A stretch of 64,000 bases of DNA from an uncultured Gammaproteobacteria bacterium. GTDB lineage: Bacteria > Pseudomonadota > Gammaproteobacteria > Steroidobacterales > Steroidobacteraceae. The translations under genes and the position numbers were made by a program. Of this stretch, positions 1 to 64,000 are shown in pieces. The DNA is taken from NCBI GenBank assembly GCA_963786705.1, contig CAWBAG010000027.1, forward strand, positions 1 to 64,000, in the 5' to 3' direction. The notes under the pieces were generated by a model. That model saw only the letters and a list, made by a program, of their open reading frames with translations, was not told where the DNA came from and searched no databases. How positions within the stretch are numbered: position 1 is the stretch's first letter; the number at the start of each line of letters is the position of its first letter.

Positions 1-236
1 ACCAGGAATGTCACGGCGCCACCGACGCTGGGGAACGCCTTGCCCAGGGCAACGTAGCTGTAGGCCGCCAGGCCCGCGACAGCCCCGCCGATCGCAAAAG
101 ACAACGGCATCGCGGACCCGGAGATGCCGGCGACGACGCCGAGAATGGAGAAGATTCCCGCGCCGATCATCCCACCGACGCCGATACTGATCGCTGCGAC
201 AAGGCCGATGTTCGAATTCCCCGTCTTACTCGTCAT
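1..236 (-). CDS. amino acid (APC family) permease, N-terminal part, gene runs off the 5' edge
   Basis: The reverse-strand translation from ATG at 236 gives MTSKTGNSNIGLVAAISIGVGGMIGAGIFSILGVV..., a typical APC transporter N-terminus. There is no stop inside the window. Confidence 0.55.
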   Translation of the reverse strand, partial: MTSKTGNSNIGLVAAISIGVGGMIGAGIFSILGVVAGISGSAMPLSFAIGGAVAGLAAYSYVALGKAFPSVGGAVTFL

Positions 237-561
237 CGCGACTCCCATCGACCCCGCTCGCCGCACGGACCTCGATCGTCACCTGCCACGGTTCGGTCGG
301 GGATGCCACTGGGCAGGGGTCCGTTCGGCAAGTCCGACGAATGACCGGGAGGTCACCCCCTCGCGCTGCCCCTTCGCGCACGGTGCTTGATGCCGAGTGT
401 GGTGCTTGCGTCCGGTTGCCACAACACCAGCGCCCACCGCCGAAGCGGTGGGCGCTGGGACGACGGGAAGCCCGCACGGCCGCGGGGCCAAGTGATCCTG
501 ATTCCGCAGCGGCTCGGTGTTCCGAGGTCGAGGCGGGAATCTGGGTCCCGACCGGATTGGC

Positions 562-2257
562 TCAGTTGCCTGCCAGGCTGATCAGGTAGTCGACGTCGGA
601 GGGCTGCAGGCCCTTGAGCAGCGACACGAAGATGTCCGAGAACGACCGCACGGGGCTCACGTACCACTGCTCGTCCACCTGGACCGTGACGATGCCCAGC
701 CCGACGATCTGCTGGAACTCGCGCTTGATGATGTCGACCATGGTCGGGTCCAGGTCCTGGCTGCCGCCGGCCTGGGCGATGAAGTCCTCGATGGTCGACT
801 GGTCGAGGGTCTGCGTCTGACCGTCAAGATCGACGGTCAACGAACCGGCAGCCGGGTCCCGGGTGATGGTCGCGGTCTGGCCCTGTGCACTGACGGTCAG
901 CGAGGCCAGTGAGACCTTCTTGCCGCCGGTCACGTCGCTGACCGTCCAGCTGGCTTTCTCGACGGTGAAGCCCAGGTCGCTGACGCCGGACGTCAGGTTC
1001 GAGGTGTCGATGTTGTCGACCAGCAATGTGCCGTAGTCGTGCAGCACGCCCATTTCGTCGGGGGCGGTGAGCGCGATGACGTCCTTGATGTTGCCTTCCG
1101 ATGCCTTCTTGATGAACGCGTCGACCGCGGCCTCCGGTGACGGCGAGCCGATGGCCGCGATCCGGTCGGCTGCGGTGGGGTTGGGCAGCCCGGCCTGATG
1201 GGCGGCGTTGTCGGCGATCGAATAGAACAGGCTGACGTACCACGCTCCGTCGCGCTGCACCGTGGCGATCCGGATCGGTCCGCCGTTGCTGGAAACGGCG
1301 TCGGCGATATTGAGGGTCTGGCTCTGCGGTTCGGCCTGGCTGATCTGGTCGGCGAACTTGCTCTTGATCTTGTCGCTCAGCGGGAGCTGATCGGGGTTGC
1401 TGACGATGGTGACCGTTCCGCCGGTCAGCTTGACGACCCGGAGGTTGTCGTTGATCGTCTCGTCGGTCGGGTCAACGGTAAGTCCCGAGACGGTGATCGA
1501 CGTGCCGGTCAGCGACGTGGTCGACGCCGGACGGCCCGAGCACGTCAAGTCGCTTCAGCTCGGAGAGCACGTCGGCGTTGAGGTCGGTGAACAGCGAGGC
1601 CTCGGCCGGGTCCAGCTGACCGGCGAGCCCGATCGGGTCGGAGTTGCTCAGCGACGTGAACAGCGCGTTCACCGCCGCCTGCGGGCTCTCCTGACCCGAC
1701 GCCGACTGGGTGTCCCGGATCGCGAAGAACCAGACGCCGGCGCCGGCCAACAATGCCACCACCACGGCGATGGCCGTGACGATCACCGGCGTGCGGTTTT
1801 TCGAGGCCGGCGCCGACGGTGGGGTCTGCGGTTGCCCGGGCTGCTGCCAACCCTGCGGGCCGGTGGGTTGCCCGGGCTGCTGCCAGCCCTGCGGACCGTG
1901 GGTTGCTCCGGGCTGCTGCCAGCCCTGCGGACCGGTGGGTTGCCCGGGCTGTTGCCAGCCCTGCGGGCCGGTGGGTTGTCCGGCTGCTGCCAACCCTGCG
2001 GACCGGTGCGGCTGCCGGGCTGCTGCCAACCCTGCGGACCGGTGGGCTGCCCCGGGCTGCTGCCAACCCTGCGGGCCGGTGGGCTGCCCCGGCTGCTGCC
2101 AACCCTGCGGACCGGTCGGCTGCCCCGGCTGCTGCCAACCCTGCGCACCGGTCGGCTGCCCCGGCTGCTGCCAACCCTGCGGACCAGTCGGCTGGTGCGG
2201 GCTGCTGCCAGCCAGGCGGTGCGGGTTGCCGTGGATCGCCCGGCCCGTAGGGCGCAC
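562..2257 (-). CDS. Pro/Gln-rich repeat protein with one TM anchor and a large extracytoplasmic domain; interrupted by a frameshift near 1500-1550
   Basis: ORFs 1472..2257 (PTGPQGWQQPGQ repeats plus TM VIVTAIAVVVALLAGAGVWFFAI) and 562..1548 continue each other in different frames. Confidence 0.5.
1822..2226. repeat. about 11 tandem copies of a 36-bp unit (ggctgctgccaaccctgcggaccggtgggctgcccc) encoding PTGPQGWQQPGQ
   Basis: Period-36 repetition is directly visible in the nucleotides; the units are slightly degenerate. Confidence 0.85.
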
Positions 2258-2462
2258 CGCTATTTCCCCCGCCCTGATTCCCCCCGACCGGATACCCCCC
2301 GATGTGCCCGCCTTGGTCGCTCACGAGTAGTGCCATCCTTCCTGGTTCCGGTCCACGGAACGTCTCCGGCGCATCTGTCAGCCCCGCCGTCGAGGCCTGG
2401 CCAGGAGCACCCCCTGCCCACCTGGATACTCCTGATGGCCGTATCCCATTGTGAGGCATGTC

Positions 2463-3048
2463 TCAGCCGTTTGGTTGTGGTCTCGGGCCCGAATTCCGCC
2501 AGACGCCGATGATCAGCCAGGCTCCGCCTACGGTGAGCAACATTCCGCCGGCAGACGTCACCGATGGCCCTATCGGGTCGACCTGAACGCCGATCGCGCC
2601 GCCACCACTGACGGCCAGCAACGCCAGCGACACCGCGGCCATGGCGACGCCGAGCAGCACACACAACCCGCCGGCGACCGCCCACCGGCGGAGCAGGGCG
2701 GCCACCACCGGCGTCGCGCACAACAGTCCGATGCAGCGGCCAACCCGCCACCAGTGAGCCCAACACTCCGTCGCCGGCGATTCCGAGTCGATCGATCATG
2801 CCGGTCACCGCGTAGCTGGAGCGCCGAACCTGCCCGGAGACGACCCACGGCAGGAATGAACCGATCAACGCAAGGACCAGGCCGGCGGCGGCGAACACCA
2901 GCGCGGCCACCCTGCCGGCATGGGTCGTGGGCCGGTTTTCGAGCGCAGGAATCACGGGACCAGTGTCGAGGATGATCACGCTGCGTAGAAATTCAGTGAC
3001 GTTCGTCATGGATGTCCGAATTGGGACTAATGGGTTTAGCGTGACCAC
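2463..3048 (-). CDS. small integral membrane protein (Rv1476-like position upstream of ripA), frameshifted near 2750
   Basis: The N-terminal part is in the ORF 2260..3048 frame up to ...SLVAGW. The C-terminal TM-rich part is in the ORF 2463..2723 frame. Confidence 0.5.
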
Positions 3049-3163
3049 TGGTCAATAGGGGGAACAAAGTGGCAAGGTTCTCCTGGCGTGTCGTGTTGAC
3101 ATCGTCACGGTCGGTGTTCGACCGGTCATCCGCGAGAACTCGATCGCGGGGGAGGAGCCTCAA

Positions 3164-5014
3164 GTGCCCGTCCGCACCCGTCCCCGCGGCATCGCGTCGA
3201 TGCTGGGCGGCGTCGTACTGGCCTGGATCGTGGTCGTCGGCACGGCGCTGCCCGCCGGTGCTGTGCCACCCCCGCCGGACAACCCGTCTGATGATCAGAT
3301 CCAGGCCGGACAGAGCCAGGTGGCGACCTCCGCCGCCGAGGTCGGCCGGCTGTCCGGGCTGGTCAGCAAGACCGAAGGCGACATCGAGCGCCTGAAGAAC
3401 GACATGGAGCTGAAGGCGGAGCTGGCGAACAAGGCCGCCGTCGATCTGCAGGTGGCGCAATCCGATGCCGCGGCCGCGTCCGCCGCCGCCACCCAGGCGC
3501 AGGCGGACGCCGACGCCGCAGGCAAGGCCATCGACGACGCCAAGGAAAAGGCTGCCGCGTTCGCCGCCGCGTCGTTCCGCCAGGGCTCGGTGCTCGGGTC
3601 GATGACGGCGCTGATGGACTCCGGCAGCGCCACCGAACTGCTGCAGCGGCGGGAATTGCTCGACCAGGTGTCCGGAACCCAGCTCAACGCGATCGCCAAC
3701 CTGGAGAGCAGCCGGAACCACAAGGCCAACCTCGACTCGGCCGCCCGCGCGGCACTCGATGCCGCCAACGCCGCGCAGGCGCGGGCGGACCAGGCCAAGA
3801 CGGATGCCGACAGCGCCCAGCAGCAGGCCGCCGACTCGCTGGCCGCGGGTCAGGACCAGCTCACCGCACTGGAAGGCCAGCTGACCCAGCAGCAGAACGA
3901 CTACCGGGCGGCACTGTCCAACGTCGCCGGTTTGCAGCAGCAGCGGGATCAGTACAACCAGTGGCTCGCGCAGAAGCAGGCCGAGGAAGAGGCGGCCCGC
4001 AAGGCCGCCGAGGAGGCCGCCCGGCAGGCTGCCGCGGCCGCCGCGGCGAGGCCGCCCGCCAGGCCGCCGAAGCGGCCGCCGCGCAGGCAGCGGCGCAGGC
4101 AGCGGCGCGAGCAGGCCGCCGCCGAGCAGGCCGCGGCGGAACGGGCCGCCGAGCAGGAAGCCGCCGCGGAGCGTGCGTCGGCCGCGCAGGAGGCCAGCAA
4201 CCAGGCCGCCCGGGCGGCTCAGCAAGCCGGCCGCCAGCTCCGAACCGTTCTACGACAGTTGCGACGCAGCGCGGGCCGCCGGTCGCGGCCCGATCTCCCA
4301 GGGCGAACCCGGCTACCGGTCGGCCCTCGACCCGAATGGCAACGGCGTCGCCTGCGAGGGCACGGTGGCCGTCGCCGCAGCCACCGCAAGCTCTGACAGC
4401 GTGTACTACGACAGCTGCGACGCGGCCAGGGCGGCCGGCGGGGGCCCATCGCGCGCGGAGAGCCCGGCTACCGGGCCGCCCTTGATCCCAACGGCAACGG
4501 CATCGCGTGCGAGGGCACGGCCGCGACCACCCCGGTCTCCACCGCCGTCCGGACGGTCGGCTCGTCCAGCTCGTCCAATTCCTCCCGCGGCCAGCAGGTG
4601 GTCGACGCGGCGATGGCCTACCTGGGCACGACCTACGCGTGGGGCGGCGGCGACTACTCCGGTCCGTCGCAGGGCATCCACGACGGCGGCGTGGCCGACC
4701 GGTACGGCGACTACAACAAGATCGGGTTCGACTGCTCGGGGCTGGCGCTGTACGCCTGGGCCCAGGTCGGGGTGTACCTGCCGCACTACTCCGGGTACCA
4801 GTACACGGGCCAGCCGCAGGTCTCCAGCAGCGACCTGCAGCCCGGTGACCTGGTGTTCTACGCCTACAACACGTCCGATCCGAGCACCATCCACCACGTG
4901 GCGATCTGGATCGGCAACGACCAGATCATCGAGGCGCCCAACTCCGGGTCCTCCGTGAAGATCTCCACGATGTACTGGAACGGGTTCATCGGCGCGTCAA
5001 GACCGGGCGGCTGA
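3164..5014 (+). CDS. ripA: RipA-like peptidoglycan endopeptidase with an N-terminal coiled coil, two Excalibur-like Ca-binding motifs and a C-terminal NlpC/P60 domain; two frame changes
   Basis: Coiled-coil Ala/Gln-rich region at 3164-4200. The motif YDSCDAARAAG...DPNGNG(V/I)ACEG occurs twice around 4230-4500 in another frame. The NlpC/P60 catalytic region is at 4598-5014 (FDCSGL...HHVAIW). There is a signal peptide at the N-terminus. Confidence 0.75.
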
Positions 5015-5032
5015 CCGGCGTCGGCATCGAGG

Positions 5033-5787
5033 GTGAGCGAGACACGGCCGGCCGCCGCGATCGTGCTGGCCGGCGGCCGCGGCCACCGATTGGGCGGCGT
5101 CGACAAGCCGGAGCTGGCCGACCGCGATGGGCGGACCCTGCTGGACCGGGTGCTTGCGGCTGTGTCCGGCGCACTCGTGGTCGTCGTCGGACCGCCGCAG
5201 GAGCCTGCCACCGGGGATCCTCGCCGTGCGTGAGCACCCGCCCGGTGGCGGCCCGGCGGCCGCGGTCGCCGCGGGATGCGCGGCCCTCGCGGAGTCACCG
5301 GTCGGCCGTCGGGCCGCATCGCCTGACGATGCCCTGGTCGCGGTGCTGGCTGCCGACCTGCCGAACGTCACCGCACGTACCGTCCGAGCGGTTGTGTGTG
5401 GCAGTGCACAGCGATCCCGAAGCCGGCCGGTGCCCTGCTGATCGACTCGTCCGGTCGGCGTCAGCTACCTTGTCGGCGTGTGGCGGCAGGGCGCGCTGCT
5501 CGCGGCGGTCCGGCAGCGTGAGAGCTGGTACGGCGCTTCAGCTGAAAGAGCTTCTCGCGCCGATCCCGGTCGTCGAGTCGCCGGCGCTCGGCGATGAGTT
5601 CGTCGACATCGACACACCGGATGACCTGCGCAGATGGCGGGAGAAGGTGACGCAGGGTAGCGAACCATCGGGCGACGTTCGACGATCAGTACACAGCGCT
5701 CGCCGGCCGGGCCTGGACAATGGTCGGCGTGACGCACCTGACGAGGAGGAGCCGGTGACCCCAGAGTCATTGAGCCCAGAAGGATAA
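5033..5787 (+). CDS. mobA: molybdenum cofactor guanylyltransferase MobA-like, split over three frames
   Basis: AAIVLAGGRGHRLGGVDKPEL is at the N-terminus, VLAADLPNVTA in the middle and LKELLAPIPVVE...DEFVDIDTPDDL at the C-terminus, each in a different frame. Confidence 0.6.
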
Positions 5788-5793
5788 CAGGGA

Positions 5794-6868
5794 TTGACCA
5801 GAGGATTGACCCGGCGTCAACCAGTGGGAGCGGGACGGCCGGCGGTCGGGCGGGCGCGCACGGGCCAACCGGTGCACACCCCGGCCGGCGACGCGGCCCT
5901 GCTGGAACGCACCGTCTTCGAGGTCAAGCGGGTGATCGTCGGGCAGGACCGGCTGGTCGAGCGGATGCTCGTCGGGTTGCTGGCCAAGGGACACCTGCTG
6001 ATCGAGGGCGTTCCCGGGGTGGCCAAGACGCTGGCCGTGGAGACGTTCGCCCGGGTGGTCGGCGGGACGTTCTCCCGGATCCAGTTCACCCCCGACCTGG
6101 TGCCCTCGGACCTGATCGGTACCCGGATCTACCGCGTCGGCCGCGAAGCAGTTCGACATCGAACTCGGCCCGGTGGTCGCCAACTTCGTGCTCACCGACG
6201 AGATCAACCGGGCGCCGGCCAAGGTGCAGTCGGCGCTGCTGGAGGTGATGGCCGAGCGGCATGTGTCGATCGGCGGCAAGACCTTCCCGATGCCCGACCC
6301 GTTCCTGGTGATGGCCACCCAGAACCCGATCGAGAACGAGGGCGTGTACCCGCTGCCGGAGGCGCAGCGCGACCGGTTCCTGTTCAAGCTGCTGGTCGGG
6401 TACCCCGAACCGGACGAGGAACGCGAGATCGTCTACCGGATGGGCGTTGTGCCGCCGGTGGCGCAGCAGGTGCTGCCGGTCGGCGAACTCGTCCGGCTGC
6501 AGAACGTCGCGTCCAACGTCTTCGTGCACCACGCCCTGGTCGACTACGTCGTCCGGTTGGTCTTCGCGACCAGGACACCCGCCGAGCACGGGCTCACCGA
6601 GGTCGCCGGGTGGCTGTCCTACGGCGCGTCCCCGCGCGCCTCGCTCGGCATCATCGCGGCGGCCCGCGCGCTGGCGCTGGTGCGCGGGCGTGATTTCGTG
6701 GTGCCGCAGGACGTCATCGACGTCTCCGCGGACGTGCTGCGCCACCGGTTGGTGCTGTCCTACGACGCCCTCGCCGACGGCATCCCCGTCGAGGTGATCC
6801 TGGGGCGTCTGCTGCAGGCCATTCCGCTGCCGCAGGTCAGCCCCTACACCCACCCCGGTGCAGCGTGA
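5794..6868 (+). CDS. moxR: MoxR-family AAA+ ATPase, frameshift near 6130-6145
   Basis: Walker A GVPGVAKT is present. After the frame change the sequence continues with GPVVANFVLTDEINRAPAKVQSALLEVMAERHVSIGG... Confidence 0.8.
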
Positions 6869-7850
6869 TGAGTGCTCCCAGCCGTGGCTGATGCTCGTGC
6901 AGCCCGGGGTGATCAGCACCTCGGATCCGGCCAGGCTGGACGCCGCGCTGGCCACCCTGGAACTCACCGTCCGGCGGCGGCTGGACGGCCTGTTGCAGGG
7001 CAACCACCTCGGCCTGGTGCCCGGTCCCGGCACCGAACCGGGGGATGCCAGGGTCTACAACCCGGGTGACGACGTGCGCCGGATGGACTGGTCGGTGACG
7101 GCCAGGACCACCGAGCCGCACATCCGGCAGACGGTCGCCGACCGTGAGCTGGAGACCTGGCTGGTCGCCGACCTCTCGGCGTCGCTCGACTTCGGCACCA
7201 CCGGTTGCGAGAAGCGGGATCTGGTGGTGGCGGCGGCCGCCGCCGTCGGTCACCTGACCAGGGGCGGCGGCAACCGGATCGGCGCGATCGTGGCGACCGG
7301 GGCGGGTATCACCCGGATCCCGGCGCGAGGTGGACGCCCCGCGCTGCAGCACCTGCTGCGCGCGCTGGCCGCGACCCCGCGCACCGGGCCCGGCGACCGC
7401 GGCGATCTCGCCGTGGCGCTGGAACAGCTGCGCCGGCCGCCGCGACGCCGCGGGTTGGCCGTCGTGATGTCCGACTTCATCGGCCCGCTGAACTGGGAAC
7501 GGCCGCTGCGGGCACTGTCCGGGCGGCACGACCTGCTCGCCGTCGAGGTGCTCGATCCCCGGGATCTGGAACTGCCGGACGTCGGCCTGGTGACCCTGGT
7601 CGACCCGGAAACCGGTCGCACCAAAGAGGTTTCCACCACCGCCCAGCTGCGGTCGGCGTTCGCACAAGCCGCCGCGGAGCACCGGGCGCAGGTCGACGTC
7701 GCGCTGCGCCGGGCCGGCGCCGCCCACCTGGTGCTGCGCACCGACCGGGACTGGATCGCCGACGTGCTGCGGTTCGTGATGGGTCGCAAGCGCGGCTGGA
7801 CCGGCGCGGCCACCAGCCCGCCGGTGGCCCGTGCGGGGGAGGCCTGGTGA
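6858..7850 (+). CDS. DUF58 protein (MoxR partner)
   Basis: A 330-aa intact ORF overlaps the moxR stop, which is the typical MoxR–DUF58–VWA arrangement. Confidence 0.75.
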   Translation: MQRDECSQPWLMLVQPGVISTSDPARLDAALATLELTVRRRLDGLLQGNHLGLVPGPGTEPGDARVYNPGDDVRRMDWSVTARTTEPHIRQTVADRELETWLVADLSASLDFGTTGCEKRDLVVAAAAAVGHLTRGGGNRIGAIVATGAGITRIPARGGRPALQHLLRALAATPRTGPGDRGDLAVALEQLRRPPRRRGLAVVMSDFIGPLNWERPLRALSGRHDLLAVEVLDPRDLELPDVGLVTLVDPETGRTKEVSTTAQLRSAFAQAAAEHRAQVDVALRRAGAAHLVLRTDRDWIADVLRFVMGRKRGWTGAATSPPVARAGEAW

Positions 7851-8816
7851 ACTTCGCCTACCCGTGGTGGCTGGCCGCAGGCGTCGTGGTGATCGGACTG
7901 GGCGTCGGCTATCTGCTGGCCCAACGCCGCACCCGACGGCACACCATGCGCTTCGCCAACCTCGAGTTGCTGGAGCGGGTGGCGCCGCGCCGTCCGGGCC
8001 GATGGCGGCACCTGCCCACCGCGCTGGTGCTCACCGGACTGGTGCTGCTGACCGTCGCGCTGGCCGGCCCCACCGCCGACGCGAAGGAACCGCGCAACCG
8101 GGCGACGGTGATGCTCGCGATCGACGTGTCGCTGTCCATGAAGGCCACCGACGTCACCCCGAACCGGCTCGCCGCCGCACAGGAGGCGGCCGGCCAGTTC
8201 GTCGACGACCTGACCCCAGGGGTCAACCTCGGCATCGTGTCGTTCGCCGGGATCGCCACGGTCCTTGTCACCCCGACCACGGATCGAGCCGCCGCACACC
8301 AGGCGATCGACGGACTGACCCTGGACGAGCGGACCGCGACCGGCGAGGCGATCATCTCGTCGCTGCAGACCATCGAGCTGTTCTCCAAGACCATCTCCGG
8401 TCCCACCGAGGCCGGCGAGTCCGCCGCACCACCGGCCCGGATCGTGCTGATGACCGACGGCAAACGCACCGTCGGGCGCACCGAGCAGGACGCCGCCGCA
8501 GCGGGCCGCCGACGCCAAGGTGCCGGTGTCGGTGATCGCGTTCGGCACCGACCGCGGATCGATCGTGGTCAACAACGAGGAGGTCGAGGTCCCGCTGGAC
8601 ACCGAGGCCATGCAACAGATCGCGCAGATCTCCGGCGGAGATTTCCACACCGCCGCGACCTCGCAGGAACTCAAGTCGGTCTATTCGCAGCTCGGCGAGC
8701 AGATCGGGTACGAGGTCAAGCAGCGTGACGTCTCCCGCCCCTGGATGATCGCGGGCACCGCGCTGGTCATCCTTGGCGCCGCGGCCGCGCTGACGGTGAC
8801 CACCCGAATCCCCTGA
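7847..8816 (+). CDS. VWA-domain membrane protein (BatA-like), frameshift near 8500
   Basis: GTG start gives VNFAYPWWLAAGVVVIGL with 2 TM segments. The VWA motifs AIDVSLSM and LMTDGKRT are present. The C-terminus continues in another frame as VPVSVIAFGTD... and ends with a TM helix. Confidence 0.75.
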
Positions 8817-8859
8817 GCACTATTCCTGACTGCACCTGACGCGAAACCGGTGCGCCCAG

Positions 8860-8895
8860 CCGGCCGGATCCGGCCGGATCCGGCCAAATCCGCCA
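8860..8895. repeat. short approximately 10-bp tandem repeat (ccggccggat x3) in the intergenic region upstream of fabG1
   Basis: The repeat is directly visible in the sequence. Confidence 0.5.
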
Positions 8896-8954
8896 GTGGC
8901 CGATAGGGTTCGTCCCGCCACCCCTGCACCAGTTCACCGCTCTGGAGGACCCCA

Positions 8955-9686
8955 GTGACATCAGCCGCGCCCGGCAGCCCCACAGGCCGATCGGTGCTGG
9001 TGACCGGCGGCAATCGCGGGATCGGGCTGGCCATCGCCCGCGCGTTGGCCGACGCCGGACACCGGGTGACGGTCACCCACCGGTCCGGCGAGCCGCCCGA
9101 AGGGCTCGCCGGGGTGGTGTGCGACGTGACCGACCCGGCGAGCATCGACGCGGCCTTCACCGAGGTCGAGAAGTCCCAGGGACCGATCGAGGTGCTCGTG
9201 TCGAACGCGGGGATCACCGACGACACCCTGCTGCTGCGGATGAGCGATGACACCTTCACCCGGGTGCTGGACGCCAACCTGACGGGTTCGTACCGGGTCG
9301 CCAAACGAGCGGCCACCGGCATGCTGCGCAAGCGTTGGGGACGGATGATCTTCATCTCGTCGGTGGTGGGGCTGTCCGGCGGCGCCGGTCAGGCCAACTA
9401 CTCCTCGTCCAAGGCCGGGCTGGTGGGGCTGGCCAGGTCGGTGGCGCGCGAGCTCGGTTCCCGCAACATCACCGCGAACGTCATCGCCCCCGGTTTCGTG
9501 GACACCGACATGACGCGGGCGCTGCCGGAGGCACGGCGGACCGAGATCATCGCCCAGGTGCCGCTCCGCCGCTATGCCGACCCGTCCGAGATCGCTGCTG
9601 CCGTGGTCTTTCTCGCCTCGGAGGGAGCCGGGTACATCACCGGGGCGGTACTACCGGTCGACGGCGGGCTGGGCATGGGACATTGA
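8955..9686 (+). CDS. fabG1: 3-oxoacyl-ACP reductase FabG1/MabA
   Basis: VLVTGGNRGIGLAIA is present and the catalytic YSSSK is intact (NYSSSK). The 243-aa ORF is intact and sits immediately upstream of inhA as in mycobacteria. Confidence 0.9.
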   Translation: MTSAAPGSPTGRSVLVTGGNRGIGLAIARALADAGHRVTVTHRSGEPPEGLAGVVCDVTDPASIDAAFTEVEKSQGPIEVLVSNAGITDDTLLLRMSDDTFTRVLDANLTGSYRVAKRAATGMLRKRWGRMIFISSVVGLSGGAGQANYSSSKAGLVGLARSVARELGSRNITANVIAPGFVDTDMTRALPEARRTEIIAQVPLRRYADPSEIAAAVVFLASEGAGYITGAVLPVDGGLGMGH

Positions 9687-9755
9687 CCCGCACTGCTTCT
9701 CGGGTCGGCTGACCTGCCCGCACATTTCACTACGAATCAAAGATGGGCCCCACTC

Positions 9756-10559
9756 ATGACCGATCAGCTCGGCACCGGACTGCTGTCCGGCAAGAACCTG
9801 CTCATCACCGGCATCATCACCGAGGCGTCGATCGCGTTCCACACGGCTCGGCTGGCCCAGGAGCAGGGCGCCAACGTGGTGCTGACCGGGTACGGGCGAC
9901 TCTCGCTCGTCGAGCGCATCGCCCAGCGGTTGCCGCAGCCCGCGCCGGTGATCGAACTCGACGTCACCGACAAGGCGCAGTTGGACTCGCTCGCCGACCG
10001 GACCCGTGAACACGTGGACGGCCTGGACGGGGTACTGCATTCGATCGGGTTCGCGCCGGCCGCCGCTCTCGGCGGTAGCTTCCTGGACTGCCCGTGGGAG
10101 GACGTGGCGACGACGGTGCACACCTCGGCGTACTCGCTCAAGGCCCTCGCGGTGGCCTGCCTGCCGTTGATGTCCGCCGGCGGATCAATCGTCGGCCTCG
10201 ACTTCGATGCCCGCCAGGCGTGGCCCGCGTACAACTGGATGGGTGTGGCCAAGGCCGCGCTCGAATCCGTGACCCGTTACCTGGCAAGGGATCTCGGTCC
10301 GCAGGGCATCCGGGTGAATCTGGTGTGTGCCGGTCCGATCAAGACGATGGCGGCGAAGTCGATCCCCGGTTTCATCGATCTGGAGAACGGTTGGACCGGG
10401 CGCGCACCGCTGGGCTGGGACACCTCCGACCCCACCCCGGTGGCCAGGGCGGCAGTGGCACTGCTGTCCGACCTGTTCCCGGCCACCAGTGGCTCGATGG
10501 TGATGGTCGACGGCGGCTTCCACGCGCTGGGGTTCGGTGTCTCCGAGGTTGCTGACTGA
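9756..10559 (+). CDS. inhA: NADH-dependent enoyl-ACP reductase InhA
   Basis: The 267-aa product (LLSGKNLLITGIITEASIAFHTARLAQEQGA...) matches the InhA family hallmark sequence. Confidence 0.9.
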   Translation: MTDQLGTGLLSGKNLLITGIITEASIAFHTARLAQEQGANVVLTGYGRLSLVERIAQRLPQPAPVIELDVTDKAQLDSLADRTREHVDGLDGVLHSIGFAPAAALGGSFLDCPWEDVATTVHTSAYSLKALAVACLPLMSAGGSIVGLDFDARQAWPAYNWMGVAKAALESVTRYLARDLGPQGIRVNLVCAGPIKTMAAKSIPGFIDLENGWTGRAPLGWDTSDPTPVARAAVALLSDLFPATSGSMVMVDGGFHALGFGVSEVAD

Positions 10560-10633
10560 CCGAGCAGCATTCACACTCGCGTGCTGCTTTTCGCAGTTTC
10601 AGGCCGCGCTCGCTGCCTTGATATTTGTCCCGT

Positions 10634-11459
10634 TCAGCCCGAACGCCTGCGGCTGACCTGGCGGTCGGGCCGCGGGACTCGGGTCCGGACCCTTGCGGCG
10701 CCCTCGCTGAGCGCCGCCACCGCGGAGGCCACCGCCGCGCGCCTGGCCTCGCCCACCGCGGCCGCCAGCGGGCGGAGCGCGTCGTCGACCACGGCGAGTT
10801 CATGGGAGGTGACAGCGGCGGTGTCCTGGCCGTTGGCAACGCTGAGCAGGGCGTGCAACGAGATCGAGGTGGCCAGCAGGGCCGACGCGGCCGCCGGGAT
10901 GCCCGGGCGGGCAGGTGACCGCCTCGTCCAGCATCATCTGGCGGACCCGCTCCCTGGCGTGCGGGGAACTGCGAGCAACGTCCAGCGCCGTGATCGACCT
11001 GGTTGCCCTGCCGACCTCGGCGTCCAGCAGGTCGTGCGCCTCGGCCAGGCTCGGCGCGGGATGCTCGACGTCGCAGCGGAACGCCCGCCACTGCCCGTCG
11101 CTGGGCACCAGACCGATATCGAGGGCCGGCAACCTGACGACCGCACCGGCATCCAGTGCGGCGACCGCGATGTCGCCGCCGACCGGCAGCCCGCGCATGT
11201 CTCCCGGTCGCGGCAGCAGCAGCTCTGCCCGGCCGCCGCGACGCAGCAGCGGCAGCAAAGCCGACGACCCGGCGCTCGGCCAACCTGGCCCGGGAAGCCC
11301 GGTGGCGTCGGCGATCTCGGTGGAAGCGGCGCGCACACCGGCGCGGTGCCCGGCGTCATCGATGGCCGCCAGCACTTCGTCAGCGCTGGCCCCGCCCTGC
11401 CACGCCGCAGCCCACAGGGCCACGGTGGTGGCCGCGCGGAGGGCGCCGATTCCGGACAT
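10634..11459 (-). CDS. conserved hypothetical protein (Rv1486c-like position), frameshift near 10860-10920
   Basis: ORFs 10800..11459 and 10634..10858 continue each other in different frames. Confidence 0.45.
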
Positions 11460-11639
11460 GAGGGCTACCGTACGTCACGCTCGGACAGCTGACGCGGCTG
11501 TGCACAATCCGGGCAGCATACCCGAGCCGGAAATTCCGGTAGCATCCGCGCGCCGATCGACCGGATCGTACGGTCCGGATCGACACGCCCGAGACGAGTT
11601 CGGCCGTCCGGACGCACGCCCCGCGTAGCGTCGCGGATC

Positions 11640-12504
11640 GTGCCTGAACCCGCACCGTTCGATCTGCCCGCAGCCCGCCGCCCTGAGTTCGCCTCGTATC
11701 CGCGCGACGTGCTCGCTACACCGCGGCGTGCCCAACGCCCTGCCCGAGTGATCCCCGCCACCATCGACACAGTGGCCGAGGATCCGCTGTCCGGCTTCTG
11801 CGGTGCGGTGGTGGCGTGCACCTCCACCGCGGTGACCCTGGAGGATCGCAAGGGTCGTCGACGGGTCTTCCCGCTGGCTCCCGGAGCGTTCCTGGTGGAC
11901 GGTGCGCCCGCCACCCTGGTGCGCCCGCCGAGCGCACCCGCCGCGCCACAACGGTCGGCGTCCGGATCAAGGGCGGTCGCGGGTCTGCGCGCGAGAACCG
12001 CCAGGGCGACACGGATCTGGGTGGAAGGCATCCACGACGCCGCGCTGGTGGAACGCGTCTGGGGGCACGACCTGCGCGTGGAGGGCATCGTCGTGGAGCC
12101 GATCGACGGCCTGGACAACCTGCCGTCGGCGGTCGCCGAGTTCCGTCCGGGTGACGGGCGCCGGCTCGGCGTGCTGGTCGACCACCTGGTGCCCGGTTCG
12201 AAGGAAAGTCGCATCGCCGACGGCGTGCTGGCCGACCTACGGCCGCTGCGTGCTGATCACCGGCCATCCGTACGTCGACATCTGGCAGGCGGTGCGGCCG
12301 GCCGCGGTCGGCATCGCCGCCTGGCCCTCCGTGCCGATCGGCACCGACTGGAAGACGGGGGTGTGCGCGGCGCTCGGCGTGCCGGACACCCGGACCATGT
12401 GGAACAGGGTGAACGGTGCGGTCAGCAGTTACCGGGACCTGGACACCCCGCTGATCACCGCGATGGAGCGATTGATCGACTTCGTCACCGAGACCCACAG
12501 CTGA
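11640..12504 (+). CDS. conserved actinobacterial hypothetical protein (DUF3097-like C-terminus GHPYVDIWQAVRP), frameshift near 12240
   Basis: ORF 11640..12542 and ORF 11902..12504 join at ...ADLRPLR | CVLITGHPYVDIW... Confidence 0.5.
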
Positions 12505-12624
12505 TTCGGCGCTACCACGATCGGATCCCGCCTGCCGAGTGACCCGGTTCGTCACCGAACCCGATCCGCCTGACCTGACCTGCAATTCCCGAGCCATCAG
12601 TGACCGCTCTGGCAGGATGAATTC

Positions 12625-13057
12625 ATGTCCGCATGGGTTTGGTTCGCCGGAGCGGTACTGCTGTCGATCGCCGAGGTGCTCGGTGCGGAATTCGTACTGC
12701 TCATGCTCGGCGGCGGCGCCCTGGTCACGGCCGGCGTCGCGCTGCTGTTCCCGGAACTGTTGTGGCTGCAGCTGATCGTGTTCGCGCTGGCCTCGGTCGC
12801 GCTGGTGCTCGGACTGCGGCCGATGTTGCTGCGCAAGTACTACCAGCCGTCCGCGATCCGTACCGGCATCGAGGCGCTGATCGGGTCGAAGGCCACCGTC
12901 GTGTCCACCGTCGATTCCGACGGCGGGCAGGTCGAAGATCGGCGGCGAGGTCTGGTCGGCGGTGGGCATGGAAGGCCACCGCCCGCTGCCGCCGGGTACG
13001 TCCGTCACTGTCGTCGAGGTCCGCGGTGCCACCGCGGTCGTGATTTGGGGGCCATAA
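12625..13057 (+). CDS. NfeD-family membrane protein, frameshift near 12925
   Basis: Two N-terminal TM helices are present. The C-terminus KIGGEVWSAVGMEGHRPLPPGTSVTVVEVRGATAVVIWGP, followed by a stop, is in the +1 frame. Confidence 0.7.
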
Positions 13058-13062
13058 CCACC

Positions 13063-14400
13063 ATGGATCCAGTTCTGATCGTCGCCATCATCATCGTGGT
13101 CCTCGTGGTGGTGGTGCTCATGCGGTCCGTCAAGGTGATCCCGCAGGCCCAGGCCGCGGTGATCGAACGCCTCGGCCGGTTCAACAAGGCCAGCGGCGCC
13201 GGCCTGGTCTGGCTGATGCCGTTCGTCGACCGGATCCGGGCGCGCATCGACCTGCGCGAGCAGGTGGTGTCCTTCCCGCCGCAGCCGGTGATCACCGAGG
13301 ACAACCTGACCGTCTCGATCGACACCGTCGTCTACTTCCAGGTCACCGATCCGCGGGCTGCGGTGTACGAGATCGCGAACTACATCGTGGCCGTCGAGCA
13401 GCTGACCACCACCACGCTGCGCAACGTCGTCGGCGGGATGAACCTGGAACAGACGCTGACCAGCCGCGATTCGATCAACGGGCAGCTGCGCGGGGTGCTG
13501 GACGAGGCCACCGGCAAGTGGGGGATCCGGGTCGCCCGGGTCGAGCTCAAGGCGATCGACCCGCCGCCGTCCATCCAGGAGGCGATGGAGAAGCAGATGC
13601 GCGCCGACCGGGACAAGCGCGCGATGATCCTGAACTCCGAGGGCCTGCGCGAGTCGTCGATCAAGACCGCAGAGGGTCAGAAGCAGGCCGCCGTGCTGAC
13701 CGCGGAAGGCGCCAAGCAGTCCTCGATCCTGGCCGCCGAAGGTGAGCGGCAGTCCCGGATCCTGCGCGCCCAGGGCGAGCGCGCCGCCCGGTACCTGCAG
13801 GCACAGGGCCAGGCCAAGGCCATCGAGAAGGTGTTCGCCGCGGTCAAGGCCGGCAAGCCGACCCCGGAACTGCTGGCGTACCAGTACCTGCAGACGCTGC
13901 CGCAGATGGCGCAGGGCGACGCCAACAAGGTGTGGATGATCCCGAGCGATTTCTCCAAGTCGCTGGAGGGTTTCGCCCGGATGCTGGGCACCAAGGGCGA
14001 CGACGGAGTGTTCCGCTACGAGCCCCCGGCCGATGAGCCGGTCGACCCCGACAAGCCCAGGGCGCGGCCCGGCGACATCGACGACGACGTCGCCGACTGG
14101 TTCGAGGGCACCTCGGCCGCGGAGGTCGCCGAGGCCGTCAAGGCAGTGGAACGCGAGGCCGCGGTGACGATCGCCGACCAGGACGCCGCGCGGGCCGCCG
14201 CCTACCGGGACCGGGTGGAGATCGCTCCGCCGGTGTCCCCGCAACCGCCTGCGCCGCAACAGCTTCCACAGGGACACGACCAGGCCTACCCGGGTCGCGA
14301 CGAACCGCCGGCACCGGGATACCCGTACCAGCCGCCAGGCCCGCCGCAGCCCTACGGGCCGGGACAACGCCTGACCGGGCGGAGCCGCTCACCTCCGGAC
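13063..14400 (+). CDS. SPFH/band-7 (stomatin-like) protein with a Pro-rich tail; the 3' end is uncertain
   Basis: The product begins MDPVLIVAIIIVVLVVVVLMRSVKVIPQAQAAVIERLGRF, the classic band-7 domain. It is co-located with NfeD. Confidence 0.8.
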
Positions 14401-14414
14401 CAGACAGCCTGCCG

Positions 14415-15254
14415 GTGCCGGTGGCGATCGTCGGCGCCGGCCGGCTGGGCACGGCGCTGCTCGGCGCCCTGCGCGAGGCCGGGATTCCGGTCACCGGACC
14501 GCACGGTCGCGGATTTGACGGCACCGGTGCCGGGGTGGTGCTGCTGTGCGTTCCGGACGACGCGATCGCCGCGGCTGCCGACGCCGTCACCGCCCCCGGT
14601 GCGTTGCTGGGGCATTGCTCCGGGGCATCGCGGTTGGACGTACTGGGTGATCACGAGGGTTTCAGCCTGCACCCGTTGATGACGGTGACCCGCGACGGAG
14701 CCGATTTCCGTGGGGTCACCGCGGCGGTGGCCGGCCGGACGCCGCGAGCGCTGGCTGCCGCGACCGCGTTGGCCGGCGCACTCGGCCTGCGTGCCGTCCA
14801 GGTCGCGGAATCGGATCGGGCCGCGTATCACGCGGCCGCTGCCATCGCCTCGAACTTCCTGATCACCCTGCAGGACGCCGCCGCCGAGCTGATCGCGACG
14901 GCCGGGCTGGATCGCGGCGTGCTGCTGCCGCTGGCCAGGGCCGCGTTGGAGAATTGGGGCAAGGCCGGCCCTGCCGCTCTCACCGGACCTGTCGCGCGCG
15001 GCGACACCCGCACGGTCGACCTGCACCGGGACACCGTCGACAGAGCGGACGCCCGACCTGCTTGGCCTGTTCGATGCGCTGGTGGCGGCGACCGAACGGC
15101 TCGCCGCGCCGGACCGCGACCGCGGTCGAGGTGCGCCCCGCAGTGCGCGGCGGCACGCTGGAGGCCGGGCCGGATCCCGACAGCCGTCGGCCCGAGGATC
15201 AGGCCCACCGTCGATCCCCACGACCCTCGCGCATCGGAGTCCGCCAGCCCATGA
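14415..15254 (+). CDS. Rossmann-fold DUF2520-like protein (in the Rv3603c-like position upstream of panC), frame changes near 15040
   Basis: PVAIVGAGRLGTALLGAL is present. The segment ...PDLLGLFDALVAATERLAA is in another frame. The final stop forms an ATGA overlap with the panC start. Confidence 0.55.
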   Translation: MPVAIVGAGRLGTALLGALREAGIPVTGPHGRGFDGTGAGVVLLCVPDDAIAAAADAVTAPGALLGHCSGASRLDVLGDHEGFSLHPLMTVTRDGADFRGVTAAVAGRTPRALAAATALAGALGLRAVQVAESDRAAYHAAAAIASNFLITLQDAAAELIATAGLDRGVLLPLARAALENWGKAGPAALTGPVARGDTRTVDLHRDTVDRADARPAWPVRCAGGGDRTARRAGPRPRSRCAPQCAAARWRPGRIPTAVGPRIRPTVDPHDPRASESASP

Positions 15255-16180
15255 AAACCGTCCGCACGGTGCGCGATCTGCGCGCGGCTCTGTCGACGCA
15301 GCGCGCGGCCGGTGCGTCGGTCGCGTTGGTGCCCACCATGGGTGCCCTGCACGACGGGCACCTGGAACTGGCCAGGCGGGCCAGGGCCGAGAACGACGTC
15401 GTGGTGATGTCGATCTTCGTCAACCCCGCGCAATTCAACGACCCGGCCGATCTGGCCGCCTACCCGCGGGACGAGGCGGCGGACGCGGAGCTGGCCGCCG
15501 GGGTCGGCGTGGATCTGCTGTTCGTGCCGGCGGCGGCGGAGATCTACCCGCCCGGGTTCTCGGTGACCGTCGCGCTGCACGGGCCGATCGTGGAGACCCT
15601 CGAGGGCATCCAGCGCGGCGCCGGGCATTTCCGCGGTGTCACCACGGTGGTCAGCAAGCTGCTCAACATCGCCGGACCGCAGCGGGCGTACTTCGGCGCC
15701 AAGGACGCCCAGCAGGCACGGGTGGTGCGGGCCATGGTGGCGGATCTGAACATCGACACCGAGATCGTGACCGTGCCGACCGTCCGCGAACCCGACGGGC
15801 TGGCGATGTCGAGCCGCAATCGGCGGCTCAGCCCGGCCGAACGCCGCCAGGCGACGGGTCTGTTCGCTGCGCTGCGCGCCGCGCAGCAGATGAACTCCGG
15901 CGGCGAAGGGCGCGGTCAGGTCATCCTGGCCGAGGCCAACCGGATCCTGACCGAGCACGGCATCACGCCGGAGTACCTCGCGCTGGTCGACGCCGACACG
16001 TTCCTGCCCGCCACCACCGTCGGAGTGCAGCCGGCGGTGCTGCTGGTGGCCGCGCAGATCGGCAACACCAGACTGATCGACAATGTGCACCTGGATGCGC
16101 CCAATCGGTCAGGTAGCCGTCGATGGGCCACCAGGATCACGGTCAACGTGCGCCTGGGTGCGCCGAAGTCGGTCAGGTAG
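15251..16180 (+). CDS. panC: pantoate–beta-alanine ligase PanC; the 3' end runs into a tandem repeat
   Basis: The product begins MKTVRTVRDLRAAL and carries PTMGALHDGH and the full PanC core. The C-terminal roughly 30 codons are encoded by the repeat array. Confidence 0.85.
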   Translation: MKTVRTVRDLRAALSTQRAAGASVALVPTMGALHDGHLELARRARAENDVVVMSIFVNPAQFNDPADLAAYPRDEAADAELAAGVGVDLLFVPAAAEIYPPGFSVTVALHGPIVETLEGIQRGAGHFRGVTTVVSKLLNIAGPQRAYFGAKDAQQARVVRAMVADLNIDTEIVTVPTVREPDGLAMSSRNRRLSPAERRQATGLFAALRAAQQMNSGGEGRGQVILAEANRILTEHGITPEYLALVDADTFLPATTVGVQPAVLLVAAQIGNTRLIDNVHLDAPNRSGSRRWATRITVNVRLGAPKSVR

Positions 16181-16300
16181 CCGTCGATGGGCCAACCAGG
16201 ATCACGGTCAACGTGCGCCTGGGTGCGCCGAAGTCGGTCAGGTAGCCGTCGATGGGCCAGCCAACATCACGTCACCGTCCGCCTGGGCCCCCCAAGTCGG
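16095..16300. repeat. MIRU-like tandem repeat, about 3 copies of a 64-65 bp unit
   Basis: The motif tcggtcaggtagccgtcgatgggcca recurs at 16105, 16169 and 16234. The array overlaps the panC stop, as mycobacterial MIRUs often do. Confidence 0.8.
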
Positions 16301-16441
16301 TGAGGTGACAACAACCACTGGTGGAGTGGATCACACGTCCCACCGGCGCTGCTTTCCGGTGGTGGAATGGAACATTGCTGCCACCACGGCGGTTTCATCC
16401 TCATGCAGCGAATATCCGGCAGGCCAGCGAAGGAGCAGCCG

Positions 16442-17359
16442 ATGTCGACTCGTCCATCCGCCGACAACGCGCGGCGCCCGGTGACCATCCCCGGAGTGCT
16501 GGAGCAGAAGCGGTCCGGCCGGCCGATCGTGATGGTGACCGCCTACGACTATCCCAGCGCGCGGGCAGCGGAGGCCGCCGGCGTCGACATCGTGCTGGTC
16601 GGCGATTCCGGCGCGATGACCGTCCTCGGCCACCCGAGCACCGTGGCGGTCACTGTCGAGGAGATGCTGGTGCTGGCCAAGGCCGCCCGCCGCGGCACCG
16701 AGATCCCTTTGTTCATCGTGGATCTCCCGTTCGGGTCGTACGAGGTCAGCGACGAGCAGGCCATCGCGACCGCGGTCCGCATGGTCAAGGAAGCGGGCGC
16801 CGACGGCGTCAAGCTGGAAGGCGGCGGCCCGACGTCGGTCAGCAGAGCCAGGGCGATCGTCGGCGCCGGGGTGCCGGTGATGGGCCACGTCGGCCTCACC
16901 CCGCAGACCGCGACCGCGCTCGGCGGCTACCGCGCCCAGGGCCGCAGCGTCGAATCGGCGCTGAAGATCGCCCGTGGTGCGCTGGACCTGCAAGCCGCCG
17001 GCTGCTTCAGCATCGTGTTCGAGGCCGTGCCCAGCGTGCTGACCGAGGACCTGGTGCCGCTGATGCGCATTCCGGTGATCGGAATCGGGGCCGGGCCGGC
17101 CGCCGACGGTCAGGTGCTGGTGTTCCACGACCTGCTGGGCATCCGGGACGGCGCCGGGGCGAAGTTCGTCCGTCGGTACGCCGACCTGCAGGACGCCATG
17201 AACGAGGGCGTGGCCAGGTACGCGGCTGACGTCCGCTCTGGCGCGTTCCCGGCGCCCGAACACGGCTACGGGATGGATCCGGCCGAACTCGCGATCTACC
17301 AGGCGCGCCGTGGTGAGATCGCCACGGTCGCAGACGATCTGGCACAGTTGCTGCGGTGA
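16442..17359 (+). CDS. panB: 3-methyl-2-oxobutanoate hydroxymethyltransferase PanB
   Basis: The ORF is intact from M at 16442 and carries the PanB hallmark sequence. Confidence 0.85.
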   Translation: MSTRPSADNARRPVTIPGVLEQKRSGRPIVMVTAYDYPSARAAEAAGVDIVLVGDSGAMTVLGHPSTVAVTVEEMLVLAKAARRGTEIPLFIVDLPFGSYEVSDEQAIATAVRMVKEAGADGVKLEGGGPTSVSRARAIVGAGVPVMGHVGLTPQTATALGGYRAQGRSVESALKIARGALDLQAAGCFSIVFEAVPSVLTEDLVPLMRIPVIGIGAGPAADGQVLVFHDLLGIRDGAGAKFVRRYADLQDAMNEGVARYAADVRSGAFPAPEHGYGMDPAELAIYQARRGEIATVADDLAQLLR

Positions 17360-18584
17360 CCTCAGGGCAGGACGAGATCAGCGAGAATTCGACGCAGCCG
17401 CACGTGGTGGCGCTGACGTCCGCCCTGGTCAGGCTGCGGACCGTGCACGACTCGGAGTCCGCCGAGGTCGAAGACCCCGGCTGCCGAATTGCTGGCGACG
17501 ACGATGCGCGGCTTCGGCTGGGACGTCACGGTCACCGAGGTGGCGCCGGGGCGACCCAACGTCGTCGCACAGGTGCACGGTGCCGGGCCCGGTCGCACGC
17601 TGATGTTCGAGGGTCACCTCGACGTCGTGACCGAGGCCGACCCGGATCTGTGGTCGTTCGATCCGTTACAGCGGTGAGGTGATCGACGGCCGCCTGCGCG
17701 GCAGGGGATCGGCCGACATGAAGTCCGGTGTCGCCGCGATGGTGCACGCCGCCAGGGCCGTCCAACTCGGTGGGTTCGACGGCCGGATCATCCTGGGCGC
17801 GCTGGCCGACGAGGAAGGCATGATGCTCGGCGCCAAGTACTTCGCCGGCGATGTGCGGGCCGGTTTGTGGGGCGTCATCGACGGCGTGATCGTGTGCGAG
17901 CCCGAGGGCGGCGAGGTCTGCCCCGTCGCCAAGGGCGCGATCCGCCTGCAGGTGGAGCTGATCGGCGTGATGGCGCACGGCGCCATGCCGCAGATGGGCC
18001 GCAACCCGGTGCCGGCGATCGGTTCGCTGCTCGTGGGGCTGGACCAGATCCAGCAGGCGATCAGGGCGCAGACAGGCACGCACCCGTTGCTGGGCGAGTT
18101 CTCGCTGACCCCCACCGTGCTGCGGGCCGGCTCGCACGACCAGATCAACGTCATCCCGGCAACCGCCACCCTCGCGCTGGACATCCGCACCGTCCCCGGC
18201 GTGGATCATCGGATGTTGATCGAGTTGATCACTCGGCTGACCGACACGCTGGCCGCGGAATCGGGTCTGCATGCCCGGGTCACCGTGATCGACGACCGAC
18301 CCCCGGTGGACACGCCGGTCGACTCGCCCGTGGTCCAGGCGATGTTCGCCGGCCACCAGGCGGCGACCGGACGACCGGCCGTGCTCGGCGGCGTGCCCGG
18401 CACCACGGACGGCACCATCCTCACCCGCGACGCGGGATTGCCCACGGTCGTCTACGGTCCGGGCGGCAAGTGGATCGCTCACCAGGCCGACGAGTACGTC
18501 GAGGTGGAGGACATCGTGATCAGTACCCGTGCGTACATCAGCGCCGCCCGGCATTTTCTCGCCGACCGGCAGCCGCTCGGATGA
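17356..18584 (+). CDS. M20-family metallopeptidase (ArgE/DapE-like), two frameshifts near 17480 and 17665
   Basis: The GTG start at 17356 forms a GTGA overlap with the panB stop. The motifs HLDVV and GSADMKSG are present, and the C-terminal 300 aa are intact. Confidence 0.7.
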
Positions 18585-19726
18585 CCCTGAACGCGCTCGT
18601 GGACGTCCCGGGCATCCGCGTCGGTCACCACACCGCGACCGGTGACGGGTACCTCACCGGCACGACCGTGGTGCTCGCCCCCGACCTTGGGATGACGGCG
18701 AGCGTCGACGTGCGCGGCGGTGGGCCGGCCACCCACGAGACGGACCTGCTCGACCCTTCGGCCGCGGTGGAATCCGTTCATGCGCTGGTGCTCACCGGCG
18801 GCAGCGCGTACGGCCTGGCCGCCTGTTCCGGCGTGATGCTCGGATTGGAGGAGCGGGGGACCGGCCTGCCGGTCGGCGCCCAGCCGGGGGAGTTGGTGCC
18901 CATCGTGCCGGGCGCGGCGCTGTTCGACCTGGGTCGCGGGGGTGAATTCCGCGCCCGCCCGACCGCGGATTTCGGCAGGTCGGCGTTGCAGGCGGCGCTG
19001 GACGTGGACTCGGCGAACCTGGAATCAGGATCCGCCTCAATCGGCTCGATCGGCGCCGGGTGCGGCGCAGTGGCCGGAAACCTGAAAAGTGGCCTTGGAC
19101 AGGCGTCAATCGTGCTGGCCAACGGCATGGTGGTGGCGGCGCTGGTGGTGTGCAACGCCGCGGGTTCGCCGATCGACCCTGGCAACGGCGATCTGCTGGG
19201 TGCCCGGCACCTTCTCGCCGTCGACGGCCGGCGTCCATCGGCGGTCGCGGCCGATCGGCTGGCCGCCCTCAACGAGGCCGTGTACCGGCGACCCGACCGG
19301 CCCGTCTTCGCCTTCGACGGCGACAACCGGGGCCCCGAAAACCCCATCCAGCACACCACGCTGGCCGTGGTGGCGACCAGCGCGCCGCTGACCAAGAGCC
19401 GCTGCGCCAGGATGGCCGCGGTCGCGCACGACGGGATGGCCCGGGCCGTCAACCCCGTGCACACCATGTTCGACGGCGATCTGGTGTTCGGCGTCTCGAC
19501 CGGGGGAGCGGGATCAGCCCCTGCCAGGAATGAGCCGGATCCGCTGGAATTCCACGAGATCCTCACCGCAGCAGCTGATGTCGTGACGCGCTCGATCGTC
19601 CGGGGAATGCTGGCCGCCCGCTCCACCAGTACCGCCGCCGGAAGCTGGCCGTCCTGGGGCGAACTCGCCCACGGGATGATTCACCGGGCGCAGCATGCGC
19701 TCCGGCATGCTACCCTCATGCTGTGA
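18582..19726 (+). CDS. S58/DmpA-family (P1) aminopeptidase
   Basis: The ORF is intact from MTLNALVDVPGIRVGHHT and the start overlaps the M20 stop. Confidence 0.7.
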
Positions 19727-19920
19727 GCATGCTGCAGATCAAGAATCTTCCTGACGACGTTCATGCCGAACTGCGTCGGCGCGCAGAACGCGACGGCACC
19801 ACGATGTCGGCGCTGGCGGCACGGATTCTCACCGCGGCGATGTCCCGGCCGTCGATCGACGACTGGCTCGCGCGGTTCGCCGATCGACAAGGACCGACCG
19901 TGAGCGTCCGATCCACTTGA
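19723..19920 (+). CDS. vapB: ribbon-helix-helix antitoxin (VapB/FitA-like)
   Basis: A 65-aa product beginning MSMLQIKNLPDDVHAELRRRAERDGTTMSA. Confidence 0.75.
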   Translation: MSMLQIKNLPDDVHAELRRRAERDGTTMSALAARILTAAMSRPSIDDWLARFADRQGPTVSVRST

Positions 19921-19953
19921 CGCGCTGGACGAGGTCCGATCCGATCTCGGCAC

Positions 19954-20343
19954 ATGATCGTCATCGACGCCTCGGCGCTGCTGGACTTGATTCTCTTGCG
20001 TCCCAACGCTTCCCGTGTTGCGGACGCCATGAGGGGACAGTCCGTCGCCGCTCCCGAGCTGATCGTGGTGGAAACCTCTTCTGCGCTCGCGCGACTGGAG
20101 CGAGCGGGAGACCTTCATACCCACGATGCGGACATCGCGATCCGCGATGTGGGGGAGATGCCGATCTCGTTGGTTGGCCATTCTCCCCTGCACACCCGTG
20201 CGTGGGCGATGCGCGGGTCCCTTCGGGTGGCCGACGCCTTCTACGTCGCCTGCGCGGAACTGCTCTCCGCGCCGCTGCTCACCAGTGACGGGCGGCTGGC
20301 CCGCGCGCCGCTGTCCGGGGTGGCCGTCACGCTCGTCCGGTGA
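19954..20343 (+). CDS. vapC: PIN-domain toxin VapC
   Basis: The product begins MIVIDASALLDLIL and carries the C-terminal ...TSDGRLARAP. Confidence 0.8.
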   Translation: MIVIDASALLDLILLRPNASRVADAMRGQSVAAPELIVVETSSALARLERAGDLHTHDADIAIRDVGEMPISLVGHSPLHTRAWAMRGSLRVADAFYVACAELLSAPLLTSDGRLARAPLSGVAVTLVR

Positions 20344-20395
20344 GGTCGGTGGGGAAGGGCTCACACCAGGCACCGGGGGTAGCGTGGCGAGCACC

Positions 20396-20942
20396 ATGAC
20401 AGCACGCGCCCGGGCGATCGTGGCCGGAGCCGCGGTGACAGCCTCTCCTGCTCGCCGTACCCGCATCGGCGGACACCGGCGATGCGACGTCGCACGCCCA
20501 CGCGCCGGCGGTCGTCCTGATGGCCGCTCGCGGCGAGGTGATCGGCGGGGTCGACATCGACGCCGCCGTGGCCGACCTGGGCGACGACCATGTCACGGTG
20601 ATCGGCGACTCCGGTGCGACAACCGGCCTGGCCGAGGCGGTCTCGGAATCACGTGCGGACGGGCTGGGGTTGTCGGTGGTCTCGGTGGCGAGTTCGCTGA
20701 CCACCCAGCAGGCGATGGACATCGCCGGCGCCGTCCAGGTCCAGTCCGGCGGCACGGTGCTCGTGCTCGCTCCTGACGCGATCGGTTCGCGCAGCAACAC
20801 GGTGTCCACAGCGGCGGACGAGGACGCCAGGGGCGCGGCCGCGGAGGCCGCCGACCCACCGGCCGCGGTTCGTGCCTACACCGACGTGGCGACCGAGAAA
20901 CCGTTTGCATGGCATGGGCTGCAGAAGCCACCGCCGACCTGA
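20396..20942 (+). CDS. secreted hypothetical protein, frameshift inside the signal peptide (about 20445)
   Basis: MTARARAIVAGAAVTA is in one frame and LLLAVPASADTGDATSHA... in another. There is an AxA cleavage site. Confidence 0.45.
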
Positions 20943-21574
20943 TGCAGCCGAAGCAGTATCCGGCAGCCCAGGTCTTCACGTTTCTGTTCCTGATGCTCGG
21001 CCCGTTCAAGATCATCGGTCCCTTCTTGCAGATCGTGAAGGGAGCGGATGCGACGTTTGCGCGGCAGATTGCCGTGCGGTCGACCCTCTTTGCGACCCTC
21101 GTTCTACTAATCGCGGCAGTCCTCGGCCAGAGCGTCCTGACCAGTTACGGCATCCCATTACCCATTCTCGCTCTCTCCGGCGGGATCATTCTGTTGCTCG
21201 TCGCGCTGGGGCACGTCCTTCGTGAGTTCGCACCACCGAAGCCGCCTCGCGAGACAACTTCGGAGCCGGCCTCGGCAGCAACCTTGAACATGGCTTTGTC
21301 GCCGCTTGCCTTCCCGACGATTGTCACGCCGTACGGTATCGCTGCGCTCATCGTATTCCTTGCACTCAGTCCAGACCTGCAAGCTCGACTGGTCATCGGC
21401 GCCATCCTGTTGGCGATCATGCTGTTGAACCTGATCGTGATGCTGCTGGCCCAGCGCATGCGGCCGTGGATGGGCGCGTCGCTGCAGGTCCTGGGCGCAG
21501 TTCTCAGCGTCATTCAGGTGGCACTGGGACTGCGAATCATCCTCCTCTCGGTCAAGGCGATGGGGATGTCGTGA
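20942..21574 (+). CDS. marC: MarC-family (UPF0056) membrane protein
   Basis: The 210-aa product has six TM segments. GC is roughly 10 points lower than the flanks. Confidence 0.7.
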   Translation: MQPKQYPAAQVFTFLFLMLGPFKIIGPFLQIVKGADATFARQIAVRSTLFATLVLLIAAVLGQSVLTSYGIPLPILALSGGIILLLVALGHVLREFAPPKPPRETTSEPASAATLNMALSPLAFPTIVTPYGIAALIVFLALSPDLQARLVIGAILLAIMLLNLIVMLLAQRMRPWMGASLQVLGAVLSVIQVALGLRIILLSVKAMGMS

Positions 21575-21631
21575 GGCTGCCTCTGCCGCGAGTGTTCTTC
21601 AGGTCGTGGCCGCTGACGCCGGGCGCATGAA

Positions 21632-21877
21632 GCCCCTCTCGCGGCGAAAAAAGAAGAGGGCAAGCCCATCGGTCCGCTCGACACTCTAATCGCGGCGCAC
21701 GCGCTTGAGCTCGGGGCCGTGCTCGTCACCAGTAACGCGCGGGAGTTCGCGCGGGTACCGGCTCTGTCGGTCGAGGACTGGGTGGCCAGAGCAGAACGGT
21801 TCTGCAACTTGAGACGTCGCAACACGGCGGCAGGCCGGATACGACTGAAAGTGGCTGGCGCCCGACGAAAGGATTGA
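21632..21877 (+). pseudogene. VapC (PIN) C-terminal fragment without an N-terminus
   Basis: The translation EEGKPIGPLDTLIAAHALELGAVLVTSNAREFARVPALSVEDW has no in-frame start. Confidence 0.6.
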
Positions 21878-22100
21878 GGATACGCAACTGACGATCGATG
21901 AGCTGGCCGTGCTGCAGGTATTCGCAGGACAGCACCTGGCCGCCGGCGATCAGCGCCGCCGCTATCAGCAGCGAGTCGTACAGCGAGAATCCGTAGCGCT
22001 CCACGAGCGCCAGCGCCGCATCCTGGATGCCTCGAAACTGGCCGACGTCTTCGGCATCGACATGGCGGGCCGCGACACGAAGGCGCCGCCAACCCGTGCT
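21850..22100 (-). pseudogene. second VapC (PIN) remnant, convergent with the first
   Basis: The translation is ...HVDAEDVGQFRGIQDAALALVERYGFSLYDSLLIAAALIAGGQVLSCEYLQHGQLIDRQLRILNPF. An upstream stop falls before any plausible N-terminus. Confidence 0.5.
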
Positions 22101-22254
22101 TCTACAGACGCAAGACAGAAGGCACTGATGCCCAGACAGCCGAAAATAGTCTCACCGAAGCGCAAGAGACTTCGGTGACCCGGAAGTCATGCGATCGTGA
22201 CCGTCTCAGGCACGCTGGCGTTGGTCGCTGTCGCGACACTGACGTTGGTCGCTG

Positions 22255-22276
22255 TCGCGACACTGACGTTTCACCT
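22255..22276. promoter_or_regulatory. 22-bp perfect palindrome TGACGTTTCAccTGAAACGTCA (operator-like or bidirectional terminator), 3' of the hemerythrin gene
   Basis: A perfect 10-bp inverted repeat with a 2-bp spacer is visible in the sequence. It lies directly after a 24-bp direct duplication at 22214..22261. Confidence 0.4.
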
Positions 22277-22323
22277 GAAACGTCAAGCGCTACTTGACAA
22301 TCACTTCGCCGACGTCGGCCGAC

Positions 22324-22725
22324 CTAGACCTGTGTCTGCAGGAACCGGTGCAGCCGCGCGTCGTAAGTCTTGAAATGGTCACCAAACCACGCGGCCAGGC
22401 GGTCCGAGAAGGCATTGTCGTCGAGCACCCCGTGCTCAATGTGCTCGTCCATGATGTCGCGGATATCGTCGAGCAATCGCTCATGATCCACCTTGTGCGC
22501 GCCGAAATCCGGGTACCGGCGCGCCTGCATGTCCTTCTCTTCCAGCGCGAAATGGGCCGAGATGCGGGCGTAGATCTCGCCGAGGAATTCCTCGATACGA
22601 TCGGAGGTCCGGTCCGCACCCAACGCGGCATGCAGTTCGTTGATGAGGCCGATCAATACCTGGTGCTCATGGTCCACCTCGGCAATGCCGATGCGGAATT
22701 CGTCGCGCCATTCGAGCAGGCTCAC
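22324..22725 (-). CDS. bacteriohemerythrin
   Basis: A 133-aa product with hemerythrin His/Glu/Asp ligand motifs (EVDHEH, HFALEE, HKVDHERL, GDHF). AGGAGG lies 7 nt upstream of the GTG start. The start forms a GTGA overlap with the upstream gene's stop. Confidence 0.85.
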   Translation of the reverse strand: MSLLEWRDEFRIGIAEVDHEHQVLIGLINELHAALGADRTSDRIEEFLGEIYARISAHFALEEKDMQARRYPDFGAHKVDHERLLDDIRDIMDEHIEHGVLDDNAFSDRLAAWFGDHFKTYDARLHRFLQTQV

Positions 22726-23231
22726 GGTGGCACCTCCTGGGTGGCCAGCCCGTGTGCCGGCGCGCGCCCGAACTGGAAGCCTCCTTCCGTGCCGCGAAAG
22801 TCGATGACGAAGTTCTGGCCGGGCACGAGCAGGACGGTCGCGACACTCGCATAGTCGAATCCCGTCGCACGGCCGCTGTCGCGCAGCCGCACCTCGAATC
22901 GATGCCGGCCGGCCGGCACGCGGAAGCTCGCGTAGACGGTGGACGGACCATCGTCCCACAGGCCTGCTGGCTGGTGGGTGGCGCGGTGTATCTGCCGCCC
23001 GTCGAGGTCGAGTTCCACATAGACCGGCCAACGGCCGCGTTCGCACGTCGTCGCGCGCCGCTGGTTGAACGGCAGCTTCGCGAGTTCCTGGGGACTGTAG
23101 TGCCGGCACGGCTTGAGCGGCTGCGAGGCATGACTGAAGCTGAGCTTGAGCAGGGCCTGGTCGTGGTGGAGGTACGCGTAGGTCGGCCGCGTGGCAAACC
23201 AGCCGATCAGCAGGGCCAGGGCTCCCAGCAT
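22722..23231 (-). CDS. hypothetical N-terminally anchored (probably periplasmic) protein, about 169 aa
   Basis: The TM anchor is MLGALALLIGWFATRP. It is translationally coupled to the hemerythrin gene. No family was recognised. Confidence 0.5.
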   Translation of the reverse strand: MLGALALLIGWFATRPTYAYLHHDQALLKLSFSHASQPLKPCRHYSPQELAKLPFNQRRATTCERGRWPVYVELDLDGRQIHRATHQPAGLWDDGPSTVYASFRVPAGRHRFEVRLRDSGRATGFDYASVATVLLVPGQNFVIDFRGTEGGFQFGRAPAHGLATQEVPP

Positions 23232-23272
23232 TGCCGCGGCACCGACGACCCGCAGGGGCGCTGCCAGCTGGC

Positions 23273-24838
23273 TCAGTCGTGGCGCGCCAGGCGAGACCCG
23301 TCCGGCCCGGCAGTGGGGAGCGCGACAACGGCCCGCAGGTGCTGTCGGAATTGCGCGAGCGTCTGTCGTGTTCGATGCTGTTGCACCGGTGACGCCCAGG
23401 AGACGGCCACCCGGTCGCGATCCACGCGATCGCGCAGGTGCGGATCCCTCTGGTTGGCAATGCGCTCGTCCACCCACCGGTTGCCGAGCCGCTCGAAGCA
23501 GTCTTCCTCGGCACAACCGGCGATCAGCACGCCGTCGGCGTGCTTGCGCGAGATCACCAGGTCGATGAACGACGGCGGCAGCATCGCGACGCAGGGCATC
23601 GGCACGACGGCGACCCCCGGATCCGCCAGCGCATCGAGATTGCCGGCGTGGGCGCATCGGAAGACGACGACGCGGTCGTTGCCCTGCAGCTTGCCTGTAG
23701 CGGCGATCACCTGGTCGCGCAAGCCTGCGATGGGAGCGGCAGGCAGTTCGATGCCAGGCACCAGTGCGCTCGCGCGGCGGAACGGCGTGGCCGTCGGGCA
23801 CGCGCCGACGCAGATCCCGCAGCTCATGCAGAGGCCAGGATCGACGCGGGCTTCCTGGTCGAACTCGGCGCCGTCCGTCCGCCCGACCATCGTGATCGCG
23901 CCGAACGGGCAGTCCGCGAAACAGCGGCCGCAGCCATTGCAGTTGTCGAGGTGGACCACGGCGGGCGGCGCCTGGCGCAGCGGTGGCAGCCACGGCAGCA
24001 AGGTGAGGAACACGCTGCCGCCGACCAGCGCCGCCCAGAGCGTGCGGCCGCTCACGACGTCGAGCAGGGGATACACGGTCAGATAGAACCAGTCGACGCC
24101 GACGTCGAACGGGGCCCGGTCAAGGTCCGCCGGCGCCTGGCTCATGGCCGGCACGACGAGCGAAAGCGCAACCAGCATCCCGAACACGGCGAGCCCGAGC
24201 CGGCGCGGCGGGTTCACGCGCGCATGCGCGTGGCGCTGGATGTGCACCCACATGAACAGCAGCATGATCAACGGCACGGCGATGTGGATGTAGGCCATCA
24301 GCGTGAAGAACCGCCCGCTCAGGTGCGAGCTGTCGAGGAAGTTCCGCGCGATCGGCTCCGCAAAGATGCCGATGCTGTCGAGCCACTCCGTGGTGGCGAT
24401 GGCGACGTATTGCGCGAGCTGGTCCCAGACGAGCCAGTAGCCGGTGATGCCGCAGGCATAGAGGAACCACAACAACGGCACGCCGGTGACCCACGGGAAC
24501 CAGCGGTTGCCGCGCATGCGATCCATGGCGAATTCGCGCAGCATGTGCAGGATGACGACCACGACCATCGCGTCCGAGGCGTAGCGATGCAGGCTGCGCA
24601 TGATGCCGCCGAGGTACCACTGCTCGCGCGACAGGTACTCGAGCGATGCGTAGGCCTGGGTCACGCCCGTGTCGAAGAACACGTAGACGTAGATGCCGGT
24701 GACGGTGACGATCCAGAACAGGAACCAGCCGAGCGACCCGAGTTGCACGAGGGGATTCAGCACCGGGCCGAAGAACTTCTCGCAGGCCTGCTCGAGTCTC
24801 AGGAAGAGGGCGCGCAGTGACGCCTTGAGCAGCTTCAC
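23273..24838 (-). CDS. fusion protein: di-heme cytochrome b (bc-type N-terminal domain), 2x[4Fe-4S] ferredoxin and MvhD/FlpD-like iron-sulfur domain
   Basis: The 521-aa ORF is intact. It has His-x13-His pairs in TM helices (HRYASDAMVVVVILH and HIAVPLIMLLFMWVH). The cysteine motifs are CNGCGRCFADCP and CMSCGICVGACP. The C-terminus carries FRCAHAGN...PCVAM...IAGCAEEDC. Confidence 0.75.
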   Translation of the reverse strand: MKLLKASLRALFLRLEQACEKFFGPVLNPLVQLGSLGWFLFWIVTVTGIYVYVFFDTGVTQAYASLEYLSREQWYLGGIMRSLHRYASDAMVVVVILHMLREFAMDRMRGNRWFPWVTGVPLLWFLYACGITGYWLVWDQLAQYVAIATTEWLDSIGIFAEPIARNFLDSSHLSGRFFTLMAYIHIAVPLIMLLFMWVHIQRHAHARVNPPRRLGLAVFGMLVALSLVVPAMSQAPADLDRAPFDVGVDWFYLTVYPLLDVVSGRTLWAALVGGSVFLTLLPWLPPLRQAPPAVVHLDNCNGCGRCFADCPFGAITMVGRTDGAEFDQEARVDPGLCMSCGICVGACPTATPFRRASALVPGIELPAAPIAGLRDQVIAATGKLQGNDRVVVFRCAHAGNLDALADPGVAVVPMPCVAMLPPSFIDLVISRKHADGVLIAGCAEEDCFERLGNRWVDERIANQRDPHLRDRVDRDRVAVSWASPVQQHRTRQTLAQFRQHLRAVVALPTAGPDGSRLARHD

Positions 24839-24878
24839 GCCGGTCGCCCCCGTCCGCCGGCCGCAACCGCTGCATGAC

Positions 24879-25720
24879 TCAACGCGAGTTCCGCCAGGAT
24901 ACTGCGATGACGACAGCCACCATGCCGAGGGCGAGAATTCCCGCGATCGCGTCGGCCACGATCGAATAGTCGAAACGATAGCGACCGCTGGCGGGATCGT
25001 AGATCGTGCAGAACAGTTTCACCGACCGGGCGAGCCCGGCGAGCGTGCCGCGCTCGATCTCCTGGCCGCGGACGAGGCGCTTCAGCGGCTCGACGAGACT
25101 TGGCGGGTTGAAGTCCTGCCCGTACACCTGCAGTGTCACGCGCCCGGTGCCGTCGATGACGGTGGTCTGCGTGATGTGGTCGAATCCCTTGGGCGACGGC
25201 CGGTAGGTGAAGCCGACGTCGCGCGCCAGTCGCTCCAGCGTCGCGGTGTCCGTGCTGGCGAAATACCAACCCGGCAATGCCGGCGCCACGCTCCTGCGCA
25301 TACAGCCGCATCCGTGCCGGCGTGTCGTTGGGCGTGTCGAATCCGACCGTCAGGACGGTGAAGCTGTCCGGTCCGAGCGCTCGCCGCGCCACCTTGGCGA
25401 CGTCGCGCAGGTGCACGGTCAGGCCGGAACAGACCTGGTAGCAACTCGTGTAGACGAGGCTCAGCACGACCGGCTTGCCGCGGAGGCTCGACAGCCGGAA
25501 CGCCCGGCCGCGTTGATCGACAAACTGGTAGTCATCGAGTTGCCGGTTGATCGCGGCCTGGCTGGTCGCCAGCGCGGTGGTCGTCGTCAGGAGCCGGCGT
25601 CTGCGCAAGGGCACCTGCGGCCATCGCCCAGGCGCAACCCGAGCAGGAGTCCGCCGTGCAGCGTTGACCTGCGATGGGGCCTGCGCATGGCTCAGTAGAC
25701 GACCAGGCGGCCTGACAGGG
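24879..25720 (-). CDS. sco: SCO1/SenC copper chaperone (copy 1), frameshift near 25260; the start is uncertain
   Basis: The CxxxC region is VVLSLVYTSCYQVCS and there is a C-terminal TM. The two halves lie in ORF 24835..26073 and ORF 24879..25301. An extra T is apparent in GGGTTGGTAT. Confidence 0.7.
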
Positions 25721-25753
25721 CTCCGTCGACGATGGCCCCGACCAGCAGCAGGC

Positions 25754-26640
25754 TCAACTGCAGCAGCGAGGCCAGGAAGTTGCGGATTGCGTTCTGCCGT
25801 GTCGGTGCGCGGACGAGGAGGACGCTTCGGTAGACGAAATACGCGCCGCCGGCTGCGGCACAGGCGAGATAGGAGTTCCCTGCGCCCCAGGCCGACCGGC
25901 AACAGCGCGAGCAACACGAGCAGCACGGTGTGCCCGAGGATCACGCGAGCCGCGACGCGATCGCCGATACACCACCGGCAGCATCGGCACGCCGGCGTCG
26001 GCGTAGTCCTGCCGGTAATACATCGCGAGGCTCCAGAAGTGCGGCGGGGTCCAGAGAAACAGGATGACCGCAAACGTCCATGCGGCCGGGCCCAGGCCTG
26101 GATTCACCGCCGCAGCACCGGCCAGCACGGCGAAACTGCCGGCGAGGCCGCCGACGACGATGTTCAGCCACGTCCGCCGCTTGAGCCAGAGCGTGTAGAC
26201 GACGCCGTAGGTGAACGCGCCGAGGAACACGAAGGCGGCTGCCAGCCAGTTCGTCGCCAGGCCGGCCGAGACGACCGCAACGGCCAGCAGCAAGCCGATC
26301 ACCGCGAACCATGGCGCAGCCGCCGTCGAGCTGCCCGGTGACGAACGGACGGCCGCGAGTGCGCGACATGCGCGCGTCGAGGTCGCGTTCGGCCAGGTGA
26401 TTGAGCGCACCGGCGCTCGCAGCGGCCAGGAAGACCGCGATCGCAAGAACCAGCAACTGCGCACGGCGGCAACCCGGGGCCCTGGGCCATCGCGACGCCC
26501 GCGATGCCGGCGAACATGATCTCGAGGGCGATGCGCGGCTTGAAGACCTCGACCGTGCTCCGCCAGGAAGCCCGATTCGCTGCGAGGTCCGCATCCTGCG
26601 CGACTGCTTGGTGCACGTTCGCTCCTACCGCAGCGGCCAG
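25754..26640 (-). CDS. ctaB: protoheme IX farnesyltransferase (heme O synthase) CtaB/CyoE, at least 3 frame changes
   Basis: The N-terminus is RSTVEVFKPRIALEIMFAGIAGVAMA. The middle is ALNHLAERDLDARMSRTRGRPFVTGQL. The C-terminus is FVFLGAFTYGVVYTLWLKRRT...LWTPPHFWSLAMYYRQDYADAGVPMLPVV. All three parts are in different frames. Confidence 0.7.
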
Positions 26641-28328
26641 ACCTCGGCAAGGTACTTCCAGTTCACGAAGTAGTACAGGACGAACGACACGAAGAACACG
26701 CCGACCAGCACGATCGTGCCGGGGATCTTGAGCGTTCCCTCGTTGCCGTAGCGCGCCACGGCCGCGGCCGATGCCGCGCCGGACACCGGACCGAGCTGCA
26801 CCACTTCGCTGTCGCCGATCCTGCGGCCGAAGAAGACCGAGCAGACGACGACGAGAATGTACATCGCGCCGCCGATCGCGGCCATGATCGCGGACATGCC
26901 GTTGAGCGCCAGCATCAGGAACGCCGCGGGCGAGAACTGGAACTGGCGTGAGCGCGTCCGCGAACGTGATGTCCCAGTGCCTGCGGGGCACGCCGAGCGT
27001 GCCGGCGCCCATCATGAACAGCGAGATGCCGGCAACGCCCAGCCCGAAAATGTAGGGCTGCAGCTGGGCGACCTTCCTGAACATGACCTCGCGACGGAAG
27101 ATCAGCGGTACGAGGAGATACGTGATCGCCATGAACGCGAGCGTCGTGCCGGCGACCACGGTCGCGTGGAAATGCCCCGGCACGTACAGCGTGTTGTGCA
27201 TGATCAGGTTGATCTGCTCGGTGCCCATCACGACGCCGGAGATGCCGCCGAGGAAGCCGAACATGACCAGCGACAGGAACATGCCGGCAAATGCCGGGTT
27301 GCCCCAGGGCGCCTTGCGCAGCCACTCGAACAGGCCCTTGTTGTAGCCCTTGGCGCGCTGCGCCGCCTCGATGGCGCCCGGCACCGTCATGCCGTGGATC
27401 ATGCTGCCGAGCACGGCGAGGTACATCGCGTAGCTGGTGTTGAAGATCTTCCAGCTCGAGCTCACGCCGGGCTCGACCAGCATGTGGTGCGCGCTCGCGA
27501 GCTGCAGGAACAGGATGTACATGAGGAACGCCATGCGGCTGACTTTCTCGGAGATCGGCTTGGCGCCGAGCACCATGGCGCCGATCGCGTACCACACGGC
27601 GACGTGCGCGGAGACGTTGATCTGCTGCGAGGAGTGGCCCATGCCCCACCAGACCAGCTTGTACATCAGCGGGTCGATGCCGCTGATGATGCCGAGCGAC
27701 CAGAGGAAGGTCGGGATGAGGATGATCGCGCCGCAGGCCAGCGTGAACACGGCGATGATCGCCGCCGTGATGGCGCCGAAGGTGACCAGCGGCACCGATC
27801 CCTCGTAGGTCTTCTCGTCCTTGGCAACGACCAGCGTGCCGAAGAAGACCGCGCAGCCGATCAGGGCACCCACGGCGAACAGGACGAGGCCGAGGTAGAA
27901 GTGCGGCGCCGCCAGCAACGGCGCGTAGGAGGTGAACATGACCGAGGAGTTGCCCTGGAGCACCGCGACGTTGGTCATCAGCGCGCCGACCAGCATCAGC
28001 CAGAACTGGACCCATCCCCAGCGTGGCGCGGCAAGCCGTGAATTGAGCAGTACCGCGGAGGCGAAATACAGCACCGCCATCTCGAAGAAGATGATCCAGA
28101 CGAGCAGCACGTCGATGCCGTGTGCGGTCAGCGCGCAGGTAGAACCAGTCGGCCGGCAGCAGGTGCACGGCAGGCCAGCGTGTCAGCGCGACCGACAGGC
28201 CGAACAGGCCACCGACGAGCAGGAACACGACGGCGGCGACGGCGTTCGACCTTGATGAGGTTTTCCGCCGAACGGTCGATCCGCAGGCCGGTCGTCGGGC
28301 AGGTGCGAAAGATGGTTGCAACTGTCAT
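26625..28328 (-). CDS. cbaA: heme-copper oxidase subunit I, B-family (ba3-like) CbaA, several frame changes
   Basis: Most of the protein is in ORF 26299..28110 (GHFHATVVAG, HHMLVEP). The C-terminal TM helices are in ORF 26625..26915. The N-terminus is in other frames. Confidence 0.7.
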
Positions 28329-28338
28329 GACGGCCCGC

Positions 28339-28875
28339 TCAGTTCTTGTCGACGACGTAGATGCGACCGGTCATCGTGTGATGCCCGAAGCCGCAGTACT
28401 CGTTGCAGACGACGCCGAACTGGCCGGATTGATTCGGCGTCATCGTCACGACCATCTCGTATCCGGGGTGTACCTGGATGTTGATGTTGACGGGCTGGAG
28501 GGAGAAGCCGTGCTGCAGATCGATGGACGAGAGGTGCAGCCGGTAGGTCTCGCCCTTGACGAACTCGAGCATCGGCCACCACATGTAGACGCGACCCATC
28601 ATGTAGACGTCGCTGCCGGGCGGGGGTCGCACGACCGGGAATGCACCTTCCTGGCGCACCGTGTACGTCTCGACCATCTTGTCGACCTTGGCCGCGAAGT
28701 CGGCTGGCGTCGTCCTGTAGGCCTCGTTCGAGAGATTCTGGCTTCCGGCGCCATGCCAGTAGATCATCATGAAGAACATCACGATTCCCCACAGGAACGC
28801 GATGCTGGCCCAGATCAATTCGACCTTGTGAACGGGCTCTTTCCACCAGTTTGCGCCCGGAGATGCGATTGACAT
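28339..28875 (-). CDS. cbaB: ba3-type cytochrome c oxidase subunit II (CuA)
   Basis: A 178-aa product with a single TM and the CuA motif CNEYCGFGHHTM. Confidence 0.85.
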   Translation of the reverse strand: MSIASPGANWWKEPVHKVELIWASIAFLWGIVMFFMMIYWHGAGSQNLSNEAYRTTPADFAAKVDKMVETYTVRQEGAFPVVRPPPGSDVYMMGRVYMWWPMLEFVKGETYRLHLSSIDLQHGFSLQPVNINIQVHPGYEMVVTMTPNQSGQFGVVCNEYCGFGHHTMTGRIYVVDKN

Positions 28876-28890
28876 GGCTGCTGTCTCCGG

Positions 28891-29061
28891 TCACGGCGTG
28901 GCGATGGGAATCTGGATGATTTCCATGATTCCCCAGATGAGATAGACGACCGTCGGGATCGTGACGCCGAGGAACAGCAGCAGGAAATGGTTGTCGAGCA
29001 GACGCTGGAAGAACGGCGTGCGTTCGGGACGATCGGGCTCGGTGGGTTGCGGTCCGGACAT
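28891..29061 (-). CDS. 56-aa single-TM protein directly upstream of cbaB (subunit IIa/CbaD-like), absent from the ORF track
   Basis: The product is MSGPQPTEPDRPERTPFFQRLLDNHFLLLFLGVTIPTVVYLIWGIMEIIQIPIATP. It stops 15 nt before the cbaB ATG. Confidence 0.5.
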   Translation of the reverse strand: MSGPQPTEPDRPERTPFFQRLLDNHFLLLFLGVTIPTVVYLIWGIMEIIQIPIATP

Positions 29062-29239
29062 GAGACCCCCTGGCGTTCGCCTGTCTATGTCGTACGGGTC
29101 GCCCCTGCCACCCGGTACATCCGGCGCTTGTTAGCACTTACGTGAGCGTACGTCCTTGATATAGATCAAGCGCACTGCAAAAAAGAAAGCTGCGCCGCAC
29201 CGGGACTGTGCCCGCAGACGCTGTCTCGACCGGTCGCGG

Positions 29240-29437
29240 CTAGCCCGCTCCGACGCAGCGGCGGATCAGCGCAAATGTGACGAGGCTGAGCCCGAGCAAC
29301 AGCCCGAAGAAGATCAACGAGCGATACTCGAACCGCCGGCCAGCGCGACGCTCGAGCGAGTCGAGCAGGCGGTCGCAGACCAGGTAGAGAACGATCGCGG
29401 CGAGCGTGAAATAGACGGTCGTCATTCGCAATCGCAC
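29240..29437 (-). CDS. small 2-TM membrane protein (PLD-nuclease N-terminal-domain-like)
   Basis: A 65-aa product with a basic loop between two TM helices. Confidence 0.4.
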   Translation of the reverse strand: MRLRMTTVYFTLAAIVLYLVCDRLLDSLERRAGRRFEYRSLIFFGLLLGLSLVTFALIRRCVGAG

Positions 29438-29511
29438 CAGGCGCGCCTGCGGCCCCGAGTAGCGCAGGATGCTAGCAGGTTCGGTCGATTCTCAGGACGG
29501 GGCCCCGACGC

Positions 29512-30504
29512 TCATCGGGTCGGCCGCAGAAATCGCAGCAGCGCGACCGTGGCCAGCACGAGCAACGCCGCCACGCCGTTGTGCGCGACTGCCAGCGGCA
29601 ACGGGAAGGTCCTCAGCACCATCACCGGCCCGAGCAGGAGCTGGGCTGCGAGCACGGTCGCGAGGACAACCCCGGTCGTGCGGACACCGCCTGACCGCCC
29701 GAGACGAATCGCCTTCCAGGCCGTGACGGCCAGCACGAGCGCCGTGACGATCGCACCGAGCCGGTGCGTGAAATGGATTGCCACGCGCGCCGGGTGGTCG
29801 AGCACGCCGCCCTCGTAATCGATGCCGAGACCGCGCCAGAGCACGAAGGCATCGCGGAAATCCATCTGCGGCCAGTACGACGCCTGGCAAGTCGGGAAGT
29901 CGGGACAGGCGAAGGCCGCGTAATTGGAACTGACCCAGCCGCCGAGCATGATCTGCACCGCGAGCACGACCAGGCCGAACACGGCCCACGTGCGCAGGCT
30001 GCGCTCGACGGCAGGCGGGGTCGTCCGCGCAGGCTCGAGGTACAGCCACCACAGCAGCGCCATCGTGGTGAGTCCGCCCACGAGGTGCGCCGAGACGATC
30101 AGCGGCTTCAGCAGCAGCGTTACCGTCCACATGCCGAGCAATCCCTGGAACACGACGAGCAGCACCAGCGCTGCGGGCAGCCCCACCGGTTGCCGCCGGT
30201 CGCGACGGTTGCGCCACGCGATCACCGCGAGCGCGACAATCACGAGGCCGAGCGTCGACGCGAGATAGCGATGCACCATTTCCTTGAGCGCCTTGTCCGC
30301 CTCGAGCGGCCGCTCGGGATACGCGGCGTTCGCGACCGCGGAGTTCTCGACCGCGTCGCCGACCGTCAGGTGGCCGTAGCAGCCCGGCCAGTCCGGGCAG
30401 CCGAGGCCCGCGTGGCTCAGGCGCACGTACGCGCCGAGCACGATCACGCAGAAGGCGAGGACCGTGCCCAGCAGGCAGAGCCGGCGAAATGTCGAGTTGT
30501 GCAT
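29512..30504 (-). CDS. ctaA: heme A synthase CtaA/COX15
   Basis: The ORF is intact from MHNSTFRRLCLLGTVLAFCVIVLGAYVRL and carries the conserved Cys pair CPDWPGC. Confidence 0.85.
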   Translation of the reverse strand: MHNSTFRRLCLLGTVLAFCVIVLGAYVRLSHAGLGCPDWPGCYGHLTVGDAVENSAVANAAYPERPLEADKALKEMVHRYLASTLGLVIVALAVIAWRNRRDRRQPVGLPAALVLLVVFQGLLGMWTVTLLLKPLIVSAHLVGGLTTMALLWWLYLEPARTTPPAVERSLRTWAVFGLVVLAVQIMLGGWVSSNYAAFACPDFPTCQASYWPQMDFRDAFVLWRGLGIDYEGGVLDHPARVAIHFTHRLGAIVTALVLAVTAWKAIRLGRSGGVRTTGVVLATVLAAQLLLGPVMVLRTFPLPLAVAHNGVAALLVLATVALLRFLRPTR

Positions 30505-30518
30505 GACGTAGACCTGGG

Positions 30519-31133
30519 CTAGCCGATGTGCGAGAGTCGCAGCAATTTCCGGACGTCCGCAAGCAGCGCCATGTCCGGCGCCGCCGCGGAGTAGCTCAGC
30601 ACGAGATTGCCGAGCGGATCGACGAGGTAGAGGCGTCCCGCGACGGCATCCGCGGTGCCCGGGAAAGCCGCAAGGAGCGCGCGTCCACCGGCTTCGTCGC
30701 GCGGCAGCACGACCGTGAGATCCGGATGTTCGGCCGACAGGTACGCGCGATCGCAGCAACCACCGGTCGCCAGGAACACGCGCTGCACGCGGTCCATGTC
30801 CTTGTTGAGCGCGATGCGCGACTGCCGCGAGAGGTAGAGCAGCTTGCGACAGCGTTCGTCACAGGCGCCGTCGCCGACGAAGAGCATGGTCCACTTGCCT
30901 CGCAGGAGGTCGACTGGCATGGCCACGCCGTCCATGTCCGCTAGCGATGTGACCGGCAGCGGCACGGCGGGATCGATCAGGTCGCCCTGGTTCGTGCCGC
31001 CGACCGGCCGCCAGTCGGTCGGGCCGTAGTAGAGCCAGAACGCCACGGCCAGCGGCACGAAGAACATCGCCGCGAGCAGCAGCAACTGGCGCTGACCGCG
31101 GCGCGGGGACTCGGTGGGGCTGGGCGCGTTCAT
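30519..31133 (-). CDS. membrane-anchored thioredoxin/SCO-like hypothetical protein (cox-cluster associated)
   Basis: A 204-aa product with an N-terminal TM and Cys motif FVGDGACDERC. It sits between surf1 and ctaA. Confidence 0.6.
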   Translation of the reverse strand: MNAPSPTESPRRGQRQLLLLAAMFFVPLAVAFWLYYGPTDWRPVGGTNQGDLIDPAVPLPVTSLADMDGVAMPVDLLRGKWTMLFVGDGACDERCRKLLYLSRQSRIALNKDMDRVQRVFLATGGCCDRAYLSAEHPDLTVVLPRDEAGGRALLAAFPGTADAVAGRLYLVDPLGNLVLSYSAAAPDMALLADVRKLLRLSHIG

Positions 31134-31900
31134 GGGGGTGAATTGGACGCTTTCATGGCGGCGCCGTCAGGTCGTTGCTGGAAACTGAGCGCGATGAAGA
31201 TCACCAGCAGCACGACGCGAGCGCGAACCACTGGATCGCGTAGCCCGAGGTGCCGCTCGGGGCCGACACTGAGCGCTGGCCGCCACTCGCGTTCGAATCC
31301 GTCCGGTTCGGCCGCGTCGAGCAGCAGGATGCGCGGTTCGACGGGCGCGCCGAGTGCGTGCTCGAGATCGCCGCGCACCGGAAAATTGAGTACGCGAGGC
31401 CAGCGCGTGTCGCCCGGCACGCCGGCTTCGCCGACGCGCACGCCCGGTACCGGCAACTGGTCGAGGCGGCCGACGACGACGCGCGCCGTCGCCGGGACGG
31501 CTACGCTCGGCAGGTCGGCGCGGCTTGCCCCGAGCGGAACCCAGCCCCGATCGACCAGCAGCAAGTGCCCGGTTCCTTCGCGGACCAACGGCGTCAGCAC
31601 GCGGTAACCCGGGCGGCCCGTGCGCGACGAGGGCATGTTGTCGAGCAGCACCTGGCGTGCGGAATCGTAGCGGCCGGCGACCGTCACGTGCTGGTAGCGC
31701 GGCATGGCGTCGACCGTTCCATTGTCGAGCACGGCGGTTGTCACCGCGCCGCGCGTGAATGCGTCGATCATGGCCTGCTTGTCGTGACGGCGGTCCAGTT
31801 GCCACCAGCCGAGCGCGACGAATGCGGCGCACAGCAGCGTCGTGACCAGCACGGCCCAGGCGCGCGGAGCGAACACGCGATCGGCCAGTCGCGGCGTCAT
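31130..31900 (-). CDS. surf1: SURF1 cytochrome oxidase assembly protein with a local compensated frame disturbance near the C-terminus
   Basis: The product begins MTPRLADRVFAPRAWAVLVTTLLCAAFVALGWWQLDRRHDKQ. The expected HLGYAIQWFALA segment is replaced by HLGLRDPVVRARV. The start ATGA overlaps the stop of the next gene. Confidence 0.75.
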   Translation of the reverse strand: MTPRLADRVFAPRAWAVLVTTLLCAAFVALGWWQLDRRHDKQAMIDAFTRGAVTTAVLDNGTVDAMPRYQHVTVAGRYDSARQVLLDNMPSSRTGRPGYRVLTPLVREGTGHLLLVDRGWVPLGASRADLPSVAVPATARVVVGRLDQLPVPGVRVGEAGVPGDTRWPRVLNFPVRGDLEHALGAPVEPRILLLDAAEPDGFEREWRPALSVGPERHLGLRDPVVRARVVLLVIFIALSFQQRPDGAAMKASNSPP

Positions 31901-31936
31901 CTATACTCTGCTTCCAACGCGTCCGGCCTCCCGCAC

Positions 31937-32146
31937 ATGCTCGTCAAGCTGCTCATCGTCGCCGTGCTGGTTGCGATCGTCGTGAGCCTCGGCTCCGGAC
32001 TTCGCCACCTCGTCAAGGACGACGGCCAGTCCAGGAAACGCATGGTCGACGCGTTGACCGTTCGCATCGCCCTGTCCGTGCTGCTGTTCGTGCTGCTGTT
32101 CGTCGCGTGGCGCACGGGGCTCATCACGCCGCACCACGTGCGCTGA
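31937..32146 (+). CDS. twin-transmembrane-helix small protein (DUF2909-like), encoded on the strand opposite the surrounding cox genes
   Basis: The 69-aa product is MLVKLLIVAVLVAIVVSLGSGLRHLVKDDGQSRKRMVDALTVRIALSVLLFVLLFVAWRTGLITP. It shows strong GC3 bias. Both minus-strand frames give only low-complexity translations. Confidence 0.6.
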   Translation: MLVKLLIVAVLVAIVVSLGSGLRHLVKDDGQSRKRMVDALTVRIALSVLLFVLLFVAWRTGLITPHHVR

Positions 32147-32204
32147 CCAGGCGCAACGGCCGCCCGTGGGCGGCCGCCGTGTCCGCCCGTCGCCGGGACT
32201 GCGG

Positions 32205-33086
32205 TCAGAGCCAGTACACGAAGATGAACAGGCCGAGCCAGACCACGTCGACGAAGTGCCAGTACCAGGCGACTCCCTCGAACGCGAAATGATGCTCGGG
32301 CGTGAAGTGGCCCTTCATGACGCGCATCCAGACCACGAGCAGCATGATCGCGCCGATCGTGACGTGCAGGCCGTGGAAGCCCGTCAGCATGAAGAATGTC
32401 GAGCCATAGACGCCGCTGCCGAGCGTGAGGTTCAGCTCGTGGTAGGCGTGCGCGTACTCCTCTGCCTGCAGGCCGACGAACAGGAAGCCGAGGAGGAACG
32501 TCAGGGCCAGGAAGACCTTCAGCACGCCGCGGCTGCCGGCCTGCAGCGCGTGGTGCGCGATCGTGATCGTGACGCCGGACGTGAGCAGGATCGCGGTGTT
32601 GATGGCAGGCAGCCCGAACGCGGGGATGATCTCGAACGAGCCGCCGACGTCAGCGGGCCCGTTCGTCGGCCATGCGGGCTGGAACTCCTTCCAGAGGAAC
32701 AGGTTGGTGAGGAACTTGCTGCCCTCGCCGCCCAGCCACGGCACCGAGAGCTGCCGTGCGTAGTACAGCGCGCCGAAGAACGCGCCGAAGAACATCACTT
32801 CGGACAAGATGAACCACAGCATCCCCATGCGGAACGACTTGTCGACGTCCTGGTTGTACAGGCCGCCCTGGCTCTCGCCGATGACCGTGCCGAACCAGCC
32901 ATAGAACATGTAGAACACGGCAAGCAGGCCGGCGAAGAACAGCCACGGCGCCAGGTTCACGCCGTTCAGCAATGCCGCGGCGCCGAGCATCGTGACGAAG
33001 AGCGAGACCGAACCGATGATCGGCCACTTGCTGCCGTGCGGGATGTAGTACTTCCCCGCGTCGTGCGCGGTATGAGCCTGGGCCAT
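32205..33086 (-). CDS. coxC: cytochrome c oxidase subunit III
   Basis: The ORF is intact from MAQAHTAHDAGKYYIPHGS and carries the typical CoxC core. Confidence 0.85.
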   Translation of the reverse strand: MAQAHTAHDAGKYYIPHGSKWPIIGSVSLFVTMLGAAALLNGVNLAPWLFFAGLLAVFYMFYGWFGTVIGESQGGLYNQDVDKSFRMGMLWFILSEVMFFGAFFGALYYARQLSVPWLGGEGSKFLTNLFLWKEFQPAWPTNGPADVGGSFEIIPAFGLPAINTAILLTSGVTITIAHHALQAGSRGVLKVFLALTFLLGFLFVGLQAEEYAHAYHELNLTLGSGVYGSTFFMLTGFHGLHVTIGAIMLLVVWMRVMKGHFTPEHHFAFEGVAWYWHFVDVVWLGLFIFVYWL

Positions 33087-33132
33087 GGGCGTCTGCCTCT
33101 GTCTTCTGTCTGGCGTGTGTGTCGAACCAAGC

Positions 33133-33666
33133 CTAGCGTGCTGCGAGTCTTCCGGGCTGCGGCAACGCATAGATCGAGTAGGCGAGCGTCATCCGATCGA
33201 CCTGCCGCGGCAGGTCAGGATCGACGATGAAGCGCACCGTGAATTCGCGTTCCTCGGAGGCCGCGAACGACTGCGGCGTGAAGCAGAAGCACTCGGTCTT
33301 CTGCAGGTACCTCGCAGTGACCGCGGGCGCCACGCTCGGCACGGCCTGCGCGACCACCGGCACGGTCGCCTTGTTGCGGATGCGGAACCTCGCCTCGTAG
33401 AGCTTGCCGGGCTGCAGCACGAGACTGCGCGTCATGGGCGTCAGCTCGAATTCCGCGGCGGGCGGCAATATCGAGACGAACTCGAGCGTGACCTCGCGGC
33501 TCGAGCCGGCGTCCGACGTGCCGAGCTGCGACGGCGCCGTGTTGACGCGTAACCCGGCCGCCTCGCAGATGACCTTGTAGAGCGGCACCAGCGCGAAGCC
33601 GAACGCGAAGCTGCCCGCCACCATGAGCACGAGGCCGCGGGTCAGGGAGTGGTCAGGCCTGCGCAC
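33133..33666 (-). CDS. ctaG: cytochrome c oxidase assembly protein CtaG/Cox11
   Basis: A 177-aa product with one TM and the CFCF copper motif. Confidence 0.85.
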
Positions 33667-33695
33667 CGGGCACGGTCATGTGATGTCGCCCGCGC

Positions 33696-33824
33696 TCACG
33701 GCGACGAGCTCACGACGCTCGACGCGATGAACGCGACGTAGATGCCGAACGCCACCAGCATCAGCAGGATCGTGTTGCGGCGGATGCGCCGGCGCTGCTC
33801 GTCCTGTCGGTCGCCAGTTGTCAT
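33696..33824 (-). CDS. 42-aa cytochrome oxidase small assembly protein-like ORF between coxA and ctaG, absent from the ORF track
   Basis: The product is MTTGDRQDEQRRRIRRNTILLMLVAFGIYVAFIASSVVSSSP. Confidence 0.45.
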   Translation of the reverse strand: MTTGDRQDEQRRRIRRNTILLMLVAFGIYVAFIASSVVSSSP

Positions 33825-33846
33825 CTGCCGATGCCTCGCGCCGTCC

Positions 33847-35475
33847 CTACTTGACCTGCGGCGCTTCGTCGAACGTGTGGTACGGCGCGGGCGACGGCAC
33901 GGTCCATTCGAGGCCGTGCATGCTGCCGTCCCAGACCGCCGCCGTCGCCCTGGCGCCGCCGCGCGCGCACTTCCAGATGACGTACACGAACAGCAGCTGC
34001 GAGAGGCCGAAGCCGAATCCGCCGATCGACGACACCATGTTCCAGTCGGCGAACTGCGTCGAATAATCCGGGATGCGCCGCGGCATGCCCGCCAGTCCCA
34101 GGAAGTGCTGCGGGAAGAACAGCACGTTGACGAACACGGCGGACAGCCAGAAATGAATCGTGGCGAGCTTCATGTCGTACATGTGGCCGGTCCACTTCGG
34201 CATCCAGTAGTAGACGCCCGCCATGATCGCGAAGACCGCGCCCGGTACGAGCACGTAGTGGAAATGCGCGACGATGAAGTACGTGTCGTGATACTGGAAG
34301 TCCACCGGCGCGATGGCCATCATCAGGCCCGAGAAGCCGCCGATCGTGAACAGGAACAGGAACGCGAGCGCGAACAGCATGGGCGGCTCGAACGTCAGCG
34401 AGCCCTTCCACATCGTCGCGGTCCAGTTGAACACCTTCACGCCCGTGGGCACGGCGATCAGCATCGTGCTCAGCATGAAGAACATCTCGCCCGCGAGCGG
34501 CATGCCCACCGTGAACATGTGGTGCGCCCAGACGATGAACGACAGGAACGCGATCGACGCCGTCGCGTAAACCATCGCGTCGTAGCCGAACAGGCGCTTG
34601 CGCGAGAACGTCGGGATGATCTCCGAGACGATCCCGAACGCGGGCAGGATCATGATGTAGACCTCGGGGTGCCCGAAGAACCAGAAGACGTGCTGGTAGA
34701 GCACCGGGTCGCCGCCGCCCGAGGCCGCGAAGAACGTCGTGTGGAAGAAGTGATCGGTGAGCAGCATCGTCACGGCGCCTGCGAACACCGGCATGACGGC
34801 GATCAGCAGGTACGCGGTGATCAGCCACGTCCACACGAACAGCGGCATCTTCAGCAGCGACATGCCCGGCGCGCGCAGGTTCATGATCGTGACGATGATG
34901 TTGATCGAACCCATGATCGACGAGGCGCCCGCGAGGTGGATCGCGAAGATCGCGAGCGGGAAAGCATCTCCGGTCTGCAGCACCAGCGGTGGATAGAGCG
35001 TCCAGCCCGAAGCGGGACCGCCGCCCGGCATGAACAGCGACAGGATCAGCAGCGTGAACGCCGACACCAGCAGCCAGAAGCTGAAGTTGTTCATGCGCGG
35101 CAGCGCCATGTCGGGCGCGCCGATCTGGAGCGGGACCATCCAGTTCGCGAGGCCCACCGTCGCCGGCATGACCGCACCGAACACCATGACCAGCGCGTGC
35201 ACCGTCGTCATCGTGTTGAAGAAGCCGGGATCCACGAGCTGCATGCCGGGCATGAAGAGCTCGGCGCGCACGACGAGCGCCATCGCGCCGCCGAGCAGGA
35301 ACATGACGAGACTGAAGATCAGGTACATCGTGCCGATGTCCTTGTGATTCGTCGTCGTCAGCCAGCGCATGATGCCCTTCGCGGGGCCGTGGTCGTCGTG
35401 GTGGCCCTGTTCGGTGACCTCCACGTCGTGGTAGGTGCGGCTCAGGACGTCCGGATGGGCGTGGGTCTCGGTCAT
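33847..35475 (-). CDS. coxA: cytochrome c oxidase subunit I (aa3-type)
   Basis: An intact 542-aa ORF with the canonical A-family motifs (GHPEVYIMILPAFG, HHMFTVG). Confidence 0.9.
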   Translation of the reverse strand: MTETHAHPDVLSRTYHDVEVTEQGHHDDHGPAKGIMRWLTTTNHKDIGTMYLIFSLVMFLLGGAMALVVRAELFMPGMQLVDPGFFNTMTTVHALVMVFGAVMPATVGLANWMVPLQIGAPDMALPRMNNFSFWLLVSAFTLLILSLFMPGGGPASGWTLYPPLVLQTGDAFPLAIFAIHLAGASSIMGSINIIVTIMNLRAPGMSLLKMPLFVWTWLITAYLLIAVMPVFAGAVTMLLTDHFFHTTFFAASGGGDPVLYQHVFWFFGHPEVYIMILPAFGIVSEIIPTFSRKRLFGYDAMVYATASIAFLSFIVWAHHMFTVGMPLAGEMFFMLSTMLIAVPTGVKVFNWTATMWKGSLTFEPPMLFALAFLFLFTIGGFSGLMMAIAPVDFQYHDTYFIVAHFHYVLVPGAVFAIMAGVYYWMPKWTGHMYDMKLATIHFWLSAVFVNVLFFPQHFLGLAGMPRRIPDYSTQFADWNMVSSIGGFGFGLSQLLFVYVIWKCARGGARATAAVWDGSMHGLEWTVPSPAPYHTFDEAPQVK

Positions 35476-35481
35476 GGTCGG

Positions 35482-36399
35482 TTACTCCGCGTCCGCGACC
35501 AGCACGGCTGGCGTGGTGTTGTCGGTGTAGGCCGCGCGCGTGGCAGCCTGGTCGCCCGTCGCGACGGCTGTCTGGGCCGCGGGCGGCACTGCCGCCTGTC
35601 GCGCGGCTTTCTGCGCTGCGAGCCAGGCCTCGTAGGCTGCGGGTTCCTTCACCTCGACCACGATCGGCATGAAGCCGTGGTCGCGGCCGCAAAGCTCCGC
35701 ACATTGGCCGCGGTAGATACCGACCGTGTCTGCCTTGAACCACAGTTCGTTGATGTAGCCGGGGATAGCGTCTTTCTTCATGCCGAAATCGGGCACCCAC
35801 CACGCGTGGAGCACGTCGGCGGCAGTGACCAGGACGCGCACCTTGGTGCCGACCGGCACCACGAGCGGGTTATCCACTTCGAGCAGGTAATTCTCGACCG
35901 AGTCCGGGGCGATGCCCGAGTCGAGCTGGCGCGCGGCGTCGCTGGTGCGCGCGAGCGTCGAGAAGAAACTGACGCCCTCGTCCACGTAATCGTACTGCCA
36001 CTTCCACTGGTAGCCGGTGACCTTGATCGTGAGCTTCGAGCCGCTTGCGTCTTCGATCTTGACCAGGGTCCGCGCCGCCGGCACGGCCATTGCGACCAGG
36101 ATCAGCACCGGGATCAGTGTCCAGAGGACCTCGGCATTGGTGCTGTGGTCGAAACTGGCGGGGACGGCTCCCTTCGACTTCCGGAACGTGGCGATCGAAT
36201 AGATCATCACGCCGAACACGGCAACGGCAATGGCCACGCAGACCCAGAGGATCAGCATGTGGAGGCCGTAGATTTCGCGGCTGAGCTCGGTGACACCGGT
36301 CCGCAGGTTGACCTCCCACGCGGCCATGGCCGGGCTCGAGACCAGCGTCGAGAGGCCTGACGCCGCAAGGGCCGCGAGGGCCCGCCTCACCATCTTCAT
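35482..36399 (-). CDS. coxB: cytochrome c oxidase subunit II (aa3-type)
   Basis: A signal peptide, two TM helices and the CuA motif CAELCGRDHGFM are present. Confidence 0.85.
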   Translation of the reverse strand: MKMVRRALAALAASGLSTLVSSPAMAAWEVNLRTGVTELSREIYGLHMLILWVCVAIAVAVFGVMIYSIATFRKSKGAVPASFDHSTNAEVLWTLIPVLILVAMAVPAARTLVKIEDASGSKLTIKVTGYQWKWQYDYVDEGVSFFSTLARTSDAARQLDSGIAPDSVENYLLEVDNPLVVPVGTKVRVLVTAADVLHAWWVPDFGMKKDAIPGYINELWFKADTVGIYRGQCAELCGRDHGFMPIVVEVKEPAAYEAWLAAQKAARQAAVPPAAQTAVATGDQAATRAAYTDNTTPAVLVADAE

Positions 36400-36473
36400 T
36401 GGCACCACCGAAACTCCCTTGACGTTGACCGGCCGGGTTCCGGGCACCCGGACAGACCCGCGCGACGGCACGA

Positions 36474-37004
36474 TCAATACGATCGATGCTCGAGCGCAGG
36501 GGATTCGCTCGTCCTTCCCACCAATTGCCGGAGCCGCCCCGCAAGACTGCGGCGCTCGTCCTCCATGAGAAACCGGCCCACCTCGCAGGCGATTCCGTGC
36601 GACTCGATCACGAGCCGGCTCGGGTGCAGCACCACTCGCGGATCGCGGAGTTTAACCGTCGCCCAATGGCGTGGAAATACCAACCGACTCGATTCGCCGG
36701 GCCCGCGTCGCTCGACCACGACCGAGGCGTCCGAGACCAGGATGACCTCGCGGCATTCTCCGGAGCGCAGACTGGCCTGCACGGCCCACCAGAGCAACCA
36801 GATCTCGAGCCCGGCGATTGGCAGCACCGGCCACAGGCCCTGGACCGCGAAGAAGACGGCAATGCCGAACGTGAGCACGGCCAATCCACCCACGAACGCC
36901 CGGGCCGACCGCGGGGTCAATGCACAGTTGGGCACCAGTTCGATCCGATGCTCGACGGGCGTGGCGGGCGAACGGTTGTGCGTGGCGATGACCATGGTTC
37001 GCAC
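36474..37004 (-). CDS. DUF2244 integral membrane protein (cox-associated)
   Basis: The 176-aa ORF is intact. Confidence 0.55.
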   Translation of the reverse strand: MRTMVIATHNRSPATPVEHRIELVPNCALTPRSARAFVGGLAVLTFGIAVFFAVQGLWPVLPIAGLEIWLLWWAVQASLRSGECREVILVSDASVVVERRGPGESSRLVFPRHWATVKLRDPRVVLHPSRLVIESHGIACEVGRFLMEDERRSLAGRLRQLVGRTSESPALEHRSY

Positions 37005-37084
37005 GGGCTGGGAGGGTCCCGAATGTAGCCGCGTCCGTCGGTTGCGACAACGCGCGGACTCGGGGTCGCGACCGCCCGCGGGAT

Positions 37085-37828
37085 CTAGTCCCGTCGCGTG
37101 CGTGCGGCCTGCGCCAGCAGCATCGCGCGCAACCGGGGCGCGCGCTGCAACGCAGCAACAGCGGCATTGCCGATTGCGGAAGGTTCACCCGCTTGCCCGA
37201 GCCAGGGCACGAGCGCAAGCGGCGGCGAGCCGAGCAAAGCGGTCAGCGTGGCGACGTTGTGTTCGTGCCGCTCGAAGCCTGGATCGATCGACACGCCGAC
37301 CCAGCCGAGCCAGGGACAACGGCCGCCTCGTGCGATGGCTTCATGGGTGAGCACGGCATGGTTCAGGCAGCCGAGCGTCAGGCCGACCACGAGCACCACG
37401 CCAAGCCCCAGCCGCTCCGGGAAGTCGCTCAGGAATCCGGCGGGATGCAGGGGCACGCGCCAGCCGCCAGCACCTTCGACGAGCGCGACTTCGGCGCCGG
37501 GCGTGACTCTGGCGTACCAGTCGGCCAGGGTGGCGACGGAGATCGCAACGCCCGCTTCAGCGGCGGCGATGTGCGGGGCGATCGCAGGTTCGAAGCAGTA
37601 CGGGTTCACCTCGTCGTAGGTTCGGGCGAGCGGACTTGCGGACTGCAGCTCGAGCGCGTCGTCGTTGCGCAACGGCGCGCCGGAGCCTGCGCTACGTCCG
37701 CCGGAGGCCACTGGCTTCAAGCCGACCGCGCGCACGCCTTCCAGCGCCAGCACTCGCAGCATGGCCGCCGTCACGAGGGTCTTGCCCACCCCCGTGCTGG
37801 TGCCCGTGACGAAGACCCCAGGCGTCAT
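37085..37828 (-). CDS. bioD: dethiobiotin synthetase
   Basis: The product begins MTPGVFVTGTSTGVGKT. Confidence 0.85.
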   Translation of the reverse strand: MTPGVFVTGTSTGVGKTLVTAAMLRVLALEGVRAVGLKPVASGGRSAGSGAPLRNDDALELQSASPLARTYDEVNPYCFEPAIAPHIAAAEAGVAISVATLADWYARVTPGAEVALVEGAGGWRVPLHPAGFLSDFPERLGLGVVLVVGLTLGCLNHAVLTHEAIARGGRCPWLGWVGVSIDPGFERHEHNVATLTALLGSPPLALVPWLGQAGEPSAIGNAAVAALQRAPRLRAMLLAQAARTRRD

Positions 37829-37925
37829 GGGTTAATAAAGACAAAGTTGCCAGTCATGTGTAATTTATCAATTGAGAGATACCAGTAGTACAAAATACTT
37901 GATAAATGGTTACACCTCGACAGGG
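37829..37925. promoter_or_regulatory. about 97-bp AT-rich island (roughly 30% GC) between bioC and bioD with inverted repeat GTGTAATTTATCAA ... TTGATAAATGGTTACAC; candidate internal promoter or operator
   Basis: The sequence is ttaataaagacaaagttgccagtcatgtgtaatttatcaattgagagataccagtagtacaaaatacttgataaatggttacacc, set in otherwise roughly 70% GC DNA. Confidence 0.4.
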
Positions 37926-37939
37926 CCAGCGCCGGCTGG

Positions 37940-38806
37940 TTACGGCGTCGAATTGCGTCGCACGAGCCGGGACACCGGCACGCGGACTTCGCCGTGCGCC
38001 TGCGGGACCTTCGTACGGACCGGCCCGGCCGGGCACCAGGCTTGCCCGAACACCACCTCATAGGTCGCCGGCAGCTTCCCATCCTTGCGATGCTGCTCGT
38101 ACGCGCCGAGGACACGCGCAAACGTCGCCTTGCCGGTCAGCCCTGTCGGCCGTCCGGCGTTGGCGTTGTGCGCGCCGATCGTCTTCAGGTCGCGCATCAG
38201 GTCGCGCGCATCGTCATAGGTCAGCGTGTAGCGCTCGACGTCCAGTACCGGTTCGGCAAAGCCCGCCCGCACGAGCGCGTCGCCGAGGTCGTGCATGTCG
38301 ATGAACCGGTTGACGTGCGCGTGACCCGGATCGGCCGCCTGCCATGCGCGTCGCAACTCGTACAGCGTGTCCGGCCCGAGCGTCGCGAACGTCACGACGC
38401 CTCCCGGACGCAGGACCCGGCGTATCTCCCGGAATACCTCGTCCGGATCGTTGCACCACTGCAGCATCAGGCTCGAGAAGACCATGTCCACGACCCCGGT
38501 GACGAGCGGCAGCGCGGCGGCGTCGGCCGCGACTCGATCGAAGCGGCGCAACAGCGTCTGCCGGCGCCCCGCCTCCAGCAACATGCCCATCGCAATATCG
38601 AGCGCGCAGACCCGGGCCCTCGGGTAGCGCCGCTTGAGCGCGATCGTCCCGTGCCCCGTCCCGGCGCCCGCATCCAGGACGACCTTGGGTTCGAGCCGCA
38701 CGACGTCGAGCCGGGCGAGCAGCTCCTCGCGCACCCTGGCCTGGAGCACGGCGGCCGCGTCGTAGTCCCGCGCTGCCTGTGTGAAAGCCGTCGCGACCCG
38801 GCTCAT
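37940..38806 (-). CDS. bioC: malonyl-ACP O-methyltransferase BioC
   Basis: SAM-methyltransferase motif VLDAGAGTGHGT. The BioC region runs from MSRVATAF. Confidence 0.8.
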   Translation of the reverse strand: MSRVATAFTQAARDYDAAAVLQARVREELLARLDVVRLEPKVVLDAGAGTGHGTIALKRRYPRARVCALDIAMGMLLEAGRRQTLLRRFDRVAADAAALPLVTGVVDMVFSSLMLQWCNDPDEVFREIRRVLRPGGVVTFATLGPDTLYELRRAWQAADPGHAHVNRFIDMHDLGDALVRAGFAEPVLDVERYTLTYDDARDLMRDLKTIGAHNANAGRPTGLTGKATFARVLGAYEQHRKDGKLPATYEVVFGQAWCPAGPVRTKVPQAHGEVRVPVSRLVRRNSTP

Positions 38807-39718
38807 GTCGAGCGTGAGCGCCGCTGCCTCGGTCGGTTGTGGACTCGCGGCGCCTGCGCGTGACAGGCCCGGCGCCCTGCGCTCGAACACCGGCACGCCC
38901 ACGACCGCGGCCGGCGGCGGCCTCGGCTCGAGATGGCGCCCGAGAAACGGCACGATCGCGTCCAGCACGTCGTCGGGGTGCGAGAGAAACGGTGCATGCC
39001 CGGCCTTCGCGACCTGGACGAAACGCGCGGCAGGCAATGCCTGTGCGAGAGCCCGGCCAGCCCCGGCCGGCGTGATGCGGTCGTGCTCGCCGGCGATCAC
39101 GAGCGCCGGAACCGCGATCCCGCCGAGGGAGCCGCGCAGGTCCGCGTCGCGCAGGATGCGGATCCCGGCCTGCAGCGCGCGGGGGTCGGGTTCGCCGTGG
39201 CTCGCGAGGTTCGCGCGCAGGGTGCGCAGTGCCTCGCTTGCTCGCTCGTCACCCCAGGTCTGCAGCGCGAGAAAATTGGCGATCGTGCGCCGGAAGTCCC
39301 GGTCGAGGCCGGTCGCGAATCCGTCGAGGACATCCGGCTTCATGCCGTCAGGCCAGTCGTCGCGGGCCAGGAAGCACGGCGTCGTCGCGACCAGCACGAG
39401 CGCGGCGAGCTCGCCCGGGCGCGAGCGTGCGAGTTCGAGCGCCACCATGCCGCCGAGCGACCAGCCGAGCACGCCGGCCCCTCGCGGAACGTGCGCCGAA
39501 ACAGCCCGGGCGAGCGCGGCCAGGTCAGGCGCGCCATCCGTCCAGGGACTGCGGCCGTGGCCGGGAAGGTCGATCACGTGCAGGCGCGCGTGTGCTGCCA
39601 GCCGGTCGAGCCAGGGTCCCCACATGCCGCCGTGCAAGGCCCAGCCGTGCAGCAGCACGAGGTCCGGACCCGCACCCCGCGTCTCGACGTGCAGCGGCGC
39701 TCGACCGGGATCGCTCAC
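38807..39718 (-). CDS. bioH: pimeloyl-ACP methyl ester esterase BioH (alpha/beta hydrolase), read-through in frame into bioC with no intervening stop
   Basis: LVLLHGWA and GWSLGG are present. The GTG start forms a GTGA overlap with the bioF stop. No stop codon separates it from bioC. Confidence 0.7.
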
Positions 39719-40920
39719 GCCGCGGCGCCGGGCAGCACATCGCGCGTGCGCAGGGTGCGCAGCGCGTCGAGCAGGCGCTCGAGGTCGGCGTCCGAGTGGG
39801 CCGCCGAAAACGTGAAGCGCAGGCGTGACGTTCCGGCAGGCACGGTCGGCGGCCGGATTGCTGGAACCCAGATCCCCAGGTCGAAGAGCGCGGCGCTCGC
39901 CGCCAGCGCGGCGGCTTCGCTGCCCACGACCAGCGGCTGGATGGGAGTGCGCGATGCCATCAGGTCGAGGCCGAGTTCGGCAGCTCCGGCGCGAAAACGG
40001 GCGGCGAGATCGAGTACCCGCCCGCGCCGCCACGGCTCGGACGTCATCACGTGCAGCGACGCGCGCGTCGCGGCGGCCACGGCGGGCGGCAGCGCCGTCG
40101 TATAGATGTAGGTGCGGGCTCGCTGCACGAGCGTCTCGACCAGCGTGTCCGAGCCGGCGACGAACGCGCCGTGCGTGCCGGCCGCCTTGCCCAGCGTGCA
40201 CATGAGCACCGGCACGTCGTCGACGCCGAGTCCGGCTTCCTCGACCGAGCCGGCCCCGGTCGGGCCGAGCACGCCGAAACCGTGCGCATCGTCGACCACA
40301 AGCGTGGCGGCCGCTGCACGGCACACGGCCGCAATCTCGCGCAACGGCGCGACGTCCCCATCCATGCTGAAGACGCCGTCCGTCATGACGAGTGTCCCGC
40401 GCGACGGCAAACCGCCGGCAGGCTGCGCCAGGCGGCGGCGCAAGGCCGCGACGTCGCCATGCGCATAGCGCGTCAGACGCGCTCCCGTCGCCAGCCCCGC
40501 ATCGAGGAGCGAGGCGTGGTCGAGCCGGTCGGCGACGACGCGGTCACCCCGGCCGGCGAGCACGGCTGCGACGGCGAGATTCGCCATGTAGCCGTTCGAG
40601 AACAGCAGTGCGCGCGGCCGGCCGACGAACTGCGCCAGCTCCCGCTCGAGTTCGTGATGCTCGCGGCAATGGCCGCTCACGAGGTGCGACGCACCGCTGC
40701 CTACGCCCCACTCGCGTGCACTGGCCGCGAACGCGTCGACGACCGCCGGGTGGTTCGCAAGCCCGAGGTAGTCGTTGCTGCAGAAAGCGAGGCAGTCCCG
40801 CCCGTCCACCCGCAGACGGACGGATCCGGCGGCGCGCGCGGTGACCGTCCGCCGATGGCGCGAACGTCCTGCGCCGGCCAATGCCGCGAGCCCGGCGGCG
40901 AGCTGCTGCTCGGCATCCAC
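39715..40920 (-). CDS. bioF: 8-amino-7-oxononanoate synthase BioF
   Basis: FCSNDYLGL and the PLP-lysine region TLGKA are present. The start is approximate (GTG near 40917, overlapping the bioB stop). Confidence 0.8.
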   Translation of the reverse strand: MDAEQQLAAGLAALAGAGRSRHRRTVTARAAGSVRLRVDGRDCLAFCSNDYLGLANHPAVVDAFAASAREWGVGSGASHLVSGHCREHHELERELAQFVGRPRALLFSNGYMANLAVAAVLAGRGDRVVADRLDHASLLDAGLATGARLTRYAHGDVAALRRRLAQPAGGLPSRGTLVMTDGVFSMDGDVAPLREIAAVCRAAAATLVVDDAHGFGVLGPTGAGSVEEAGLGVDDVPVLMCTLGKAAGTHGAFVAGSDTLVETLVQRARTYIYTTALPPAVAAATRASLHVMTSEPWRRGRVLDLAARFRAGAAELGLDLMASRTPIQPLVVGSEAAALAASAALFDLGIWVPAIRPPTVPAGTSRLRFTFSAAHSDADLERLLDALRTLRTRDVLPGAAA

Positions 40921-40940
40921 AGCCGGGTGCCGTGCCGTGG

Positions 40941-41930
40941 TCAGGGTGAGGCGGCGGCCGCGGACTCGGCCTCGAGGCCGAGGCGTGTGAACAACCGCTC
41001 GTCGTGGCTGCGGCCCGGGTTCGGCGTGGTCAGCAGCCTCTCGCCGTGGAAGATCGAGTTTGCGCCGGCCAGGAAGCACAGCGCCTGCACGGCGTCGCTC
41101 ATGTCGGTGCGGCCCGCGGAAAGCCGCACGTGCGAACGCGGCATCAGCAGCCGGGCGGTGGCGATGGCGCGCACGAAATCGAGTGGGTCGAGTTCCGGCA
41201 GGCCGTACAACGGCGTGCCCGGCACCTGCACGAGCTGGTTGATCGGCACGCTCTCGGGATGCTGCGGCAGCGTCGCGAGCGTGTGCAGCAAGCCGATGCG
41301 GTCGCTCTCGGATTCGCCCATGCCGAGGATGCCGCCGCAGCAGACGCTCAAGCCCGCGTCACGCACCGCCTGCAGCGTATCGAGGCGGTCCTGGTAGGTC
41401 CGGGTCGTGATGACCTCGCCGTAGAACTCGGGCGAGGTGTCCAGGTTGTGGTTGTAATAGTCGAGGCCGGCGTCCTTCAGCTCGCACGCCTGCTGCGGCG
41501 TCAGCATGCCGAGCGTGGCGCAGGTCTCGAGGCCGAGCGCGCGCACTTCGCGGACCATCTGCTTCACCTGCTCGAGCTGCTTCGGCTTCGGGTTGCGATA
41601 CGCGGCGCCCATGCAGAAGCGCGTCGCGCCCTGGGCCCTGGCGGCCTGCGCCGCGGCGACGACCGCGTCGACTTCCATGAGTTCCTCGCGCTCGAGCCCC
41701 GTGTCGTAGCGGACGCTCTGCGGGCAGTAGTCGCAGTCCTCCGGGCAGGCGCCCGTCTTGACGGACAGCAGCGTGCTCACCTGGACCCGGTTCGGGTCGA
41801 AGTTCTCGCGGTGGACGCGTTGCGCGTGAAAGACCAGGTCGTTGAAGGGCAGTTCGAATACCGCGCGGGCCTCGTCGAGGGTCCAGTCGCTGCGCACTTC
41901 GCCGAGGCGGTTCAGGTCGAAAGCGGTCAT
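40941..41930 (-). CDS. bioB: biotin synthase BioB
   Basis: The radical-SAM motif [10 protein letters not shown] is present. Confidence 0.9.
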
Positions 41931-42048
41931 ACGCAAATCCTTGTTTTCCGGCCAGAAATTCGGGCTCGCGCCGGCGGGGGTGCCGGGCGCAAGGTCGTGG
42001 CCGGACGACGCGGCAGTATTCGGGCGGAGCGCGGCGGCTGTCAACCAA

Positions 42049-42783
42049 TGGCCATGTTCGAAGTCGACAGGTGGCTGGAGCGCGGCGCGGACTGGTTGCT
42101 GCCGTCGCGGTGCGCCGTATGCCGGGGCCGCGGCCAGCGGCAGGGCCTCGATCTCTGCGCCGCCTGCGAGGCCGACCTGCCGTACCTCCACTCCCCGTGC
42201 CTGCGCTGCGGCTTGCCGAGCGAGGCGCACGACGCGCCGGACGGGCCGGGCTGCACTCGTTGCCGGGGCATCGACCTTTCTTTCGCGCGCTGCTACGCGC
42301 CGTATCCTGTACGCGGCCCCGCTCGACGGCCTCGTGCAGGACCTCAAGTATGGCGGCGCGCTCGCGAACGCGCGCGTGCTCGGGACGCTGCTCGGCCGCG
42401 CGGTTCGCGCGCTCGGCCTGCACCTCGACGTCGACCTGCTCGTGCCCGTGCCGCTGCACCCGTCCCGCCTGCTCGAGCGCGGCTTCAACCAGTCGCACGA
42501 GATCGCGCGGTTCGCGGCGCGCGAGGTCGGTATACGCTGTGTGCCGCGCGCTTTGCGCCGGCAGCGATCGACCTCGCCGCAGGTCGGGCTCGCGCGCGAG
42601 GCGCGCGCAGCGAACGTGGCCGGGGCCTTCGGTGCCGATCGGGACCAGGTCGCGGGCCGGCGCGTGGCGCTCGTCGACGACGTCGTGACGACGGGCAGCA
42701 CCGCTCGTGCGGCCGCAAGGCAATTGCGAACCGCGGGCGCGTTCACCGTGGACGCGTGGTCGGTCGCGCGGGTGCCGGGCTGA
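42049..42783 (+). CDS. comF: ComF-family phosphoribosyltransferase (ComFC/GntX-like), frameshift near 42295
   Basis: N-terminal Cys clusters (CAVC...CAAC, CLRC...CTRC) are present. The PRT motif [13 protein letters not shown] is in another frame. Confidence 0.7.
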
Positions 42784-42879
42784 TCCGCGGCTCGCCGGCC
42801 CGACTGCAACGCGCGCAGCCGCGCAGGTTACACTGCGCCGGCCCGGACGGCCAGGCTTTCGTCATGAACAACACCAGGA

Positions 42880-44090
42880 ATGCGTATCCACCGCTGGATG
42901 CCGCTGCGCGATTTCCTGAAGCTCGAGTCCGCGAGCGGCATCGTGCTCGTGCGTGGCCGGCGCGCTCGCCCTGGTGGCGGCCAATACGCCGTTGGCGGAC
43001 CGGTACGAGTCGCTGCTGCGACGCCCTTCAGCGTGCAGGTCGGCGACGTTCACGCTCGACAAGCCGCTGCTCGATCTGGGTCAACGACCTGCTGATGGCG
43101 ATCTTCTTCCTGCTGGTCGGGCTCGAGATCAAGCGCGAGGTCGTGACCGGCGAGCTGTCGGACGCCTCGAAGGTCGCGCTGCCCGCCGTCGCGGCGCTCG
43201 GCGGCATGGTCGTGCCGGCCGCGATCTACGCGGGGATCAACTGGCACGATCCGGTCGGGCATCGCGCGGCTGGGCGATTCCCTCGGCCACCGACATCGCC
43301 TTCGCGCTCGGCGTGCTGTCGCTGTTCGGCGAGCGCGTGCCGGTCGGCCTGAAGGTGTTCCTGATGACGCTCGCGGTGCTCGACGACCTCGGCGCCATCG
43401 TGATCATCGCGATCTTCTACACGAGCGACCTGTCGGTGCCGGCGCTGGTGCTCGCCGGCCTCGCGGTGGCGGCGCTGCTCGCGTTGAACCGGCTCGGCGT
43501 GCTGCGCATTGCGCCCTACATGCTGGTCGGCACGGTGCTGTGGCTCTGCGTGCTCAAGTCCGGCGTGCACGCCACGCTGGCCGGCGTCGTCACCGCGCTG
43601 TTCGTGCCGGCGCGCGACCCGCGCGATCCCGGCCACCCGCCGCTCACGACGGCTCGAGCACTCGCTGCATCCGTGGGTGGCGTTCGGCATCCTGCCGGTG
43701 TTCGCGTTCTCGAACGCCGGCGTCGACCTCGGCGGGCTGGGCATCGCGCGACCTGCTGCAGCCGATCCCGCTCGGCATCATGCTCGGCCTCTTCGTCGGC
43801 AAGCAGGTGGGCGTGTTCGGCATTCGCCTGGGCTCGCCGTCAGCGCCGGACTCGCGCAGCTGCCCGTCGGGCGTCGACTTCAGGCAGGTCTACGGCGCGG
43901 CCGTGCTCTGCGGCATCGGATTCACGATGAGCCTGTTCATCGGCATGCTCGCGTTCGAGAACGCGGGCGCGGGCGAGGTGGTCGTGACCGACCGGCTCGG
44001 CATCCTGGTCGGCTCGCTGCTGTCCGCGGCGCTCGGCTACGTCGTGCTGAATTTCGTGCTGCCGCGACGCGCAGCAGCAACCCTTGAGCT
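42880..44090 (+). CDS. nhaA: Na+/H+ antiporter NhaA, at least 6 frame changes in about 1.2 kb (possible pseudogene)
   Basis: NhaA segments occur in alternating frames. They include [81 protein letters not shown] and [14 protein letters not shown]. Confidence 0.6.
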
Positions 44091-44131
44091 GCGTCGAGCC
44101 GGTCGTGCGAGACGGGCTCTGGCCGGCAGCC

Positions 44132-45061
44132 TCAGCGCGCGAACAGGTAGTCGAGCAGGATGCCCGCGAACACCGCGAGCCCGAACAGGTTGTTGTCAGG
44201 AACGCGCGGAAGCAGCGGTCCGGGTCGCGCTCGCGGATCAGCCACTGCTGGTGGACCGCGAGCGCGCCGCGACGCACGAGCCCGCACCAGTACCAGCGGC
44301 CGAGGCCGCACGTCCCGGCGACCAGCGCGAGGCCCGCGAGCGCCGCCAGCCTGCAGCACCGCGACGATGCGCGCGGTCCGCACGCCCGAACAGGATCGCG
44401 GACGACCGGATGCCGATGACGAGGTCGTCCTCGCGGTCGACCATCGCGTAGATCGTGTCGTACGCGGTGGTCCAGAGCACGCACCGCGACGGAACAGCAC
44501 CCAGGCCTGACGGCGGCACGATCGCCGGTCTGCGCCGCGAACGCCATCGGCACGGACCAGCCGAACGCCAGCGCCGAGGTAGGCCTGCGGCAGTGCGAAG
44601 AAGCGCTTCAGGAACGGATAGGTCACGGCCAGCACGCCGCCGATCAGCGCGAGCACCTGCGTCGGCCGGTTGAGCGGGATCAGCAGCGCGAGCGCGATCA
44701 GGCCGAGCACCGCGAACAGCGCGAGCGCCTCGGCGGGCGAGACCGCCTGCCTGGCGAGCGGCCGGTCCGCGGTGCGCCGGACGTGCGGGTCGAACTCGCG
44801 ATCGGCGAAGTCGTTGATCACGCAGCCCGCCGAGCGCATGACGAACGTGCCCATGACGAAGATCACGAAAATGCGCTCGTCCGGCTGCCCGTCCGCCGCG
44901 ATCCACAGCGCCCACAGCGCCGGCCACAGCAGCAGCCAGATGCCGATCGGGCGGTCGAGGCGCATCAGTCGCGCGTACTCGCGCAGCCGCACGCGCACGA
45001 CCGCGAGTCCGCGGGGCTCGGCGCGCTCGGCTTCTTGTCGAGGTCGCGTGACGTTGCTCAT
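44132..45061 (-). CDS. ubiA: 4-hydroxybenzoate polyprenyltransferase UbiA, about 3-4 frame changes
   Basis: [19 protein letters not shown] is present. [20 protein letters not shown] is in another frame. The C-terminus is CFRAF...[18 protein letters not shown]. Confidence 0.65.
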
Positions 45062-47171
45062 CGGTACCACGATGCAGCGCTCAGACCTTGCGGAATCGCT
45101 CGCCGTCGCCGACCCAGCGCCGCGACGAGCGCCGCTATGTTCGCCTGCGGACCGCGCAGCATCAATGCCGCCGCGCGCTGCACGTCCGGCAGGAGGTCCG
45201 CGTCGCGCACCAGGTCGGCGACCCGCAGCTGCATCAGGCCCGGTCTGGCGCGTGCCGAGCAGCTCGCCCGGTCCGCGCAGCTCCAGGTCGCGCCGCGACA
45301 CCTCGAAGCCGTCGTTCGTCTCGCGCAGCACGGCGAGCCGCTCGCGCGCGATCGGCGTGAGCGGCGGCCTGGTAGAGCAGCACGCAGGTGCTCTCGACGG
45401 AGCCGCGCCCGACGCGGCCGCGCAGCTGGTGCAGCTGCGCGAGGCCCATGCGCTCGGCGTTCTCGATGACCATCAGGGTGGCGTTCGGCACGTCGACGCC
45501 GACCTCGATCACCGTCGTCGCGACCAGCAGGTCGAGCTTGCCGTGCTTGAAGGCGGTCATCACCGCGTCCTTCTGCCGGCCCGGCATGCGGCCGTGCACG
45601 AGGCCGACGCGCACGTCCGGCAGCGCCGCCGCGAGCGGCGGCTGCCGTCTCTTCGGCGGCTTCGTAACGCACGAGCGTCGGACTCGTCGATCAGCGGGCA
45701 GACCCAGTACGCCTGTCGTCCCGCCCGGCACGCCGCCGTCGATGCGCTCGACGACCTCGCTGCGGCGCGCGTCCGGCAGCACGACGGTCTTGATCGGCGT
45801 GCGGCCCGGCGGCAGCTCGTCGATCACCGAGACGTCGAGGTCGGCGTAGGCCGTCATCGCGAGCGTGCGCGGAATCGGCGTCGCGGTCATGACCAGCTGG
45901 TGCGGGTAAGCGCCCACCGGCTCGGCCCTTCTCGCGCAGCTGCAGGCGCTGGTGCACGCCGAACCGGTGCTGCTCGTCCACGATCACGAGGGCGAGGCGG
46001 CGGAACTCGACGCCTTCCTGGAACAGCGCGTGCGTGCCGATCGCCACCTGGATGTCGCCCGCCGCAAGCTCGCGCTCGAGCGCGGCGCGCGTCTTGCCCG
46101 TGTGCCGGCCGGTCAGCAGCGCGACGCGCACGCCGAGCGGGTCGAGCCAGCGCCATGAAATTGCGCGCGTGCTGCTCGGCGAGCAGCTCGGTCGGCGCCA
46201 TCACGCGCGGCCTGCGCGCCGTGCTCGACCGCGCGCAGCGCCGCGAGCGCGGCGACCACGGTCTTGCCCGAGCCGACGTCGCCCTGCACGAGCCGCATCA
46301 TCGGGATGCGCGCGTCGAGGTCGGCCGCGATCTCGAGCCAGACGCGGCGCTGCGCGCCGGTGAGCCGGAACGGCAGCGCTGCGAGGCACCGGTCGACGAG
46401 GTCCGAACGTCGCGGCAGCGGCCACGCACGATCGAGGTCCGCCGCCTGCCGCAGCAGGCGCAGGCTGATCTGGTGCGCCAGCAGTTCCTCGAACGCGAGG
46501 CGACGCTGCGCGGGGTGGCGGCCGGCCTCGAGCAGCTTCGAGGTCCGCGTCGGGTGGCGGGCGGTGCACGTAGCGCAACGCTGCGTCGAGCGCCGGCAGG
46601 TCGAAGGCGTCCAGCACGCCCGGCGGGAGCAGGTCCGGCAATGCGCCCTGCGACAGCAGGGCGAGCGCGAGGTCCGTGAGCACGCGCATGCGGCCCTGCT
46701 GCACGCCTTCCGTCGTCGGGTAGACGGGCGTCAGCGACTCGGCCGGCGCGTCGCCGGCATCGGCGGTCACGCGACGGTACTCGGGATGCACGATCTCGAG
46801 GCCCGCCCGGGCCCATGCGCACCTCGCCGAAGCAGCGCAGGCGCTGCCCGCGCACGAGTGCCGCCTGCTGCGCGGCGGAGAAGTGAAAGAACCGCAGGGT
46901 GACGTAACCCGTGCCGTCGGCGAGCCGCACGCAGCAGCGCGCGCCGGCGGCGGAACACGACTTCGGCGAGCTGCACCTCGCCTTCGATGACGGCGCGGTC
47001 GCCGCCGCGCAGGCTGCCGATCGGGACCACGCGGGTGCGGTCCTCGTAGCGCAGCGGCAGGTGGAACAGCAGGTCCTGGACCGTGCGCAGGCCGAGTCGT
47101 GCCAGCGTCTCGGCGAGCGCCGGGCCGACGCCGCGCAGGCCGTGACGGGCGTTCGGCGAGCGTCTCGGCAT
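45058..47171 (-). CDS. recG: ATP-dependent DNA helicase RecG, at least 8 frame changes (possible pseudogene)
   Basis: RecG pieces lie in at least five ORF fragments. They include the N-terminus [93 protein letters not shown] and the C-terminus [13 protein letters not shown]...[17 protein letters not shown]. Confidence 0.65.
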
Positions 47172-47181
47172 TCATGCGGCG

Positions 47182-47589
47182 TCAGGCGACGTCGGGCCGG
47201 GCGCCGCTCAGAGCGACCAGGATGCCGTCCACTTCGACGCTGGCTCCGCGCGGCAGCGCTGCCACGCCGACCGCCGCACGCGCCGGATAGGGCGGCGCGA
47301 AATACTCCGCCATGACGTGTTCACGAGCGGAAGTTGCGCGAGGTCCGTCAGGTACACGTTGAGCTTGACCGCCGCGCGCGAGGTCGCCGCCGGCGGCCTG
47401 CGCGACGGCGCGCAGGTTGTCGAACACGCGGCGCACCTGCGCTTCGACGTCGCCCTGCACGAGCTCGCCCGTCGCCGGGTCGAGCGGAATCTGGCCCGAC
47501 AGGTAGACGGTGGCGCCGGCCTTGATCGCCTGGGAATAGGTGCCGATGGCGTTCGGCGCGTGGCCGGTCGAGACGGGAGTGAAAGGCAC
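47182..47589 (-). CDS. ridA: RidA/YjgF-family reactive intermediate deaminase, two closely spaced frame changes
   Basis: The GTG start has an AGGAG Shine-Dalgarno. APNAIGTYSQAIKAG and the C-terminus VMAEYFAPPYPARAAVGVAALPRGASVEVD are present. The central block is out of frame for about 60 nt. Confidence 0.65.
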   Translation of the reverse strand: MPFTPVSTGHAPNAIGTYSQAIKAGATVYLSGQIPLDPATGELVQGDVEAQVRRVFDNLRAVAQAAGGDLARGGQAQRVPDGPRATSAREHVMAEYFAPPYPARAAVGVAALPRGASVEVDGILVALSGARPDVA

Positions 47590-47752
47590 GGTGCGGCTCC
47601 TGCAGCGGGATCGATGGCGGCAGCGTAGTGGAGACGCGGAGACGTGGATAGTGCCTGCCGGTCGACCGTCCGTGACGTGAATCACCGGCGGGGCGCGGTC
47701 CGCCGCAATCGTTCGCGCCCGCTTGCGCGCCGCGGCGGGTCGTCTCGTGGCG

Positions 47753-47983
47753 TCAGGGCGTGAACGAAATCGTGCGCGTGAGGAACGTGTAGTCGCCTTC
47801 GATCGCCATCAGGCCGATCAGGACCAGCAGCACAAGCGGCGGCACCAGGATCGCGAGCTTCAGCGCGAGCCGCTCCCACTTCATGTGCATGAAGATCGCG
47901 ACGATGAAGCCGGCCTTCAGGAACATGAACAGGAGGATCAGCGTCCAGCGCAGCATGCCGTGCACGTGGAAGTAATCGACCAT
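47753..47983 (-). CDS. coxQ: cytochrome c oxidase subunit IV (bacterial CoxQ-type)
   Basis: A 76-aa 2-TM product carrying the HMKWE motif. Confidence 0.6.
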   Translation of the reverse strand: MVDYFHVHGMLRWTLILLFMFLKAGFIVAIFMHMKWERLALKLAILVPPLVLLVLIGLMAIEGDYTFLTRTISFTP

Positions 47984-48077
47984 GTAGGAAAACGTGCTGA
48001 GTACGAACAGCAGCAGCCAGATCCAGAGGTAGACGCTGATCGGATGCTGGGTGCCTTCTGGCTGACATGGCCGCTCC

Positions 48078-48771
48078 CTACCAGAGATAGAAGAACGCGA
48101 AGATGAAGACCCAGACCAGGTCGACGAAGTGCCAGTACAGGCCGGCGATCTCGACGATCTCGTAGCCGCTGCGCTCGTAGTCGCCGCGCCAGACCTTCAT
48201 CGCGACGATCGTGAGATAGACGACGCCGGCCGACACGTGCAGGCCGTGGAAACCGGTGATCATGAAGAACGTCGCGCCGAACTGCGCCGCGCCCATCGGA
48301 TTGCCCCAGGGCCGGATGCCTTCCTCGAGTGATCAGCTTGGTCCACTCGAACGCCTGCATGCCGACGAAGGTCGCGCCGAAGGCCGCCGTGATCAGCATC
48401 AGCGCCGCGGTGCGGCCGCGGTTGCGGCGATAGCCGTAGTTCACCGCCATCGCCATCGTGCCGCTGCTGGTGATCAGGATGAACGTCATGATCGCGATCA
48501 GGATCAGCGGCACGGTGCGCCGCCGAGGCTCGAGCGCGAAGACCTCGCTCGGGTTCGGCCACGGCACCGTCGTCGACATGCGCACGTTCATGTAGGACAC
48601 CAGGAAGCACGAGAAGATGAACGTGTCGCTGAGCAGGAAGATCCACATCATCGCCTTGCCCCAGGGCACGGGGAACGTCTGCTTGTCGGACGCGAAATCG
48701 GTGACGACGCCGGGCAATCCCGCGGCTGCGCCGGCCGGTTCGATGGATCCAGTCATGGTTTCGACTGCCAT
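48078..48771 (-). CDS. coxP: cytochrome c oxidase subunit III family protein (CoxP-like), frameshift near 48300
   Basis: ORF 47938..48771 holds the N-terminus. ORF 48078..48296 holds the C-terminus, which contains FGATFFMITGFHGLHV and YWHFVDLVW. Confidence 0.65.
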
Positions 48772-48791
48772 AGGCGTCCGTGATCCTCGGT

Positions 48792-49487
48792 TCAGGTGAT
48801 CAGCAGCAGGCCGAACAGGACCAGCCAGACGACCAGCAGGTAGTGCCAGTACACGGTGCAGAGCTCGACGCTCAGGCGCGTTGCCGCGAGCGTTGCGCGG
48901 CCCCGCGACATCCCGGCGACCGCGCGGGCCCAGACGACGAGGCCGCCGAGCAGGTGCAACCCGTGCAGGCCCGTCAACGCATAGAAGAATGCGTTCGCCG
49001 GATTACCGGCCGCGTAGACGCCCGCCGCCTGCAGCTGGCGCCACGCCAGCCACTGGCCCGCGAGAAATGCGATCGCGAATATCCCGCCCGCGAGCATGGC
49101 GGCGCTCGCGCGCTCGAACCTGCCGCGACGCAGCGCCGCGCTAGCGAGCTGCATGCCGACGCTGCCCGCTACCAGCAGGCCCGAATTCACCCACAGGATC
49201 CCCGGCTCGTCGACGGGCCGCCAGTCCCTCAGGTCGACGGCGGCCTGCACGAGGTGGGGGTTCATGCGCATGAAGTAGGCCGTGATGAACAGCGTGAAGA
49301 ACGACGTCGCCACGCCCAGGAACACCCAGAGACCAGTCCGTGCCGGCGCGGCGCTCGCAATGGCGGCGCCGTCCCGGCCGTCGTAGGTGCCCTGCGCCTC
49401 CCACGACCTGGTGGTCAGCTGTCGCACGGCGAGCCACCAGACGACGAGGCCTGCGACGATTCCTGCCGATGCGACGATCAGGTTCAA
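48792..49487 (-). CDS. coxO: cytochrome c oxidase subunit III family protein (CoxO-like)
   Basis: The 231-aa ORF is intact and multi-TM. Confidence 0.6.
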   Translation of the reverse strand: MNLIVASAGIVAGLVVWWLAVRQLTTRSWEAQGTYDGRDGAAIASAAPARTGLWVFLGVATSFFTLFITAYFMRMNPHLVQAAVDLRDWRPVDEPGILWVNSGLLVAGSVGMQLASAALRRGRFERASAAMLAGGIFAIAFLAGQWLAWRQLQAAGVYAAGNPANAFFYALTGLHGLHLLGGLVVWARAVAGMSRGRATLAATRLSVELCTVYWHYLLVVWLVLFGLLLIT

Positions 49488-51245
49488 GCGTGCCGTCCGT
49501 GGACCGCCGCGGCGACCTCACGCGCATCCGGTGGCTGGTTCTGCGGCACGAAGTCTTCCTTGTGGCCCGGCGCGCCGTACTCGTAGGCCCAGCGGTAGAC
49601 GACCGGCAGTTCCGGCCCCCAGTTGCCGTGCCTGGGCGGCGTGTCGGGGGTCTGCCACTCGAGCGTGGTCGCACGCCAGGGATTGCCGCCGGCGGGCTTG
49701 CCGTGCTTCAGGCTCCAGAACAGGTTGAACAGGAAGATCAGCTGCGCGGCCGCCACGACCAGCGCGGCGATCGTGATGGCGGCGTTCATCGTATGCACGG
49801 AGTCCGGGATGAAATACGTGTCGCCCATCGAGAAGTAACGGCGCGGCAGGCCGAGGATGCCGAGGTAGTGCATGGGCAGGAAGATCGCGTACGTGCCGAA
49901 GAGCGTCACCCAGAAGTGCAGCCGCCCCAGCGTCTCGTTGGTCATGCGCCCCGTCATCTTCGGGTACCAGTGGTAGATCGCGCCGCAGACGACCAGCACC
50001 GGCGACACGCCCATGACCATGTGGAAGTGCGCGACGACGAAATAGGTGTCCGAGAGCGGCACGTCCACCGTGACGTTGCCGAGGAACAGCCCCGTCAGGC
50101 CGCCGTTGATGAACGTGAACACGAAGCCGATCGCGAACAGCATCGGGACCGTGAGGTGCACGTCGCCGCGCCAGAGCGTGAGCACCCAGTTGTAGACCTT
50201 GAGCGCGGTCGGGATCGCGATGATCAACGTCGTCGTGGCGAAGAAGAACCCGAAATACGGGTTCATGCCGCTCACGTACATGTGGTGGGCCCAGACGACG
50301 AAGCTCAGCACGCCGATCGCGAGGATCGCCCAGACCATCATCCGGTAGCCGAAGATGTGCCGTCGCGCGTGCGTGCTGATCAGGTCGGAGACGATGCCGA
50401 ACGCCGGCAGCGCGACGATGTAGACCTCGGGGTGGCCGAAGAACCAGAACAGGTGCTGGAACAGCAGCGGGCTGCCGCCCTTGTGCACGGTCTGGTCGCC
50501 GAGCGACATGACCGCCGGCATGAAGAAGCTCGTGCCGAGCAGGTTGTCGAGCCCCATCATGATCGCGCTCACGAGCAGCGCCGGGAAGGCGAGCAGCGCC
50601 AGGATCGTGGCCATGAAGATGCCCCAGACGGACAACGGCATGCGCATGAGCGTCATGCCGCGGCACCGCGCCTGCAGCACCGTCACGACGTAGTTCAGGC
50701 CGCCCATCGTGAACCCGACGATGAAGATGGCGAGCGACACCAGCATCAGCGTGATGCCCCAGTCCGAGCCCGGCGTGCCGCTCGAGGATCGCCTGCGGCG
50801 GATAGAGGGTCCAACCGGCCCCGGTCGGCCCGCCCGGCACGAAGAAGCTCGCGACGAGCACGAGCACCGCGAGCAGGTAGACCCAGTAGCTGATCATGTT
50901 CAGGTACGGGAAGACCATGTCGCGCGCGCCGCACATCAGCGGGATCAGGTAGTTGCCGAATCCGCCCAGGAACAGCGCGGTGAGCAGGTAGATCACCATG
51001 ATCATCCCGTGCATGGTGACGAACTGGTAGTAGTTGCTCGGGTTGATGAAGTGGAACGTGCCGGGGAACCCGAGCTGCAGGCGCATCATCATCGACAGCG
51101 CGATCGCCACGAGCCCGATGGCCATCGCCGTCACCATGTACTGGATGGCGATGACCTTGTGGTCCTGGCTCCAGACGTACTTGGTGATGAACGTCTGCGG
51201 GTCGTGCAGGTGCGCGTGCTGGTCCGCGATCGCGACGTATGACAT
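49484..51245 (-). CDS. coxN: cytochrome c oxidase subunit I, A-family (CoxN-like, third oxidase), one frameshift near 50750
   Basis: The N-terminal 165 aa are in ORF 49518..51245. The remainder is in ORF 49484..50746 (GHPEVYIVALPAFG, VVWAHHMYVSGM). Confidence 0.75.
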
Positions 51246-51282
51246 CAGAACCTCTCCATGCTCGGCATTGCGTCGCCTGCTT

Positions 51283-52641
51283 TCAACGCAGGGTGTTGAT
51301 GTAGGCGAGCAAGTCTGCGGTCGGCTCGCCTTCGGCCACGGTCCCGCTCATCCGCGCCATCTGCGCGCCATTGAAATCCTGCGGATGGCGGCCCCGATGG
51401 CCCTGCCGGAACTGCTGCAGCTGCCGCGCGAGGTACCAGTCGCTCATGCCGGCGAGCGGCGGCGCGTTCGTCGACCACGAGCCCTGGCCCGTGGCCCCGT
51501 GGCAGTACGCGCAGGTCGTATAGCGGCTCGCGCCGGCGGCCGCGTCGCCCTGGATGGTCGAGCGCGGCGGCGTGCCAGGCAGCGTCGCGATGTACGCGAC
51601 GACATTGTCGATCGTCGTCGCATCGAGCGGCCCGGCAATCGCGGCCATCTGGCTCGCGATCGCGTCACCTGGGGCCCCGCCGCGCAGTCCCTGCTTGAAG
51701 TTGTGCACCTGCCGGGCGAGGTACCAGGCCGGCTGGCCCGCGAGCTTCGGCGCGTTCAGGGCCTGGTTGCCTTCGGCGTTGACGCCGTGGCAGGCCGCGC
51801 AGACCGCAAAGGCTGCCTGGCCGGCAGTCACGTCGGCGGCGGCTCGTGCCGCCATGCGGCCATGCGTCTGCTGGCCGGCCAGCCACGCCTGGTAGTCGTC
51901 TGCCTCGTCGACGACCACCCGCCCGCGCATCGCGAAGTGCCCCATGCCGCACAGTTCCTCGCAGAGGATCTCGTACTCGCCCGCCTTGGTCGGCGTGAGC
52001 CACAGGTACGTGATCATGCCCGGCACCAGGTCCATCTTGACGCGGAACTGCGGCACGGTGAAGTCGTGCAGGACGTCCTTCGATCGCAGCAGCACCTTGA
52101 CGGGCTTGTCGAGCGGCAGGTGCAGCTCGGGTCCCGGAACCAGCACGTCGTCCTGGCCGCGCGGATCGTTGGCGTCCATGCCGAACGGATTGTCGACGTT
52201 GACGAGCGCGGCATCGATGGCGCCGAGCACGCCGTCCTCGCCCGGCAGGCGGTAGCTCCACGACCATTGCTGGCCGACGGCCTCGACCACCGTCGCGTCG
52301 TCCGGCACCGTCACGAACTTCGCCCAGACCACGAGCCCGGGCGCCAGCATCGCGATGACGCCGAGCGACGTCAGCCCCATCAGCCACCACTCCAGTTTCT
52401 TGTACTCGGGCTCGTACTCCGCCCGGCGCTGCTCGCCCTTGCGATGCCGGTAGCGGACGATCGCGTAGGCCATGAACAGGTTCACCGCCACGAACACGGC
52501 TCCGGTGACCCAGAACGTGAGGTTGACGGTGTCGTCCATGGTCCCCCAGTTCGACGCGATCGGCGTGAACCACCAGGGATTGAGGAAGTGGAATGCAACC
52601 GTGCCGATCACGAGCAGCACGAGCGCGATCGCGATCGCCAT
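51283..52641 (-). CDS. coxM: cytochrome c oxidase subunit II with two C-terminal cytochrome c domains (CoxM-like)
   Basis: The CuA motif CEELCGMGHFAM is followed by two CxxCH motifs, CAACH and CAYCH. Confidence 0.8.
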   Translation of the reverse strand: MAIAIALVLLVIGTVAFHFLNPWWFTPIASNWGTMDDTVNLTFWVTGAVFVAVNLFMAYAIVRYRHRKGEQRRAEYEPEYKKLEWWLMGLTSLGVIAMLAPGLVVWAKFVTVPDDATVVEAVGQQWSWSYRLPGEDGVLGAIDAALVNVDNPFGMDANDPRGQDDVLVPGPELHLPLDKPVKVLLRSKDVLHDFTVPQFRVKMDLVPGMITYLWLTPTKAGEYEILCEELCGMGHFAMRGRVVVDEADDYQAWLAGQQTHGRMAARAAADVTAGQAAFAVCAACHGVNAEGNQALNAPKLAGQPAWYLARQVHNFKQGLRGGAPGDAIASQMAAIAGPLDATTIDNVVAYIATLPGTPPRSTIQGDAAAGASRYTTCAYCHGATGQGSWSTNAPPLAGMSDWYLARQLQQFRQGHRGRHPQDFNGAQMARMSGTVAEGEPTADLLAYINTLR

Positions 52642-52644
52642 GCG

Positions 52645-53220
52645 TCACTCCTTCTGCAGGAGTCGGTCGTCCGGGGAACCGGGCACCTGTTCGCGCTTCG
52701 GCGAGCTGAACGGGTTGATGAAGTGGCGGTCGACCCCGGCGAGTTCCGCCTCCGGGTGCCGCTCGCGCATCATGCTGCTGACCGCCTCCTCCTGCTCCTT
52801 GAGCGCGTAGATCAGGATCAGGAACTTGCCGGCCTCGATGGCGTCGTGGAACTTCGCGAGCTTGCGGTTCTCGCTGCCGATGCCGATCAGGCCGCCTTCC
52901 CAGGTGCCGAACAGCGTCGCGACCCCGACCAGGGCGAAGTAGACGAAGTTCGGGACCTCGATGCCGAACGGATCGTAGCGATCGATCAGCCAGACGCCGA
53001 GCAGCCCGACGAGCAGACCCGCCGCGCCGCCGAGGACGCCGTCGCGGACGACGTCGAGCGTCTCGAGGTAGTTGCTCGAATGGATGTGCTGTTTCTTCAG
53101 CCCCGCCTCGTCACGCGAGATCACGTGCACGAAGTAGTCCTTGATCCCGACCTCGTGCAGGTCGTCGGAGATCCCGTGGGTGCTCTCGAGCGTCGGCGCC
53201 AGGTAGTAAAGGCACTTCAT
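52645..53220 (-). CDS. hypothetical membrane protein at the head of the coxMNOPQ-like operon
   Basis: A soluble N-terminal domain is followed by two TM helices. The stop abuts the coxM start. Confidence 0.45.
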   Translation of the reverse strand: MKCLYYLAPTLESTHGISDDLHEVGIKDYFVHVISRDEAGLKKQHIHSSNYLETLDVVRDGVLGGAAGLLVGLLGVWLIDRYDPFGIEVPNFVYFALVGVATLFGTWEGGLIGIGSENRKLAKFHDAIEAGKFLILIYALKEQEEAVSSMMRERHPEAELAGVDRHFINPFSSPKREQVPGSPDDRLLQKE

Positions 53221-53301
53221 CTGCTCCCCCCGTTGCAAGTATTTACGCGGCCGTGGGCTGTGGGTGCGTGCGAATCGTTCCTCGACGAGGATGCGGCGCG
53301 G

Positions 53302-53553
53302 CTATTCCTCGCCCCAGAACCAGGCGAGCAGGCCGAATCCGAACAATGAGAGCGCGATCAAGGCAAACGGCAGTGCCGGCGCCCAGACCGGCAGGTGATC
53401 GAAGGCGTACGCGGACCGGATGACCGGCCCGCCGATCAGCACGGCGACGACACCGATGGCAATGCCTACGGCCAGCTGCGATCCGCGCTGCCACGCGAAG
53501 AACCACAGCAACAAGCAACCCAGCAACACGAACGTGATAAGGGATGCCCACAT
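53302..53553 (-). CDS. small 3-TM membrane protein
   Basis: The real coding part of ORF 53302..54000 begins MWASLITFVLLGCLLLWFFAW. A lower-GC promoter-like stretch lies upstream. Confidence 0.4.
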   Translation of the reverse strand: MWASLITFVLLGCLLLWFFAWQRGSQLAVGIAIGVVAVLIGGPVIRSAYAFDHLPVWAPALPFALIALSLFGFGLLAWFWGEE

Positions 53554-53672
53554 AGTGCAGAAACTGTAGCAGATATTTTCCGGATGGAAGCGCTCGATAC
53601 GAATGCGAAGCGTTTTGCAGCGCAGCGAAATTCCGCCTGCGCACGCGGGCTCGCCGCGCCTCGCCAGCGACG

Positions 53673-54503
53673 TCAGCGATTGCGGCGACCGGCGATGACG
53701 ATGGCTGCGGCCAGCATGCCGAGCACCATCAGGGCGGGAACTGCAGCCGCGAACACGGAATAGTCGAAACGATAGCGTCCCGATGCGGGGTCGTAGACCG
53801 AGCAGTACAACCTCACCCGCTCGATGAGGCCTCGCACGGAGGGGCGTTCGAGGCTGCGACCGAGCAGCAGCCTCCTGAGCGGTTCGACCAGTTCCGGCGG
53901 CGCGAATTCCGGCCCGTAGACCTGCTGCGCCACCTTGCCGTCGGCGTCGAGCACCGTCACCTGCGCGACGTGATCGAAGCCGCCGGGCGTCGCGACCCAC
54001 GTGAACCCGACGTCGTCTGCGAGGCCGCGCACCGTGGCCGCATCCGCGCTCGCGAAGTACCAGTCCGGGTCGTCGATGCCGCGGTCGCGCCCGTACGACC
54101 GCATGCGCTCGGGCGTGTCGTGCTCCGTGTCGAAGCCGACCGTGAGCACGGCGAAGCTGCGTGCACCGAGCGCCTCACGCGCCGTCCGCACGACCTCGCG
54201 CAGGTGCAGCGTCGAGCCCGAGCAGATGCTGTAGCAGTTGGTATAGACGAGGCTCAGCACCACCGGACGTCCCCGCAGCTCCGCGAGGCTGAGTGGCCGC
54301 CCGTCCTGGCCGGTGAATGCGTGGTCGCGCGCGACCCGTCCGATCGCCGCCTGGCTCGTGCGCAGCGCCGCGGCATCGGCGTCGTTGGTTCCGGCCAGCG
54401 CCGCGCCGCCGTGCGCGGCGAGCAGCGCCGCGAGGCCCGCGCCGCAGACGATGCGGGCCCGCCGCGTCGCAGGTGCCGGCACCGCTTGCGGCGCCCCCGT
54501 CAC
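53673..54503 (-). CDS. sco: SCO1/SenC copper chaperone (copy 2)
   Basis: A signal peptide, the CxxxC region VVLSLVYTNCYSICS and a C-terminal TM are present. The GTG start forms a GTGA overlap with the spoT stop. Confidence 0.75.
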   Translation of the reverse strand: MTGAPQAVPAPATRRARIVCGAGLAALLAAHGGAALAGTNDADAAALRTSQAAIGRVARDHAFTGQDGRPLSLAELRGRPVVLSLVYTNCYSICSGSTLHLREVVRTAREALGARSFAVLTVGFDTEHDTPERMRSYGRDRGIDDPDWYFASADAATVRGLADDVGFTWVATPGGFDHVAQVTVLDADGKVAQQVYGPEFAPPELVEPLRRLLLGRSLERPSVRGLIERVRLYCSVYDPASGRYRFDYSVFAAAVPALMVLGMLAAAIVIAGRRNR

Positions 54504-56656
54504 GCGAGTGTCCGCGACACCTTGAGTACTTCGGGCATCGCGCGCACGGCCCGGATCACGCTTGCGAGCTGCTTGCGGTCGTGCACGTGCAACTCGAAGA
54601 TCAGTGTCGACGTGTCGAGGTCGCGTTCGACGACGGACACCCGGTCGATGTTGGTCTGCGTGCCGGCGATGGCGGAGGCGACCGAGGCCAGCACCCCCAT
54701 GCGGTTGGTCACGTCCACGCGGATCTCGACGTGGAACAGCCGGTCGGTCGCGGGTTGCCAGGTGACCGGGATCCACTTCTCGGGTTGCTTGCGGAAGGAC
54801 GAGAGGTTGCCGCAGGCCTCGCGGTGGATCACGACGCCGCGCCCGCTCGAGAGGCTCGCGAGGATCGGGTCGTTCGGAATCGGGAAGCAGCAGCGCGCAT
54901 AGGTGACGACGAGCCCTTCGGTGCCGGCGATCGCGAGCGGGCCGGCGGTGCCTTCGGCGACCGCCTCGGCGTCCGCGGGCAGCAGGCGTCGCGCGATGAA
55001 CGGCGCAACGCGCTCGCCGAGGCCGATCTTCTCGTAGAGCTCGTCGGGTGTGCGCAGGCCGAGCTCCGCCACGACGCCGGCGATCGATTCGGCGGGAATC
55101 TTGCGCAGCGTCAGTGCGAATTCCTCGAGCGCCTGGTTCAGCAGCCGCTTGCCGAGCTCCACCGCCTCGCCGCGCTTCAGGTTCTTCAGGTACTGGCGGA
55201 TCGAGGCCCGCGCCTTCGCGGTGACGACGAAATTGACCCACGCGGGATTCGGCGTGGCGCCCTTCGCCGTGATGATCTCGACGGTCTGGCCGTTGCGCAG
55301 CGGGGTGCGCAGCGGCACCAGGCGCCTGTCGACCTTGGCGGCCACGCACCGGTTGCCCACGTCCGTGTGCACGGCATATGCGAAGTCGACGCACGTCGAC
55401 CCGCGCGGCAGGCGCCGGATCTCGCCCTTGGGCGTGAACACGTACACCTTGTCCGGGAACAGGTCGACCTTGACGCTCTCGAGGAATTCCTCGGGGTTGC
55501 CGCCCTGCTGGATGTCCACCAGCTGCTGCAGCCACTCGCGCGCGCGATCGCTCTGCGCGCCCGCGTCGGTACGGCCGCCTTCCTTGTACTGCCAGTGGGC
55601 GGCGATGCCGGACTCCGCGACCCGGTGCATGTCCTCGGTCCGGATCTGCACCTCGATCGGCGTGCCGTTCGGCCCGAACAGCGTCGTGTGCAGCGACTGG
55701 TAGCCGTTCACGCGCGGGATCGCGATGTAGTCCTTGAAGCGGCCGGGCATCGGCTTGAAGACCGAGTGCACGACGCCGATCGCGCGGTAGCAGGTGTCGG
55801 CCTTGTCCACGACGATGCGGAAGCCGTAGACGTCCACGATCTCGTTCAGCGAGACCTTCTTGCGGCGCATCTTCTGGTAGATGCTGTACGCGTCCTTTTC
55901 ACGGCCCTCGATGCGGGCGGCGATCCCGGCGCGCTCGAGCGCCTCGAGCAGCGAGGCCGCGATCCGCCCGACGAACTGCTTCTGGTTGCCCTTCGCGGTC
56001 TTGACCGCCGTCTCGATCACCTTGTAGCGCCGCGGATAGAGCGCGCGGAAGCCCAGGTCCTCGAGCTCGCGCTTGATCGAGTGCATGCCGAGCCGGTTCG
56101 CGATCGGCGCGTAGATGTCGAGCGTCTCGCGCGCGATCGTGCGCCGCTTGGCCGGCGGCATCGCGCCGAGCGTGCGCATGTTGTGCGTGCGGTCGGCCAG
56201 CTTGACCATGATCACGCGGATGTCGCGGACCATGGCCAGCAGCATCTTGCGGAAGCTCTCCGCCTGCGCCTCGGCGCGGCTGCGGAACTGGATCTGGTCG
56301 AGCTTGCTGACGCCGTCCACGAGCTCGGCGACCTCGTGGCCGAACCGTCCTGTGATCTCGTCCTTGGTGTTCGGCGTGTCCTCCATGACGTCGTGGAGGA
56401 TCGCGGCGATCAGCGTCTGGGAATCGAGCTTGAGGTCCGCAAGCAGGTCGGCGACCGCGACCGGATGCGTGATGTACGGCTCGCCGGACCGGCGCCGCTG
56501 GCCGTCATGGGCCTGGAACGCGAAATCGTAGGCTTCCTGGACCAGCTCGACCTGTTCGGGCGGCAGGTAGGTCTCCAGCTTCGCGACGAGCTGGTTGATC
56601 CCTATGGAGCGTCTTCCGTAGGGCAGCAGGCTGCGCAGGGAAGACGTGACGTCCAC
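54500..56656 (-). CDS. spoT: bifunctional (p)ppGpp synthetase/hydrolase SpoT/RelA
   Basis: An intact 718-aa product with HD, synthetase, TGS and ACT regions. Confidence 0.9.
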   Translation of the reverse strand: MDVTSSLRSLLPYGRRSIGINQLVAKLETYLPPEQVELVQEAYDFAFQAHDGQRRRSGEPYITHPVAVADLLADLKLDSQTLIAAILHDVMEDTPNTKDEITGRFGHEVAELVDGVSKLDQIQFRSRAEAQAESFRKMLLAMVRDIRVIMVKLADRTHNMRTLGAMPPAKRRTIARETLDIYAPIANRLGMHSIKRELEDLGFRALYPRRYKVIETAVKTAKGNQKQFVGRIAASLLEALERAGIAARIEGREKDAYSIYQKMRRKKVSLNEIVDVYGFRIVVDKADTCYRAIGVVHSVFKPMPGRFKDYIAIPRVNGYQSLHTTLFGPNGTPIEVQIRTEDMHRVAESGIAAHWQYKEGGRTDAGAQSDRAREWLQQLVDIQQGGNPEEFLESVKVDLFPDKVYVFTPKGEIRRLPRGSTCVDFAYAVHTDVGNRCVAAKVDRRLVPLRTPLRNGQTVEIITAKGATPNPAWVNFVVTAKARASIRQYLKNLKRGEAVELGKRLLNQALEEFALTLRKIPAESIAGVVAELGLRTPDELYEKIGLGERVAPFIARRLLPADAEAVAEGTAGPLAIAGTEGLVVTYARCCFPIPNDPILASLSSGRGVVIHREACGNLSSFRKQPEKWIPVTWQPATDRLFHVEIRVDVTNRMGVLASVASAIAGTQTNIDRVSVVERDLDTSTLIFELHVHDRKQLASVIRAVRAMPEVLKVSRTLA

Positions 56657-56676
56657 GGGTCAGGCCGGTCGGTCGG

Positions 56677-56961
56677 TCAGTCCCCCAACCCGATCTGCGG
56701 CGCGCGGAACTCGCCCATGAACTCGGGCTCGGGGAGGATTTCAGGCGGCGGTGGCGGCAGGTCCGGCTCGTCGAGGATCTCGACGCCGACGTGGCCGGCC
56801 GCGATCTCGCGCAACGACAGCACGGTGACCTTGTCGTTTTCCCAGTCGAGGGTGGCCTCGGCGCCGTTCGCGAGCTTGCGCGCACGACGGGACGCGACCA
56901 GCACGAGCTGGAACAGGTTCGGGACGTTCTGCAGGCAATCTTCGACGGTGATGCGGGCCAT
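56677..56961 (-). CDS. rpoZ: RNA polymerase omega subunit
   Basis: The product begins [30 protein letters not shown]. Confidence 0.9.
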
Positions 56962-57236
56962 GTGCGGTCAATCTTGCGGGGACGAGGGGGCGAGGATAGC
57001 ACGCGAGCTCGAGAATGCGACGTAACCGCCAGACGCGTCCCGGGAAGTCGCGTCCAATCCGGTCATGCTCTGGACTCAGCGATCGGACCATCCGTTGCCA
57101 CTGGAATTTAACAGAATTCCGAGTGCGACGCTTGTCACAGAAACAATCTGGTGGCCCGCTTCGCCGCGCCGCCGATGCTAACGTCCAACGAAAATAAGCA
57201 CCGGCACTCGCTCACCAACCACTTGGAACAGCATCA

Positions 57237-57644
57237 ATGCCCGCCCCGCCCAGGCTGAAATTCAGCAGCGGATTCTCGCTGATCGAACTCATGATCGTAG
57301 TCGCGATCATGGCGATACTGGCGTCGATCGCATTGCCGGCCTACCGCGAATACGTGCGGCGTGGCGCGGTGGAAGAAGCCACGGCGGCGCTCGGCACGGG
57401 CCGCGTCGTGGTCGAGCAGTTCTTCCTCGACAACCGCACCTACGACGGCGCGACCTGCCCGCCGTCCACGGACTATTTCGCGATCACCTGCGAGTTGGAC
57501 CCCACCACCTACACGCTCACGGCGACCGGGTCGGGCACGATGGCCGGGTTCGTCTACACGCTGGACGAATCCGACACGCGCACGACGGCGGGTCCCTGGG
57601 GTGCGGGCAACTGCTGGATTCCGCGCAAGGGCGGCACATGCTGA
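57237..57644 (+). CDS. pilE: type IV pilin (PilE-like minor pilin) with a prepilin leader
   Basis: The leader is followed by the GFSLIELMIVVAIMAILASIALPAY N-methyl-Phe motif. Confidence 0.75.
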   Translation: MPAPPRLKFSSGFSLIELMIVVAIMAILASIALPAYREYVRRGAVEEATAALGTGRVVVEQFFLDNRTYDGATCPPSTDYFAITCELDPTTYTLTATGSGTMAGFVYTLDESDTRTTAGPWGAGNCWIPRKGGTC

Positions 57645-58165
57645 CCGGCGCGCGCAACGGCTACACGCTGGTCGAGGTCATGGTCACGCTGGCGATCTTC
57701 GCCATGCTGCTCGCGATGGGCGTGCCCTCGATGCGCGGCTTCCTCGAGAACGGGCGCATTCGCGCCGCGGGCGAGGCGTGGAAATACGGGCTGACGCTCG
57801 CGCGCAACGAGGCCGTGCGCCTCAACGCGCAGGTCGAGTTCGTGGCCGACGACACTGGCTGGCAGGTCCGGCGTGTTGCGGACGGCACCGTCCTGCATCG
57901 CGGCACCGGACGGGAGGGTCCCACGGACCTGACGTTCACGATGGATCCCGAGGACTCGGATCGCGTCACGTTCGACGCGTTCGGCCGCACGGTCACGACC
58001 AACCCCTCGGACGGCACGATGCCCCTGGTCCAGGTGGACATCGCCTCGGCCCGGCCCCCGGGCACGCTCAATTACCAGCCGCTCAGGCTCCAGTTGCTCG
58101 CAGGTGGCCTCACGCGCCTCTGCAATCCTGCGGCCGATGCCGACGATCCGAGGGCCTGCCTGTGA
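57638..58165 (+). CDS. fimT: FimT/FimU (GspH-like) minor pilin
   Basis: GYTLVEVMVTLAIFAML is present. There is an ATGCTGA overlap with the upstream gene. Confidence 0.75.
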   Translation: MLTGARNGYTLVEVMVTLAIFAMLLAMGVPSMRGFLENGRIRAAGEAWKYGLTLARNEAVRLNAQVEFVADDTGWQVRRVADGTVLHRGTGREGPTDLTFTMDPEDSDRVTFDAFGRTVTTNPSDGTMPLVQVDIASARPPGTLNYQPLRLQLLAGGLTRLCNPAADADDPRACL

Positions 58166-58536
58166 AGCTTCCCACGCGCACGGCGCGCACCCAGCGCGGT
58201 TCCGCGATGATCGAGGTGCTGATCTCGGTGCTGCTGCTGTCCGTCGGCGTGCTGGGCCTGGTGCGGGTGCTCGGCGTCGCGGTCGAGGACGCGGGCGAAG
58301 TCGAATACCGGGCGATCGCCGCAACGATCGCGGATGAGACGATCGGGCGCATGTGGGTCGACCGCGCGAATCTCGCCGACTACGTCGAGACCGATGCCGC
58401 CCTGGCGCAGCTGCCCGCGGGCACCCGCACGGTCACCGTGGCCGGCAACGTCGTCAACGTCACCATCAACTGGCAACCCCCCGGCGAGGACGACGTGCGC
58501 GCGCACGTGGTCGCCGCAACGCTCGCGAGCAACTGA
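58162..58536 (+). CDS. pilV: minor pilin PilV
   Basis: The GTG start forms a GTGA overlap. GSAMIEVLISVLLLSVGVLGL is present. Confidence 0.7.
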   Translation: MKLPTRTARTQRGSAMIEVLISVLLLSVGVLGLVRVLGVAVEDAGEVEYRAIAATIADETIGRMWVDRANLADYVETDAALAQLPAGTRTVTVAGNVVNVTINWQPPGEDDVRAHVVAATLASN

Positions 58537-59642
58537 TGCAGCGTCACCCATACCGCGGCTTCTCCCTCGTCGAGCTGATGGTCGCCGTCGTGCTGGCGAT
58601 GGTCACGGTCCTCGTCGTGATCCAGGTGCTGTCCGTGTTCGAGGCACGCAGGCGCACGACGACCGTCGGCAACGACGCGGAACTCGCGGCCGCGGTCGGG
58701 CTGTTCACGATCGAGCGCGATGTGCGCATGTCCGCCGCGGGGCTCACGATGCCGAGCGGCCTCACGTGCGCGGCCGGCATCAACATCTACTTCGACGGCA
58801 CCACGATCTCGGACGGGGTCAACCTCGCGCCGGTGGAAATCGTCGACGGCGACACGGCACCCGACACGTTGCGGGTGCTGCGCAGCGACTCGAATTTCGG
58901 CATCGCGCCCGCCACGGTCATCAAGGCCATGGGGACGTCGTCCGCGGACGTGACGATCGCGGGCGGCGCCGGTCTGCGCGACAGCGACCTGCTGATCGCC
59001 GGCGGGGCCGACGGCACCAAGGTCTGCACCCTCATGCAGATGACCGCGGACGCGGATGCGACCGGCACGGGCTGGGACCTGAGCCACGACTCGGGCGGCT
59101 CCCTGTACAACCCGCCCGATCCCGATGCCGCATTCACGAACTCGGTCCGCTACGACGTCGGCGACATCGTGATCAACCTCGGCCAGTTCGGCATGCGCAC
59201 GTTCGGCGTCGTCTGCAACGACGGCGGCGCGCCGGCGGACGACAATTCCTGCGACCTCGTCGGCTACAACCCGTTGACGACGCCGGTGGCGCCGACACTC
59301 GCCGACGTCGAGTCGATCGTGCCGCAGGTCGTCGACTTCCAGGTCCAGTACGGCGTGGCGCCCGTGGCCAGCCAGGAAGTCGACTCCTGGGTCGACGCGA
59401 CGGGCGCCACGTGGGCGGCGCCGACCGCGGCGAACGCATCGCGCATCAAGGCGGTGCGGATCGCGATCCTCACGCGCGGCCAGCGCGAGCCGGTCATGGT
59501 GAGCCCGGCCAGCATCGTGCTCTGGGACGCCGGGCAGCCGACCGAGCGCGTGCGCGCCCTCTCCGACGAGGAGCGCCGCTATCGCTACCGGGTGCTCACC
59601 GTGGTCGTGCCGCTCATCAACGTGATCTGGGCGGGTGTATGA
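58536..59642 (+). CDS. pilW: minor pilin assembly protein PilW
   Basis: GFSLVELMVAVVLAMVTVLVV is present. There is a TGATG overlap with pilV. Confidence 0.7.
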   Translation: MQRHPYRGFSLVELMVAVVLAMVTVLVVIQVLSVFEARRRTTTVGNDAELAAAVGLFTIERDVRMSAAGLTMPSGLTCAAGINIYFDGTTISDGVNLAPVEIVDGDTAPDTLRVLRSDSNFGIAPATVIKAMGTSSADVTIAGGAGLRDSDLLIAGGADGTKVCTLMQMTADADATGTGWDLSHDSGGSLYNPPDPDAAFTNSVRYDVGDIVINLGQFGMRTFGVVCNDGGAPADDNSCDLVGYNPLTTPVAPTLADVESIVPQVVDFQVQYGVAPVASQEVDSWVDATGATWAAPTAANASRIKAVRIAILTRGQREPVMVSPASIVLWDAGQPTERVRALSDEERRYRYRVLTVVVPLINVIWAGV

Positions 59643-60304
59643 ACCGGAATATCGATCGAGCAGTGCAGGCGACACGGCAGGGCGGCCTGTCGCTGATCAT
59701 CGTGCTCGTGGCGTTGCTCGTCATCAGTTTCGCGGCGGTCGCGCTGCTGCGTTCGAGCGATACCAGCACGCTCGTCGCCGGCAACCTGGCGTTCCAGAAG
59801 GCGGCCCTCGCGGCCGGCGATGCGGGCACCGAGGAAGCGATCGACTGGCTGTCCGCGAACGCGGCCGACGGCACGTTGTTCGACGACGACGCGGCCAGCG
59901 GTTACTTCGCGACGACCACCGACAATTGCGACCTGACGGGCTCCGGCACGCCGAACGACGACGATGACGACGTCGACTGGGAAGGCTCCGACCCCGGTGA
60001 CGACTGCAACCTCGAGGCGCTCACGGTCACGCCGGACGGCGTCGCCGACGGCTACACGCTGAGCTACGTGATCAACCGGGTCTGCAATTCCGAGGGCGAC
60101 CCGAATGCCATCACGGGCGCCGGCGGCGCGCCGATGGCGTGCTCGCGCGCGGGCGGCGGCGCGAGCGAAGGCAGCACTCGCGGCGGCGGTTCCTACGGCA
60201 ACATTCCCCTGACGGCCGAATCCCAGACCTATTACCGAATCACCACGAGGATCGCCGGACCACGCAATACGGTCCGGTACGTCCAGGCTTTCGTGGTCAT
60301 CTGA
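59639..60304 (+). CDS. pilX: minor pilin PilX
   Basis: GLSLIIVLVALLVISFAAV is present. There is an ATGA overlap with pilW. Confidence 0.65.
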   Translation: MNRNIDRAVQATRQGGLSLIIVLVALLVISFAAVALLRSSDTSTLVAGNLAFQKAALAAGDAGTEEAIDWLSANAADGTLFDDDAASGYFATTTDNCDLTGSGTPNDDDDDVDWEGSDPGDDCNLEALTVTPDGVADGYTLSYVINRVCNSEGDPNAITGAGGAPMACSRAGGGASEGSTRGGGSYGNIPLTAESQTYYRITTRIAGPRNTVRYVQAFVVI

Positions 60305-60314
60305 GGTGGCGACG

Positions 60315-63300
60315 ATGCGCATGAAGACACTGGTTCCGATCACGGTCCTGACGCTGGCCGCATGGCTCGTGAGCCTGCCCGCCACGTCGGCGGACGTCGA
60401 TCTCGCGAGTGGCCCGCTCGTCACCGGCATCAGCAAGCTCGTGCCGCCGAACGTGTTCTTCATCTTCGACGACTCGTCGAGCATGAACTGGGACTACATG
60501 CCGGACTCGGTCGACGACCACGACGACGACAACTGCTTCAAGAACTTCGGCTACAACACGATCTACTACAACCCTTCGATCACCTACAGGGTGCCGAAGA
60601 ACTCGAACGGCACCGACTTCCTGGCCTCGAACACTTCGTACACCGCCGCGAAGGTGAACGGGTTCAGCTCCAGTTCGTCGACGACCGACCTCTCCGACAC
60701 GACGTCGCAGTCGGTCACGACGTCCGTCTCCATCACGCTCGGCAACAATCCGTTCACGACGACGAACGGCAGCCGCAACGTGACCGTCACCCACACCGCG
60801 CACGGCCTCGCCGACGGCACCCGGGTCACCTTCTCCGGCGTGCCCTAATTTCAACGGCATCTCGATCAGCGGCAACTACAACATCACGTATCTCAGCGCG
60901 AACACCTACCGGATCCGCGTCGGCAACAACGCGAACCGCAACGGCAGCGGCGGCGGCGCCAACGTCAGGGTGCAGTGGAACGTCACGACCACCACCGCAG
61001 TCGCGGATTACGGCTGGTACGAGTACACGGGCGATCCCGCTTCGCCGCCGAAAACCTGCGAAGCGGACTCCGAGTACAACTGGCGCTCTCCCTCGACCGC
61101 GGCCGAGCGGTTGAATTTCACGAACTGGTACAGCTACTACCGCACGCGCCTCCTGATGATGAAGTCGGCGACCGGCCGCGCGTTCGCGAGCGTCGACGAC
61201 AAGTTCCGCGTCGGTTACACGGTGATCAGCGAGACGGGGACCAACAGTTCGGGGTTCCTCAAGATCTCGACGTTCGACTCGACGCACAAGGTCGTCCTGG
61301 TACTCGAAACTGTACGGCTCCGGCTGTCCCTCCGGCACCTGCTATACGCCTTTGCGCGGCGCGCTCTCGAAGGCCGGGCGCCTCTATGCCGGCACGCTGG
61401 TGACGGGCAATGACGACCCCGTGCAGTACTCCTGCCAGCAGAACTTCACGATCCTGACGACCGACGGCTACTGGAACACGTCGGACGAGTCGAGCACCTA
61501 CATCGCGAAGCGCGAGGACAATGTCACGGACGTCGGCGACCAGGACGGCGTGACGGGCACGCTGCGCCCCTACCTCGATGCGCTTGCGAAGCCCAATTCG
61601 CTCGCGGACATCGCGATGTACTACTACAAGTCCGACCTGCGCGGCACGGGTTCGATCGGCGGCCTGACCGACGACGGCGAGCGCCTCGACGTGTCGACGA
61701 ACAACGTGCCGGTGGCGGGCACGGATGACGCCGAGCACCAGCACATGACCACGTTCACGCTCGGCCTGGGCGTCGACGGCGTACTGGGTTACGACGAGGA
61801 TTACCTGAACGGCGGCTCCGCCGACTACGAGTCGATCCGCAACGGCACCGGCAGGAACTGGCCGGATCCGCTGACGTCGCCGCTCTCGACGAGCAGCACG
61901 GTCACGGCGCGCATCGACGACCTCTGGCACGCGGCAGTGAACGGCCGCGGCCAGTACCTGAGCGCCGCCAATCCCGACATGCTCGTCGAGTCGCTCGAGA
62001 AGACGCTGGCCGCGATCTCGGTCAAGAACGCCTCGGCCGCCGCGGCCGCGACGAGCAGCCTCGAGCCGGTCGCCGGCGACAAGGCCGCGTTCGTCGCCCA
62101 GTACACCACGGGCCTCTGGTACGGCGACCTCCAGTCGCGCGATATCGACCTGGAGGACGGCTCGCTGTCCGACACGGTGCAACTGGTCTGCCCAGTCGCA
62201 GTTGAATACGAAAGGTGTCCGATTCGTCCGACTCGCGCGCGATCTACACGTTCAGCGCGTCGGCGACGGGCAAGCTGAAGGCCTTCGACTCGACGAACCT
62301 CGCCACCGAAATCGCGGCCGGGTATTTCAAGTCGAGCAGCGCGAACCCCGGCGGCGCGCTCCTGCAGTACGGCACGTGGACGGCCGGCCAGAGGACCGCG
62401 GCGACCGACGACGCGATGATCACGTTCCTGCGCGGCCAGAGCGGCTCCGAGGACGAGGTGTCGAACACCAACCGCCTGTTCCGTGACCGCACGTTCGCGC
62501 TCGGCGACATCGTCAACGCGACGCCCGTGTTCGTGAAGAAGCCGCCGTTCAAGTATGCGGATGCGGGTTACGCCACGTTCGTGAGCGACAACCTCGACCG
62601 CGAAGGCACCGTGTACGCCGGCGCGAACGACGGCATGCTGCACGCGTTCGACGCCGAGACGCGGCGAGGAGCGCTGGGCCTACATCCCGAGCGCCGTGAT
62701 CCCCAACCTCTACAAGCTCGCGGACGCCGGCTACGCGACCAACCACCGGTTCTACGTGGACGGCCCGATCACGGTCGGCGACGCCTACAGCGGCTCGGCC
62801 TGGAAGACGGTCCTGGTCGGCGCGCTCGGCAGCGGCGGCAAGGCGTTCTACGCGCTCGACGTGACGGATCCGGACAGTCCGAAGGCGCTGTGGGAATTCG
62901 GCGTCGCCGAGGACGTCGACATGGGCTACAGCTTCGGCAACGCGATCCTCACCAAGCGACTCTCCGACGGCAAGTGGGTCGTGCTCTTCGCGTCCGGCTA
63001 CAACAACACGACCGGCGACTCGAAAGGCCGCCTGTATGTCCTCGACGCGTTCACCGGCGCCAAGCTGAACGAGATCATCACCGACAACGCCGTGACGAAC
63101 CCCGACGTCAGCGGCATCGCCAAGATCAACAACTGGGTGCTGAGCACGCTGGTGGAGAACTCGACGCAGTACGTCTACGGCGGCGACCTGGGCGGCTCGG
63201 TCTGGCGCTTCGACCTGACCGCGAATTCGTCGCAGCGCATCGGCCGGACCGCAGGGGCCGCGGGCGACCAGCCCATCACGGTGCGGCCCGAGCTGGCCCG

Positions 63301-63913
63301 CGTGCGCGACGGCACGGGTGTCTATCACCGCGTGGTCTACTTCGCGACCGGCCGGTTCCTGGGGCTCGGCGACCTCGCTCCCACCTCGACCTCGAGCACG
63401 GAGGCCCAGGCGATCTATGGCTTGAAGGACACCGGAACGGACCTGGGCGACCTGACCGCCACCGGCGCGGAACTCGTGGGCCAGGCCCTCGATACCAGCA
63501 CCAATCCGCGGACGATCCCGAATCCGATGCCGGTGGACTGGCAGTCGAAGAACGGCTGGTACCTCAACCTGCCGGTCGGCGAGCGCGTCAACGTCGACCT
63601 GCGCCTGCAGCTCGGCACGCTCGTGGCCGTGGCCAACGAGCCCGACGACGACTACTGCTACGTCGGCGGCAGGAGCTGGCTCTACGCGGTCGATTACAAG
63701 ACGGGCGCCGCGATCATCGGGCTGCAGCCCAAGGAAGTCGGGTTCCCGGTCGGTGGTTCGATCGCGACCGGCGTCACGCTGATCCGGTTGCCGACCAACA
63801 AGGTCATCGCGATCGTCACGCAGGCCGACACGACCGTGAAGGCCATGAGCATCCCCGTGGCGCCCGGCACCTCGGCCGGAGTGCGACGCGTCGGCTGGCG
63901 CGAAATCCGTTAG
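60315..63913 (+). CDS. pilY1: PilY1-like tip adhesin (N-terminal vWA-like region, C-terminal beta-propeller), at least 4 frame changes
   Basis: The four pieces are ORFs 60306..60848, 60970..61413, 61352..62278 and 62696..63913, plus an unlisted frame-1 stretch at about 62215-62690. Changes are visible at about 60846 (extra T in CCCTAATTTC), 61290, 62215 and 62660. The N-terminus contains NVFFIFDDSSSMNWDYMPD. Confidence 0.7.
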
Positions 63914-63936
63914 CCTGCCGCGGCGGGCAGCGACGG

Positions 63937-63955
63937 GCCGAGCGATGCGCTCGGC
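63937..63955 (+). terminator. GC hairpin GCCGAGCG-atg-CGCTCGGC 24 nt downstream of the pilY1 stop (no U-tract)
   Basis: A perfect 8-bp inverted repeat is visible in the sequence. Confidence 0.3.
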
Positions 63956-64000
63956 CCTCGCCGCCGGCTGCGGTGAGCAGTACGTCGGGCAGCAGGTCGC

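Follow-up and report, generated by a model that had tools for sequence, protein, structure and literature searches.

Frame disruptions in a 64-kb window of a chimeric metagenome contig are very probably long-read consensus errors

The one-base frame disruptions that break genes throughout the window (the whole 64-kb stretch of DNA analysed here) are very probably consensus errors of a long-read metagenome assembly and not mutations of an organism. By a combination of methods, we accepted ~73 frame-shifting indels inside at least 24 genes, a load well above chance expectation. They are strongly biased toward gain of a base: 63 of the 73 are +1 insertions (86% of events) and 10 are deletions (bias p = 1.6e-10). 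A sequence-only reading of this DNA had claimed at least 30 split genes; many genes are indeed broken, but the firm count is at least 24, and up to ~30 are affected only once weakly supported cases are counted. There is strong support for its suggestion of error-prone reads or assembly, as the indels are private and sibling Nanopore MAGs err at other positions.

Frame-shifting indels and their distribution

Frames were tracked with a reference-free codon-usage Viterbi path, blastx frame junctions (backed by up to 67 loci), nucleotide alignments of the window to relatives, and a frameshift-aware protein-DNA DP run on each gene separately, for which reference ORFs were picked via the Viterbi frames. 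This gene-by-gene alignment, proposed with the sequence-only reading, yielded indel counts per gene. Summed blastx scores and greedy blastx tiling were discarded because both chose antisense 'shadow' ORFs, which are typical of high-GC DNA such as the window. Filtering pairwise indels by strict local identity discarded real events where these lie close together. For 22-29 kb and pilY1, the events are supported by distant references or by Viterbi alone. Scans of the window for tRNAs and Rfam families gave no matches.

The affected genes up to ~20.9 kb, where L167 is a Nakamurella-like relative, are the following.

565..2241, minus strand: hypothetical protein (554 aa in L167); +1 at about 1528-1532 (DP event 1528; Viterbi frame switch 1552; inserted C at 1532 in the L167 alignment)
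2466..3051, minus strand: membrane protein (181 aa in L167); +1 at about 2733 (Viterbi, L167 alignment, DP)
3165..5011, plus strand: RipA-like Excalibur and NlpC/P60 protein; +1 at 4224, -1 at 4447 (L167 alignment, DP)
5020..5640, plus strand: MobA-like NTP_transf_3 gene; at least 6 indels (5198, 5303, 5375, 5420, 5464, 5541), called with moderate confidence from the single reference L167 (84% nucleotide identity), the Viterbi coding signal being lost
5869..6868, plus strand: MoxR AAA ATPase; +1 at 6144-6148 (3 of 3 references, DP)
6884..7850, plus strand: DUF58 protein; +1 at 6893 (L167 alignment, DP)
7847..8816, plus strand: VWA/BatA protein; +1 at 8496-8499
10637..11453, minus strand: Rv1486c-like protein; +1 at 10901-10908 (L168, L167, L089, L091, DP)
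11750..12496, plus strand: DUF3097 protein; +1 at 12234-12236 (5 loci at the protein level, L167 alignment, DP)
12625..13060, plus strand: NfeD; +1 at 12933 (7 of 7 nucleotide references, 67 loci at the protein level)
14403..15230, plus strand: DUF2520 protein; +1 at 15039 and 15109 (L167 alignment, DP)
17350..18580, plus strand: M20/M28 peptidase; +1 at 17471, 17665 and possibly 17402

Across the peptidase gene the Viterbi frame passes from +0 to +1 to +2, and blastx junctions, the L167 alignment and DP agree. The insertion at 12933 fuses NfeD and Band_7 into a false 684-aa ORF; in L167 these are two separate genes.

The right part of the window, including the Steroidobacteraceae genes, holds the following affected genes and clean stretches.

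24906..25591, minus strand: SCO1/SenC-like protein; +1 near 25276-25288 (Viterbi, 3 loci, DP)
25695..26554, minus strand: ctaB (heme o synthase); four +1 near 25893, 25966, 26327 and 26448 (junctions backed by 3-17 blastx loci and DP)
26631..28339, minus strand: cbaA-like oxidase subunit I; three +1 near 26945, 28135 and 28248 (every Viterbi transition in the +1 direction; sole DP reference distant)
31136..31900, minus strand: SURF1; -1 at 31214, +1 at 31246 (3 of 3 references; DP against L176)
31250..42300, no strand: error-free ~11 kb with coxC, ctaG, coxA, coxB, DUF2244, bioD, bioH/C, bioF and bioB; DP alignments without a frameshift
42111..42850, plus strand: ComF-like protein; +1 at about 42304-42309 and about 42781 (9 loci, DP)
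42886..44062, plus strand: nhaA; 11 events at 42903, 42952, 43017 (-1), 43048, 43073, 43261, 43649, 43749, 43822, 43832 and 43863 (most in 3 of 3 references; DP against L010)
44138..45005, minus strand: ubiA; ~7 events at 44195 (-1), 44344, 44369, 44486, 44492, 44512-44522 (+2) and 44569 (alignments, DP)
45084..47209, minus strand: recG; 13 events, one -1 (47139) and twelve +1 at 45120, 45241, 45371, 45636, 45676, 45740, 45909, 46153, 46205, 46536, 46804 and 46931 (nucleotide alignments, DP)
47185..47572, minus strand: ridA; -1 at 47317, +1 at 47376 (10 of 10 and 7 of 10 references)
48081..48780, minus strand: COX3-like subunit of a second oxidase; +1 at 48331, -1 at 48512, +1 at 48532 (L174 alignment)
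49487..51246, minus strand: COX1 of the second oxidase; +1 at 50780 (27 loci)
50790..60840, no strand: second clean stretch, ~10 kb, with COX2, SCO1, spoT, rpoZ and pilins
60362..63913, plus strand: pilY1; four frame changes near 60845, 61300-61358, 62211 and 62662 (Viterbi)

In pilY1, blastx against distant proteins places junctions at 61298, 62207 and 62654, the PilC-family match crosses the 62662 junction, and 60840-60850 reads GTGCCCTAATTTC, which leaves 4 nt between codons. Proteins stitched across the junctions matched family models, four of them full-length NCBIfam models in one unbroken stretch each. The five pieces of ctaB matched TIGR01473 over 5-280 of 281 (221 bits), nhaA matched NF007111 (508 bits), ubiA matched TIGR01474 over 2-282 of 282 (307 bits) and recG matched NF008163 (940 bits over 13-679 of 692), all above cutoff; stitched cbaA matched the COX1 model over 15-472 of 504.

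The per-gene minima of the sequence-only reading held or were surpassed: recG has 13 changes (at least 8 claimed), nhaA 11 (at least 6), ubiA about 7, more than the 3 to 4 claimed, ctaB 4 (at least 3), cbaA 3 (at least 3) and pilY1 4 (at least 4). The genes it had listed as intact are so, namely coxA, coxB, coxC, ctaA, spoT, fabG1, inhA and the cyt b fusion, and bioB carries no event inside the gene.

The changes are spread unevenly, as had been noted (dispersion index 5.5, chi-square p = 2.5e-21), and the longest event-free gap spans 11,063 nt (P = 5e-5). Only 6.3 kb holds 38 events, in comF, nhaA, ubiA, recG, ridA, COX4 and COX3 on both strands, and this block adjoins the ~11-kb event-free stretch. 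The clustering is thus not in particular genes, as first described, but regional, crossing the boundaries of seven adjacent genes on both strands. Local GC was not significantly correlated with error density (Spearman rho 0.31, p = 0.09).

A contig spanning two phyla

Judged by its sequence, the deposited 302-kb contig is apparently an inter-phylum chimera of an actinobacterium and a gammaproteobacterium. Genes are Nakamurella-like up to ~20.9 kb and of Steroidobacteraceae type from ~29.5 kb, on one and the same 302,370-bp contig in NCBI and ENA. The join was located by homology, tetranucleotide composition being uninformative because both parts have ~70% GC.

20896..20912, no strand: left chimera breakpoint, where an Rv1476-like gene of actinobacterial type breaks off and the sequence continues inside MarC

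The left flank of this breakpoint is syntenic with L167. To its right, 20912-21590 matches L177 at 96% identity from a point 93 nt into the MarC gene of L177, and 20.9-22.3 kb is a mosaic of short fragments. Known chimeric metagenome contigs are alike in carrying two phyla on one contig and in having a breakpoint that runs through two genes. The +1 signature is common to both halves of the chimera.

Relatives, sibling assemblies and the source of the errors

Short-read assemblies from the same population or close ones, which are 92-98% identical to the window and not the same clone, carry the affected genes intact. The short-read k141 contigs L168-L171 (96-98% nucleotide identity) lack the +1 at 8496-8499, and gene calling gives one unbroken 322-aa VWA gene in L168-L170; L168 also lacks the insertion at 10901. 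L174, which is 92.4% identical over 45600-53330, lacks ~30 of the one-base indels of the window (45.6-50.8 kb) and has intact genes for COX1 (586 aa), two COX3 (the COX3-like gene of the second oxidase encoding 231 aa), COX4, RidA and RecG (>523 aa). Likewise, the second clean stretch has zero frame-breaking indels in called genes against L174 (92%) or L006 (94.5%), and L006 has no indel in any called gene at 53.5-58.2 kb. We found no disruption shared between the window and the independent assemblies compared, L168-L171 and L174. L003, a 5.9-Mb genome whose SpoT is 92% identical, lacks synteny with the window and helped little.

Long-read siblings carry the same kind of damage. The recG alignment shows 12 private 1-nt insertion runs for the window, while L002 has 14, L017 10, L001 3 and L079 2; all five are contig_N / MFD Nanopore assemblies. 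The remaining nine recG sequences contain just one such run, in L028, and the MFD MAGs L022 and L034 are among those with 0. Over all genes, private frameshifts occur at 0.44/kb in MFD references vs 0.063/kb in the others (6.9-fold, p = 1.6e-10). The closest relatives of the window are Microflora Danica long-read MAGs, which are Nanopore-only and were assembled with Flye and one Medaka round (PMC12313526). R10.4 bins below 40x have been reported to need short-read polishing (PMC9262707), and long-read indels that fragment genes to be worse at low coverage (PMC9262707; PMC12007338).

From its relatives and database provenance, the assembly is most likely Nanopore-only, made with metaFlye and Medaka. 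Spurious single bases, chiefly insertions, would have been left where the consensus was poorly supported, so that error-dense blocks would alternate with clean ones independently of gene or strand. Low or mixed read coverage may have produced the regional clustering, and gene callers would subsequently have split or truncated the affected genes. Described Nanopore and long-read artefacts (IDEEL-type truncation; Sereika et al. 2022, PMC9262707; Kastor, PMC12007338) are alike in that one-base consensus indels split or truncate ORFs, do not appear when the same taxa are assembled from short reads and occur in other MAGs with Flye-style contig names, MFD long-read MAGs among them. Classic Nanopore artefacts stress homopolymer indels, however, whereas the window shows 86% insertions, with an identical base beside only 13 of 51, and no substitution errors. 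The error profile is not textbook Nanopore: it is homopolymer-depleted, insertion-biased and without substitution errors.

Competing explanations and what the errors mean

The sequence-only reading had placed several changes in short homopolymers or dinucleotide runs. This did not hold up, as an identical base adjoins just 13 of the 51 nucleotide-resolved insertions where 41-50% were expected, and the longest run at these sites is at most 3. On the contig strand, 21 of the inserted bases are G, 20 are C, 10 are A and none is T (p = 0.002 for A vs T). This skew would suit systematic basecaller or polisher errors set by sequence context or a methylation motif, as would an extra base at the same column (45367) in the window and L001 and a nominal motif excess: TCGA overlaps 7 insertions vs 1.7 expected, and CTCGAG 3 vs 0.22. 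The enrichment of TCGA, CTCGAG and CGAAG was gone after correction for 72-228 tests, however, and most sites lack a common motif. Errors in two unrelated organisms also argue against one single methyltransferase. We thus regard a context- or motif-driven origin as unlikely.

Less probable still is a mixture of strains in which both alleles of a SNP were kept in tandem, giving +1 at polymorphic, mostly third-codon, sites. Such a model would account for both the insertion bias and the absent homopolymer context, and some sites do look like tandem synonymous alleles (GTC/GTG to GTCG at 12933, GCG/GCC to GCCG at 8496, GAG/GAA to GAAG at 6147). It predicts no insertions between codon positions 1 and 2, yet 7 of the 12 recG insertions fall there, with 2 between positions 3 and 1 and 3 between positions 2 and 3. 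On this phase we reject tandem alleles at third codon positions as the source of the +1 events.

Pairs of nearby indels that restore the frame had been described in three genes, and they are present in surf1 (31214/31246), ridA (47317/47376) and ripA (4224/4447). Could these be real compensated frameshift mutations retained by selection? All three pairs restore the downstream frame, and the surf1 pair is isolated within an otherwise clean region. In ripA, however, only the shifted frame of the 222-nt segment between the indels encodes a conserved Excalibur repeat, the flank frame contains a stop codon within the segment, and 22 of 31 mismatches to L167 fall at codon position 3 of the shifted frame; this segment still evolves under the reference frame. 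For ridA, relatives read straight through, the short-read L174 among them (126 aa, intact). Compensated mutation is accordingly very improbable. The corresponding surf1 segment, at 32 nt, is too short for a frame test.

Real decay, in which the split genes are true pseudogenes and some of them, recG and nhaA for example, decay faster, had been raised as an alternative on account of the compensated pairs and the clustering by gene, and many genes are indeed broken, with the damage concentrated in some and others spared. We reject it as scarcely credible. After frame correction there are 0 internal stops in 14,777 aligned codons despite 73 frameshifts. Across its 676 codons, corrected recG shows no stop, and its invariant columns are free of private substitutions; in a relative-rate test at codon positions 1+2 it evolves slower, not faster (window 24 vs L001 72). 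Natural indel spectra of bacteria are deletion-biased, and the window shows the opposite (63 vs 10). Moreover, close short-read relatives carry the genes intact, the hot block covers seven unrelated adjacent genes on both strands, the pattern is the same in two unrelated organisms on one contig, and the recG genes of L002 and L017 are likewise full of private +1 insertions, elsewhere in the gene. Reductive genome decay, as in Mycobacterium leprae or recent symbionts, is alike in the large share of frameshifted genes; it differs in that the window lacks nonsense codons, a raised non-synonymous rate and a deletion bias, keeps its GC3 and codon usage, has disruptions that relatives do not share and is damaged by region. 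Programmed ribosomal frameshifting or transcriptional slippage has nothing in its favour beyond the existence of frame changes and is negligible, since homologues read one frame at every site, single genes have up to 13 shifts and there is no common slippery motif.

Long-read consensus error, then, is the reading we hold. Its signature consists of nearly all +1 events, avoidance of homopolymers, no T on the contig strand, no substitutions, kilobase blocks and one column recurring in two assemblies. It is possible, though we put this forward only tentatively, that the errors are a reproducible consensus or polishing failure of Nanopore R10.4.1 / Flye / Medaka in high-GC DNA and not random low-depth noise. 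If so, the artefact would extend to many genomes in a large public catalogue of long-read MAGs, and systematic correction would be possible. The insertion-biased, non-homopolymer signature may also aid polishing and quality control of long-read MAGs.

For the public NCBI/ENA record, at least 24 genes in 64 kb are mis-annotated as truncated, split or falsely fused. The resulting fragments propagate into pseudogene counts, pathway calls and protein databases; a truncated 420-aa COX1 fragment is among the proteins deposited for the 302,370-bp contig. As actinobacterial and gammaproteobacterial DNA are joined on this contig, any conclusion about gene transfer or metabolism drawn from the bin would be wrong. 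Biologically, the window is ordinary: decay is shown for no gene in it.

Frame disruptions and the deposited contig

The sequence-only reading had reported dozens of one-base frame disruptions, and four approaches confirmed that they are present. A reference-free Viterbi track, run across all six coding frames and trained with the long ORFs of the window itself, revealed same-strand frame switches in abundance. We placed the frame junctions by blastx against the ORFs of 166 fetched relatives; many junctions were supported by several loci (up to 67) and read through in none. Nucleotide alignments showed the direct cause of the frame breaks: compared with each relative, the window carries single additional bases. 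Finally, frameshift-aware protein-to-DNA alignment of each gene supplied our working list, in which at least 24 genes carry ~73 accepted in-gene events, 63 of them insertions and 10 deletions; power to detect events is reduced at 18-24 kb and 58-64 kb because close references are missing there. Against this list, the earlier gene-level counts were either borne out or too low. When the frame pieces were stitched and translated, they gave uninterrupted matches to full-length NCBIfam models, with scores over the curated cutoffs.

Table. One-base events per gene, with the count from the sequence-only reading and the NCBIfam score of the stitched protein
recG: 13 events (at least 8 reported); 940 bits, positions 13-679 of 692
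nhaA: 11 events (at least 6 reported); 508 bits
ubiA: about 7 events (3-4 reported); 307 bits
ctaB: 4 events (at least 3 reported); 221 bits
cbaA: 3 events (at least 3 reported)
pilY1: 4 events (at least 4 reported)

The genes described as intact (coxA, coxB, coxC, ctaA, spoT, fabG1, inhA and the cytochrome b fusion) are so, and bioB carries no in-gene event. This fusion (23273-24838, minus strand; 521 aa) has an unusual architecture that joins a cytochrome b (ExtP-like) domain at the N terminus with two 4Fe-4S motifs and, at the C terminus, a FlpD/MvhD-like domain; it adjoins a bacteriohemerythrin gene and a ba3-type oxidase/ctaB/SCO1 cluster, and no close reference for it was found. A 684-aa 'Band_7' ORF at 12625-14679 is a false fusion: a one-base insertion (+1) at 12933 shifts NfeD into a wrong frame that by chance runs on into the Band_7 gene without a stop, and relatives carry NfeD (143 aa) and Band_7 (425 aa) as two genes. 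A Pro/Gly-rich repeat region in a minus-strand gene (1800-2260) differs from L167, the Nakamurella-like reference for the left part, by numerous indels, 2-33 nt long, in CCGGGCTGCTGCCAGCCCTGCGGACCGGTGGGTTG-like repeat units, which could reflect real copy-number variation or repeat collapse; it was left out of the frameshift count.

GC content is ~69% across the 64-kb window, and tRNA and Rfam scans of it gave no match. Its intact proteins SpoT, CoxA, COX2, rpoZ, FabG1, InhA, MarC and a PIN protein match exactly to proteins on a single 302,370-bp contig in NCBI and ENA, where a truncated COX1 fragment of 420 aa is also on record. The frame breaks were therefore already present in the public record rather than added afterwards.

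An inter-phylum join

The 302,370-bp contig is chimeric across two phyla, Nakamurella-like on the left and Steroidobacteraceae from ~29.5 kb. Positions 1 to ~20.9 kb are actinobacterial: the gene order (ripA-mobA-moxR-DUF58-VWA-fabG1-inhA-Rv1486c-DUF3097-nfeD-Band_7-panC-panB...) is syntenic with L167 at 84% identity, and the best named relatives of InhA are Nakamurella. The stretch from 29.5 to 58 kb is syntenic with Steroidobacteraceae contigs, and exact look-ups found both protein sets on the deposited contig. At the join (20,896-20,912), an Rv1476-like gene is cut off and followed by the interior of MarC, 93 nt past its start. The MarC piece from 20,912 is 96% identical to L177, whose neighboring genes (glnK-amtB, DUF4124 and comM) look proteobacterial, and the match ends at 21,590, giving way to fragments of PIN domains and a short tandem repeat. 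Truncation of two genes at one join has the look of mis-assembly, and fits a thinly covered contig. The mosaic zone to the right of the MarC piece (21590-22330) may hold further breakpoints or a toxin-antitoxin island:

about 21600-21800, plus strand, truncated PIN/VapC fragment
21894-22074, minus strand, PIN C-terminal piece
22210-22270, direct repeat of ~30 nt (gttggtcgctgtcgcgacactgacgtt)

Consensus error versus gene decay

The sequence-only reading had weighed error-prone reads against real decay. Independent assemblies are intact where the window is broken. Six short-read (MEGAHIT k141) contigs encode exactly the window's FabG1 protein at 96-98.5% DNA identity; the four of them that span the VWA site all lack the +1 at 8498, an intact VWA gene of 322 aa is called in L168-L170, and the +1 at 10901 is likewise absent from L168. 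On the right, the JGI contig L174 (92.4% identity over 45,600-53,330) has intact COX2, COX1 (586 aa), two COX3, COX4, RidA and RecG (more than 523 aa) genes, in which the window has about 30 one-base indels. Comparison with L006 (94.5% identity) confirms that the window is clean at 53.5-58.2 kb. In L167, a DUF3097 call of 177 aa (12241-12774, aligned to window 11750-12496) holds the C-terminal domain only and looks truncated, and L167 itself may carry an indel close to window position 11963.

Sibling Nanopore assemblies carry errors of the same class, at different positions. Private one-base insertion runs in a 14-sequence recG alignment numbered 12 in the window, 14 in L002, 10 in L017, 3 in L001 and 2 in L079; the rest, among them the Microflora Danica (MFD) MAGs L022 and L034, had none, save one run in L028. 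Across all aligned genes, private uncompensated frameshifts occurred at 0.44/kb in MFD references versus 0.063/kb in others (6.9-fold, p = 1.6e-10). The public Nanopore MAG contigs L002 and L017 (and L001 and L079), in their regions homologous to window 41-52 kb, carry 1.0-1.4 private frameshifts/kb, mostly +1, and split recG and COX1 gene calls; the problem therefore extends beyond this contig.

The genes themselves lack a signature of decay. After frame correction, no internal stop was found in 14,777 aligned codons, the four stops seen all lying at ORF ends. In corrected recG none of 676 codons is a stop, and columns that are otherwise invariant hold no substitution private to the window, the lowest count among 14 sequences; relative-rate tests at codon positions 1+2 gave fewer changes in the window than in L001 or L002 (e.g., 24 vs 72). 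Thirteen real frameshifts in an otherwise perfectly conserved recG are not credible. The spectrum is also wrong for mutation, since bacterial indel spectra are deletion-biased and insertions here outnumber deletions 63:10 (p = 1.6e-10), a direction that the reference-free Viterbi transitions share. Both halves of the contig, from different phyla, carry the +1 pattern. These five agreeing lines support error-prone reads and reject real decay.

Two observations had been offered as possible signs of decay. The compensating pairs exist (ripA, +1 4224/-1 4447; surf1, -1 31214/+1 31246; ridA, -1 47317/+1 47376), but they are not selected compensations. Between the ripA indels, a conserved Excalibur repeat (EPFYDSCDAARAAG...GEPGYR...LDPNGNGVACEGT) is encoded in the shifted frame only. 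Of the 31 differences from L167 there, 22 occupy third codon positions as that frame defines them, and the segment, read in the flanking frame, is interrupted by a stop codon. L174 and nine further relatives read the ridA segment without a break; the surf1 segment is too short for such testing. Clustering in particular genes did not hold either, as events instead track regions. They are strongly non-uniform (dispersion index 5.5, chi-square p = 2.5e-21, 2-kb bins), with 38 events inside 6.3 kb (P < 5e-5) and a largest event-free gap of 11,063 nt (P = 5e-5). The hot block at 42.3-48.5 kb crosses seven genes on both strands (comF, nhaA, ubiA, recG, ridA, COX4 and a COX3 gene), and the adjoining 31.25-42.3 kb and 50.8-60.8 kb are clean.

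Error signature and probable cause

We measured the signature on 51 insertions resolved at the nucleotide level. The suggested homopolymer or dinucleotide-run context was not recovered: only 13 of the 51 adjoin an identical base, fewer than the 41% expected from background bases (p = 0.02) or the 50% expected for a random inserted base (p = 0.0004), and the longest run at any site is at most 3 bases. On the contig strand, G was inserted 21 times, C 20 times, A 10 times and T never (A vs T, p = 0.002), and the A vs T asymmetry is kept for genes on either strand. Two motifs overlap insertions more often than expected at the nominal level, TCGA (7 against 1.7) and CTCGAG (3 against 0.22), but neither enrichment holds across the 51 sites under multiple-testing correction. 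At 45367 in recG, the window and L001, an independent assembly, both show a surplus base at one shared alignment column (GGCG[G]CCTGG vs GGCG[C]CCTGG) that all other relatives lack, which hints at a context-specific, recurrent consensus error. Insertion of two third-position SNP alleles in tandem was rejected, as 7 of the 12 insertions in recG separate the first codon position from the second.

The nearest relatives of the right-hand part are Steroidobacteraceae MAGs, many named 'MFD...bin' with Flye-style contig_N names. These MFD genomes come from the Microflora Danica long-read catalogue, a Nanopore-only set assembled with metaFlye and one Medaka round (PMC12313526). We infer that the window was made by the same route. 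The insertion bias and kilobase-scale blocks most likely arise from a poorly supported consensus at low or mixed coverage, and the reported need of R10.4 bins below about 40x for short-read polishing (PMC9262707) fits such a cause. The frame disruptions are not a biological feature; what they offer is a warning about data quality in this record, and possibly also in sibling long-read MAGs.

What the first reader, a model, noticed from the sequence alone, without database searches (positions are those of the whole stretch)
3164..5014. RipA-like endopeptidase carrying two Excalibur-type calcium-binding modules
Two copies of FYDSCDAARAAG...DPNGNG(V/I)ACEG lie between the coiled-coil domain and the NlpC/P60 domain. 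This architecture is not the canonical M. tuberculosis RipA layout. It suggests Ca-dependent regulation of a septal hydrolase. The first module is out of frame relative to the rest, offset by two compensating indels.
Basis: partly seen in the sequence, partly recalled or inferred. Interest (0 to 1): 0.55.

Follow-up and report, generated by a model that had tools for sequence, protein, structure and literature searches.

The report
RipA-type hydrolase with Excalibur modules
The window does encode a Nakamurella-type cell-separation enzyme (RipA family) with two small Excalibur calcium-binding-type modules in its linker. However, this layout is already catalogued in over 100 database proteins, and the reading-frame breaks are most likely assembly errors in a noisy, chimeric contig.

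Summary
Window 3164-5014 (+) encodes a signal peptide, a RipA-type coiled coil, two Excalibur modules (PF05901, 80.5 bits against a cutoff of 22) and an NlpC/P60 domain.

The gene is broken by four indels, not two: -1 at ~4047, +4 at ~4105, +1 at 4229 and -1 at ~4438. An in-frame TGA at 4394-4396 truncates the ORF to 410 aa.

The architecture is not new:
- It is the usual RipA layout in Nakamurella. Among the 120 best homologues, 67 have two modules, 33 have one and 20 have none.
- It occurs in N. multipartita DSM 44233, and NCBI already names such proteins "excalibur calcium-binding domain-containing protein".

The indels are almost certainly assembly errors:
- The window has 17 private indels in 5 kb, where two relatives about 95% identical have 0-1.
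- Most are 1-nt insertions, and neighbouring conserved genes are hit too.
- At least 36 frame switches occur across the 64 kb.
- The out-of-frame stretch shows 6-7 synonymous and 0 non-synonymous changes in the Excalibur frame.
- The contig looks chimeric: Nakamurella up to ~20.5 kb, a Steroidobacteraceae-like gammaproteobacterium after that.

Calcium regulation is untested. The loops are a conserved DxNxNG variant of the canonical DxDxDG. Interest is low.

The parts
3164..3262 (+). GTG start, positively charged N-terminus, hydrophobic segment and ...LPAGA|VPPPP: a probable Sec signal peptide or membrane anchor (frame 2).
   Evidence: Read from the translation. Conserved in homologues. Low pLDDT in the model. 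The signal-peptide assignment is inferred from sequence only.
3290..4047 (+). RipA-type N-terminal coiled-coil domain (frame 2). It contains Glu86 and Asn89, which align with the autoinhibitory Glu69 and Asn72 of C. glutamicum Cg1735.
   Evidence: phmmer alignment to 8AUC and to Mtb RipA N-terminal domain entries 6EWY/9HMX. Long helices 43-145 and 156-359 in the AF2 model. Foldseek hits to 8AUC, 6EWY and 9HMX. Role of Glu69/Asn72 from PMC9897464.
4047..4048 (+). Site of a 1-nt deletion relative to L001/L002 (GCGGC-GAGG versus GCGGCAGAGG). Shifts frame 2 to frame 1.
   Evidence: DNA alignment to L001 and L002. Frame map.
4048..4107 (+). Twenty codons of the Ala/Gln/Glu-rich linker that make sense only in frame 1 (EAARQAAEAAAAQAAAQAAA). 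In the assembled frame they read RPPARPPKRPPRRQRRRQRR.
4105..4108 (+). 4-nt insertion relative to L001/L002. Returns the reading to frame 2.
4109..4228 (+). Last part of the low-complexity helical linker, in frame 2.
   Evidence: pLDDT below 50 for residues 311-364. Overlapping short tandem repeats across 3978-4235. GC content of 4041-4440 is 78.5%.
4229..4229 (+). 1-nt insertion private to the window (AAGCCGGCCGCC versus AAGCC-GCAGCC). Shifts frame 2 to frame 0.
   Evidence: Absent from all four relatives in the multiple alignment. Also.
4248..4361 (+). Excalibur module 1 (frame 0, out of frame with the rest of the gene). Cys...Cys pair, loop DPNGNGVACE.
   Evidence: Pfam PF05901, 58.3 bits on the raw ORF. 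Coordinates. Folded bead with pLDDT ~75 in the model.
4394..4396 (+). TGA in frame 2. It ends the ORF as assembled (3164-4396, 410 aa, = P0072).
   Evidence: P0072 is 100% identical to the query over its aligned stretch and has the same length as window ORF 3164-4396 (410 aa).
4404..4516 (+). Excalibur module 2, split by a 1-nt deletion at ~4438-4448. The first 15 codons are in frame 0 and the remaining 23 in frame 2. Loop DPNGNGIACE.
   Evidence: Matches the CbpL Excalibur structure 5J8T with E 4.6e-7.
4586..5011 (+). NlpC/P60 catalytic domain (frame 2). Cys codon at 4733-4735 (GFDCSGL), His within 4892-4897 (IHHVAIW), Glu at 4931-4933 (IIEAPNSG). Stop codon at 5012-5014.
   Evidence: Pfam PF00877. 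Alignment to Cg1735 (catalytic C513) and to Mtb RipA. Foldseek entries for the RipA C383, H432 and E444 mutants; rmsd 1.7 A to Mtb RipA. Invariant Cys and His and near-invariant Glu in 82 homologues.
5033..7850 (+). Downstream genes in conserved order: a MobA-like NTP_transf_3 gene (5033-~5650), a MoxR AAA+ ATPase (5838-6868) and a DUF58-like gene (6858-7850). They also carry window-private frameshifts.
   Evidence: Gene calls and Pfam on the intact relative L002. Window-private indels: 1 nt at 5197, 5317, 5384, 5423, 5467, 5542, 5643, 6146 and 6894, and 2 nt at 5302. DUF58 is assigned from the translation (my reading), not by an HMM run.

Best explanation
The locus is the RipA-family septal peptidoglycan D,L-endopeptidase gene of a Nakamurella-like actinobacterium.

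The real protein is about 616-620 aa. It is exported and consists of four parts:
- a RipA-type coiled coil;
- a long Ala/Gln/Glu-rich helical linker;
- two disulfide-closed Excalibur modules strung like beads on flexible linkers;
- a C-terminal NlpC/P60 domain with a Cys-His-Glu triad.

By analogy with C. glutamicum Cg1735, the coiled coil docks on the catalytic cleft and keeps the enzyme autoinhibited until a septal partner releases it. The contact residues Glu and Asn are conserved. This step is inferred.

The Excalibur pair sits in the part of RipA that varies most between lineages. It is an accessory insertion present in 0, 1 or 2 copies among Nakamurella relatives. Its most likely role is a metal-dependent folding or spacing element that sets the length and stiffness of the tether between the inhibitor and the catalytic domain. 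This too is inferred and untested.

The four frame-breaking indels and the premature stop are not biology. They are consensus errors of an error-prone, probably long-read, metagenome assembly. In the organism the gene is most likely intact.
For: Domain identity:
- Pfam assigns Excalibur (80.5 bits) and NlpC/P60 (76 bits).
- The best solved relative is Cg1735 (8AUC), E 5.8e-56 over residues 31-608. Query Glu86/Asn89 align to Glu69/Asn72, and Cys524 aligns to C513 (residue roles from PMC9897464).
- Mtb RipA catalytic domain scores E ~1e-26, against only 5e-7 for RipC.
- The structure search gives the same ranking, with rmsd 1.7 A to Mtb RipA.
- The AF2 model shows two separate folded modules between disordered linkers.
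- Gene order ripA-like / NTP_transf_3 / MoxR is conserved in relatives.

The architecture is common:
- 100 of the 120 best homologues carry Excalibur plus NlpC/P60, including N. multipartita DSM 44233.

The indels are artefacts:
- Intact relatives at 95-96% nucleotide identity differ at exactly four non-3n indels.
- The window has 17 private indels in 5 kb, 15 of them 1-2 nt, against 0 and 1 for L002 and L003.
- Another 8 private 1-nt insertions lie in 7.6-15 kb.
- At least 36 same-strand frame switches without a stop occur across 64 kb. RecG is split into about 9 pieces whose stitched translation is continuous.
- In the out-of-frame stretch there are 6-7 synonymous and 0 non-synonymous codon differences when it is read in the Excalibur frame.
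- The same gene is also split across frames in three other 'MFD' MAGs: L015, L017 and L029. That naming series is described as Nanopore-only with one Medaka round in PMC12313526.
- The contig is chimeric.
Against: - No reads are available, so the indels cannot be checked directly.
- The sequencing platform of the source is unknown.
- About half of the private insertions are not next to a homopolymer. That is not the classic Nanopore error signature.
- The two pairs compensate each other exactly, which random errors would do only about one time in three to four per pair.
- A very recent real frameshift would also leave the synonymous/non-synonymous pattern intact.
- Autoinhibition, septal function and any metal dependence are inferred from homologues. 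None was measured for a Nakamurella protein.
Confidence: 0.85

Rival explanations
1. The gene is a genuine pseudogene. This strain has lost its RipA-type hydrolase through real frameshift mutations and makes only a 410-aa coiled-coil fragment.
For: As assembled, the ORF stops at 4396. The 410-aa product is what the public record encodes.
Against: - The same kind of single-base indel hits the neighbouring MobA-like, MoxR and DUF58 genes, as well as RecG, CtaB and others.
- The indels are insertion-biased, whereas bacterial pseudogene decay is deletion-biased (established knowledge).
- There are no non-synonymous changes in the out-of-frame stretch.
- Two relatives about 95% identical have 0-1 private indels in the same 5 kb.
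Confidence: 0.08
2. The compensating frameshift pairs are real and tolerated, or are decoded by programmed frameshifting. This would give a variant protein with an Arg/Pro-rich linker segment.
For: - Both pairs restore the frame.
- The first pair lies in a low-complexity, low-confidence linker. A 20-residue substitution there might be tolerated, and it introduces no stop.
Against: - The second pair encloses a TGA in the assembled frame and would delete the first Excalibur module.
- I did not search for a slippery or stimulatory signal, and none is evident at the shift sites shown.
- The frame-1 and frame-0 readings are the ones conserved in homologues: 97% protein identity after stitching.
- The background rate of such indels in this window is high.
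Confidence: 0.03
3. The second Excalibur copy is an assembly duplication.
For: Two adjacent similar units lie in a repeat-rich, 78% GC stretch.
Against: - The copies are only 79.6% identical at the DNA level.
- Both copies are present in 67 of 120 homologues from independent assemblies. These include the 6.06-Mb N. multipartita DSM 44233 genome and short-read contigs L001-L005.
Confidence: 0.01

Closest known systems
Corynebacterium glutamicum RipA homologue Cg1735 (PDB 8AUC/8AUD; Gaday et al. 2022, PMC9897464)
   Same: - Full-length similarity, E 5.8e-56 over residues 31-608.
- Same order of parts: signal peptide, coiled coil, long variable linker, NlpC/P60.
- The autoinhibitory Glu69/Asn72 and the catalytic Cys513 align to Glu86/Asn89/Cys524.
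   Different: The Cg1735 linker has no Excalibur module; it is a disordered or second coiled-coil region. Overall identity is only about 31% in the structural alignment.
Mycobacterium tuberculosis RipA (Rv1477; PDB 3NE0, 2XIV, 4Q4G, 6EWY, 9HMX)
   Same: - Catalytic domain E ~1e-26, rmsd 1.7 A.
- The N-terminal domain is detectable (E 5e-4).
- A MoxR ATPase gene lies nearby, as with moxR1 next to ripA-ripB in M. tuberculosis. The Mtb gene order is from my own knowledge. The ripA/ripB synteny is stated in PMC9897464.
   Different: Mtb RipA is 472 aa with a shorter linker and no Excalibur. There is no ripB-like second gene here; a MobA-like gene follows instead.
Nakamurella RipA-like proteins, e.g. 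N. multipartita DSM 44233 'NLP/P60 protein' (P0043, 625 aa) and HYN72379.1 'excalibur calcium-binding domain-containing protein' (P0010)
   Same: - Same architecture, module number and DxNxNG loops.
- 73-97% protein identity to the stitched sequence.
   Different: Those genes are intact. The window copy carries four frame-breaking indels.
Excalibur domain of pneumococcal CbpL (PDB 5J8T; PMC5137146)
   Same: - 38-43-residue module with two Cys forming a disulfide, a short helix after the first Cys, and a C-terminal EF-hand-like loop ending in CE.
- E 4.6e-7 to module 2.
   Different: - The CbpL loop is DRDHDGVACE, in which Asp58, Asp60, Asp62 and Glu67 bind Ca.
- Here the loop is DPNGNG(V/I)ACE, so two of the three Asp ligands are Asn.
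- In CbpL the domain is N-terminal on a choline-binding adhesin, not inside a hydrolase linker.
FtsEX-controlled coiled-coil hydrolases (Mtb RipC, PDB 8IDC; pneumococcal PcsB, PDB 4CGK)
   Same: The same general logic: a coiled coil plus a cysteine peptidase domain, held inactive until a septal partner acts.
   Different: Much weaker similarity: RipC scores E 5e-7 by sequence, in the catalytic domain only, and PcsB E 1.3e-2 by fold. The locus groups with RipA, not RipC.

Membership tests
RipA family of Mycobacteriales septal D,L-endopeptidases | C-terminal NlpC/P60 domain with a Cys-His-Glu catalytic triad | tested here: met
   PF00877 at 76-82 bits. Cys524 aligns to Cg1735 C513. Cys and His are invariant and Glu near-invariant in 82 homologues. 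rmsd 1.7 A to Mtb RipA.
RipA family of Mycobacteriales septal D,L-endopeptidases | Conserved N-terminal coiled-coil domain homologous to RipA CC1, with the residues that plug the active site | tested here: met
   8AUC alignment from residue 31. Glu86/Asn89 align to Glu69/Asn72. 6EWY/9HMX score E 5e-4. Helices 43-145 and 156-359 in the model.
RipA family of Mycobacteriales septal D,L-endopeptidases | Coiled coil and catalytic domain joined by a linker that varies in length and sequence | tested here: met
   The linker spans about residues 290-476 and here contains the two Excalibur modules. PMC9897464 describes the linker as highly variable.
RipA family of Mycobacteriales septal D,L-endopeptidases | Uninterrupted reading frame | tested here: not met
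   Four non-3n indels and a TGA at 4394-4396 in this assembly. Judged to be an assembly artefact.
RipA family of Mycobacteriales septal D,L-endopeptidases | Autoinhibition relieved by SteB/Cg1604; requirement for daughter-cell separation | not testable with these tools
   Needs biochemistry or genetics. No SteB-like gene was looked for outside the window.
Excalibur domain (Pfam PF05901) | Score above the Pfam gathering threshold | tested here: met
   80.5 bits with two stretches, against a cutoff of 22. Module 1 alone in the raw ORF scores 58.3 bits.
Excalibur domain (Pfam PF05901) | Two conserved Cys (disulfide) | tested here: met
   Each module has DSC...AC(E). The disulfide is shown for CbpL in PMC5137146. 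Its formation here is inferred.
Excalibur domain (Pfam PF05901) | Literal DxDxDGxxCE calcium loop | tested here: not met
   Both loops are DPNGNGxACE. 165 of 167 loops in the family are DxNxNG. Among 146 other Excalibur-bearing representatives, 229 of 266 loops (86%) are DxDxDG and 13 (5%) are DxNxNG. Asn can ligate Ca in EF-hand loops (established knowledge), so this does not exclude binding.
Excalibur domain (Pfam PF05901) | Ca2+ binding and Ca-dependent folding | not testable with these tools
   Shown only for CbpL (PMC5137146). AF2 models no ions.

The most novel reading that the evidence does not exclude
The tandem Excalibur pair with its lineage-fixed DxNxNG loops may be a metal-dependent folding switch built into the tether of Nakamurella RipA. 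The metal could be Ca2+ at lower affinity, or another ion. Binding would shorten or stiffen the tether and so modulate how tightly the coiled coil autoinhibits the NlpC/P60 domain. That would link cell separation to envelope or environmental cation levels.
Probability: 0.15. Interest if true: 0.5.

Novelty: new member of a known kind. Interest (0 to 1): 0.18.

Why it matters
For genome scanning, the lesson is practical. The eye-catching "compensating frameshifts" come from a noisy, chimeric metagenome contig and should not be read as biology.

For cell-wall biology there is a modest lead. Nakamurella RipA enzymes carry 0, 1 or 2 Excalibur modules in the linker that joins the autoinhibitory coiled coil to the catalytic domain, and these modules have a conserved Asn-for-Asp variant of the Ca loop. 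The full-text search found no paper holding Excalibur together with NlpC and P60. The lead could be tested with the cultured type strain N. multipartita. It would be an incremental addition to the known RipA regulation story (SteB, MarP, FtsEX-independent control).

Tried and rejected
- **Source contig look-up.** The look-up of encoding contigs for P0072 found nothing. The source record, its platform and its reads remain unknown.
- **Six-frame Pfam scan.** I replaced it with a GC3 hidden-Markov frame segmentation and stitched translations.
- **tblastn of P0001 against the window.** It reported one frame-2 alignment and hid the shifts. Frame mapping had to be done by exact peptide search.
- **Literature.** "Excalibur" plus "RipA" returned only irrelevant hits such as RIPA buffer and instrument names. 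"Excalibur" plus "NlpC" plus "P60" returned nothing.
- **RNA genes.** The window has no tRNA genes and no Rfam matches, so no RNA element explains the frame changes.
- **Homopolymer-error model.** This does not fit well. Only about half of the private insertions are next to a same-base neighbour, so I make no claim about the sequencing platform.
- **Assembly duplication of the modules.** Rejected.
- **RipC/FtsEX-type assignment.** Rejected in favour of RipA.

Full report
**1. What is in the sequence**

The window has 68.7% GC.

ORF listing and three-frame translation of 3164-5014 show one protein-like reading that hops between frames. Exact peptide mapping gives this frame map:

| Coordinates | Frame | Content |
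|---|---|---|
| 3164-4048 | 2 | signal peptide and coiled coil |
| 4048-4107 | 1 | EAARQAAEAAAAQAAAQAAA |
| 4109-4228 | 2 | rest of the Ala/Gln/Glu-rich linker |
| 4230-4448 | 0 | Excalibur module 1 (4248-4361), inter-module linker, first 15 codons of module 2 |
| 4448-5014 | 2 | rest of module 2 (to 4516) and NlpC/P60 |

- Frame 2 has a TGA at 4394-4396, so the ORF as assembled is 410 aa.
- That exact product, P0072, is in NCBI/ENA on a 302,370-bp contig. The frame breaks are therefore in the public record and were not introduced later.

**2. Domain tests**

- The stitched protein scores 80.5 bits for Excalibur PF05901 (E 1.1e-22, two stretches, gathering cutoff 22).
- It scores 76.3 bits for NlpC/P60.
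- The raw frame-0 ORF alone gives 58.3 bits for Excalibur.

**3. Where the indels are**

The intact close relatives L001 (ENA contig) and L002 (JGI contig) are 95.8% and 95.2% identical in DNA. Alignment to them places four indels whose length is not a multiple of three:

| Position | Change |
|---|---|
| ~4047 | -1 |
| ~4105 | +4 |
| 4229 | +1 |
| ~4438 | -1 |

After stitching, the protein is 96-97% identical to P0001-P0003 over its whole length.

**4. Are the indels real?**

The evidence points strongly to assembly error.

(a) *Excess of private indels.*
- In a five-way alignment of 2720-7712, the window has 17 private indels, 15 of them 1-2 nt.
- The two relatives about 95% identical, L002 and L003, have 0 and 1.
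- The private indels of the more distant L004 and L005 (about 87-89% nucleotide identity) are mostly multiples of three or lie between genes.
- Nine window-private indels fall in the ~600-bp MobA-like gene. Others fall in MoxR (6146) and the DUF58-like gene (6894).
- Another eight private 1-nt insertions lie in 7.6-15 kb.

(b) *Frame switches across the whole window.*
- A GC3-based six-state segmentation gives 109 segments.
- 36 same-strand switches have no stop codon of the upstream frame nearby.
- They cluster at 4-6.2 kb, 25.2-27 kb and 43-48.3 kb.
- Stitched translations across these switches are continuous and recognisable. For example, RecG is cut into about nine pieces, and a CtaB-like and a UbiA-like protein are also cut.

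(c) *Selection pattern.* In the out-of-frame stretch 4230-4438, the differences from L001, L002 and L003 are 6-7 synonymous and 0 non-synonymous codons when read in the Excalibur frame. That frame has therefore been under purifying selection.

(d) *Direction of the bias.* The indels are strongly biased towards insertions, the opposite of the deletion bias of real bacterial pseudogenes (established knowledge).

(e) *Other MAGs show the same problem.*
- The same gene is also split across frames in three other MAGs of the "MFD" series: L015, L017 and L029.
- That series was assembled from Nanopore reads alone with one round of Medaka polishing (PMC12313526).
- I cannot show that the window belongs to that project.

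*Caveats.* No reads are available. About half of the insertions are not next to a homopolymer. A very recent real mutation cannot be strictly excluded.

**5. The two modules are not an assembly duplication**

- They are 79.6% identical in DNA.
- Among the 120 best homologues, 67 have two modules, 33 have one and 20 have none.
- The two-module form is in the 6.06-Mb genome of N. multipartita DSM 44233 (P0043) and in many independent contigs.

**6. What the protein is**

*Solved relatives by sequence:*
- The best is C. glutamicum RipA Cg1735 (8AUC), E 5.8e-56, aligned from residue 31 to 608.
- The M. tuberculosis RipA catalytic domain follows at E ~1e-26, and its N-terminal domain at E 5e-4.
- RipC of the FtsEX complex scores only 5e-7.

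*Conserved functional residues:*
- In the 8AUC alignment, query Glu86 and Asn89 fall on Cg1735 Glu69 and Asn72. These are the coiled-coil residues that hydrogen-bond around the catalytic Cys513 in the autoinhibited crystal form (PMC9897464).
- Query Cys524 falls on Cys513.

*AlphaFold2 model of the intact relative P0001 with 82 homologues:*
- long helices at 43-145 and 156-359;
- two small folded modules at 365-403 and 417-455 (pLDDT about 75-83), separated by linkers with pLDDT below 50;
- a confident NlpC/P60 domain at 477-620;
- pTM of 0.35, so the relative placement of the domains is not predicted.

*Structure search:* Foldseek ranks Cg1735 first and superposes the catalytic domain on Mtb RipA at 1.7 A.

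*Gene order:* The downstream order NTP_transf_3 then MoxR is conserved in relatives. This recalls ripA-ripB-moxR1 in M. tuberculosis (my own knowledge for moxR1).

**7. How it most likely works**

*Shown here:* family membership, conserved catalytic and autoinhibitory residues, and the position of the modules in the variable linker.

*Inferred:* the enzyme is exported and held inactive by its coiled coil, as in Cg1735, until a septal activator releases it. It then cleaves peptidoglycan stem peptides to separate daughter cells.

*What is known about Excalibur:* For CbpL, the domain is unfolded without Ca2+ and folds on binding. The ligands are Asp58, Asp60, Asp62, Glu67 and the Val64 backbone, and the two Cys form a disulfide (PMC5137146).

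*What differs here:*
- The loops are DPNGNG(V/I)ACE. The DxNxNG form is found in 165 of 167 loops of this family.
- Among 146 other Excalibur-bearing cluster representatives, only 13 of 266 loops (5%) are DxNxNG and 229 (86%) are DxDxDG.
- Asn can ligate Ca2+ in EF-hand loops (established knowledge). Binding therefore remains plausible, perhaps with lower affinity, but it is untested.

*Best guess:* the modules act as metal-dependent folding or spacing elements of the tether. "Ca-dependent regulation of a septal hydrolase" is a hypothesis, not a finding.

**8. Novelty**

- The architecture is catalogued. Pfam hits to PF05901 and PF00877 are precomputed for about 100 of the listed proteins. NCBI names some of them "excalibur calcium-binding domain-containing protein", and JGI names one "peptidoglycan DL-endopeptidase RipA".
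- The full-text search found no paper holding Excalibur together with NlpC and P60.
- The window copy is another, damaged, member of this set.
- Interest is low. The only residual point of interest is the conserved DxNxNG variant and the variable copy number.

**9. Seen in passing**

The contig appears chimeric.
- Up to about 20.5 kb it is syntenic with Nakamurella MAGs.
- Beyond that the genes are gammaproteobacterial in type: heme-copper oxidase, CtaB, SCO1, RidA, RecG and UbiA.
- A protein encoded at 23.2-24.8 kb is 100% identical to P0121, which is on a contig of the same 302,370-bp length. Its named relatives are Steroidobacteraceae and Gammaproteobacteria.
- Tetranucleotide composition switches between 20 and 21 kb, and GC content drops.

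Noticed in passing
window ~20000-21000 (junction); 1-20 kb versus 21-64 kb: The contig looks chimeric. The first ~20 kb is syntenic with Nakamurella MAGs. The rest carries gammaproteobacterial-type genes (heme-copper oxidase, CtaB, SCO1, hemerythrin, RidA, RecG, UbiA). A cytochrome b/4Fe-4S fusion there has named relatives in Steroidobacteraceae. Both parts are on a public contig of 302,370 bp. GC content and tetranucleotide composition switch at ~20.5 kb.
   Followed up: partly
whole window; clusters at 4000-6200, 25200-27000, 43000-48300: Frameshift-like frame switches are very dense: at least 36 without a nearby stop, mostly single-base insertions. They break many conserved genes, for example RecG into about 9 pieces. 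The cytochrome b fusion is 521 aa here against ~704 aa in relatives.
   Followed up: yes
window 1830-2210 (- strand coding): A 36-nt tandem repeat of 10.6 copies at 89% match. It encodes a Pro/Gln/Gly-rich 12-residue repeat (…PQGWQQPGQPTG…) in a protein upstream of the ripA-like gene, with a hydrophobic segment further on. Function unknown.
   Followed up: no
homologues P0001-P0120: Excalibur copy number in the RipA-like family varies: 2 copies in 67 proteins, 1 in 33 and 0 in 20. The calcium loop is DxNxNG in 165 of 167 modules, a minority form (5%) among other Excalibur proteins.
   Followed up: partly
loci L015, L017, L029 (MFD MAGs), positions ~10001-11850: The orthologous RipA-like gene is also split across reading frames in three other 'MFD' MAGs. 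Truncated products with Excalibur only are listed in the protein database (P0083, 440 aa, is on the L015 contig; P0079 and P0084 are similar).
   Followed up: partly
window 19954-20343 (+): A PIN-domain (VapC-like) toxin ORF lies just before the compositional junction, with a MarC-like membrane protein ORF at 20909-21574 just after it. Both are assigned from the translation only.
   Followed up: no

Follow-up and report, generated by a model that had tools for sequence, protein, structure and literature searches.

Does the contig that supplied the 64,000 nucleotides analysed here (the window; contig CAWBAG010000027.1 of assembly GCA_963786705.1) record a transfer of DNA between two bacterial phyla, or were two unrelated genomes joined while the sequence was being produced, and at which position do they meet? 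The original prediction described a switch from actinobacterial to proteobacterial genes across 21.5-22.3 kb, took a lower-GC zone with toxin gene remnants as the boundary, and named a chimeric join and an inter-phylum transfer as the two possible causes. Comparison of each flank with its own relatives shows that the switch is a single point, at 20905/20906, which lies 35 bp to the left of the interval originally indicated (20940-22330). The window very probably represents a chimeric contig, with a join that arose in the sequencing or assembly of a (long-read) metagenome. Its main divisions are as follows.

Positions 1-20905, no strand: actinobacterial segment (Nakamurella-like or Mycobacteriales MAG-like), as judged from collinearity with the contigs L004 and L003, the PanB protein and a left-type tetranucleotide signature throughout.
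Positions 20905-20906, no strand: junction of two genomes, where the homology to L003 and L004 stops (20905) and the homology to contig L002 starts (20906).
Positions 20906-64000, no strand: Steroidobacteraceae-like gammaproteobacterial segment, as judged from collinearity with L002, the COX1 cluster, contigs with the same RpoZ and a right-type tetranucleotide signature throughout.

An unsupervised change-point scan, in which the window was divided into 250-bp blocks and all splits were scored for tetranucleotide divergence with no boundary preset, gave a peak at 20750-21000 with a score of 1070, against 164 ± 24 (maximum 265) for block permutations. This region at ca. 20.75-21.0 kb is the sole strong compositional break in the window; in a 4-kb sliding profile the tetranucleotide signature is left-type throughout before it and right-type throughout after it. 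Codon usage, which along with tetranucleotide profiling had been suggested as a check on the switch, changes as well: the share of ACC among the threonine codons falls from 0.73 in the left segment to 0.30 in the right one, and that of ACG rises from 0.22 to 0.61. The GC content is 70.4% for positions 1-20905 and 67.9% for 20906-64000, and falls to 61-63% over 20.9-22.3 kb; for marC, which lies in this zone and to which a GC content of roughly 58% had been ascribed, we measured 61.1%. A secondary composition split near 38 kb was considered as a second taxonomic switch and rejected, as it corresponds to a high-GC bioD-bioC/H-bioF-bioB operon that retains the right-type signature.

The left segment harbors genes for MoxR, a DUF58 protein, a FabG1-like protein, InhA/FabI, two NlpC/P60 proteins (RipA/DIP1281-like), an SPFH protein, PanC, PanB, M20 and S58 peptidases, VapB/VapC and an Rv1476-family protein. 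Over 14.6 kb (window 6286-20905) it is collinear, at 83-89% nucleotide identity, with L004, a 144-kb contig of the metagenome-assembled genome MFD01872.bin.2.243, which is classified as 'uncultured Actinomycetota'. A second actinobacterial contig, L003, matches window positions 19115-20905 at 94.4% nucleotide identity. The PanB protein is 95% identical in amino acid sequence to those of L004 and of L005, a 'Mycobacteriales bacterium' MAG, and 78-79% identical to PanB of Nakamurella sp. MAGs, and a partial Rv1476-like protein named as Nakamurella sp. is 92% identical to the one in the window. The actinobacterial character of these genes, as predicted originally, is clear. Their attribution to mycolic-acid actinobacteria goes further than the comparison does, with nearest named relatives among Nakamurella, 'Mycobacteriales bacterium' and 'uncultured Actinomycetota' MAGs, for which mycolic-acid production is undemonstrated; the scores of FabG1 and InhA are slightly under the NCBIfam cut-offs that are specific for mycolic acid synthesis. 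Close to the end of this segment lies a toxin-antitoxin pair:

Positions 19723-19920 and 19954-20343, plus strand: vapB (RHH, frameshifted) and intact vapC (PIN), by Pfam FitA-like_RHH and PIN matches, on the actinobacterial side.

The same vapB-vapC pair occurs in L003, where it is likewise followed by the Rv1476-family gene, and relative to L003 the window vapB is shortened by a 1-bp insertion at 19906.

Genes to the right of 20906 encode MarC, a hemerythrin, a cytochrome b/Fe-S protein, several cox sets, the bioD-C/H-F-B products, NhaA, RecG, RpoZ-SpoT, prepilins and a PilY1/PilC-type adhesin. In gene content this is in agreement with the original prediction, which named rpoZ-spoT, bio genes, cox genes, pilin genes and pilY1. 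From 20906 to 34832 the window is collinear, in one block of 13.9 kb and at 97.8% identity, with L002 (ENA ERZ25039492 contig_18543, 1.02 Mb). The 90%-identity cluster of the COX1 protein holds three proteins named 'Steroidobacteraceae bacterium', and the gene order of pilin, rpoZ and spoT is the same in JGI contigs whose RpoZ is identical to that of the window. The best matches of the two flanks are to different phyla, i.e. Actinomycetota (Nakamurella/'Mycobacteriales') on the left and Steroidobacteraceae on the right, and not to one organism, the outcome named originally as a refutation of the switch.

At the junction the two sets of homologies abut; every base is accounted for, and any ambiguity in the overlap amounts to no more than a few bases. 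The join is a single point with nothing inserted, and beyond it the relatives of either side carry a different continuation. Two reading frames are affected:

Positions 20520-20942, plus strand: hybrid open reading frame, composed of a truncated Rv1476-family gene (Pfam Rv1476 positions 5-126 of 156) and out-of-frame last codons derived from marC.
Positions 20909-21574, plus strand: marC (Pfam MarC), truncated at the 5' end by the join and encoding 221 amino acids, compared to 251-259 in relatives.

In the Rv1476-family relatives P0005 (299 amino acids, in the same 90%-identity cluster) and P0003, the sequence ATEKPF(P)W is followed by a transmembrane helix, at which place the window protein reads HGLQKPPPT and stops. 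The copy in L004 is full length (profile positions 5-152 of 156). Past the break, L003 and L004 both carry CCCCTGGTCGATC, which belongs to the remainder of the Rv1476-family gene, and in L004 this gene is followed by genes for a DUF998 protein, an NDH-2-type oxidoreductase and a DUF2252 protein. Conversely, the MarC relatives P0022-P0024 (251-258 amino acids, at least 90% identity) have ca. 36 additional N-terminal residues ahead of the sequence AWAAEATADL, and in L002 marC runs 111 bp further upstream, with an AraC-type gene beyond it. The break removes from the Rv1476-family gene its 3' end, which encodes the C-terminal transmembrane part, and leaves marC without its 5' end. At 20940-20944, a TGATG stop/start overlap was considered as native translational coupling and rejected, as the stop codon is a product of out-of-frame read-through of marC DNA. 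A break at ca. 21590-21630, where a VapC remnant starts and the homology to another marC-carrying contig (L001) ends, was also rejected because L002 is continuous there with more than 99% identity.

Signatures of a biological junction were looked for around the join. A repeat search of the window revealed no direct or inverted repeats flanking 20905/20906, and no target-site duplication or filler base occurs at this position. There is no tRNA gene in the whole window, and no integrase, transposase or IS element is present among the identified genes within ca. 5 kb of the join; its neighbours are panB, the M20 and S58 peptidase genes, vapBC and the Rv1476-family gene on the left, and marC and the hemerythrin and cytochrome b genes on the right. 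Sequences resembling ONT adapters were not detected within 200 nt of it when allowing up to 6 errors.

The combination of the composition break, the collinearity on both sides, the truncation of both genes, relatives from different phyla, the lack of a junction signature and the occurrence on one contig favours a chimeric contig. Such contigs, for which metagenome assemblies and MAGs are screened with GUNC-type tools, are similarly characterized by an abrupt switch in taxonomy, oligonucleotide signature and codon usage within the contig, by sides that are collinear with different lineages, by genes truncated at the join, and by the absence of a biological junction signature. Of the two causes put forward originally, these findings strongly favour the join over a transfer. 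A real junction would mean that one organism carries both segments, either a member of the Steroidobacteraceae that took up 21 kb or more of Nakamurella-like chromosome or the opposite, as the result of a very recent illegitimate recombination in which no mobile element took part. The join is indeed present in the deposited contig, and illegitimate recombination would also leave neither adapter nor filler. However, the genes of the foreign block (panBC, fabG1-inhA, ripA-like, moxR) are core housekeeping genes in collinear order, with no accessory cargo among them, its donor signature and codon usage are unameliorated, none of the elements that mediate or mark integration was found, and both genes at the join are destroyed. 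Moreover, every retrieved relative that covers the break point shows the unbroken native arrangement. We consider a real junction extremely improbable; were it real, against this evidence, chromosomes of two phyla would have recombined recently and on a large scale, which would be extraordinary. Formally, a strain-specific real event may still be envisaged, the relatives being 83-98% identical to the window and not 100%.

The comparison with genomic islands leads in the same direction. The window shares with these a block of foreign composition beside native sequence and toxin-antitoxin debris in the vicinity. Unlike genomic islands, it shows none of the usual border elements (integrase, tRNA, direct repeats, IS element), its core genes stand in donor synteny, the sequence does not return to that of a host within the window, and the toxin-antitoxin debris is native to the other side.

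The hybrid open reading frame is recorded as a gene product of 140 amino acids (P0001), the tail of which is derived from marC DNA, and it is found on one contig of 302,370 bp only. A contig of this length is also the recorded source of the MarC, hemerythrin, cytochrome b, VapC, COX1 and RpoZ proteins of the window. With P0001 and proteins of both sides on this contig, the join must be present in the deposit and was not made by cutting the window. The junction pattern is absent from the GTDB representative genomes. It was also unmatched in JGI metagenomes, a negative result that carries no weight because a native control pattern from the right side was unmatched there as well. These records also bear on the step at which the join was made. 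Two contigs of a contaminated bin might have been concatenated after assembly, by a scaffolder, by the submitter or in building the window, and a blunt, filler-free join of two genomes would look alike in that case. The 302,370-bp contig, with P0001 called across the join, excludes the cutting of the window as the source, and there is no run of N at the join, which scaffolders normally leave. Joining after assembly is therefore quite improbable. The result would be an artefact all the same, and only the step of origin would differ. Of the probability that the preferred explanation leaves, most falls to such other routes to an artefact.

We return to a chimera formed during sequencing or assembly as the preferred explanation. 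Graph-based chimeras usually result from a repeat, or a conserved gene, that the two sides share where they meet. The present case differs from these in that no such repeat or gene is found and the join is blunt to the base. The lack of shared sequence makes a repeat-induced graph error unlikely and points to a chimeric read or template instead of an erroneous path. The most likely source would be a physically chimeric long read, or a few of them, formed by ligation of two DNA fragments during library preparation; in the assembly such reads would have become a bridge between two contigs that are genuine in themselves, and this bridge would have survived polishing. A typical soil Nanopore read is shorter than 20.9 kb. 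As the actinobacterial part measures at least 20.9 kb, a chimeric read would have served as the bridge only and would not have supplied the whole foreign part.

Several features of the sequence are in agreement with a long-read origin. Compared to relatives from short-read data, genes in the left segment are broken by single-base insertions in the M20 peptidase gene (17666), in vapB (19906) and in the N-terminal part of the Rv1476-like gene (20445), and on the right side a COX1-like gene, nhaA and recG are split. Frequent gene-breaking single-base indels of this kind are what a long-read consensus is expected to show. Contig names of close relatives are in the style of the Flye assembler. The MAG that contains L004 belongs to the Microflora Danica set, which was built with Nanopore sequencing, metaFlye and Medaka, and in the passages of that text found by keyword search there is no mention of a screen for chimeric contigs (PMC12313526). 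An attempt to read a coverage step at the join from the density of indels was dropped, as frameshifts occur on both sides and the relatives are either too divergent or are long-read assemblies themselves.

The join is not a biological discovery, and the value of its description is that of a curation flag. Two phyla are mixed in the public 302-kb contig and in any MAG that is based on it, and uncritical use would introduce false signals of inter-phylum transfer, false pangenome content and false taxonomy. The case also illustrates that, even where repeats are absent, comparison of each flank with its own relatives can locate a blunt chimeric join to the base without reads.

An odd feature is the mosaic structure of marC. 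The window gene (20906-21590) is ca. 90% identical to the syntenic marC of L002, which we call locus B, and positions 20912-21590 are 96.2% identical to a non-syntenic marC at another locus, locus A, found in L001 and also in L089 and L090. L089 and L002 originate from the same sample. At the informative sites the window is B-type in 20906-20911, nearly all A-type in 20916-21250, alternating between A and B in 21253-21568, and B-type thereafter. The pattern might indicate a chimera of three parts, in which a 0.68-kb piece of locus-A marC is placed between the Nakamurella-like DNA and locus B with its hemerythrin-cox genes, in line with the higher identity to L001 than to L002 and the long A-type run. 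Yet the first six positions after the join are B-type, the A and B sites further on alternate and show no single switch, and the homology to L002 is unbroken across the supposed second break. The alternation is better explained by a third allele, or by paralogues undergoing gene conversion, than by another blunt join, which makes such a join unlikely and a three-part chimera highly improbable. The mosaic may have arisen by conversion of one paralogue by another, from a third allele or by mixing in the consensus. We have counted it, as only partly explained, among the points against the preferred explanation.

Both marC and the zone to its right, originally regarded as the boundary, are wholly proteobacterial and are present in L002 apart from one extra copy of a 24-bp unit. 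The zone contains the following features.

Positions 21617-21874, plus strand: C-terminal remnant of a VapC (PIN) toxin, matching NCBIfam VapC positions 86-130 of 130 (E 1e-14) and Pfam PIN positions 79-118 of 120.
Positions 21864-22034, minus strand: second, convergent C-terminal remnant, PIN-like and weakly supported, by a match to PcrIIC1 (PDB 8wmm).
Positions 22219-22266, no strand: exact 24-bp tandem duplication, CGTTGGTCGCTGTCGCGACACTGA twice, single copy in L002.
Positions 22264-22285, no strand: 22-bp palindrome, TGACGTTTCA-CC-TGAAACGTCA, downstream of the hemerythrin gene and conserved in L002.
Positions 22324-22725, minus strand: bacteriohemerythrin gene (Pfam Hemerythrin), with which intact genes resume to the right of the remnants.

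Over 21575-22330, between the stop codon of marC and the hemerythrin gene, L002 matches the window with more than 99% identity, and the hemerythrin gene adjoins the cytochrome b/Fe-S, SCO and cox genes in exactly the arrangement seen in L002. We infer that the zone of marC, toxin remnants and palindrome is ordinary native proteobacterial intergenic debris that is unrelated to the join.

Two convergent VapC remnants had been proposed in this zone. The one on the plus strand is confirmed by the NCBIfam match; it comprises only approximately the last 45 residues of VapC, has a stop codon upstream and is nearly identical in L002, and it has neither a complete PIN domain with its acidic catalytic residues nor an antitoxin gene beside it. 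The assignment of the remnant on the minus strand is less certain, as it gave no match in Pfam (E up to 0.1) or NCBIfam (E up to 1) and shows a weak similarity to residues 80-136 of 136 of PcrIIC1, i.e. the C-terminal 57 (E 1.8e-5); it is identical in L002. Both resemble degraded VapBC (PIN) loci, with some 45 C-terminal VapC residues on the plus strand, a convergent C-terminal fragment beside them, and neither an antitoxin nor an N-terminal half for either fragment. They differ from such loci in being pseudogene fragments that make up no working module and that a related strain has retained with hardly a base changed, and in that the minus-strand fragment is missed by the PIN models of Pfam and NCBIfam. 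The 24-bp direct duplication and the 22-bp palindrome were both found as predicted. Since the 24-bp unit is present in single copy in L002, the extra copy in the window would be a strain polymorphism or a consensus error.

The second-ranking composition split in the window lies at about 38 kb, with a score of 296 as compared to a null maximum of 222, and coincides with a block of 72-75% GC (37000-47500) which carries bioD, bioC/bioH, bioF, bioB, nhaA, ubiA and recG. Since this block retains the tetranucleotide signature typical of the proteobacterial side, a second join near 38 kb was ruled out.

The marC gene is 96% identical to a non-syntenic copy versus about 90% to the syntenic copy. At fine scale, region 20906-21590 mixes two allele types, that of the second, non-syntenic locus A (contigs L001, L089 and L090) and that of locus B in L002, the collinear Steroidobacteraceae-like contig.

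On the actinobacterial side, three genes are frameshifted by one-base insertions (at 17666, 19906 and 20445) relative to the short-read relatives L003, an actinobacterial contig, and L005, a Mycobacteriales bacterium. The second insertion leaves vapB with 65 amino acids versus 86 in L003, and the third displaces the N-terminus of the Rv1476-like gene. The insertions look like long-read consensus errors. Splits or fusions across frames also occur on the proteobacterial side. The affected genes on the two sides include:

17489-17677 and 17679-18584, M20 peptidase of the actinobacterial side, in two pieces (insertion at 17666)
26299-28182, COX1-like gene, split or fused
42953-44448, nhaA, split or fused
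44132-45917, ubiA/recG, split or fused

Gene fragments are more numerous in L002 than in the window; L002 also encodes P0027, an 837-amino-acid ORF in which cytochrome b and hemerythrin are fused.

Within 22219-22285, a 24-bp unit is tandemly duplicated, whereas L002 has one copy. A conserved 22-bp palindrome overlaps the end of the duplication; no T-run follows it, and it is therefore not an obvious intrinsic terminator. The remnant peptide encoded at 21864-22034 (minus strand) was not recognized by the PIN models of Pfam and NCBIfam; it ends in RILNPF, resembling the C-terminus of PcrIIC1 (PDB 8wmm).

Two tandem repeats are found on the actinobacterial side:

1830-2210, 36 bp, 10.6 copies
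16081-16306, 65 bp, 3.5 copies, in the panC-panB interval

The latter may be the element called MIRU-like in the original prediction.

Follow-up and report, generated by a model that had tools for sequence, protein, structure and literature searches.

A putative operon for an eNOR-type nitric oxide reductase with a cytochrome b/FeS/MvhD-like fusion protein and a bacteriohemerythrin

The minus-strand gene cluster described here, located in a 64-kb stretch of DNA (the window), is probably a single conserved operon that encodes a nitric oxide reductase of the eNOR type, in which glutamine replaces a tyrosine of haem-copper enzymes. This replacement, the position of the enzyme in a Tyr-less clade, the adjacency of nirS and napA in related loci, and an FNR/DNR-type box speak for the reduction of NO in microoxic conditions, rather than for the O2-scavenging or O2-delivery module proposed in the first-pass annotation.

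The eNOR family is said to go back to Hemp and Gennis in 2008. As the family is already known (PMC11214002, PMC8756737), the earlier statement that the gene combination is not a described system does not hold for the enzyme, but it stands for the partners: we have found no description in the published literature of an eNOR associated with a cytochrome b/2[4Fe-4S]/MvhD-like/β-sandwich protein and a bacteriohemerythrin, and this partnership is apparently undescribed. A plasmid of the cultured Defluviimonas sp. SAOS-178_SWC carries the whole cluster, which makes the system open to testing.

Gene content and frame breaks

Minus-strand ORFs of 56, 178, 521, 169, and 133 aa are present at the positions reported in the first-pass annotation, and the tight packing of genes is observed as well, with successive intergenic gaps of 15, 10, 8, 3, and 40 nt followed by a 4-nt overlap. 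In the latter, the GTG start codon of the hemerythrin gene overlaps the stop codon of the preceding fusion gene as GTGA, and the hemerythrin gene has its own AGGAGG 8 nt upstream. Scanning of the sequence revealed no convincing terminator or promoter within the cluster, in agreement with a single module. The cluster comprises the core genes as proposed, with a conserved 65-aa ORF and an FNR-type box located beyond the boundaries assigned to it (Table 1).

Table 1. Features of the putative eNOR operon (window coordinates; sizes of frame-broken genes are given after correction)
Feature	Position	Strand	Evidence
65-aa ORF, two predicted TM helices	29240..29437	-	upstream of the operon promoter region
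FNR/CRP-family box TTGATCTATATCAA, perfect palindrome	29156..29169	.	motif scan
56-aa single-TM protein, ba3 subunit IIa position	28891..29061	-	intact ORF; cbaD-like by position/topology only
Subunit II, 178 aa, one TM helix and cupredoxin	28339..28875	-	COX2/CuA
Subunit I, catalytic, 566 aa	26625..28328	-	three-frame translation, alignments, Pfam, tree
Haem O synthase CtaB/CyoE, 306 aa	25692..26616	-	NCBIfam TIGR01473
Sco/SenC copper chaperone, 268 aa	24879..25688	-	Pfam SCO1-SenC on in-frame piece
Fusion, single 704-aa gene	22722..24838	-	Pfam domains, homologues of ~704 aa
Bacteriohemerythrin, 133 aa	22324..22725	-	NCBIfam NF033749, Pfam Hemerythrin
Terminator-like hairpin, 10-bp stem	22152..22178	-	consensus scan; T-tail weak

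Compared to the closest intact orthologous locus (L002), used as the reference for frame breaks, the record contains 12 single-base insertions within coding sequence over approximately 5 kb: three in subunit I (28249, 28136, 26946), four in ctaB (26461, 26319, 25967, 25893), three in sco (25635, 25581, 25283), and two in the fusion (23314, 23280). The frame breaks had been missed initially, and subunit I (as cbaA), ctaB, and sco were taken for intact genes; in fact, each is scattered over two or three reading frames. The two insertions in the fusion split it into ORFs of 521 aa (23273-24838, minus strand) and 169 aa (22722-23231, minus strand), annotated as separate proteins, while in all close relatives they form one 704-aa gene. 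A naturally split fusion occurs in other lineages.

So many frame-breaking insertions packed into approximately 5 kb, together with the presence of the exact 521-aa truncated product in public databases, might indicate a decaying pseudogene array with real frameshifts and a non-functional operon. The database entry means that the breaks belong to the deposited record. The other observations, however, leave the decay of this operon only a very slight probability. Removal of the 12 bases yields full-length colinear ORFs with no stop codons, deletions, or larger lesions left, and dN/dS ranges from 0.09 to 0.19, being no higher for the broken genes than for the intact ones. All changes are +1 insertions, and the same pattern, at other sites, is seen in two more long-read assemblies: unique one-base insertions number 11 in the window, five in L001, and four in L007, all of these being long-read “contig_” assemblies, and none are found in short-read or hybrid relatives. 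Finally, other, unrelated genes of the window have frame breaks too. Judging by these comparisons, the 12 frame breaks are long-read assembly errors and not biology.

Catalytic subunit and its relatives

Subunit I matches Pfam COX1 (E = 2e-61), and its corrected ORF is 94% identical to that of the reference locus. The nearest solved structures are those of Thermus thermophilus ba3 (cbaDBA; PDB 1EHK/1XME; E = 1e-46), the best structural and sequence template, which shares with the studied cluster the order of the small TM subunit, subunit II, and subunit I, as well as CuA and the six canonical metal-binding histidines of subunit I. The ba3 K-channel-type proton path is also mostly retained, with S309, T315, and Y248 of ba3 corresponding to Ser308, Thr314, and Tyr246, respectively. 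However, ba3 has HPIVY with the cross-linked Tyr237 and no accessory redox genes, whereas here the sequence is HSSQQ, with Gln235 aligned to Tyr237; the family therefore does not qualify as an O2 reductase by the defining criterion. The motif, GH[S/A]SQQ, is found in 66 of 66 loci without exception. As the catalytic tyrosine is missing, the enzyme is related to the B family but is not a ba3-type O2 reductase, contrary to its initial designation.

At this position, tyrosine is characteristic of O2 reductases, glutamine of eNOR, and asparagine of sNOR and CuANOR (Table A4, PMC8756737), and the loss of tyrosine has been used as a criterion for calling NORs (PMC11214002). The eNOR of Rhodothermus marinus, characterised by Murali et al. 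(2024), acts on NO and not on O2 (PMC11214002). In the K channel, S309 is present in eNOR and absent from sNOR (PMC11214002). In the phylogenetic tree, HxxQQ sequences of subunit I, including a haloarchaeal one, form one clade, sister to the HxxQY clade and apart from the canonical HPxVY B family. Since the tree contains no bona fide eNOR (those of R. marinus, Magnetospirillum, and Accumulibacter are not included), the eNOR membership is deduced from the diagnostic residue given in the literature, from the residue in the channel, and from the clade structure. Taken together, these features suggest that the Gln-for-Tyr enzyme most likely reduces nitric oxide.

The similarity to eNOR covers a B-family-related subunit I with glutamine for tyrosine, a CuA subunit II, a K-channel-like set of residues that retains the counterpart of Ser309, genes of haem-A-related biogenesis within the operon or beside it, and an association with genes of microoxic denitrification. 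The difference is in the accessory genes, as the published accounts, compared here by description only, name CtaA and not the cytochrome b/FeS/MvhD fusion, β-sandwich, or hemerythrin. Another Tyr-less, B-family-derived enzyme with a CuA subunit is the sNOR of ammonia oxidisers, encoded by the norSY-senC-orf1 cluster, where a Sco/SenC gene and an unknown ORF are co-transcribed and induced at O2 limitation (PMC6967387, PMC4964001). The studied cluster resembles it in combining a Tyr-less CuA enzyme with Sco/SenC and a further ORF, and in the same debate on O2 versus NO, but sNOR has asparagine and lacks the Ser309 equivalent, while here glutamine and serine are present.

The CuA motif of subunit II is complete (H...CNEYCGFGHHTM, from translation), although the Pfam COX2 match (E = 2.7e-4) is narrowly below the cut-off; NCBIfam matches are to CoxB and the NosZ C-terminal domain. 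The 56-aa protein has no match among Pfam and NCBIfam profiles, and its gene precedes that of subunit II in each of the long loci, with 56–100% identity. The corrected CtaB scores 265.6 bits with TIGR01473 (cut-off 210.3), and ctaB is found in approximately half of related loci. In turn, sco is present in every related locus; its product (87% identity of the corrected ORF to the reference) has the CxxxC motif SCYQVC and a C-terminal TM anchor. CtaB and Sco provide haem O(A) and copper for CuA, respectively.

Fusion protein and hemerythrin

The fusion consists of a bc-type di-haem cytochrome b, two additional TM helices, a 2x[4Fe-4S] ferredoxin, an MvhD/FlpD-like domain, a TM helix, and a C-terminal β-sandwich. 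The cytochrome b–2[4Fe-4S]–MvhD-like composition noted initially is borne out by Pfam matches in the 521-aa ORF: Cytochrome_B (residues 23-200), two Fer4 motifs (294-350), and FlpD/MvhD (398-503). Invariant ligands include H86/H100/H187/H201, eight Fer4 cysteines, and four FlpD cysteines, and a Qo-like (V/F)DWF motif is conserved in the cytochrome b domain. The AF2 model matches the folds of bc1 cytochrome b and MvhD (5odc_D), with low confidence in the Fer4 region; the C-terminal domain is modelled as a β-sandwich with pLDDT of 90 and only generic fold matches. The Fer4 and MvhD-like clusters are predicted to face the cytoplasm, and the TM-anchored β-sandwich, the periplasm.

No Rieske protein and no cytochrome c gene are present in the cluster. 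The fusion might be the dedicated electron module of the operon: it would oxidise quinol on the periplasmic side, with one route leading to the CuA side of eNOR via the periplasmic domain. The other route, from haem b to FeS, would drain electrons to the cytoplasmic face, where they would serve to maintain the reduced state of the hemerythrin, a di-iron protein that binds O2/NO. We propose this scheme, as a whole, tentatively: the lack of Rieske and cytochrome c genes, the low-confidence model of the Fer4 region, the generic fold matches of the C-terminal domain, a distant clade that has the fusion and no hemerythrin, and a haloarchaeal Q-type enzyme that has neither speak against it.

Membrane di-haem cytochromes b coupled to cytoplasmic Fe-S subunits are known in NarI-NarH, HdrE-HdrD, and DsrM-DsrK, and Rieske/cytochrome b complexes with extra FeS/flavoprotein subunits have been proposed for anammox bacteria. 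The fusion shares with them the design of a di-haem b anchor that faces quinol and is connected to Fe-S clusters in the cytoplasm, but its haem b domain is of the bc1/b6 and not NarI type, the FeS and MvhD-like domains are in one chain, there is neither a CCG/HdrD catalytic domain nor a Rieske partner, and the chain ends in the predicted periplasmic β-sandwich. The MvhD-like domain resembles MvhD/FlpD, the [2Fe-2S] subunit of Mvh-Hdr (PDB 5ODC chain D), in the Pfam FlpD match above the cut-off, TM-score of 0.69–0.72, and four invariant cysteines, and the Fer4 plus MvhD arrangement is similar to that of the HdrA2 C-terminus. Here, however, the domain belongs to Proteobacteria that are aerobic or microoxic, it is part of one chain with a respiratory cytochrome b, and neither a hydrogenase nor a heterodisulfide reductase is encoded in the vicinity.

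The hemerythrin has a full set of O2-binding ligands and scores 92.6 bits with NF033749 (cut-off 84); it is predicted to be cytoplasmic, with no signal peptide in the sequence. In Ralstonia eutropha NorA, a di-iron hemerythrin-like NO-binding protein, is co-transcribed with the NO reductase NorB. The two systems are similar in that a cytoplasmic di-iron protein and a membrane NO reductase share an operon, but NorA is of the YtfE/RIC type and its partner is a qNOR, while here the protein is a bacteriohemerythrin of the O2-carrier type.

Grouping of the fusion and hemerythrin genes with the biogenesis genes ctaB and sco at the operon 3′ end could also mean that their products act in assembly or maturation of the enzyme and not in electron transfer. 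Examples would be a CtaA-independent conversion of haem O to haem A(s) with a di-iron O2 activator, ferredoxin-type supply, and a membrane haem scaffold, or insertion or repair of a non-haem metal/Fe-S centre under NO stress. The haem A synthase of eukaryotes needs a ferredoxin, and hemerythrin-like di-iron proteins of the RIC/NorA type serve in NO damage control. Moreover, eNOR has a modified haem A and ctaA is present in many eNOR operons (PMC11214002); it is mostly absent from the clusters studied here, being found within 10 kb in only 4 of approximately 85 loci. Still, a maturation role seems improbable: the cytochrome b fold has no relation to that of CtaA/Cox15, a normal ctaA is located immediately upstream in this genome (29512-30759), the Qo-like motif and bis-His haem pairs are marks of quinol-linked electron transfer and not of a chaperone, and the hemerythrin matches the O2-carrier-type bacteriohemerythrin model, not the RIC ones.

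Conservation and regulation of the cluster

Genomes of 366 GTDB species representatives carry the fusion gene. Gene order was inspected in 80 species-level loci found by means of the fusion protein, as well as in metagenome loci. In every sufficiently long locus of the 80, the 56-aa protein, subunit II, subunit I, (ctaB), sco, fusion, and hemerythrin genes follow in this order on one strand, down to 44% identity of the fusion, and the hemerythrin gene is directly 3′ of the fusion in 80 of 80 genome loci. The same order is observed in metagenome contigs and the complete Defluviimonas plasmid. Hence the genes downstream of sco are co-conserved with the cba-like genes, as the single-module annotation implied, and, judged by gene order, the fusion and hemerythrin are obligate partners of the enzyme in this lineage. 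The haloarchaeal Q-type enzyme has no fusion, β-sandwich, or hemerythrin, and a distant clade retains the fusion and everything else without hemerythrin; in this clade nirS, a multihaem c gene, and napDA are directly beside the cluster. While nirS lies within 10 kb of the cluster in loci L072, L079, and L081, genes of the nir, nor, and nos groups are missing within this distance in most loci.

The FNR-type box has its center 101 nt before the first start codon, and is unique in the window even at one mismatch. Of 64 related loci, approximately half have such a box, with no more than one mismatch, 65–121 nt upstream of the 56-aa gene. An FNR/DNR-type regulator probably activates the operon when O2 is low and/or NO is present. 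An FNR box suits the response to O2 limitation and to NO equally.

Compatibility of the box with low-O2 induction is among the features expected of a high-affinity B-type O2 reductase, with hemerythrin capturing or delivering O2 and the cytochrome b/FeS protein aiding microoxic O2 scavenging. The closeness to the ba3 structures, the CuA subunit, three CuB-type histidines, and the K-channel-like path agree with such a role, as does a hemerythrin that passes the bacteriohemerythrin model with its full O2-binding ligands; for the related sNOR of Nitrosomonas, high-affinity O2 reduction has been argued from induction at O2 limitation (PMC6967387). Nevertheless, we regard O2 reduction as unlikely here. 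The invariant glutamine replaces the redox-active tyrosine needed by all characterised haem-copper O2 reductases, the Tyr-bearing sister clade indicates that the loss is derived and fixed, and O2 is not a substrate of the characterised eNOR (PMC11214002). Adjacency to nirS and nap is repeated, the hemerythrin is predicted to be cytoplasmic, yet haem-copper enzymes draw O2 from the membrane phase, and the distant clade dispenses with hemerythrin altogether. NO reduction by an eNOR-type enzyme is thus the preferred reading, although B-family-related enzymes can be bifunctional.

The hairpin downstream of the cluster, approximately 150 nt past the hemerythrin stop codon, is the likely end of the transcription unit; synteny with relatives stops after hemerythrin. 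On the other side, the 65-aa ORF, with no Pfam match and no family assignment, is found by tblastn directly upstream on the same strand in approximately 55 related loci, and on the opposite side of the cluster in three distant ones.

Gene content and conservation of the cluster

Between the clean ORFs of the cluster (see the table below) Pfam identifies pieces of COX1, UbiA and SCO1. Three-frame translation places each of the COX1 (subunit I), UbiA (ctaB) and Sco genes in two or three frames, and the frame switches are matched by the GC3 phase plot. The cupredoxin protein (subunit II) has the CNEYCGFGHHTM motif and the upstream His, and matches the COX2, CoxB and NosZ C-terminal profiles. For the 521-aa ORF, the domain composition proposed in the first-pass annotation, that is, Cytochrome_B, two Fer4 motifs and FlpD/MvhD, is reproduced by Pfam; the reported overlap of the hemerythrin GTG start with the preceding stop codon as GTGA is also observed, with AGGAGG 8 nt upstream. 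The hemerythrin scores above the cut-offs of both NF033749 (92.6 bits, cut-off 84) and TIGR02481 (87.1, cut-off 51.75) and has the complete di-iron ligand set H, HxxxE, HxxxH, HxxxxD (read as DHEH, AHFALEE, HKVDH, DHFKTYD); judged by these profiles and the full set of ligands, it is a bacteriohemerythrin.

Features of the cluster and of its surroundings (positions in the window)
Feature	Position	Strand	Remarks
10-bp hairpin	22152-22178		follows the 24-nt repeat
24-nt repeat	22215-22270		2.3 tandem copies
Hemerythrin, 133 aa	within 22324-29061	minus	clean ORF
169-aa ORF	within 22324-29061	minus	clean ORF
521-aa ORF	within 22324-29061	minus	clean ORF
Cupredoxin protein, 178 aa	within 22324-29061	minus	clean ORF; complete CuA motif
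Single-TM protein, 56 aa	within 22324-29061	minus	clean ORF
FNR/CRP-type box	29156-29169		between the 65-aa ORF and the 56-aa gene
Two-TM ORF, 65 aa	29240-29437		
aa3-type (A-family) oxidase cluster	29512-36651	minus	complete; directly upstream of the eNOR-type operon
Third haem-copper oxidase cluster	48792-53301	minus	subunit II fused to cytochrome c (caa3-like), then COX1 and COX3
caa3-type COX1 ORF	49484-50893		first 116 profile positions absent
Helicase fragment	45234-45983		
RelA/SpoT-family (p)ppGpp synthetase/hydrolase	54500-56659	minus	intact, 719 aa
VapBC-type pair	19723-20343	plus	FitA-like RHH antitoxin (65 aa), then PIN-domain toxin (129 aa)
Possible PIN-like fragment	21726-22004	minus	

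One genome per GTDB species was scanned with the alignment of the fusion (the cytochrome b/2[4Fe-4S]/MvhD-like/β-sandwich protein that appears in the window as the 521-aa and 169-aa ORFs), and relatives were found in 366 species. The best 80 of these 366 are all MAGs, mostly from Gammaproteobacteria (Steroidobacteraceae, Woeseiaceae, Chromatiaceae and others). According to tblastn, among these best 80 every locus of sufficient length has the order 56-aa protein, subunit II, subunit I, (ctaB), sco, fusion, hemerythrin, all on the same strand, and this order persists down to 44% fusion identity. The genes flanking the cluster vary between loci. The genes downstream of sco, assigned to the operon in the first-pass annotation from their tight packing, are thus co-conserved with the cba genes.

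The 65-aa two-TM ORF is conserved immediately upstream of the cluster in approximately 55 loci. The FNR/CRP-type box TTGATCTATATCAA is the sole one in the 64-kb window; about half of 64 loci have such a box, allowing one mismatch, 65–121 nt ahead of the first gene. The sigma-70 promoter scan yielded no match, the terminator matches within coding sequence are weak, and no Rfam family matched in the window. Just downstream of the hemerythrin stop codon, the 24-nt unit CTGACGTTGGTCGCTGTCGCGACA is tandemly repeated; this region is missing from the alignment with L002, the closest intact orthologous locus.

Frame breaks in the deposited sequence

Genes spread over several frames could be read as an array of pseudogenes. 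L002, located on a short-read metagenome contig and 86% identical to the window locus at the nucleotide level, encodes back-to-back products of 56, 179, 566 (COX1), 306 (UbiA), 268 (Sco), 706 (fusion) and 133 (hemerythrin) residues. Compared to it, the window has 12 one-base insertions in coding sequence and no deletions, and removal of these bases restores full-length ORFs: subunit I is then 94% identical to L002, ctaB 90%, sco 87% and the fusion 91%. The dN/dS ratio relative to L002 is 0.09–0.19 across all seven genes and is not higher in the broken ones. In a nine-way alignment, 11 one-base insertions are unique to the window; two other long-read assemblies (with contigs named "contig_") have five and four one-base insertions, at different sites and again insertions only, and short-read or hybrid-polished relatives have none. 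None of the 12 insertions checked lies in a homopolymer. As the exact 521-aa product is present in NCBI/ENA, on a 302-kb contig, the errors sit in the deposited assembly. Pseudogenisation is rejected on the dN/dS values, the insertion-only pattern common to other long-read assemblies, and frame breaks elsewhere in the window; the frame breaks are, on this comparative evidence, errors in the record and not biology. In long-read MAGs, insertion-only frameshifts can disguise a healthy operon, which then looks like a series of short ORFs or of pseudogenes.

One-base insertion errors seem to occur throughout the record. Many short same-strand ORFs overlapping in different frames are observed across the window, e.g., at 43000-48500 and 60213-62278, and three overlapping ORFs precede the PilY1/PilW genes. 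The truncated caa3-type COX1 ORF is probably another case of a frame break, and a helicase fragment is also present. The RelA/SpoT-family gene is intact, hence stretches of more than 2 kb can lack frame breaks in this record.

Affiliation of the catalytic subunit

Subunit I retains all six canonical histidines, of which two are axial haem ligands, one binds the high-spin haem and three bind the CuB/FeB metal (TAHG, GH231, AH280H281 and GH386FH388, corresponding to H72, H233, H282/283 and H384/386 of the Thermus thermophilus ba3 oxidase); they are invariant across loci. The K-channel-like positions S309, T315, Y248 and T312 of ba3 are aligned with Ser308, Thr314, Tyr246 and His311, respectively; the Y244 position is not kept, being Val242 in the window protein. 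Tyr237 of ba3 is aligned with Gln235, and the corresponding motif GH[S/A]SQQ is observed in 66 out of 66 loci; HxxQQ is also found in the homologues P0121, P0128 and P0138, and in Defluviimonas. In O2 reduction the fourth electron comes from the cross-linked Tyr, and published work recognises the NO reductases of the superfamily by the loss of this residue (PMC11214002). At the diagnostic position, O2 reductases have Y, sNOR and CuANOR have N, and eNOR has Q (PMC8756737, Table A4).

The enzyme had been assigned to ba3-type (B-family) O2 reductases, and together with the hemerythrin it could be understood as an O2 reductase with O2 delivery. The six histidines and the CuA subunit are present, and the motif is HSSQQ, with no Tyr at H+4 and no HPxVY, the latter being found in all canonical B representatives retrieved in the same search; the assignment as a ba3-type O2 reductase is not favoured. 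Another candidate, sNOR (norSY-senC-orf1), was suggested by the shared Sco gene and the loss of Tyr. Both eNOR and bNOR retain the Ser309 equivalent (PMC11214002), which sNOR has lost, with a Glu at another site in its stead (PMC8756737, PMC11214002); sNOR is rejected, as the window protein has Gln rather than Asn and keeps this Ser as Ser308.

A homology search of 1.8 billion cluster representatives with the window subunit I as a query produced three layers. The nearest one comprises other HxxQQ proteins (43–61% identity), including one from the haloarchaeon Natrarchaeobius; the second, an HxxQY group from Hodarchaeales and Thermoproteota (39–46%); and the third, canonical HPxVY B-family enzymes (27–36%). 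In the neighbor-joining tree, built without the biochemically characterised eNOR sequences (R. marinus, M. magnetotacticum), HxxQQ proteins including the haloarchaeal one are monophyletic, with HxxQY proteins as the sister group, and lie apart from the canonical B enzymes. Published eNORs arise from, or adjoin, an O2 reductase lineage, and the HxxQQ–HxxQY sister pair fits that picture. A link between the P0121 clade and the Accumulibacter eNOR found no support, the named relatives being "Deltaproteobacteria" MAGs.

Taken at the level of sequence, the enzyme of the cluster is probably of the eNOR type and probably reduces NO. Its NO reductase activity, and haem A(s) in both haem sites, would be in line with ctaB lying within the operon, ctaA lying next to it in this genome, and the nirS/nap adjacency in several lineages. 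The eNOR family itself is already known; in the searchable literature on eNOR or ba3 enzymes with hemerythrin, cytochrome b, ferredoxin, Woeseiaceae or Steroidobacteraceae, we found no description of this cluster or of a fixed association of eNOR with the fusion and hemerythrin. The observation made in the first-pass annotation is partly confirmed, and its interpretation partly supported. The genes are better annotated as a probable NO reductase than as a "ba3/cbb3-type oxidase," which changes metabolic predictions for the host taxa.

The fusion, its possible role and the genomic context

With few exceptions, close homologues of the 521-aa ORF are approximately 704 aa long, with C-termini matching the 169-aa ORF of the window, and the insertions at 23314 and 23280 shift the frame twice within 34 nt. 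The 169-aa "anchored protein" thus represents a genuine module, though one without a gene of its own in this lineage. A naturally split form, comprising a protein of ~505–526 aa and a separate ~172-aa protein with a 4-nt overlap of the genes, occurs in a clade of the Woeseiaceae type and in a cultured Defluviimonas, where a complete plasmid carries it.

The fusion matches Pfam Cytochrome_B with 69.9 bits (cut-off 27.2), and its membrane part resembles the bc1 cytochrome b fold (TM-score 0.55 over ~295 columns). Two bis-His pairs, H86/H100 and H187/H201 (numbered as in the homologue P0002), are invariant in the fusion alignment, as expected for the two haem sites that a bc-type cytochrome b has on its helices B and D. 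At the stretch of the Qo-site PEWY motif of bc complexes, (V/F)DWFY is conserved, with D251 and W252 invariant; no Rieske or cytochrome c1 gene is found within the cluster in any locus. The eight Fer4 cysteines are conserved. The FlpD domain (PF02662, 45.3 bits, cut-off 22.3) has four invariant cysteines (C397, C418, C444, C449), and its fold matches 5odc_D and 8rvu_F (MvhD) with TM-scores of 0.69–0.72. The AF2 model of the fusion has seven TM helices and a mean pLDDT of 63, the Fer4 region being poor; the C-terminal domain is modeled as a TM helix followed by a β-sandwich, with pLDDT 90. In the usual topology of cytochrome b, the Fe-S domains would face the cytoplasm and the C-terminal domain the periplasm. 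The latter has two conserved Cys and two conserved His, whose spacing does not fit the Rieske CxH...CxxH motif, and its fold search returned only generic β-sandwich matches with Z of at most 9.7 (HGSNAT luminal domain, TssJ, transthyretin-like), giving no functional lead.

The distant clade retains the fusion and lacks hemerythrin, and the haloarchaeal enzyme lacks both. The link of the fusion is therefore with a bacterial subtype of the enzyme, and that of hemerythrin with the gammaproteobacterial/alphaproteobacterial branch.

A large share of NO reduction and N2O formation in the environment is attributed to enzymes of the eNOR type. Here, hundreds of species, belonging to Steroidobacteraceae, Woeseiaceae and other Gammaproteobacteria common in soil, sediment and wastewater, inherit the enzyme together with a unique fusion and hemerythrin. 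Such a fixed set of partners suggests a module dedicated to electron input or protection, which current denitrification models lack. The operon probably encodes an NO reductase for microoxic conditions, and the fusion may be its dedicated quinol-linked redox partner, whose cytoplasmic Fe-S arm might service hemerythrin. The accessory proteins might alternatively, though less probably, have a maturation or haem A role. The ctaB gene of the operon is found in about half of the loci. Taken jointly and in full, the quinol-linked scheme would make the fusion an unrecognised Rieske-less quinol oxidiser rendering this eNOR subtype a self-contained quinol:NO oxidoreductase, with the haem b chain drained to the cytoplasmic Fe-S clusters rather than to a Qi site, and hemerythrin reduced as an O2/NO buffer. 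We consider this complete version rather unlikely; if true, bc-type cytochrome b would be wired in a new way, and denitrification would gain a new energy-conserving branch, in Gammaproteobacteria that abound in soil and sediment.

The aa3-type cluster upstream comprises genes for COX2, COX1, CtaG/Cox11, COX3, SURF1, a 204-aa protein and CtaA/Cox15. This stretch lacks a ctaB, the only one nearby being that of the eNOR-type operon.

In some loci, the genomic context points to nitrogen oxides. In the 61%-identity clade, whose named relatives are "Deltaproteobacteria" MAGs, the cluster consists of subunit II, subunit I, Sco, a 715-aa fusion and UbiA, and is directly adjoined by nirS, napDA and a gene for a multihaem cytochrome c; nirS is also located within 10 kb of the cluster in three gammaproteobacterial loci. 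Most loci have no nitrogen-oxide gene neighbors of these kinds. In L087, from the distant nirS-linked clade, an extra, highly divergent 497-aa COX1-like membrane protein (5844-7337, weak Pfam COX1 match) is encoded between nirS and the small subunit gene.

The Defluviimonas plasmid NZ_CP156080.1 carries a complete cluster, which makes the question experimentally tractable. Approximately 50 kb away from the cluster (record 66933-76465), the plasmid has ccoNOQP (cbb3) and, adjoining it, genes for a regulator of the Rrf2 family, a truncated haemoglobin of group III, a protein with a hemerythrin domain and an NnrS family protein, which look like an NO-stress island.
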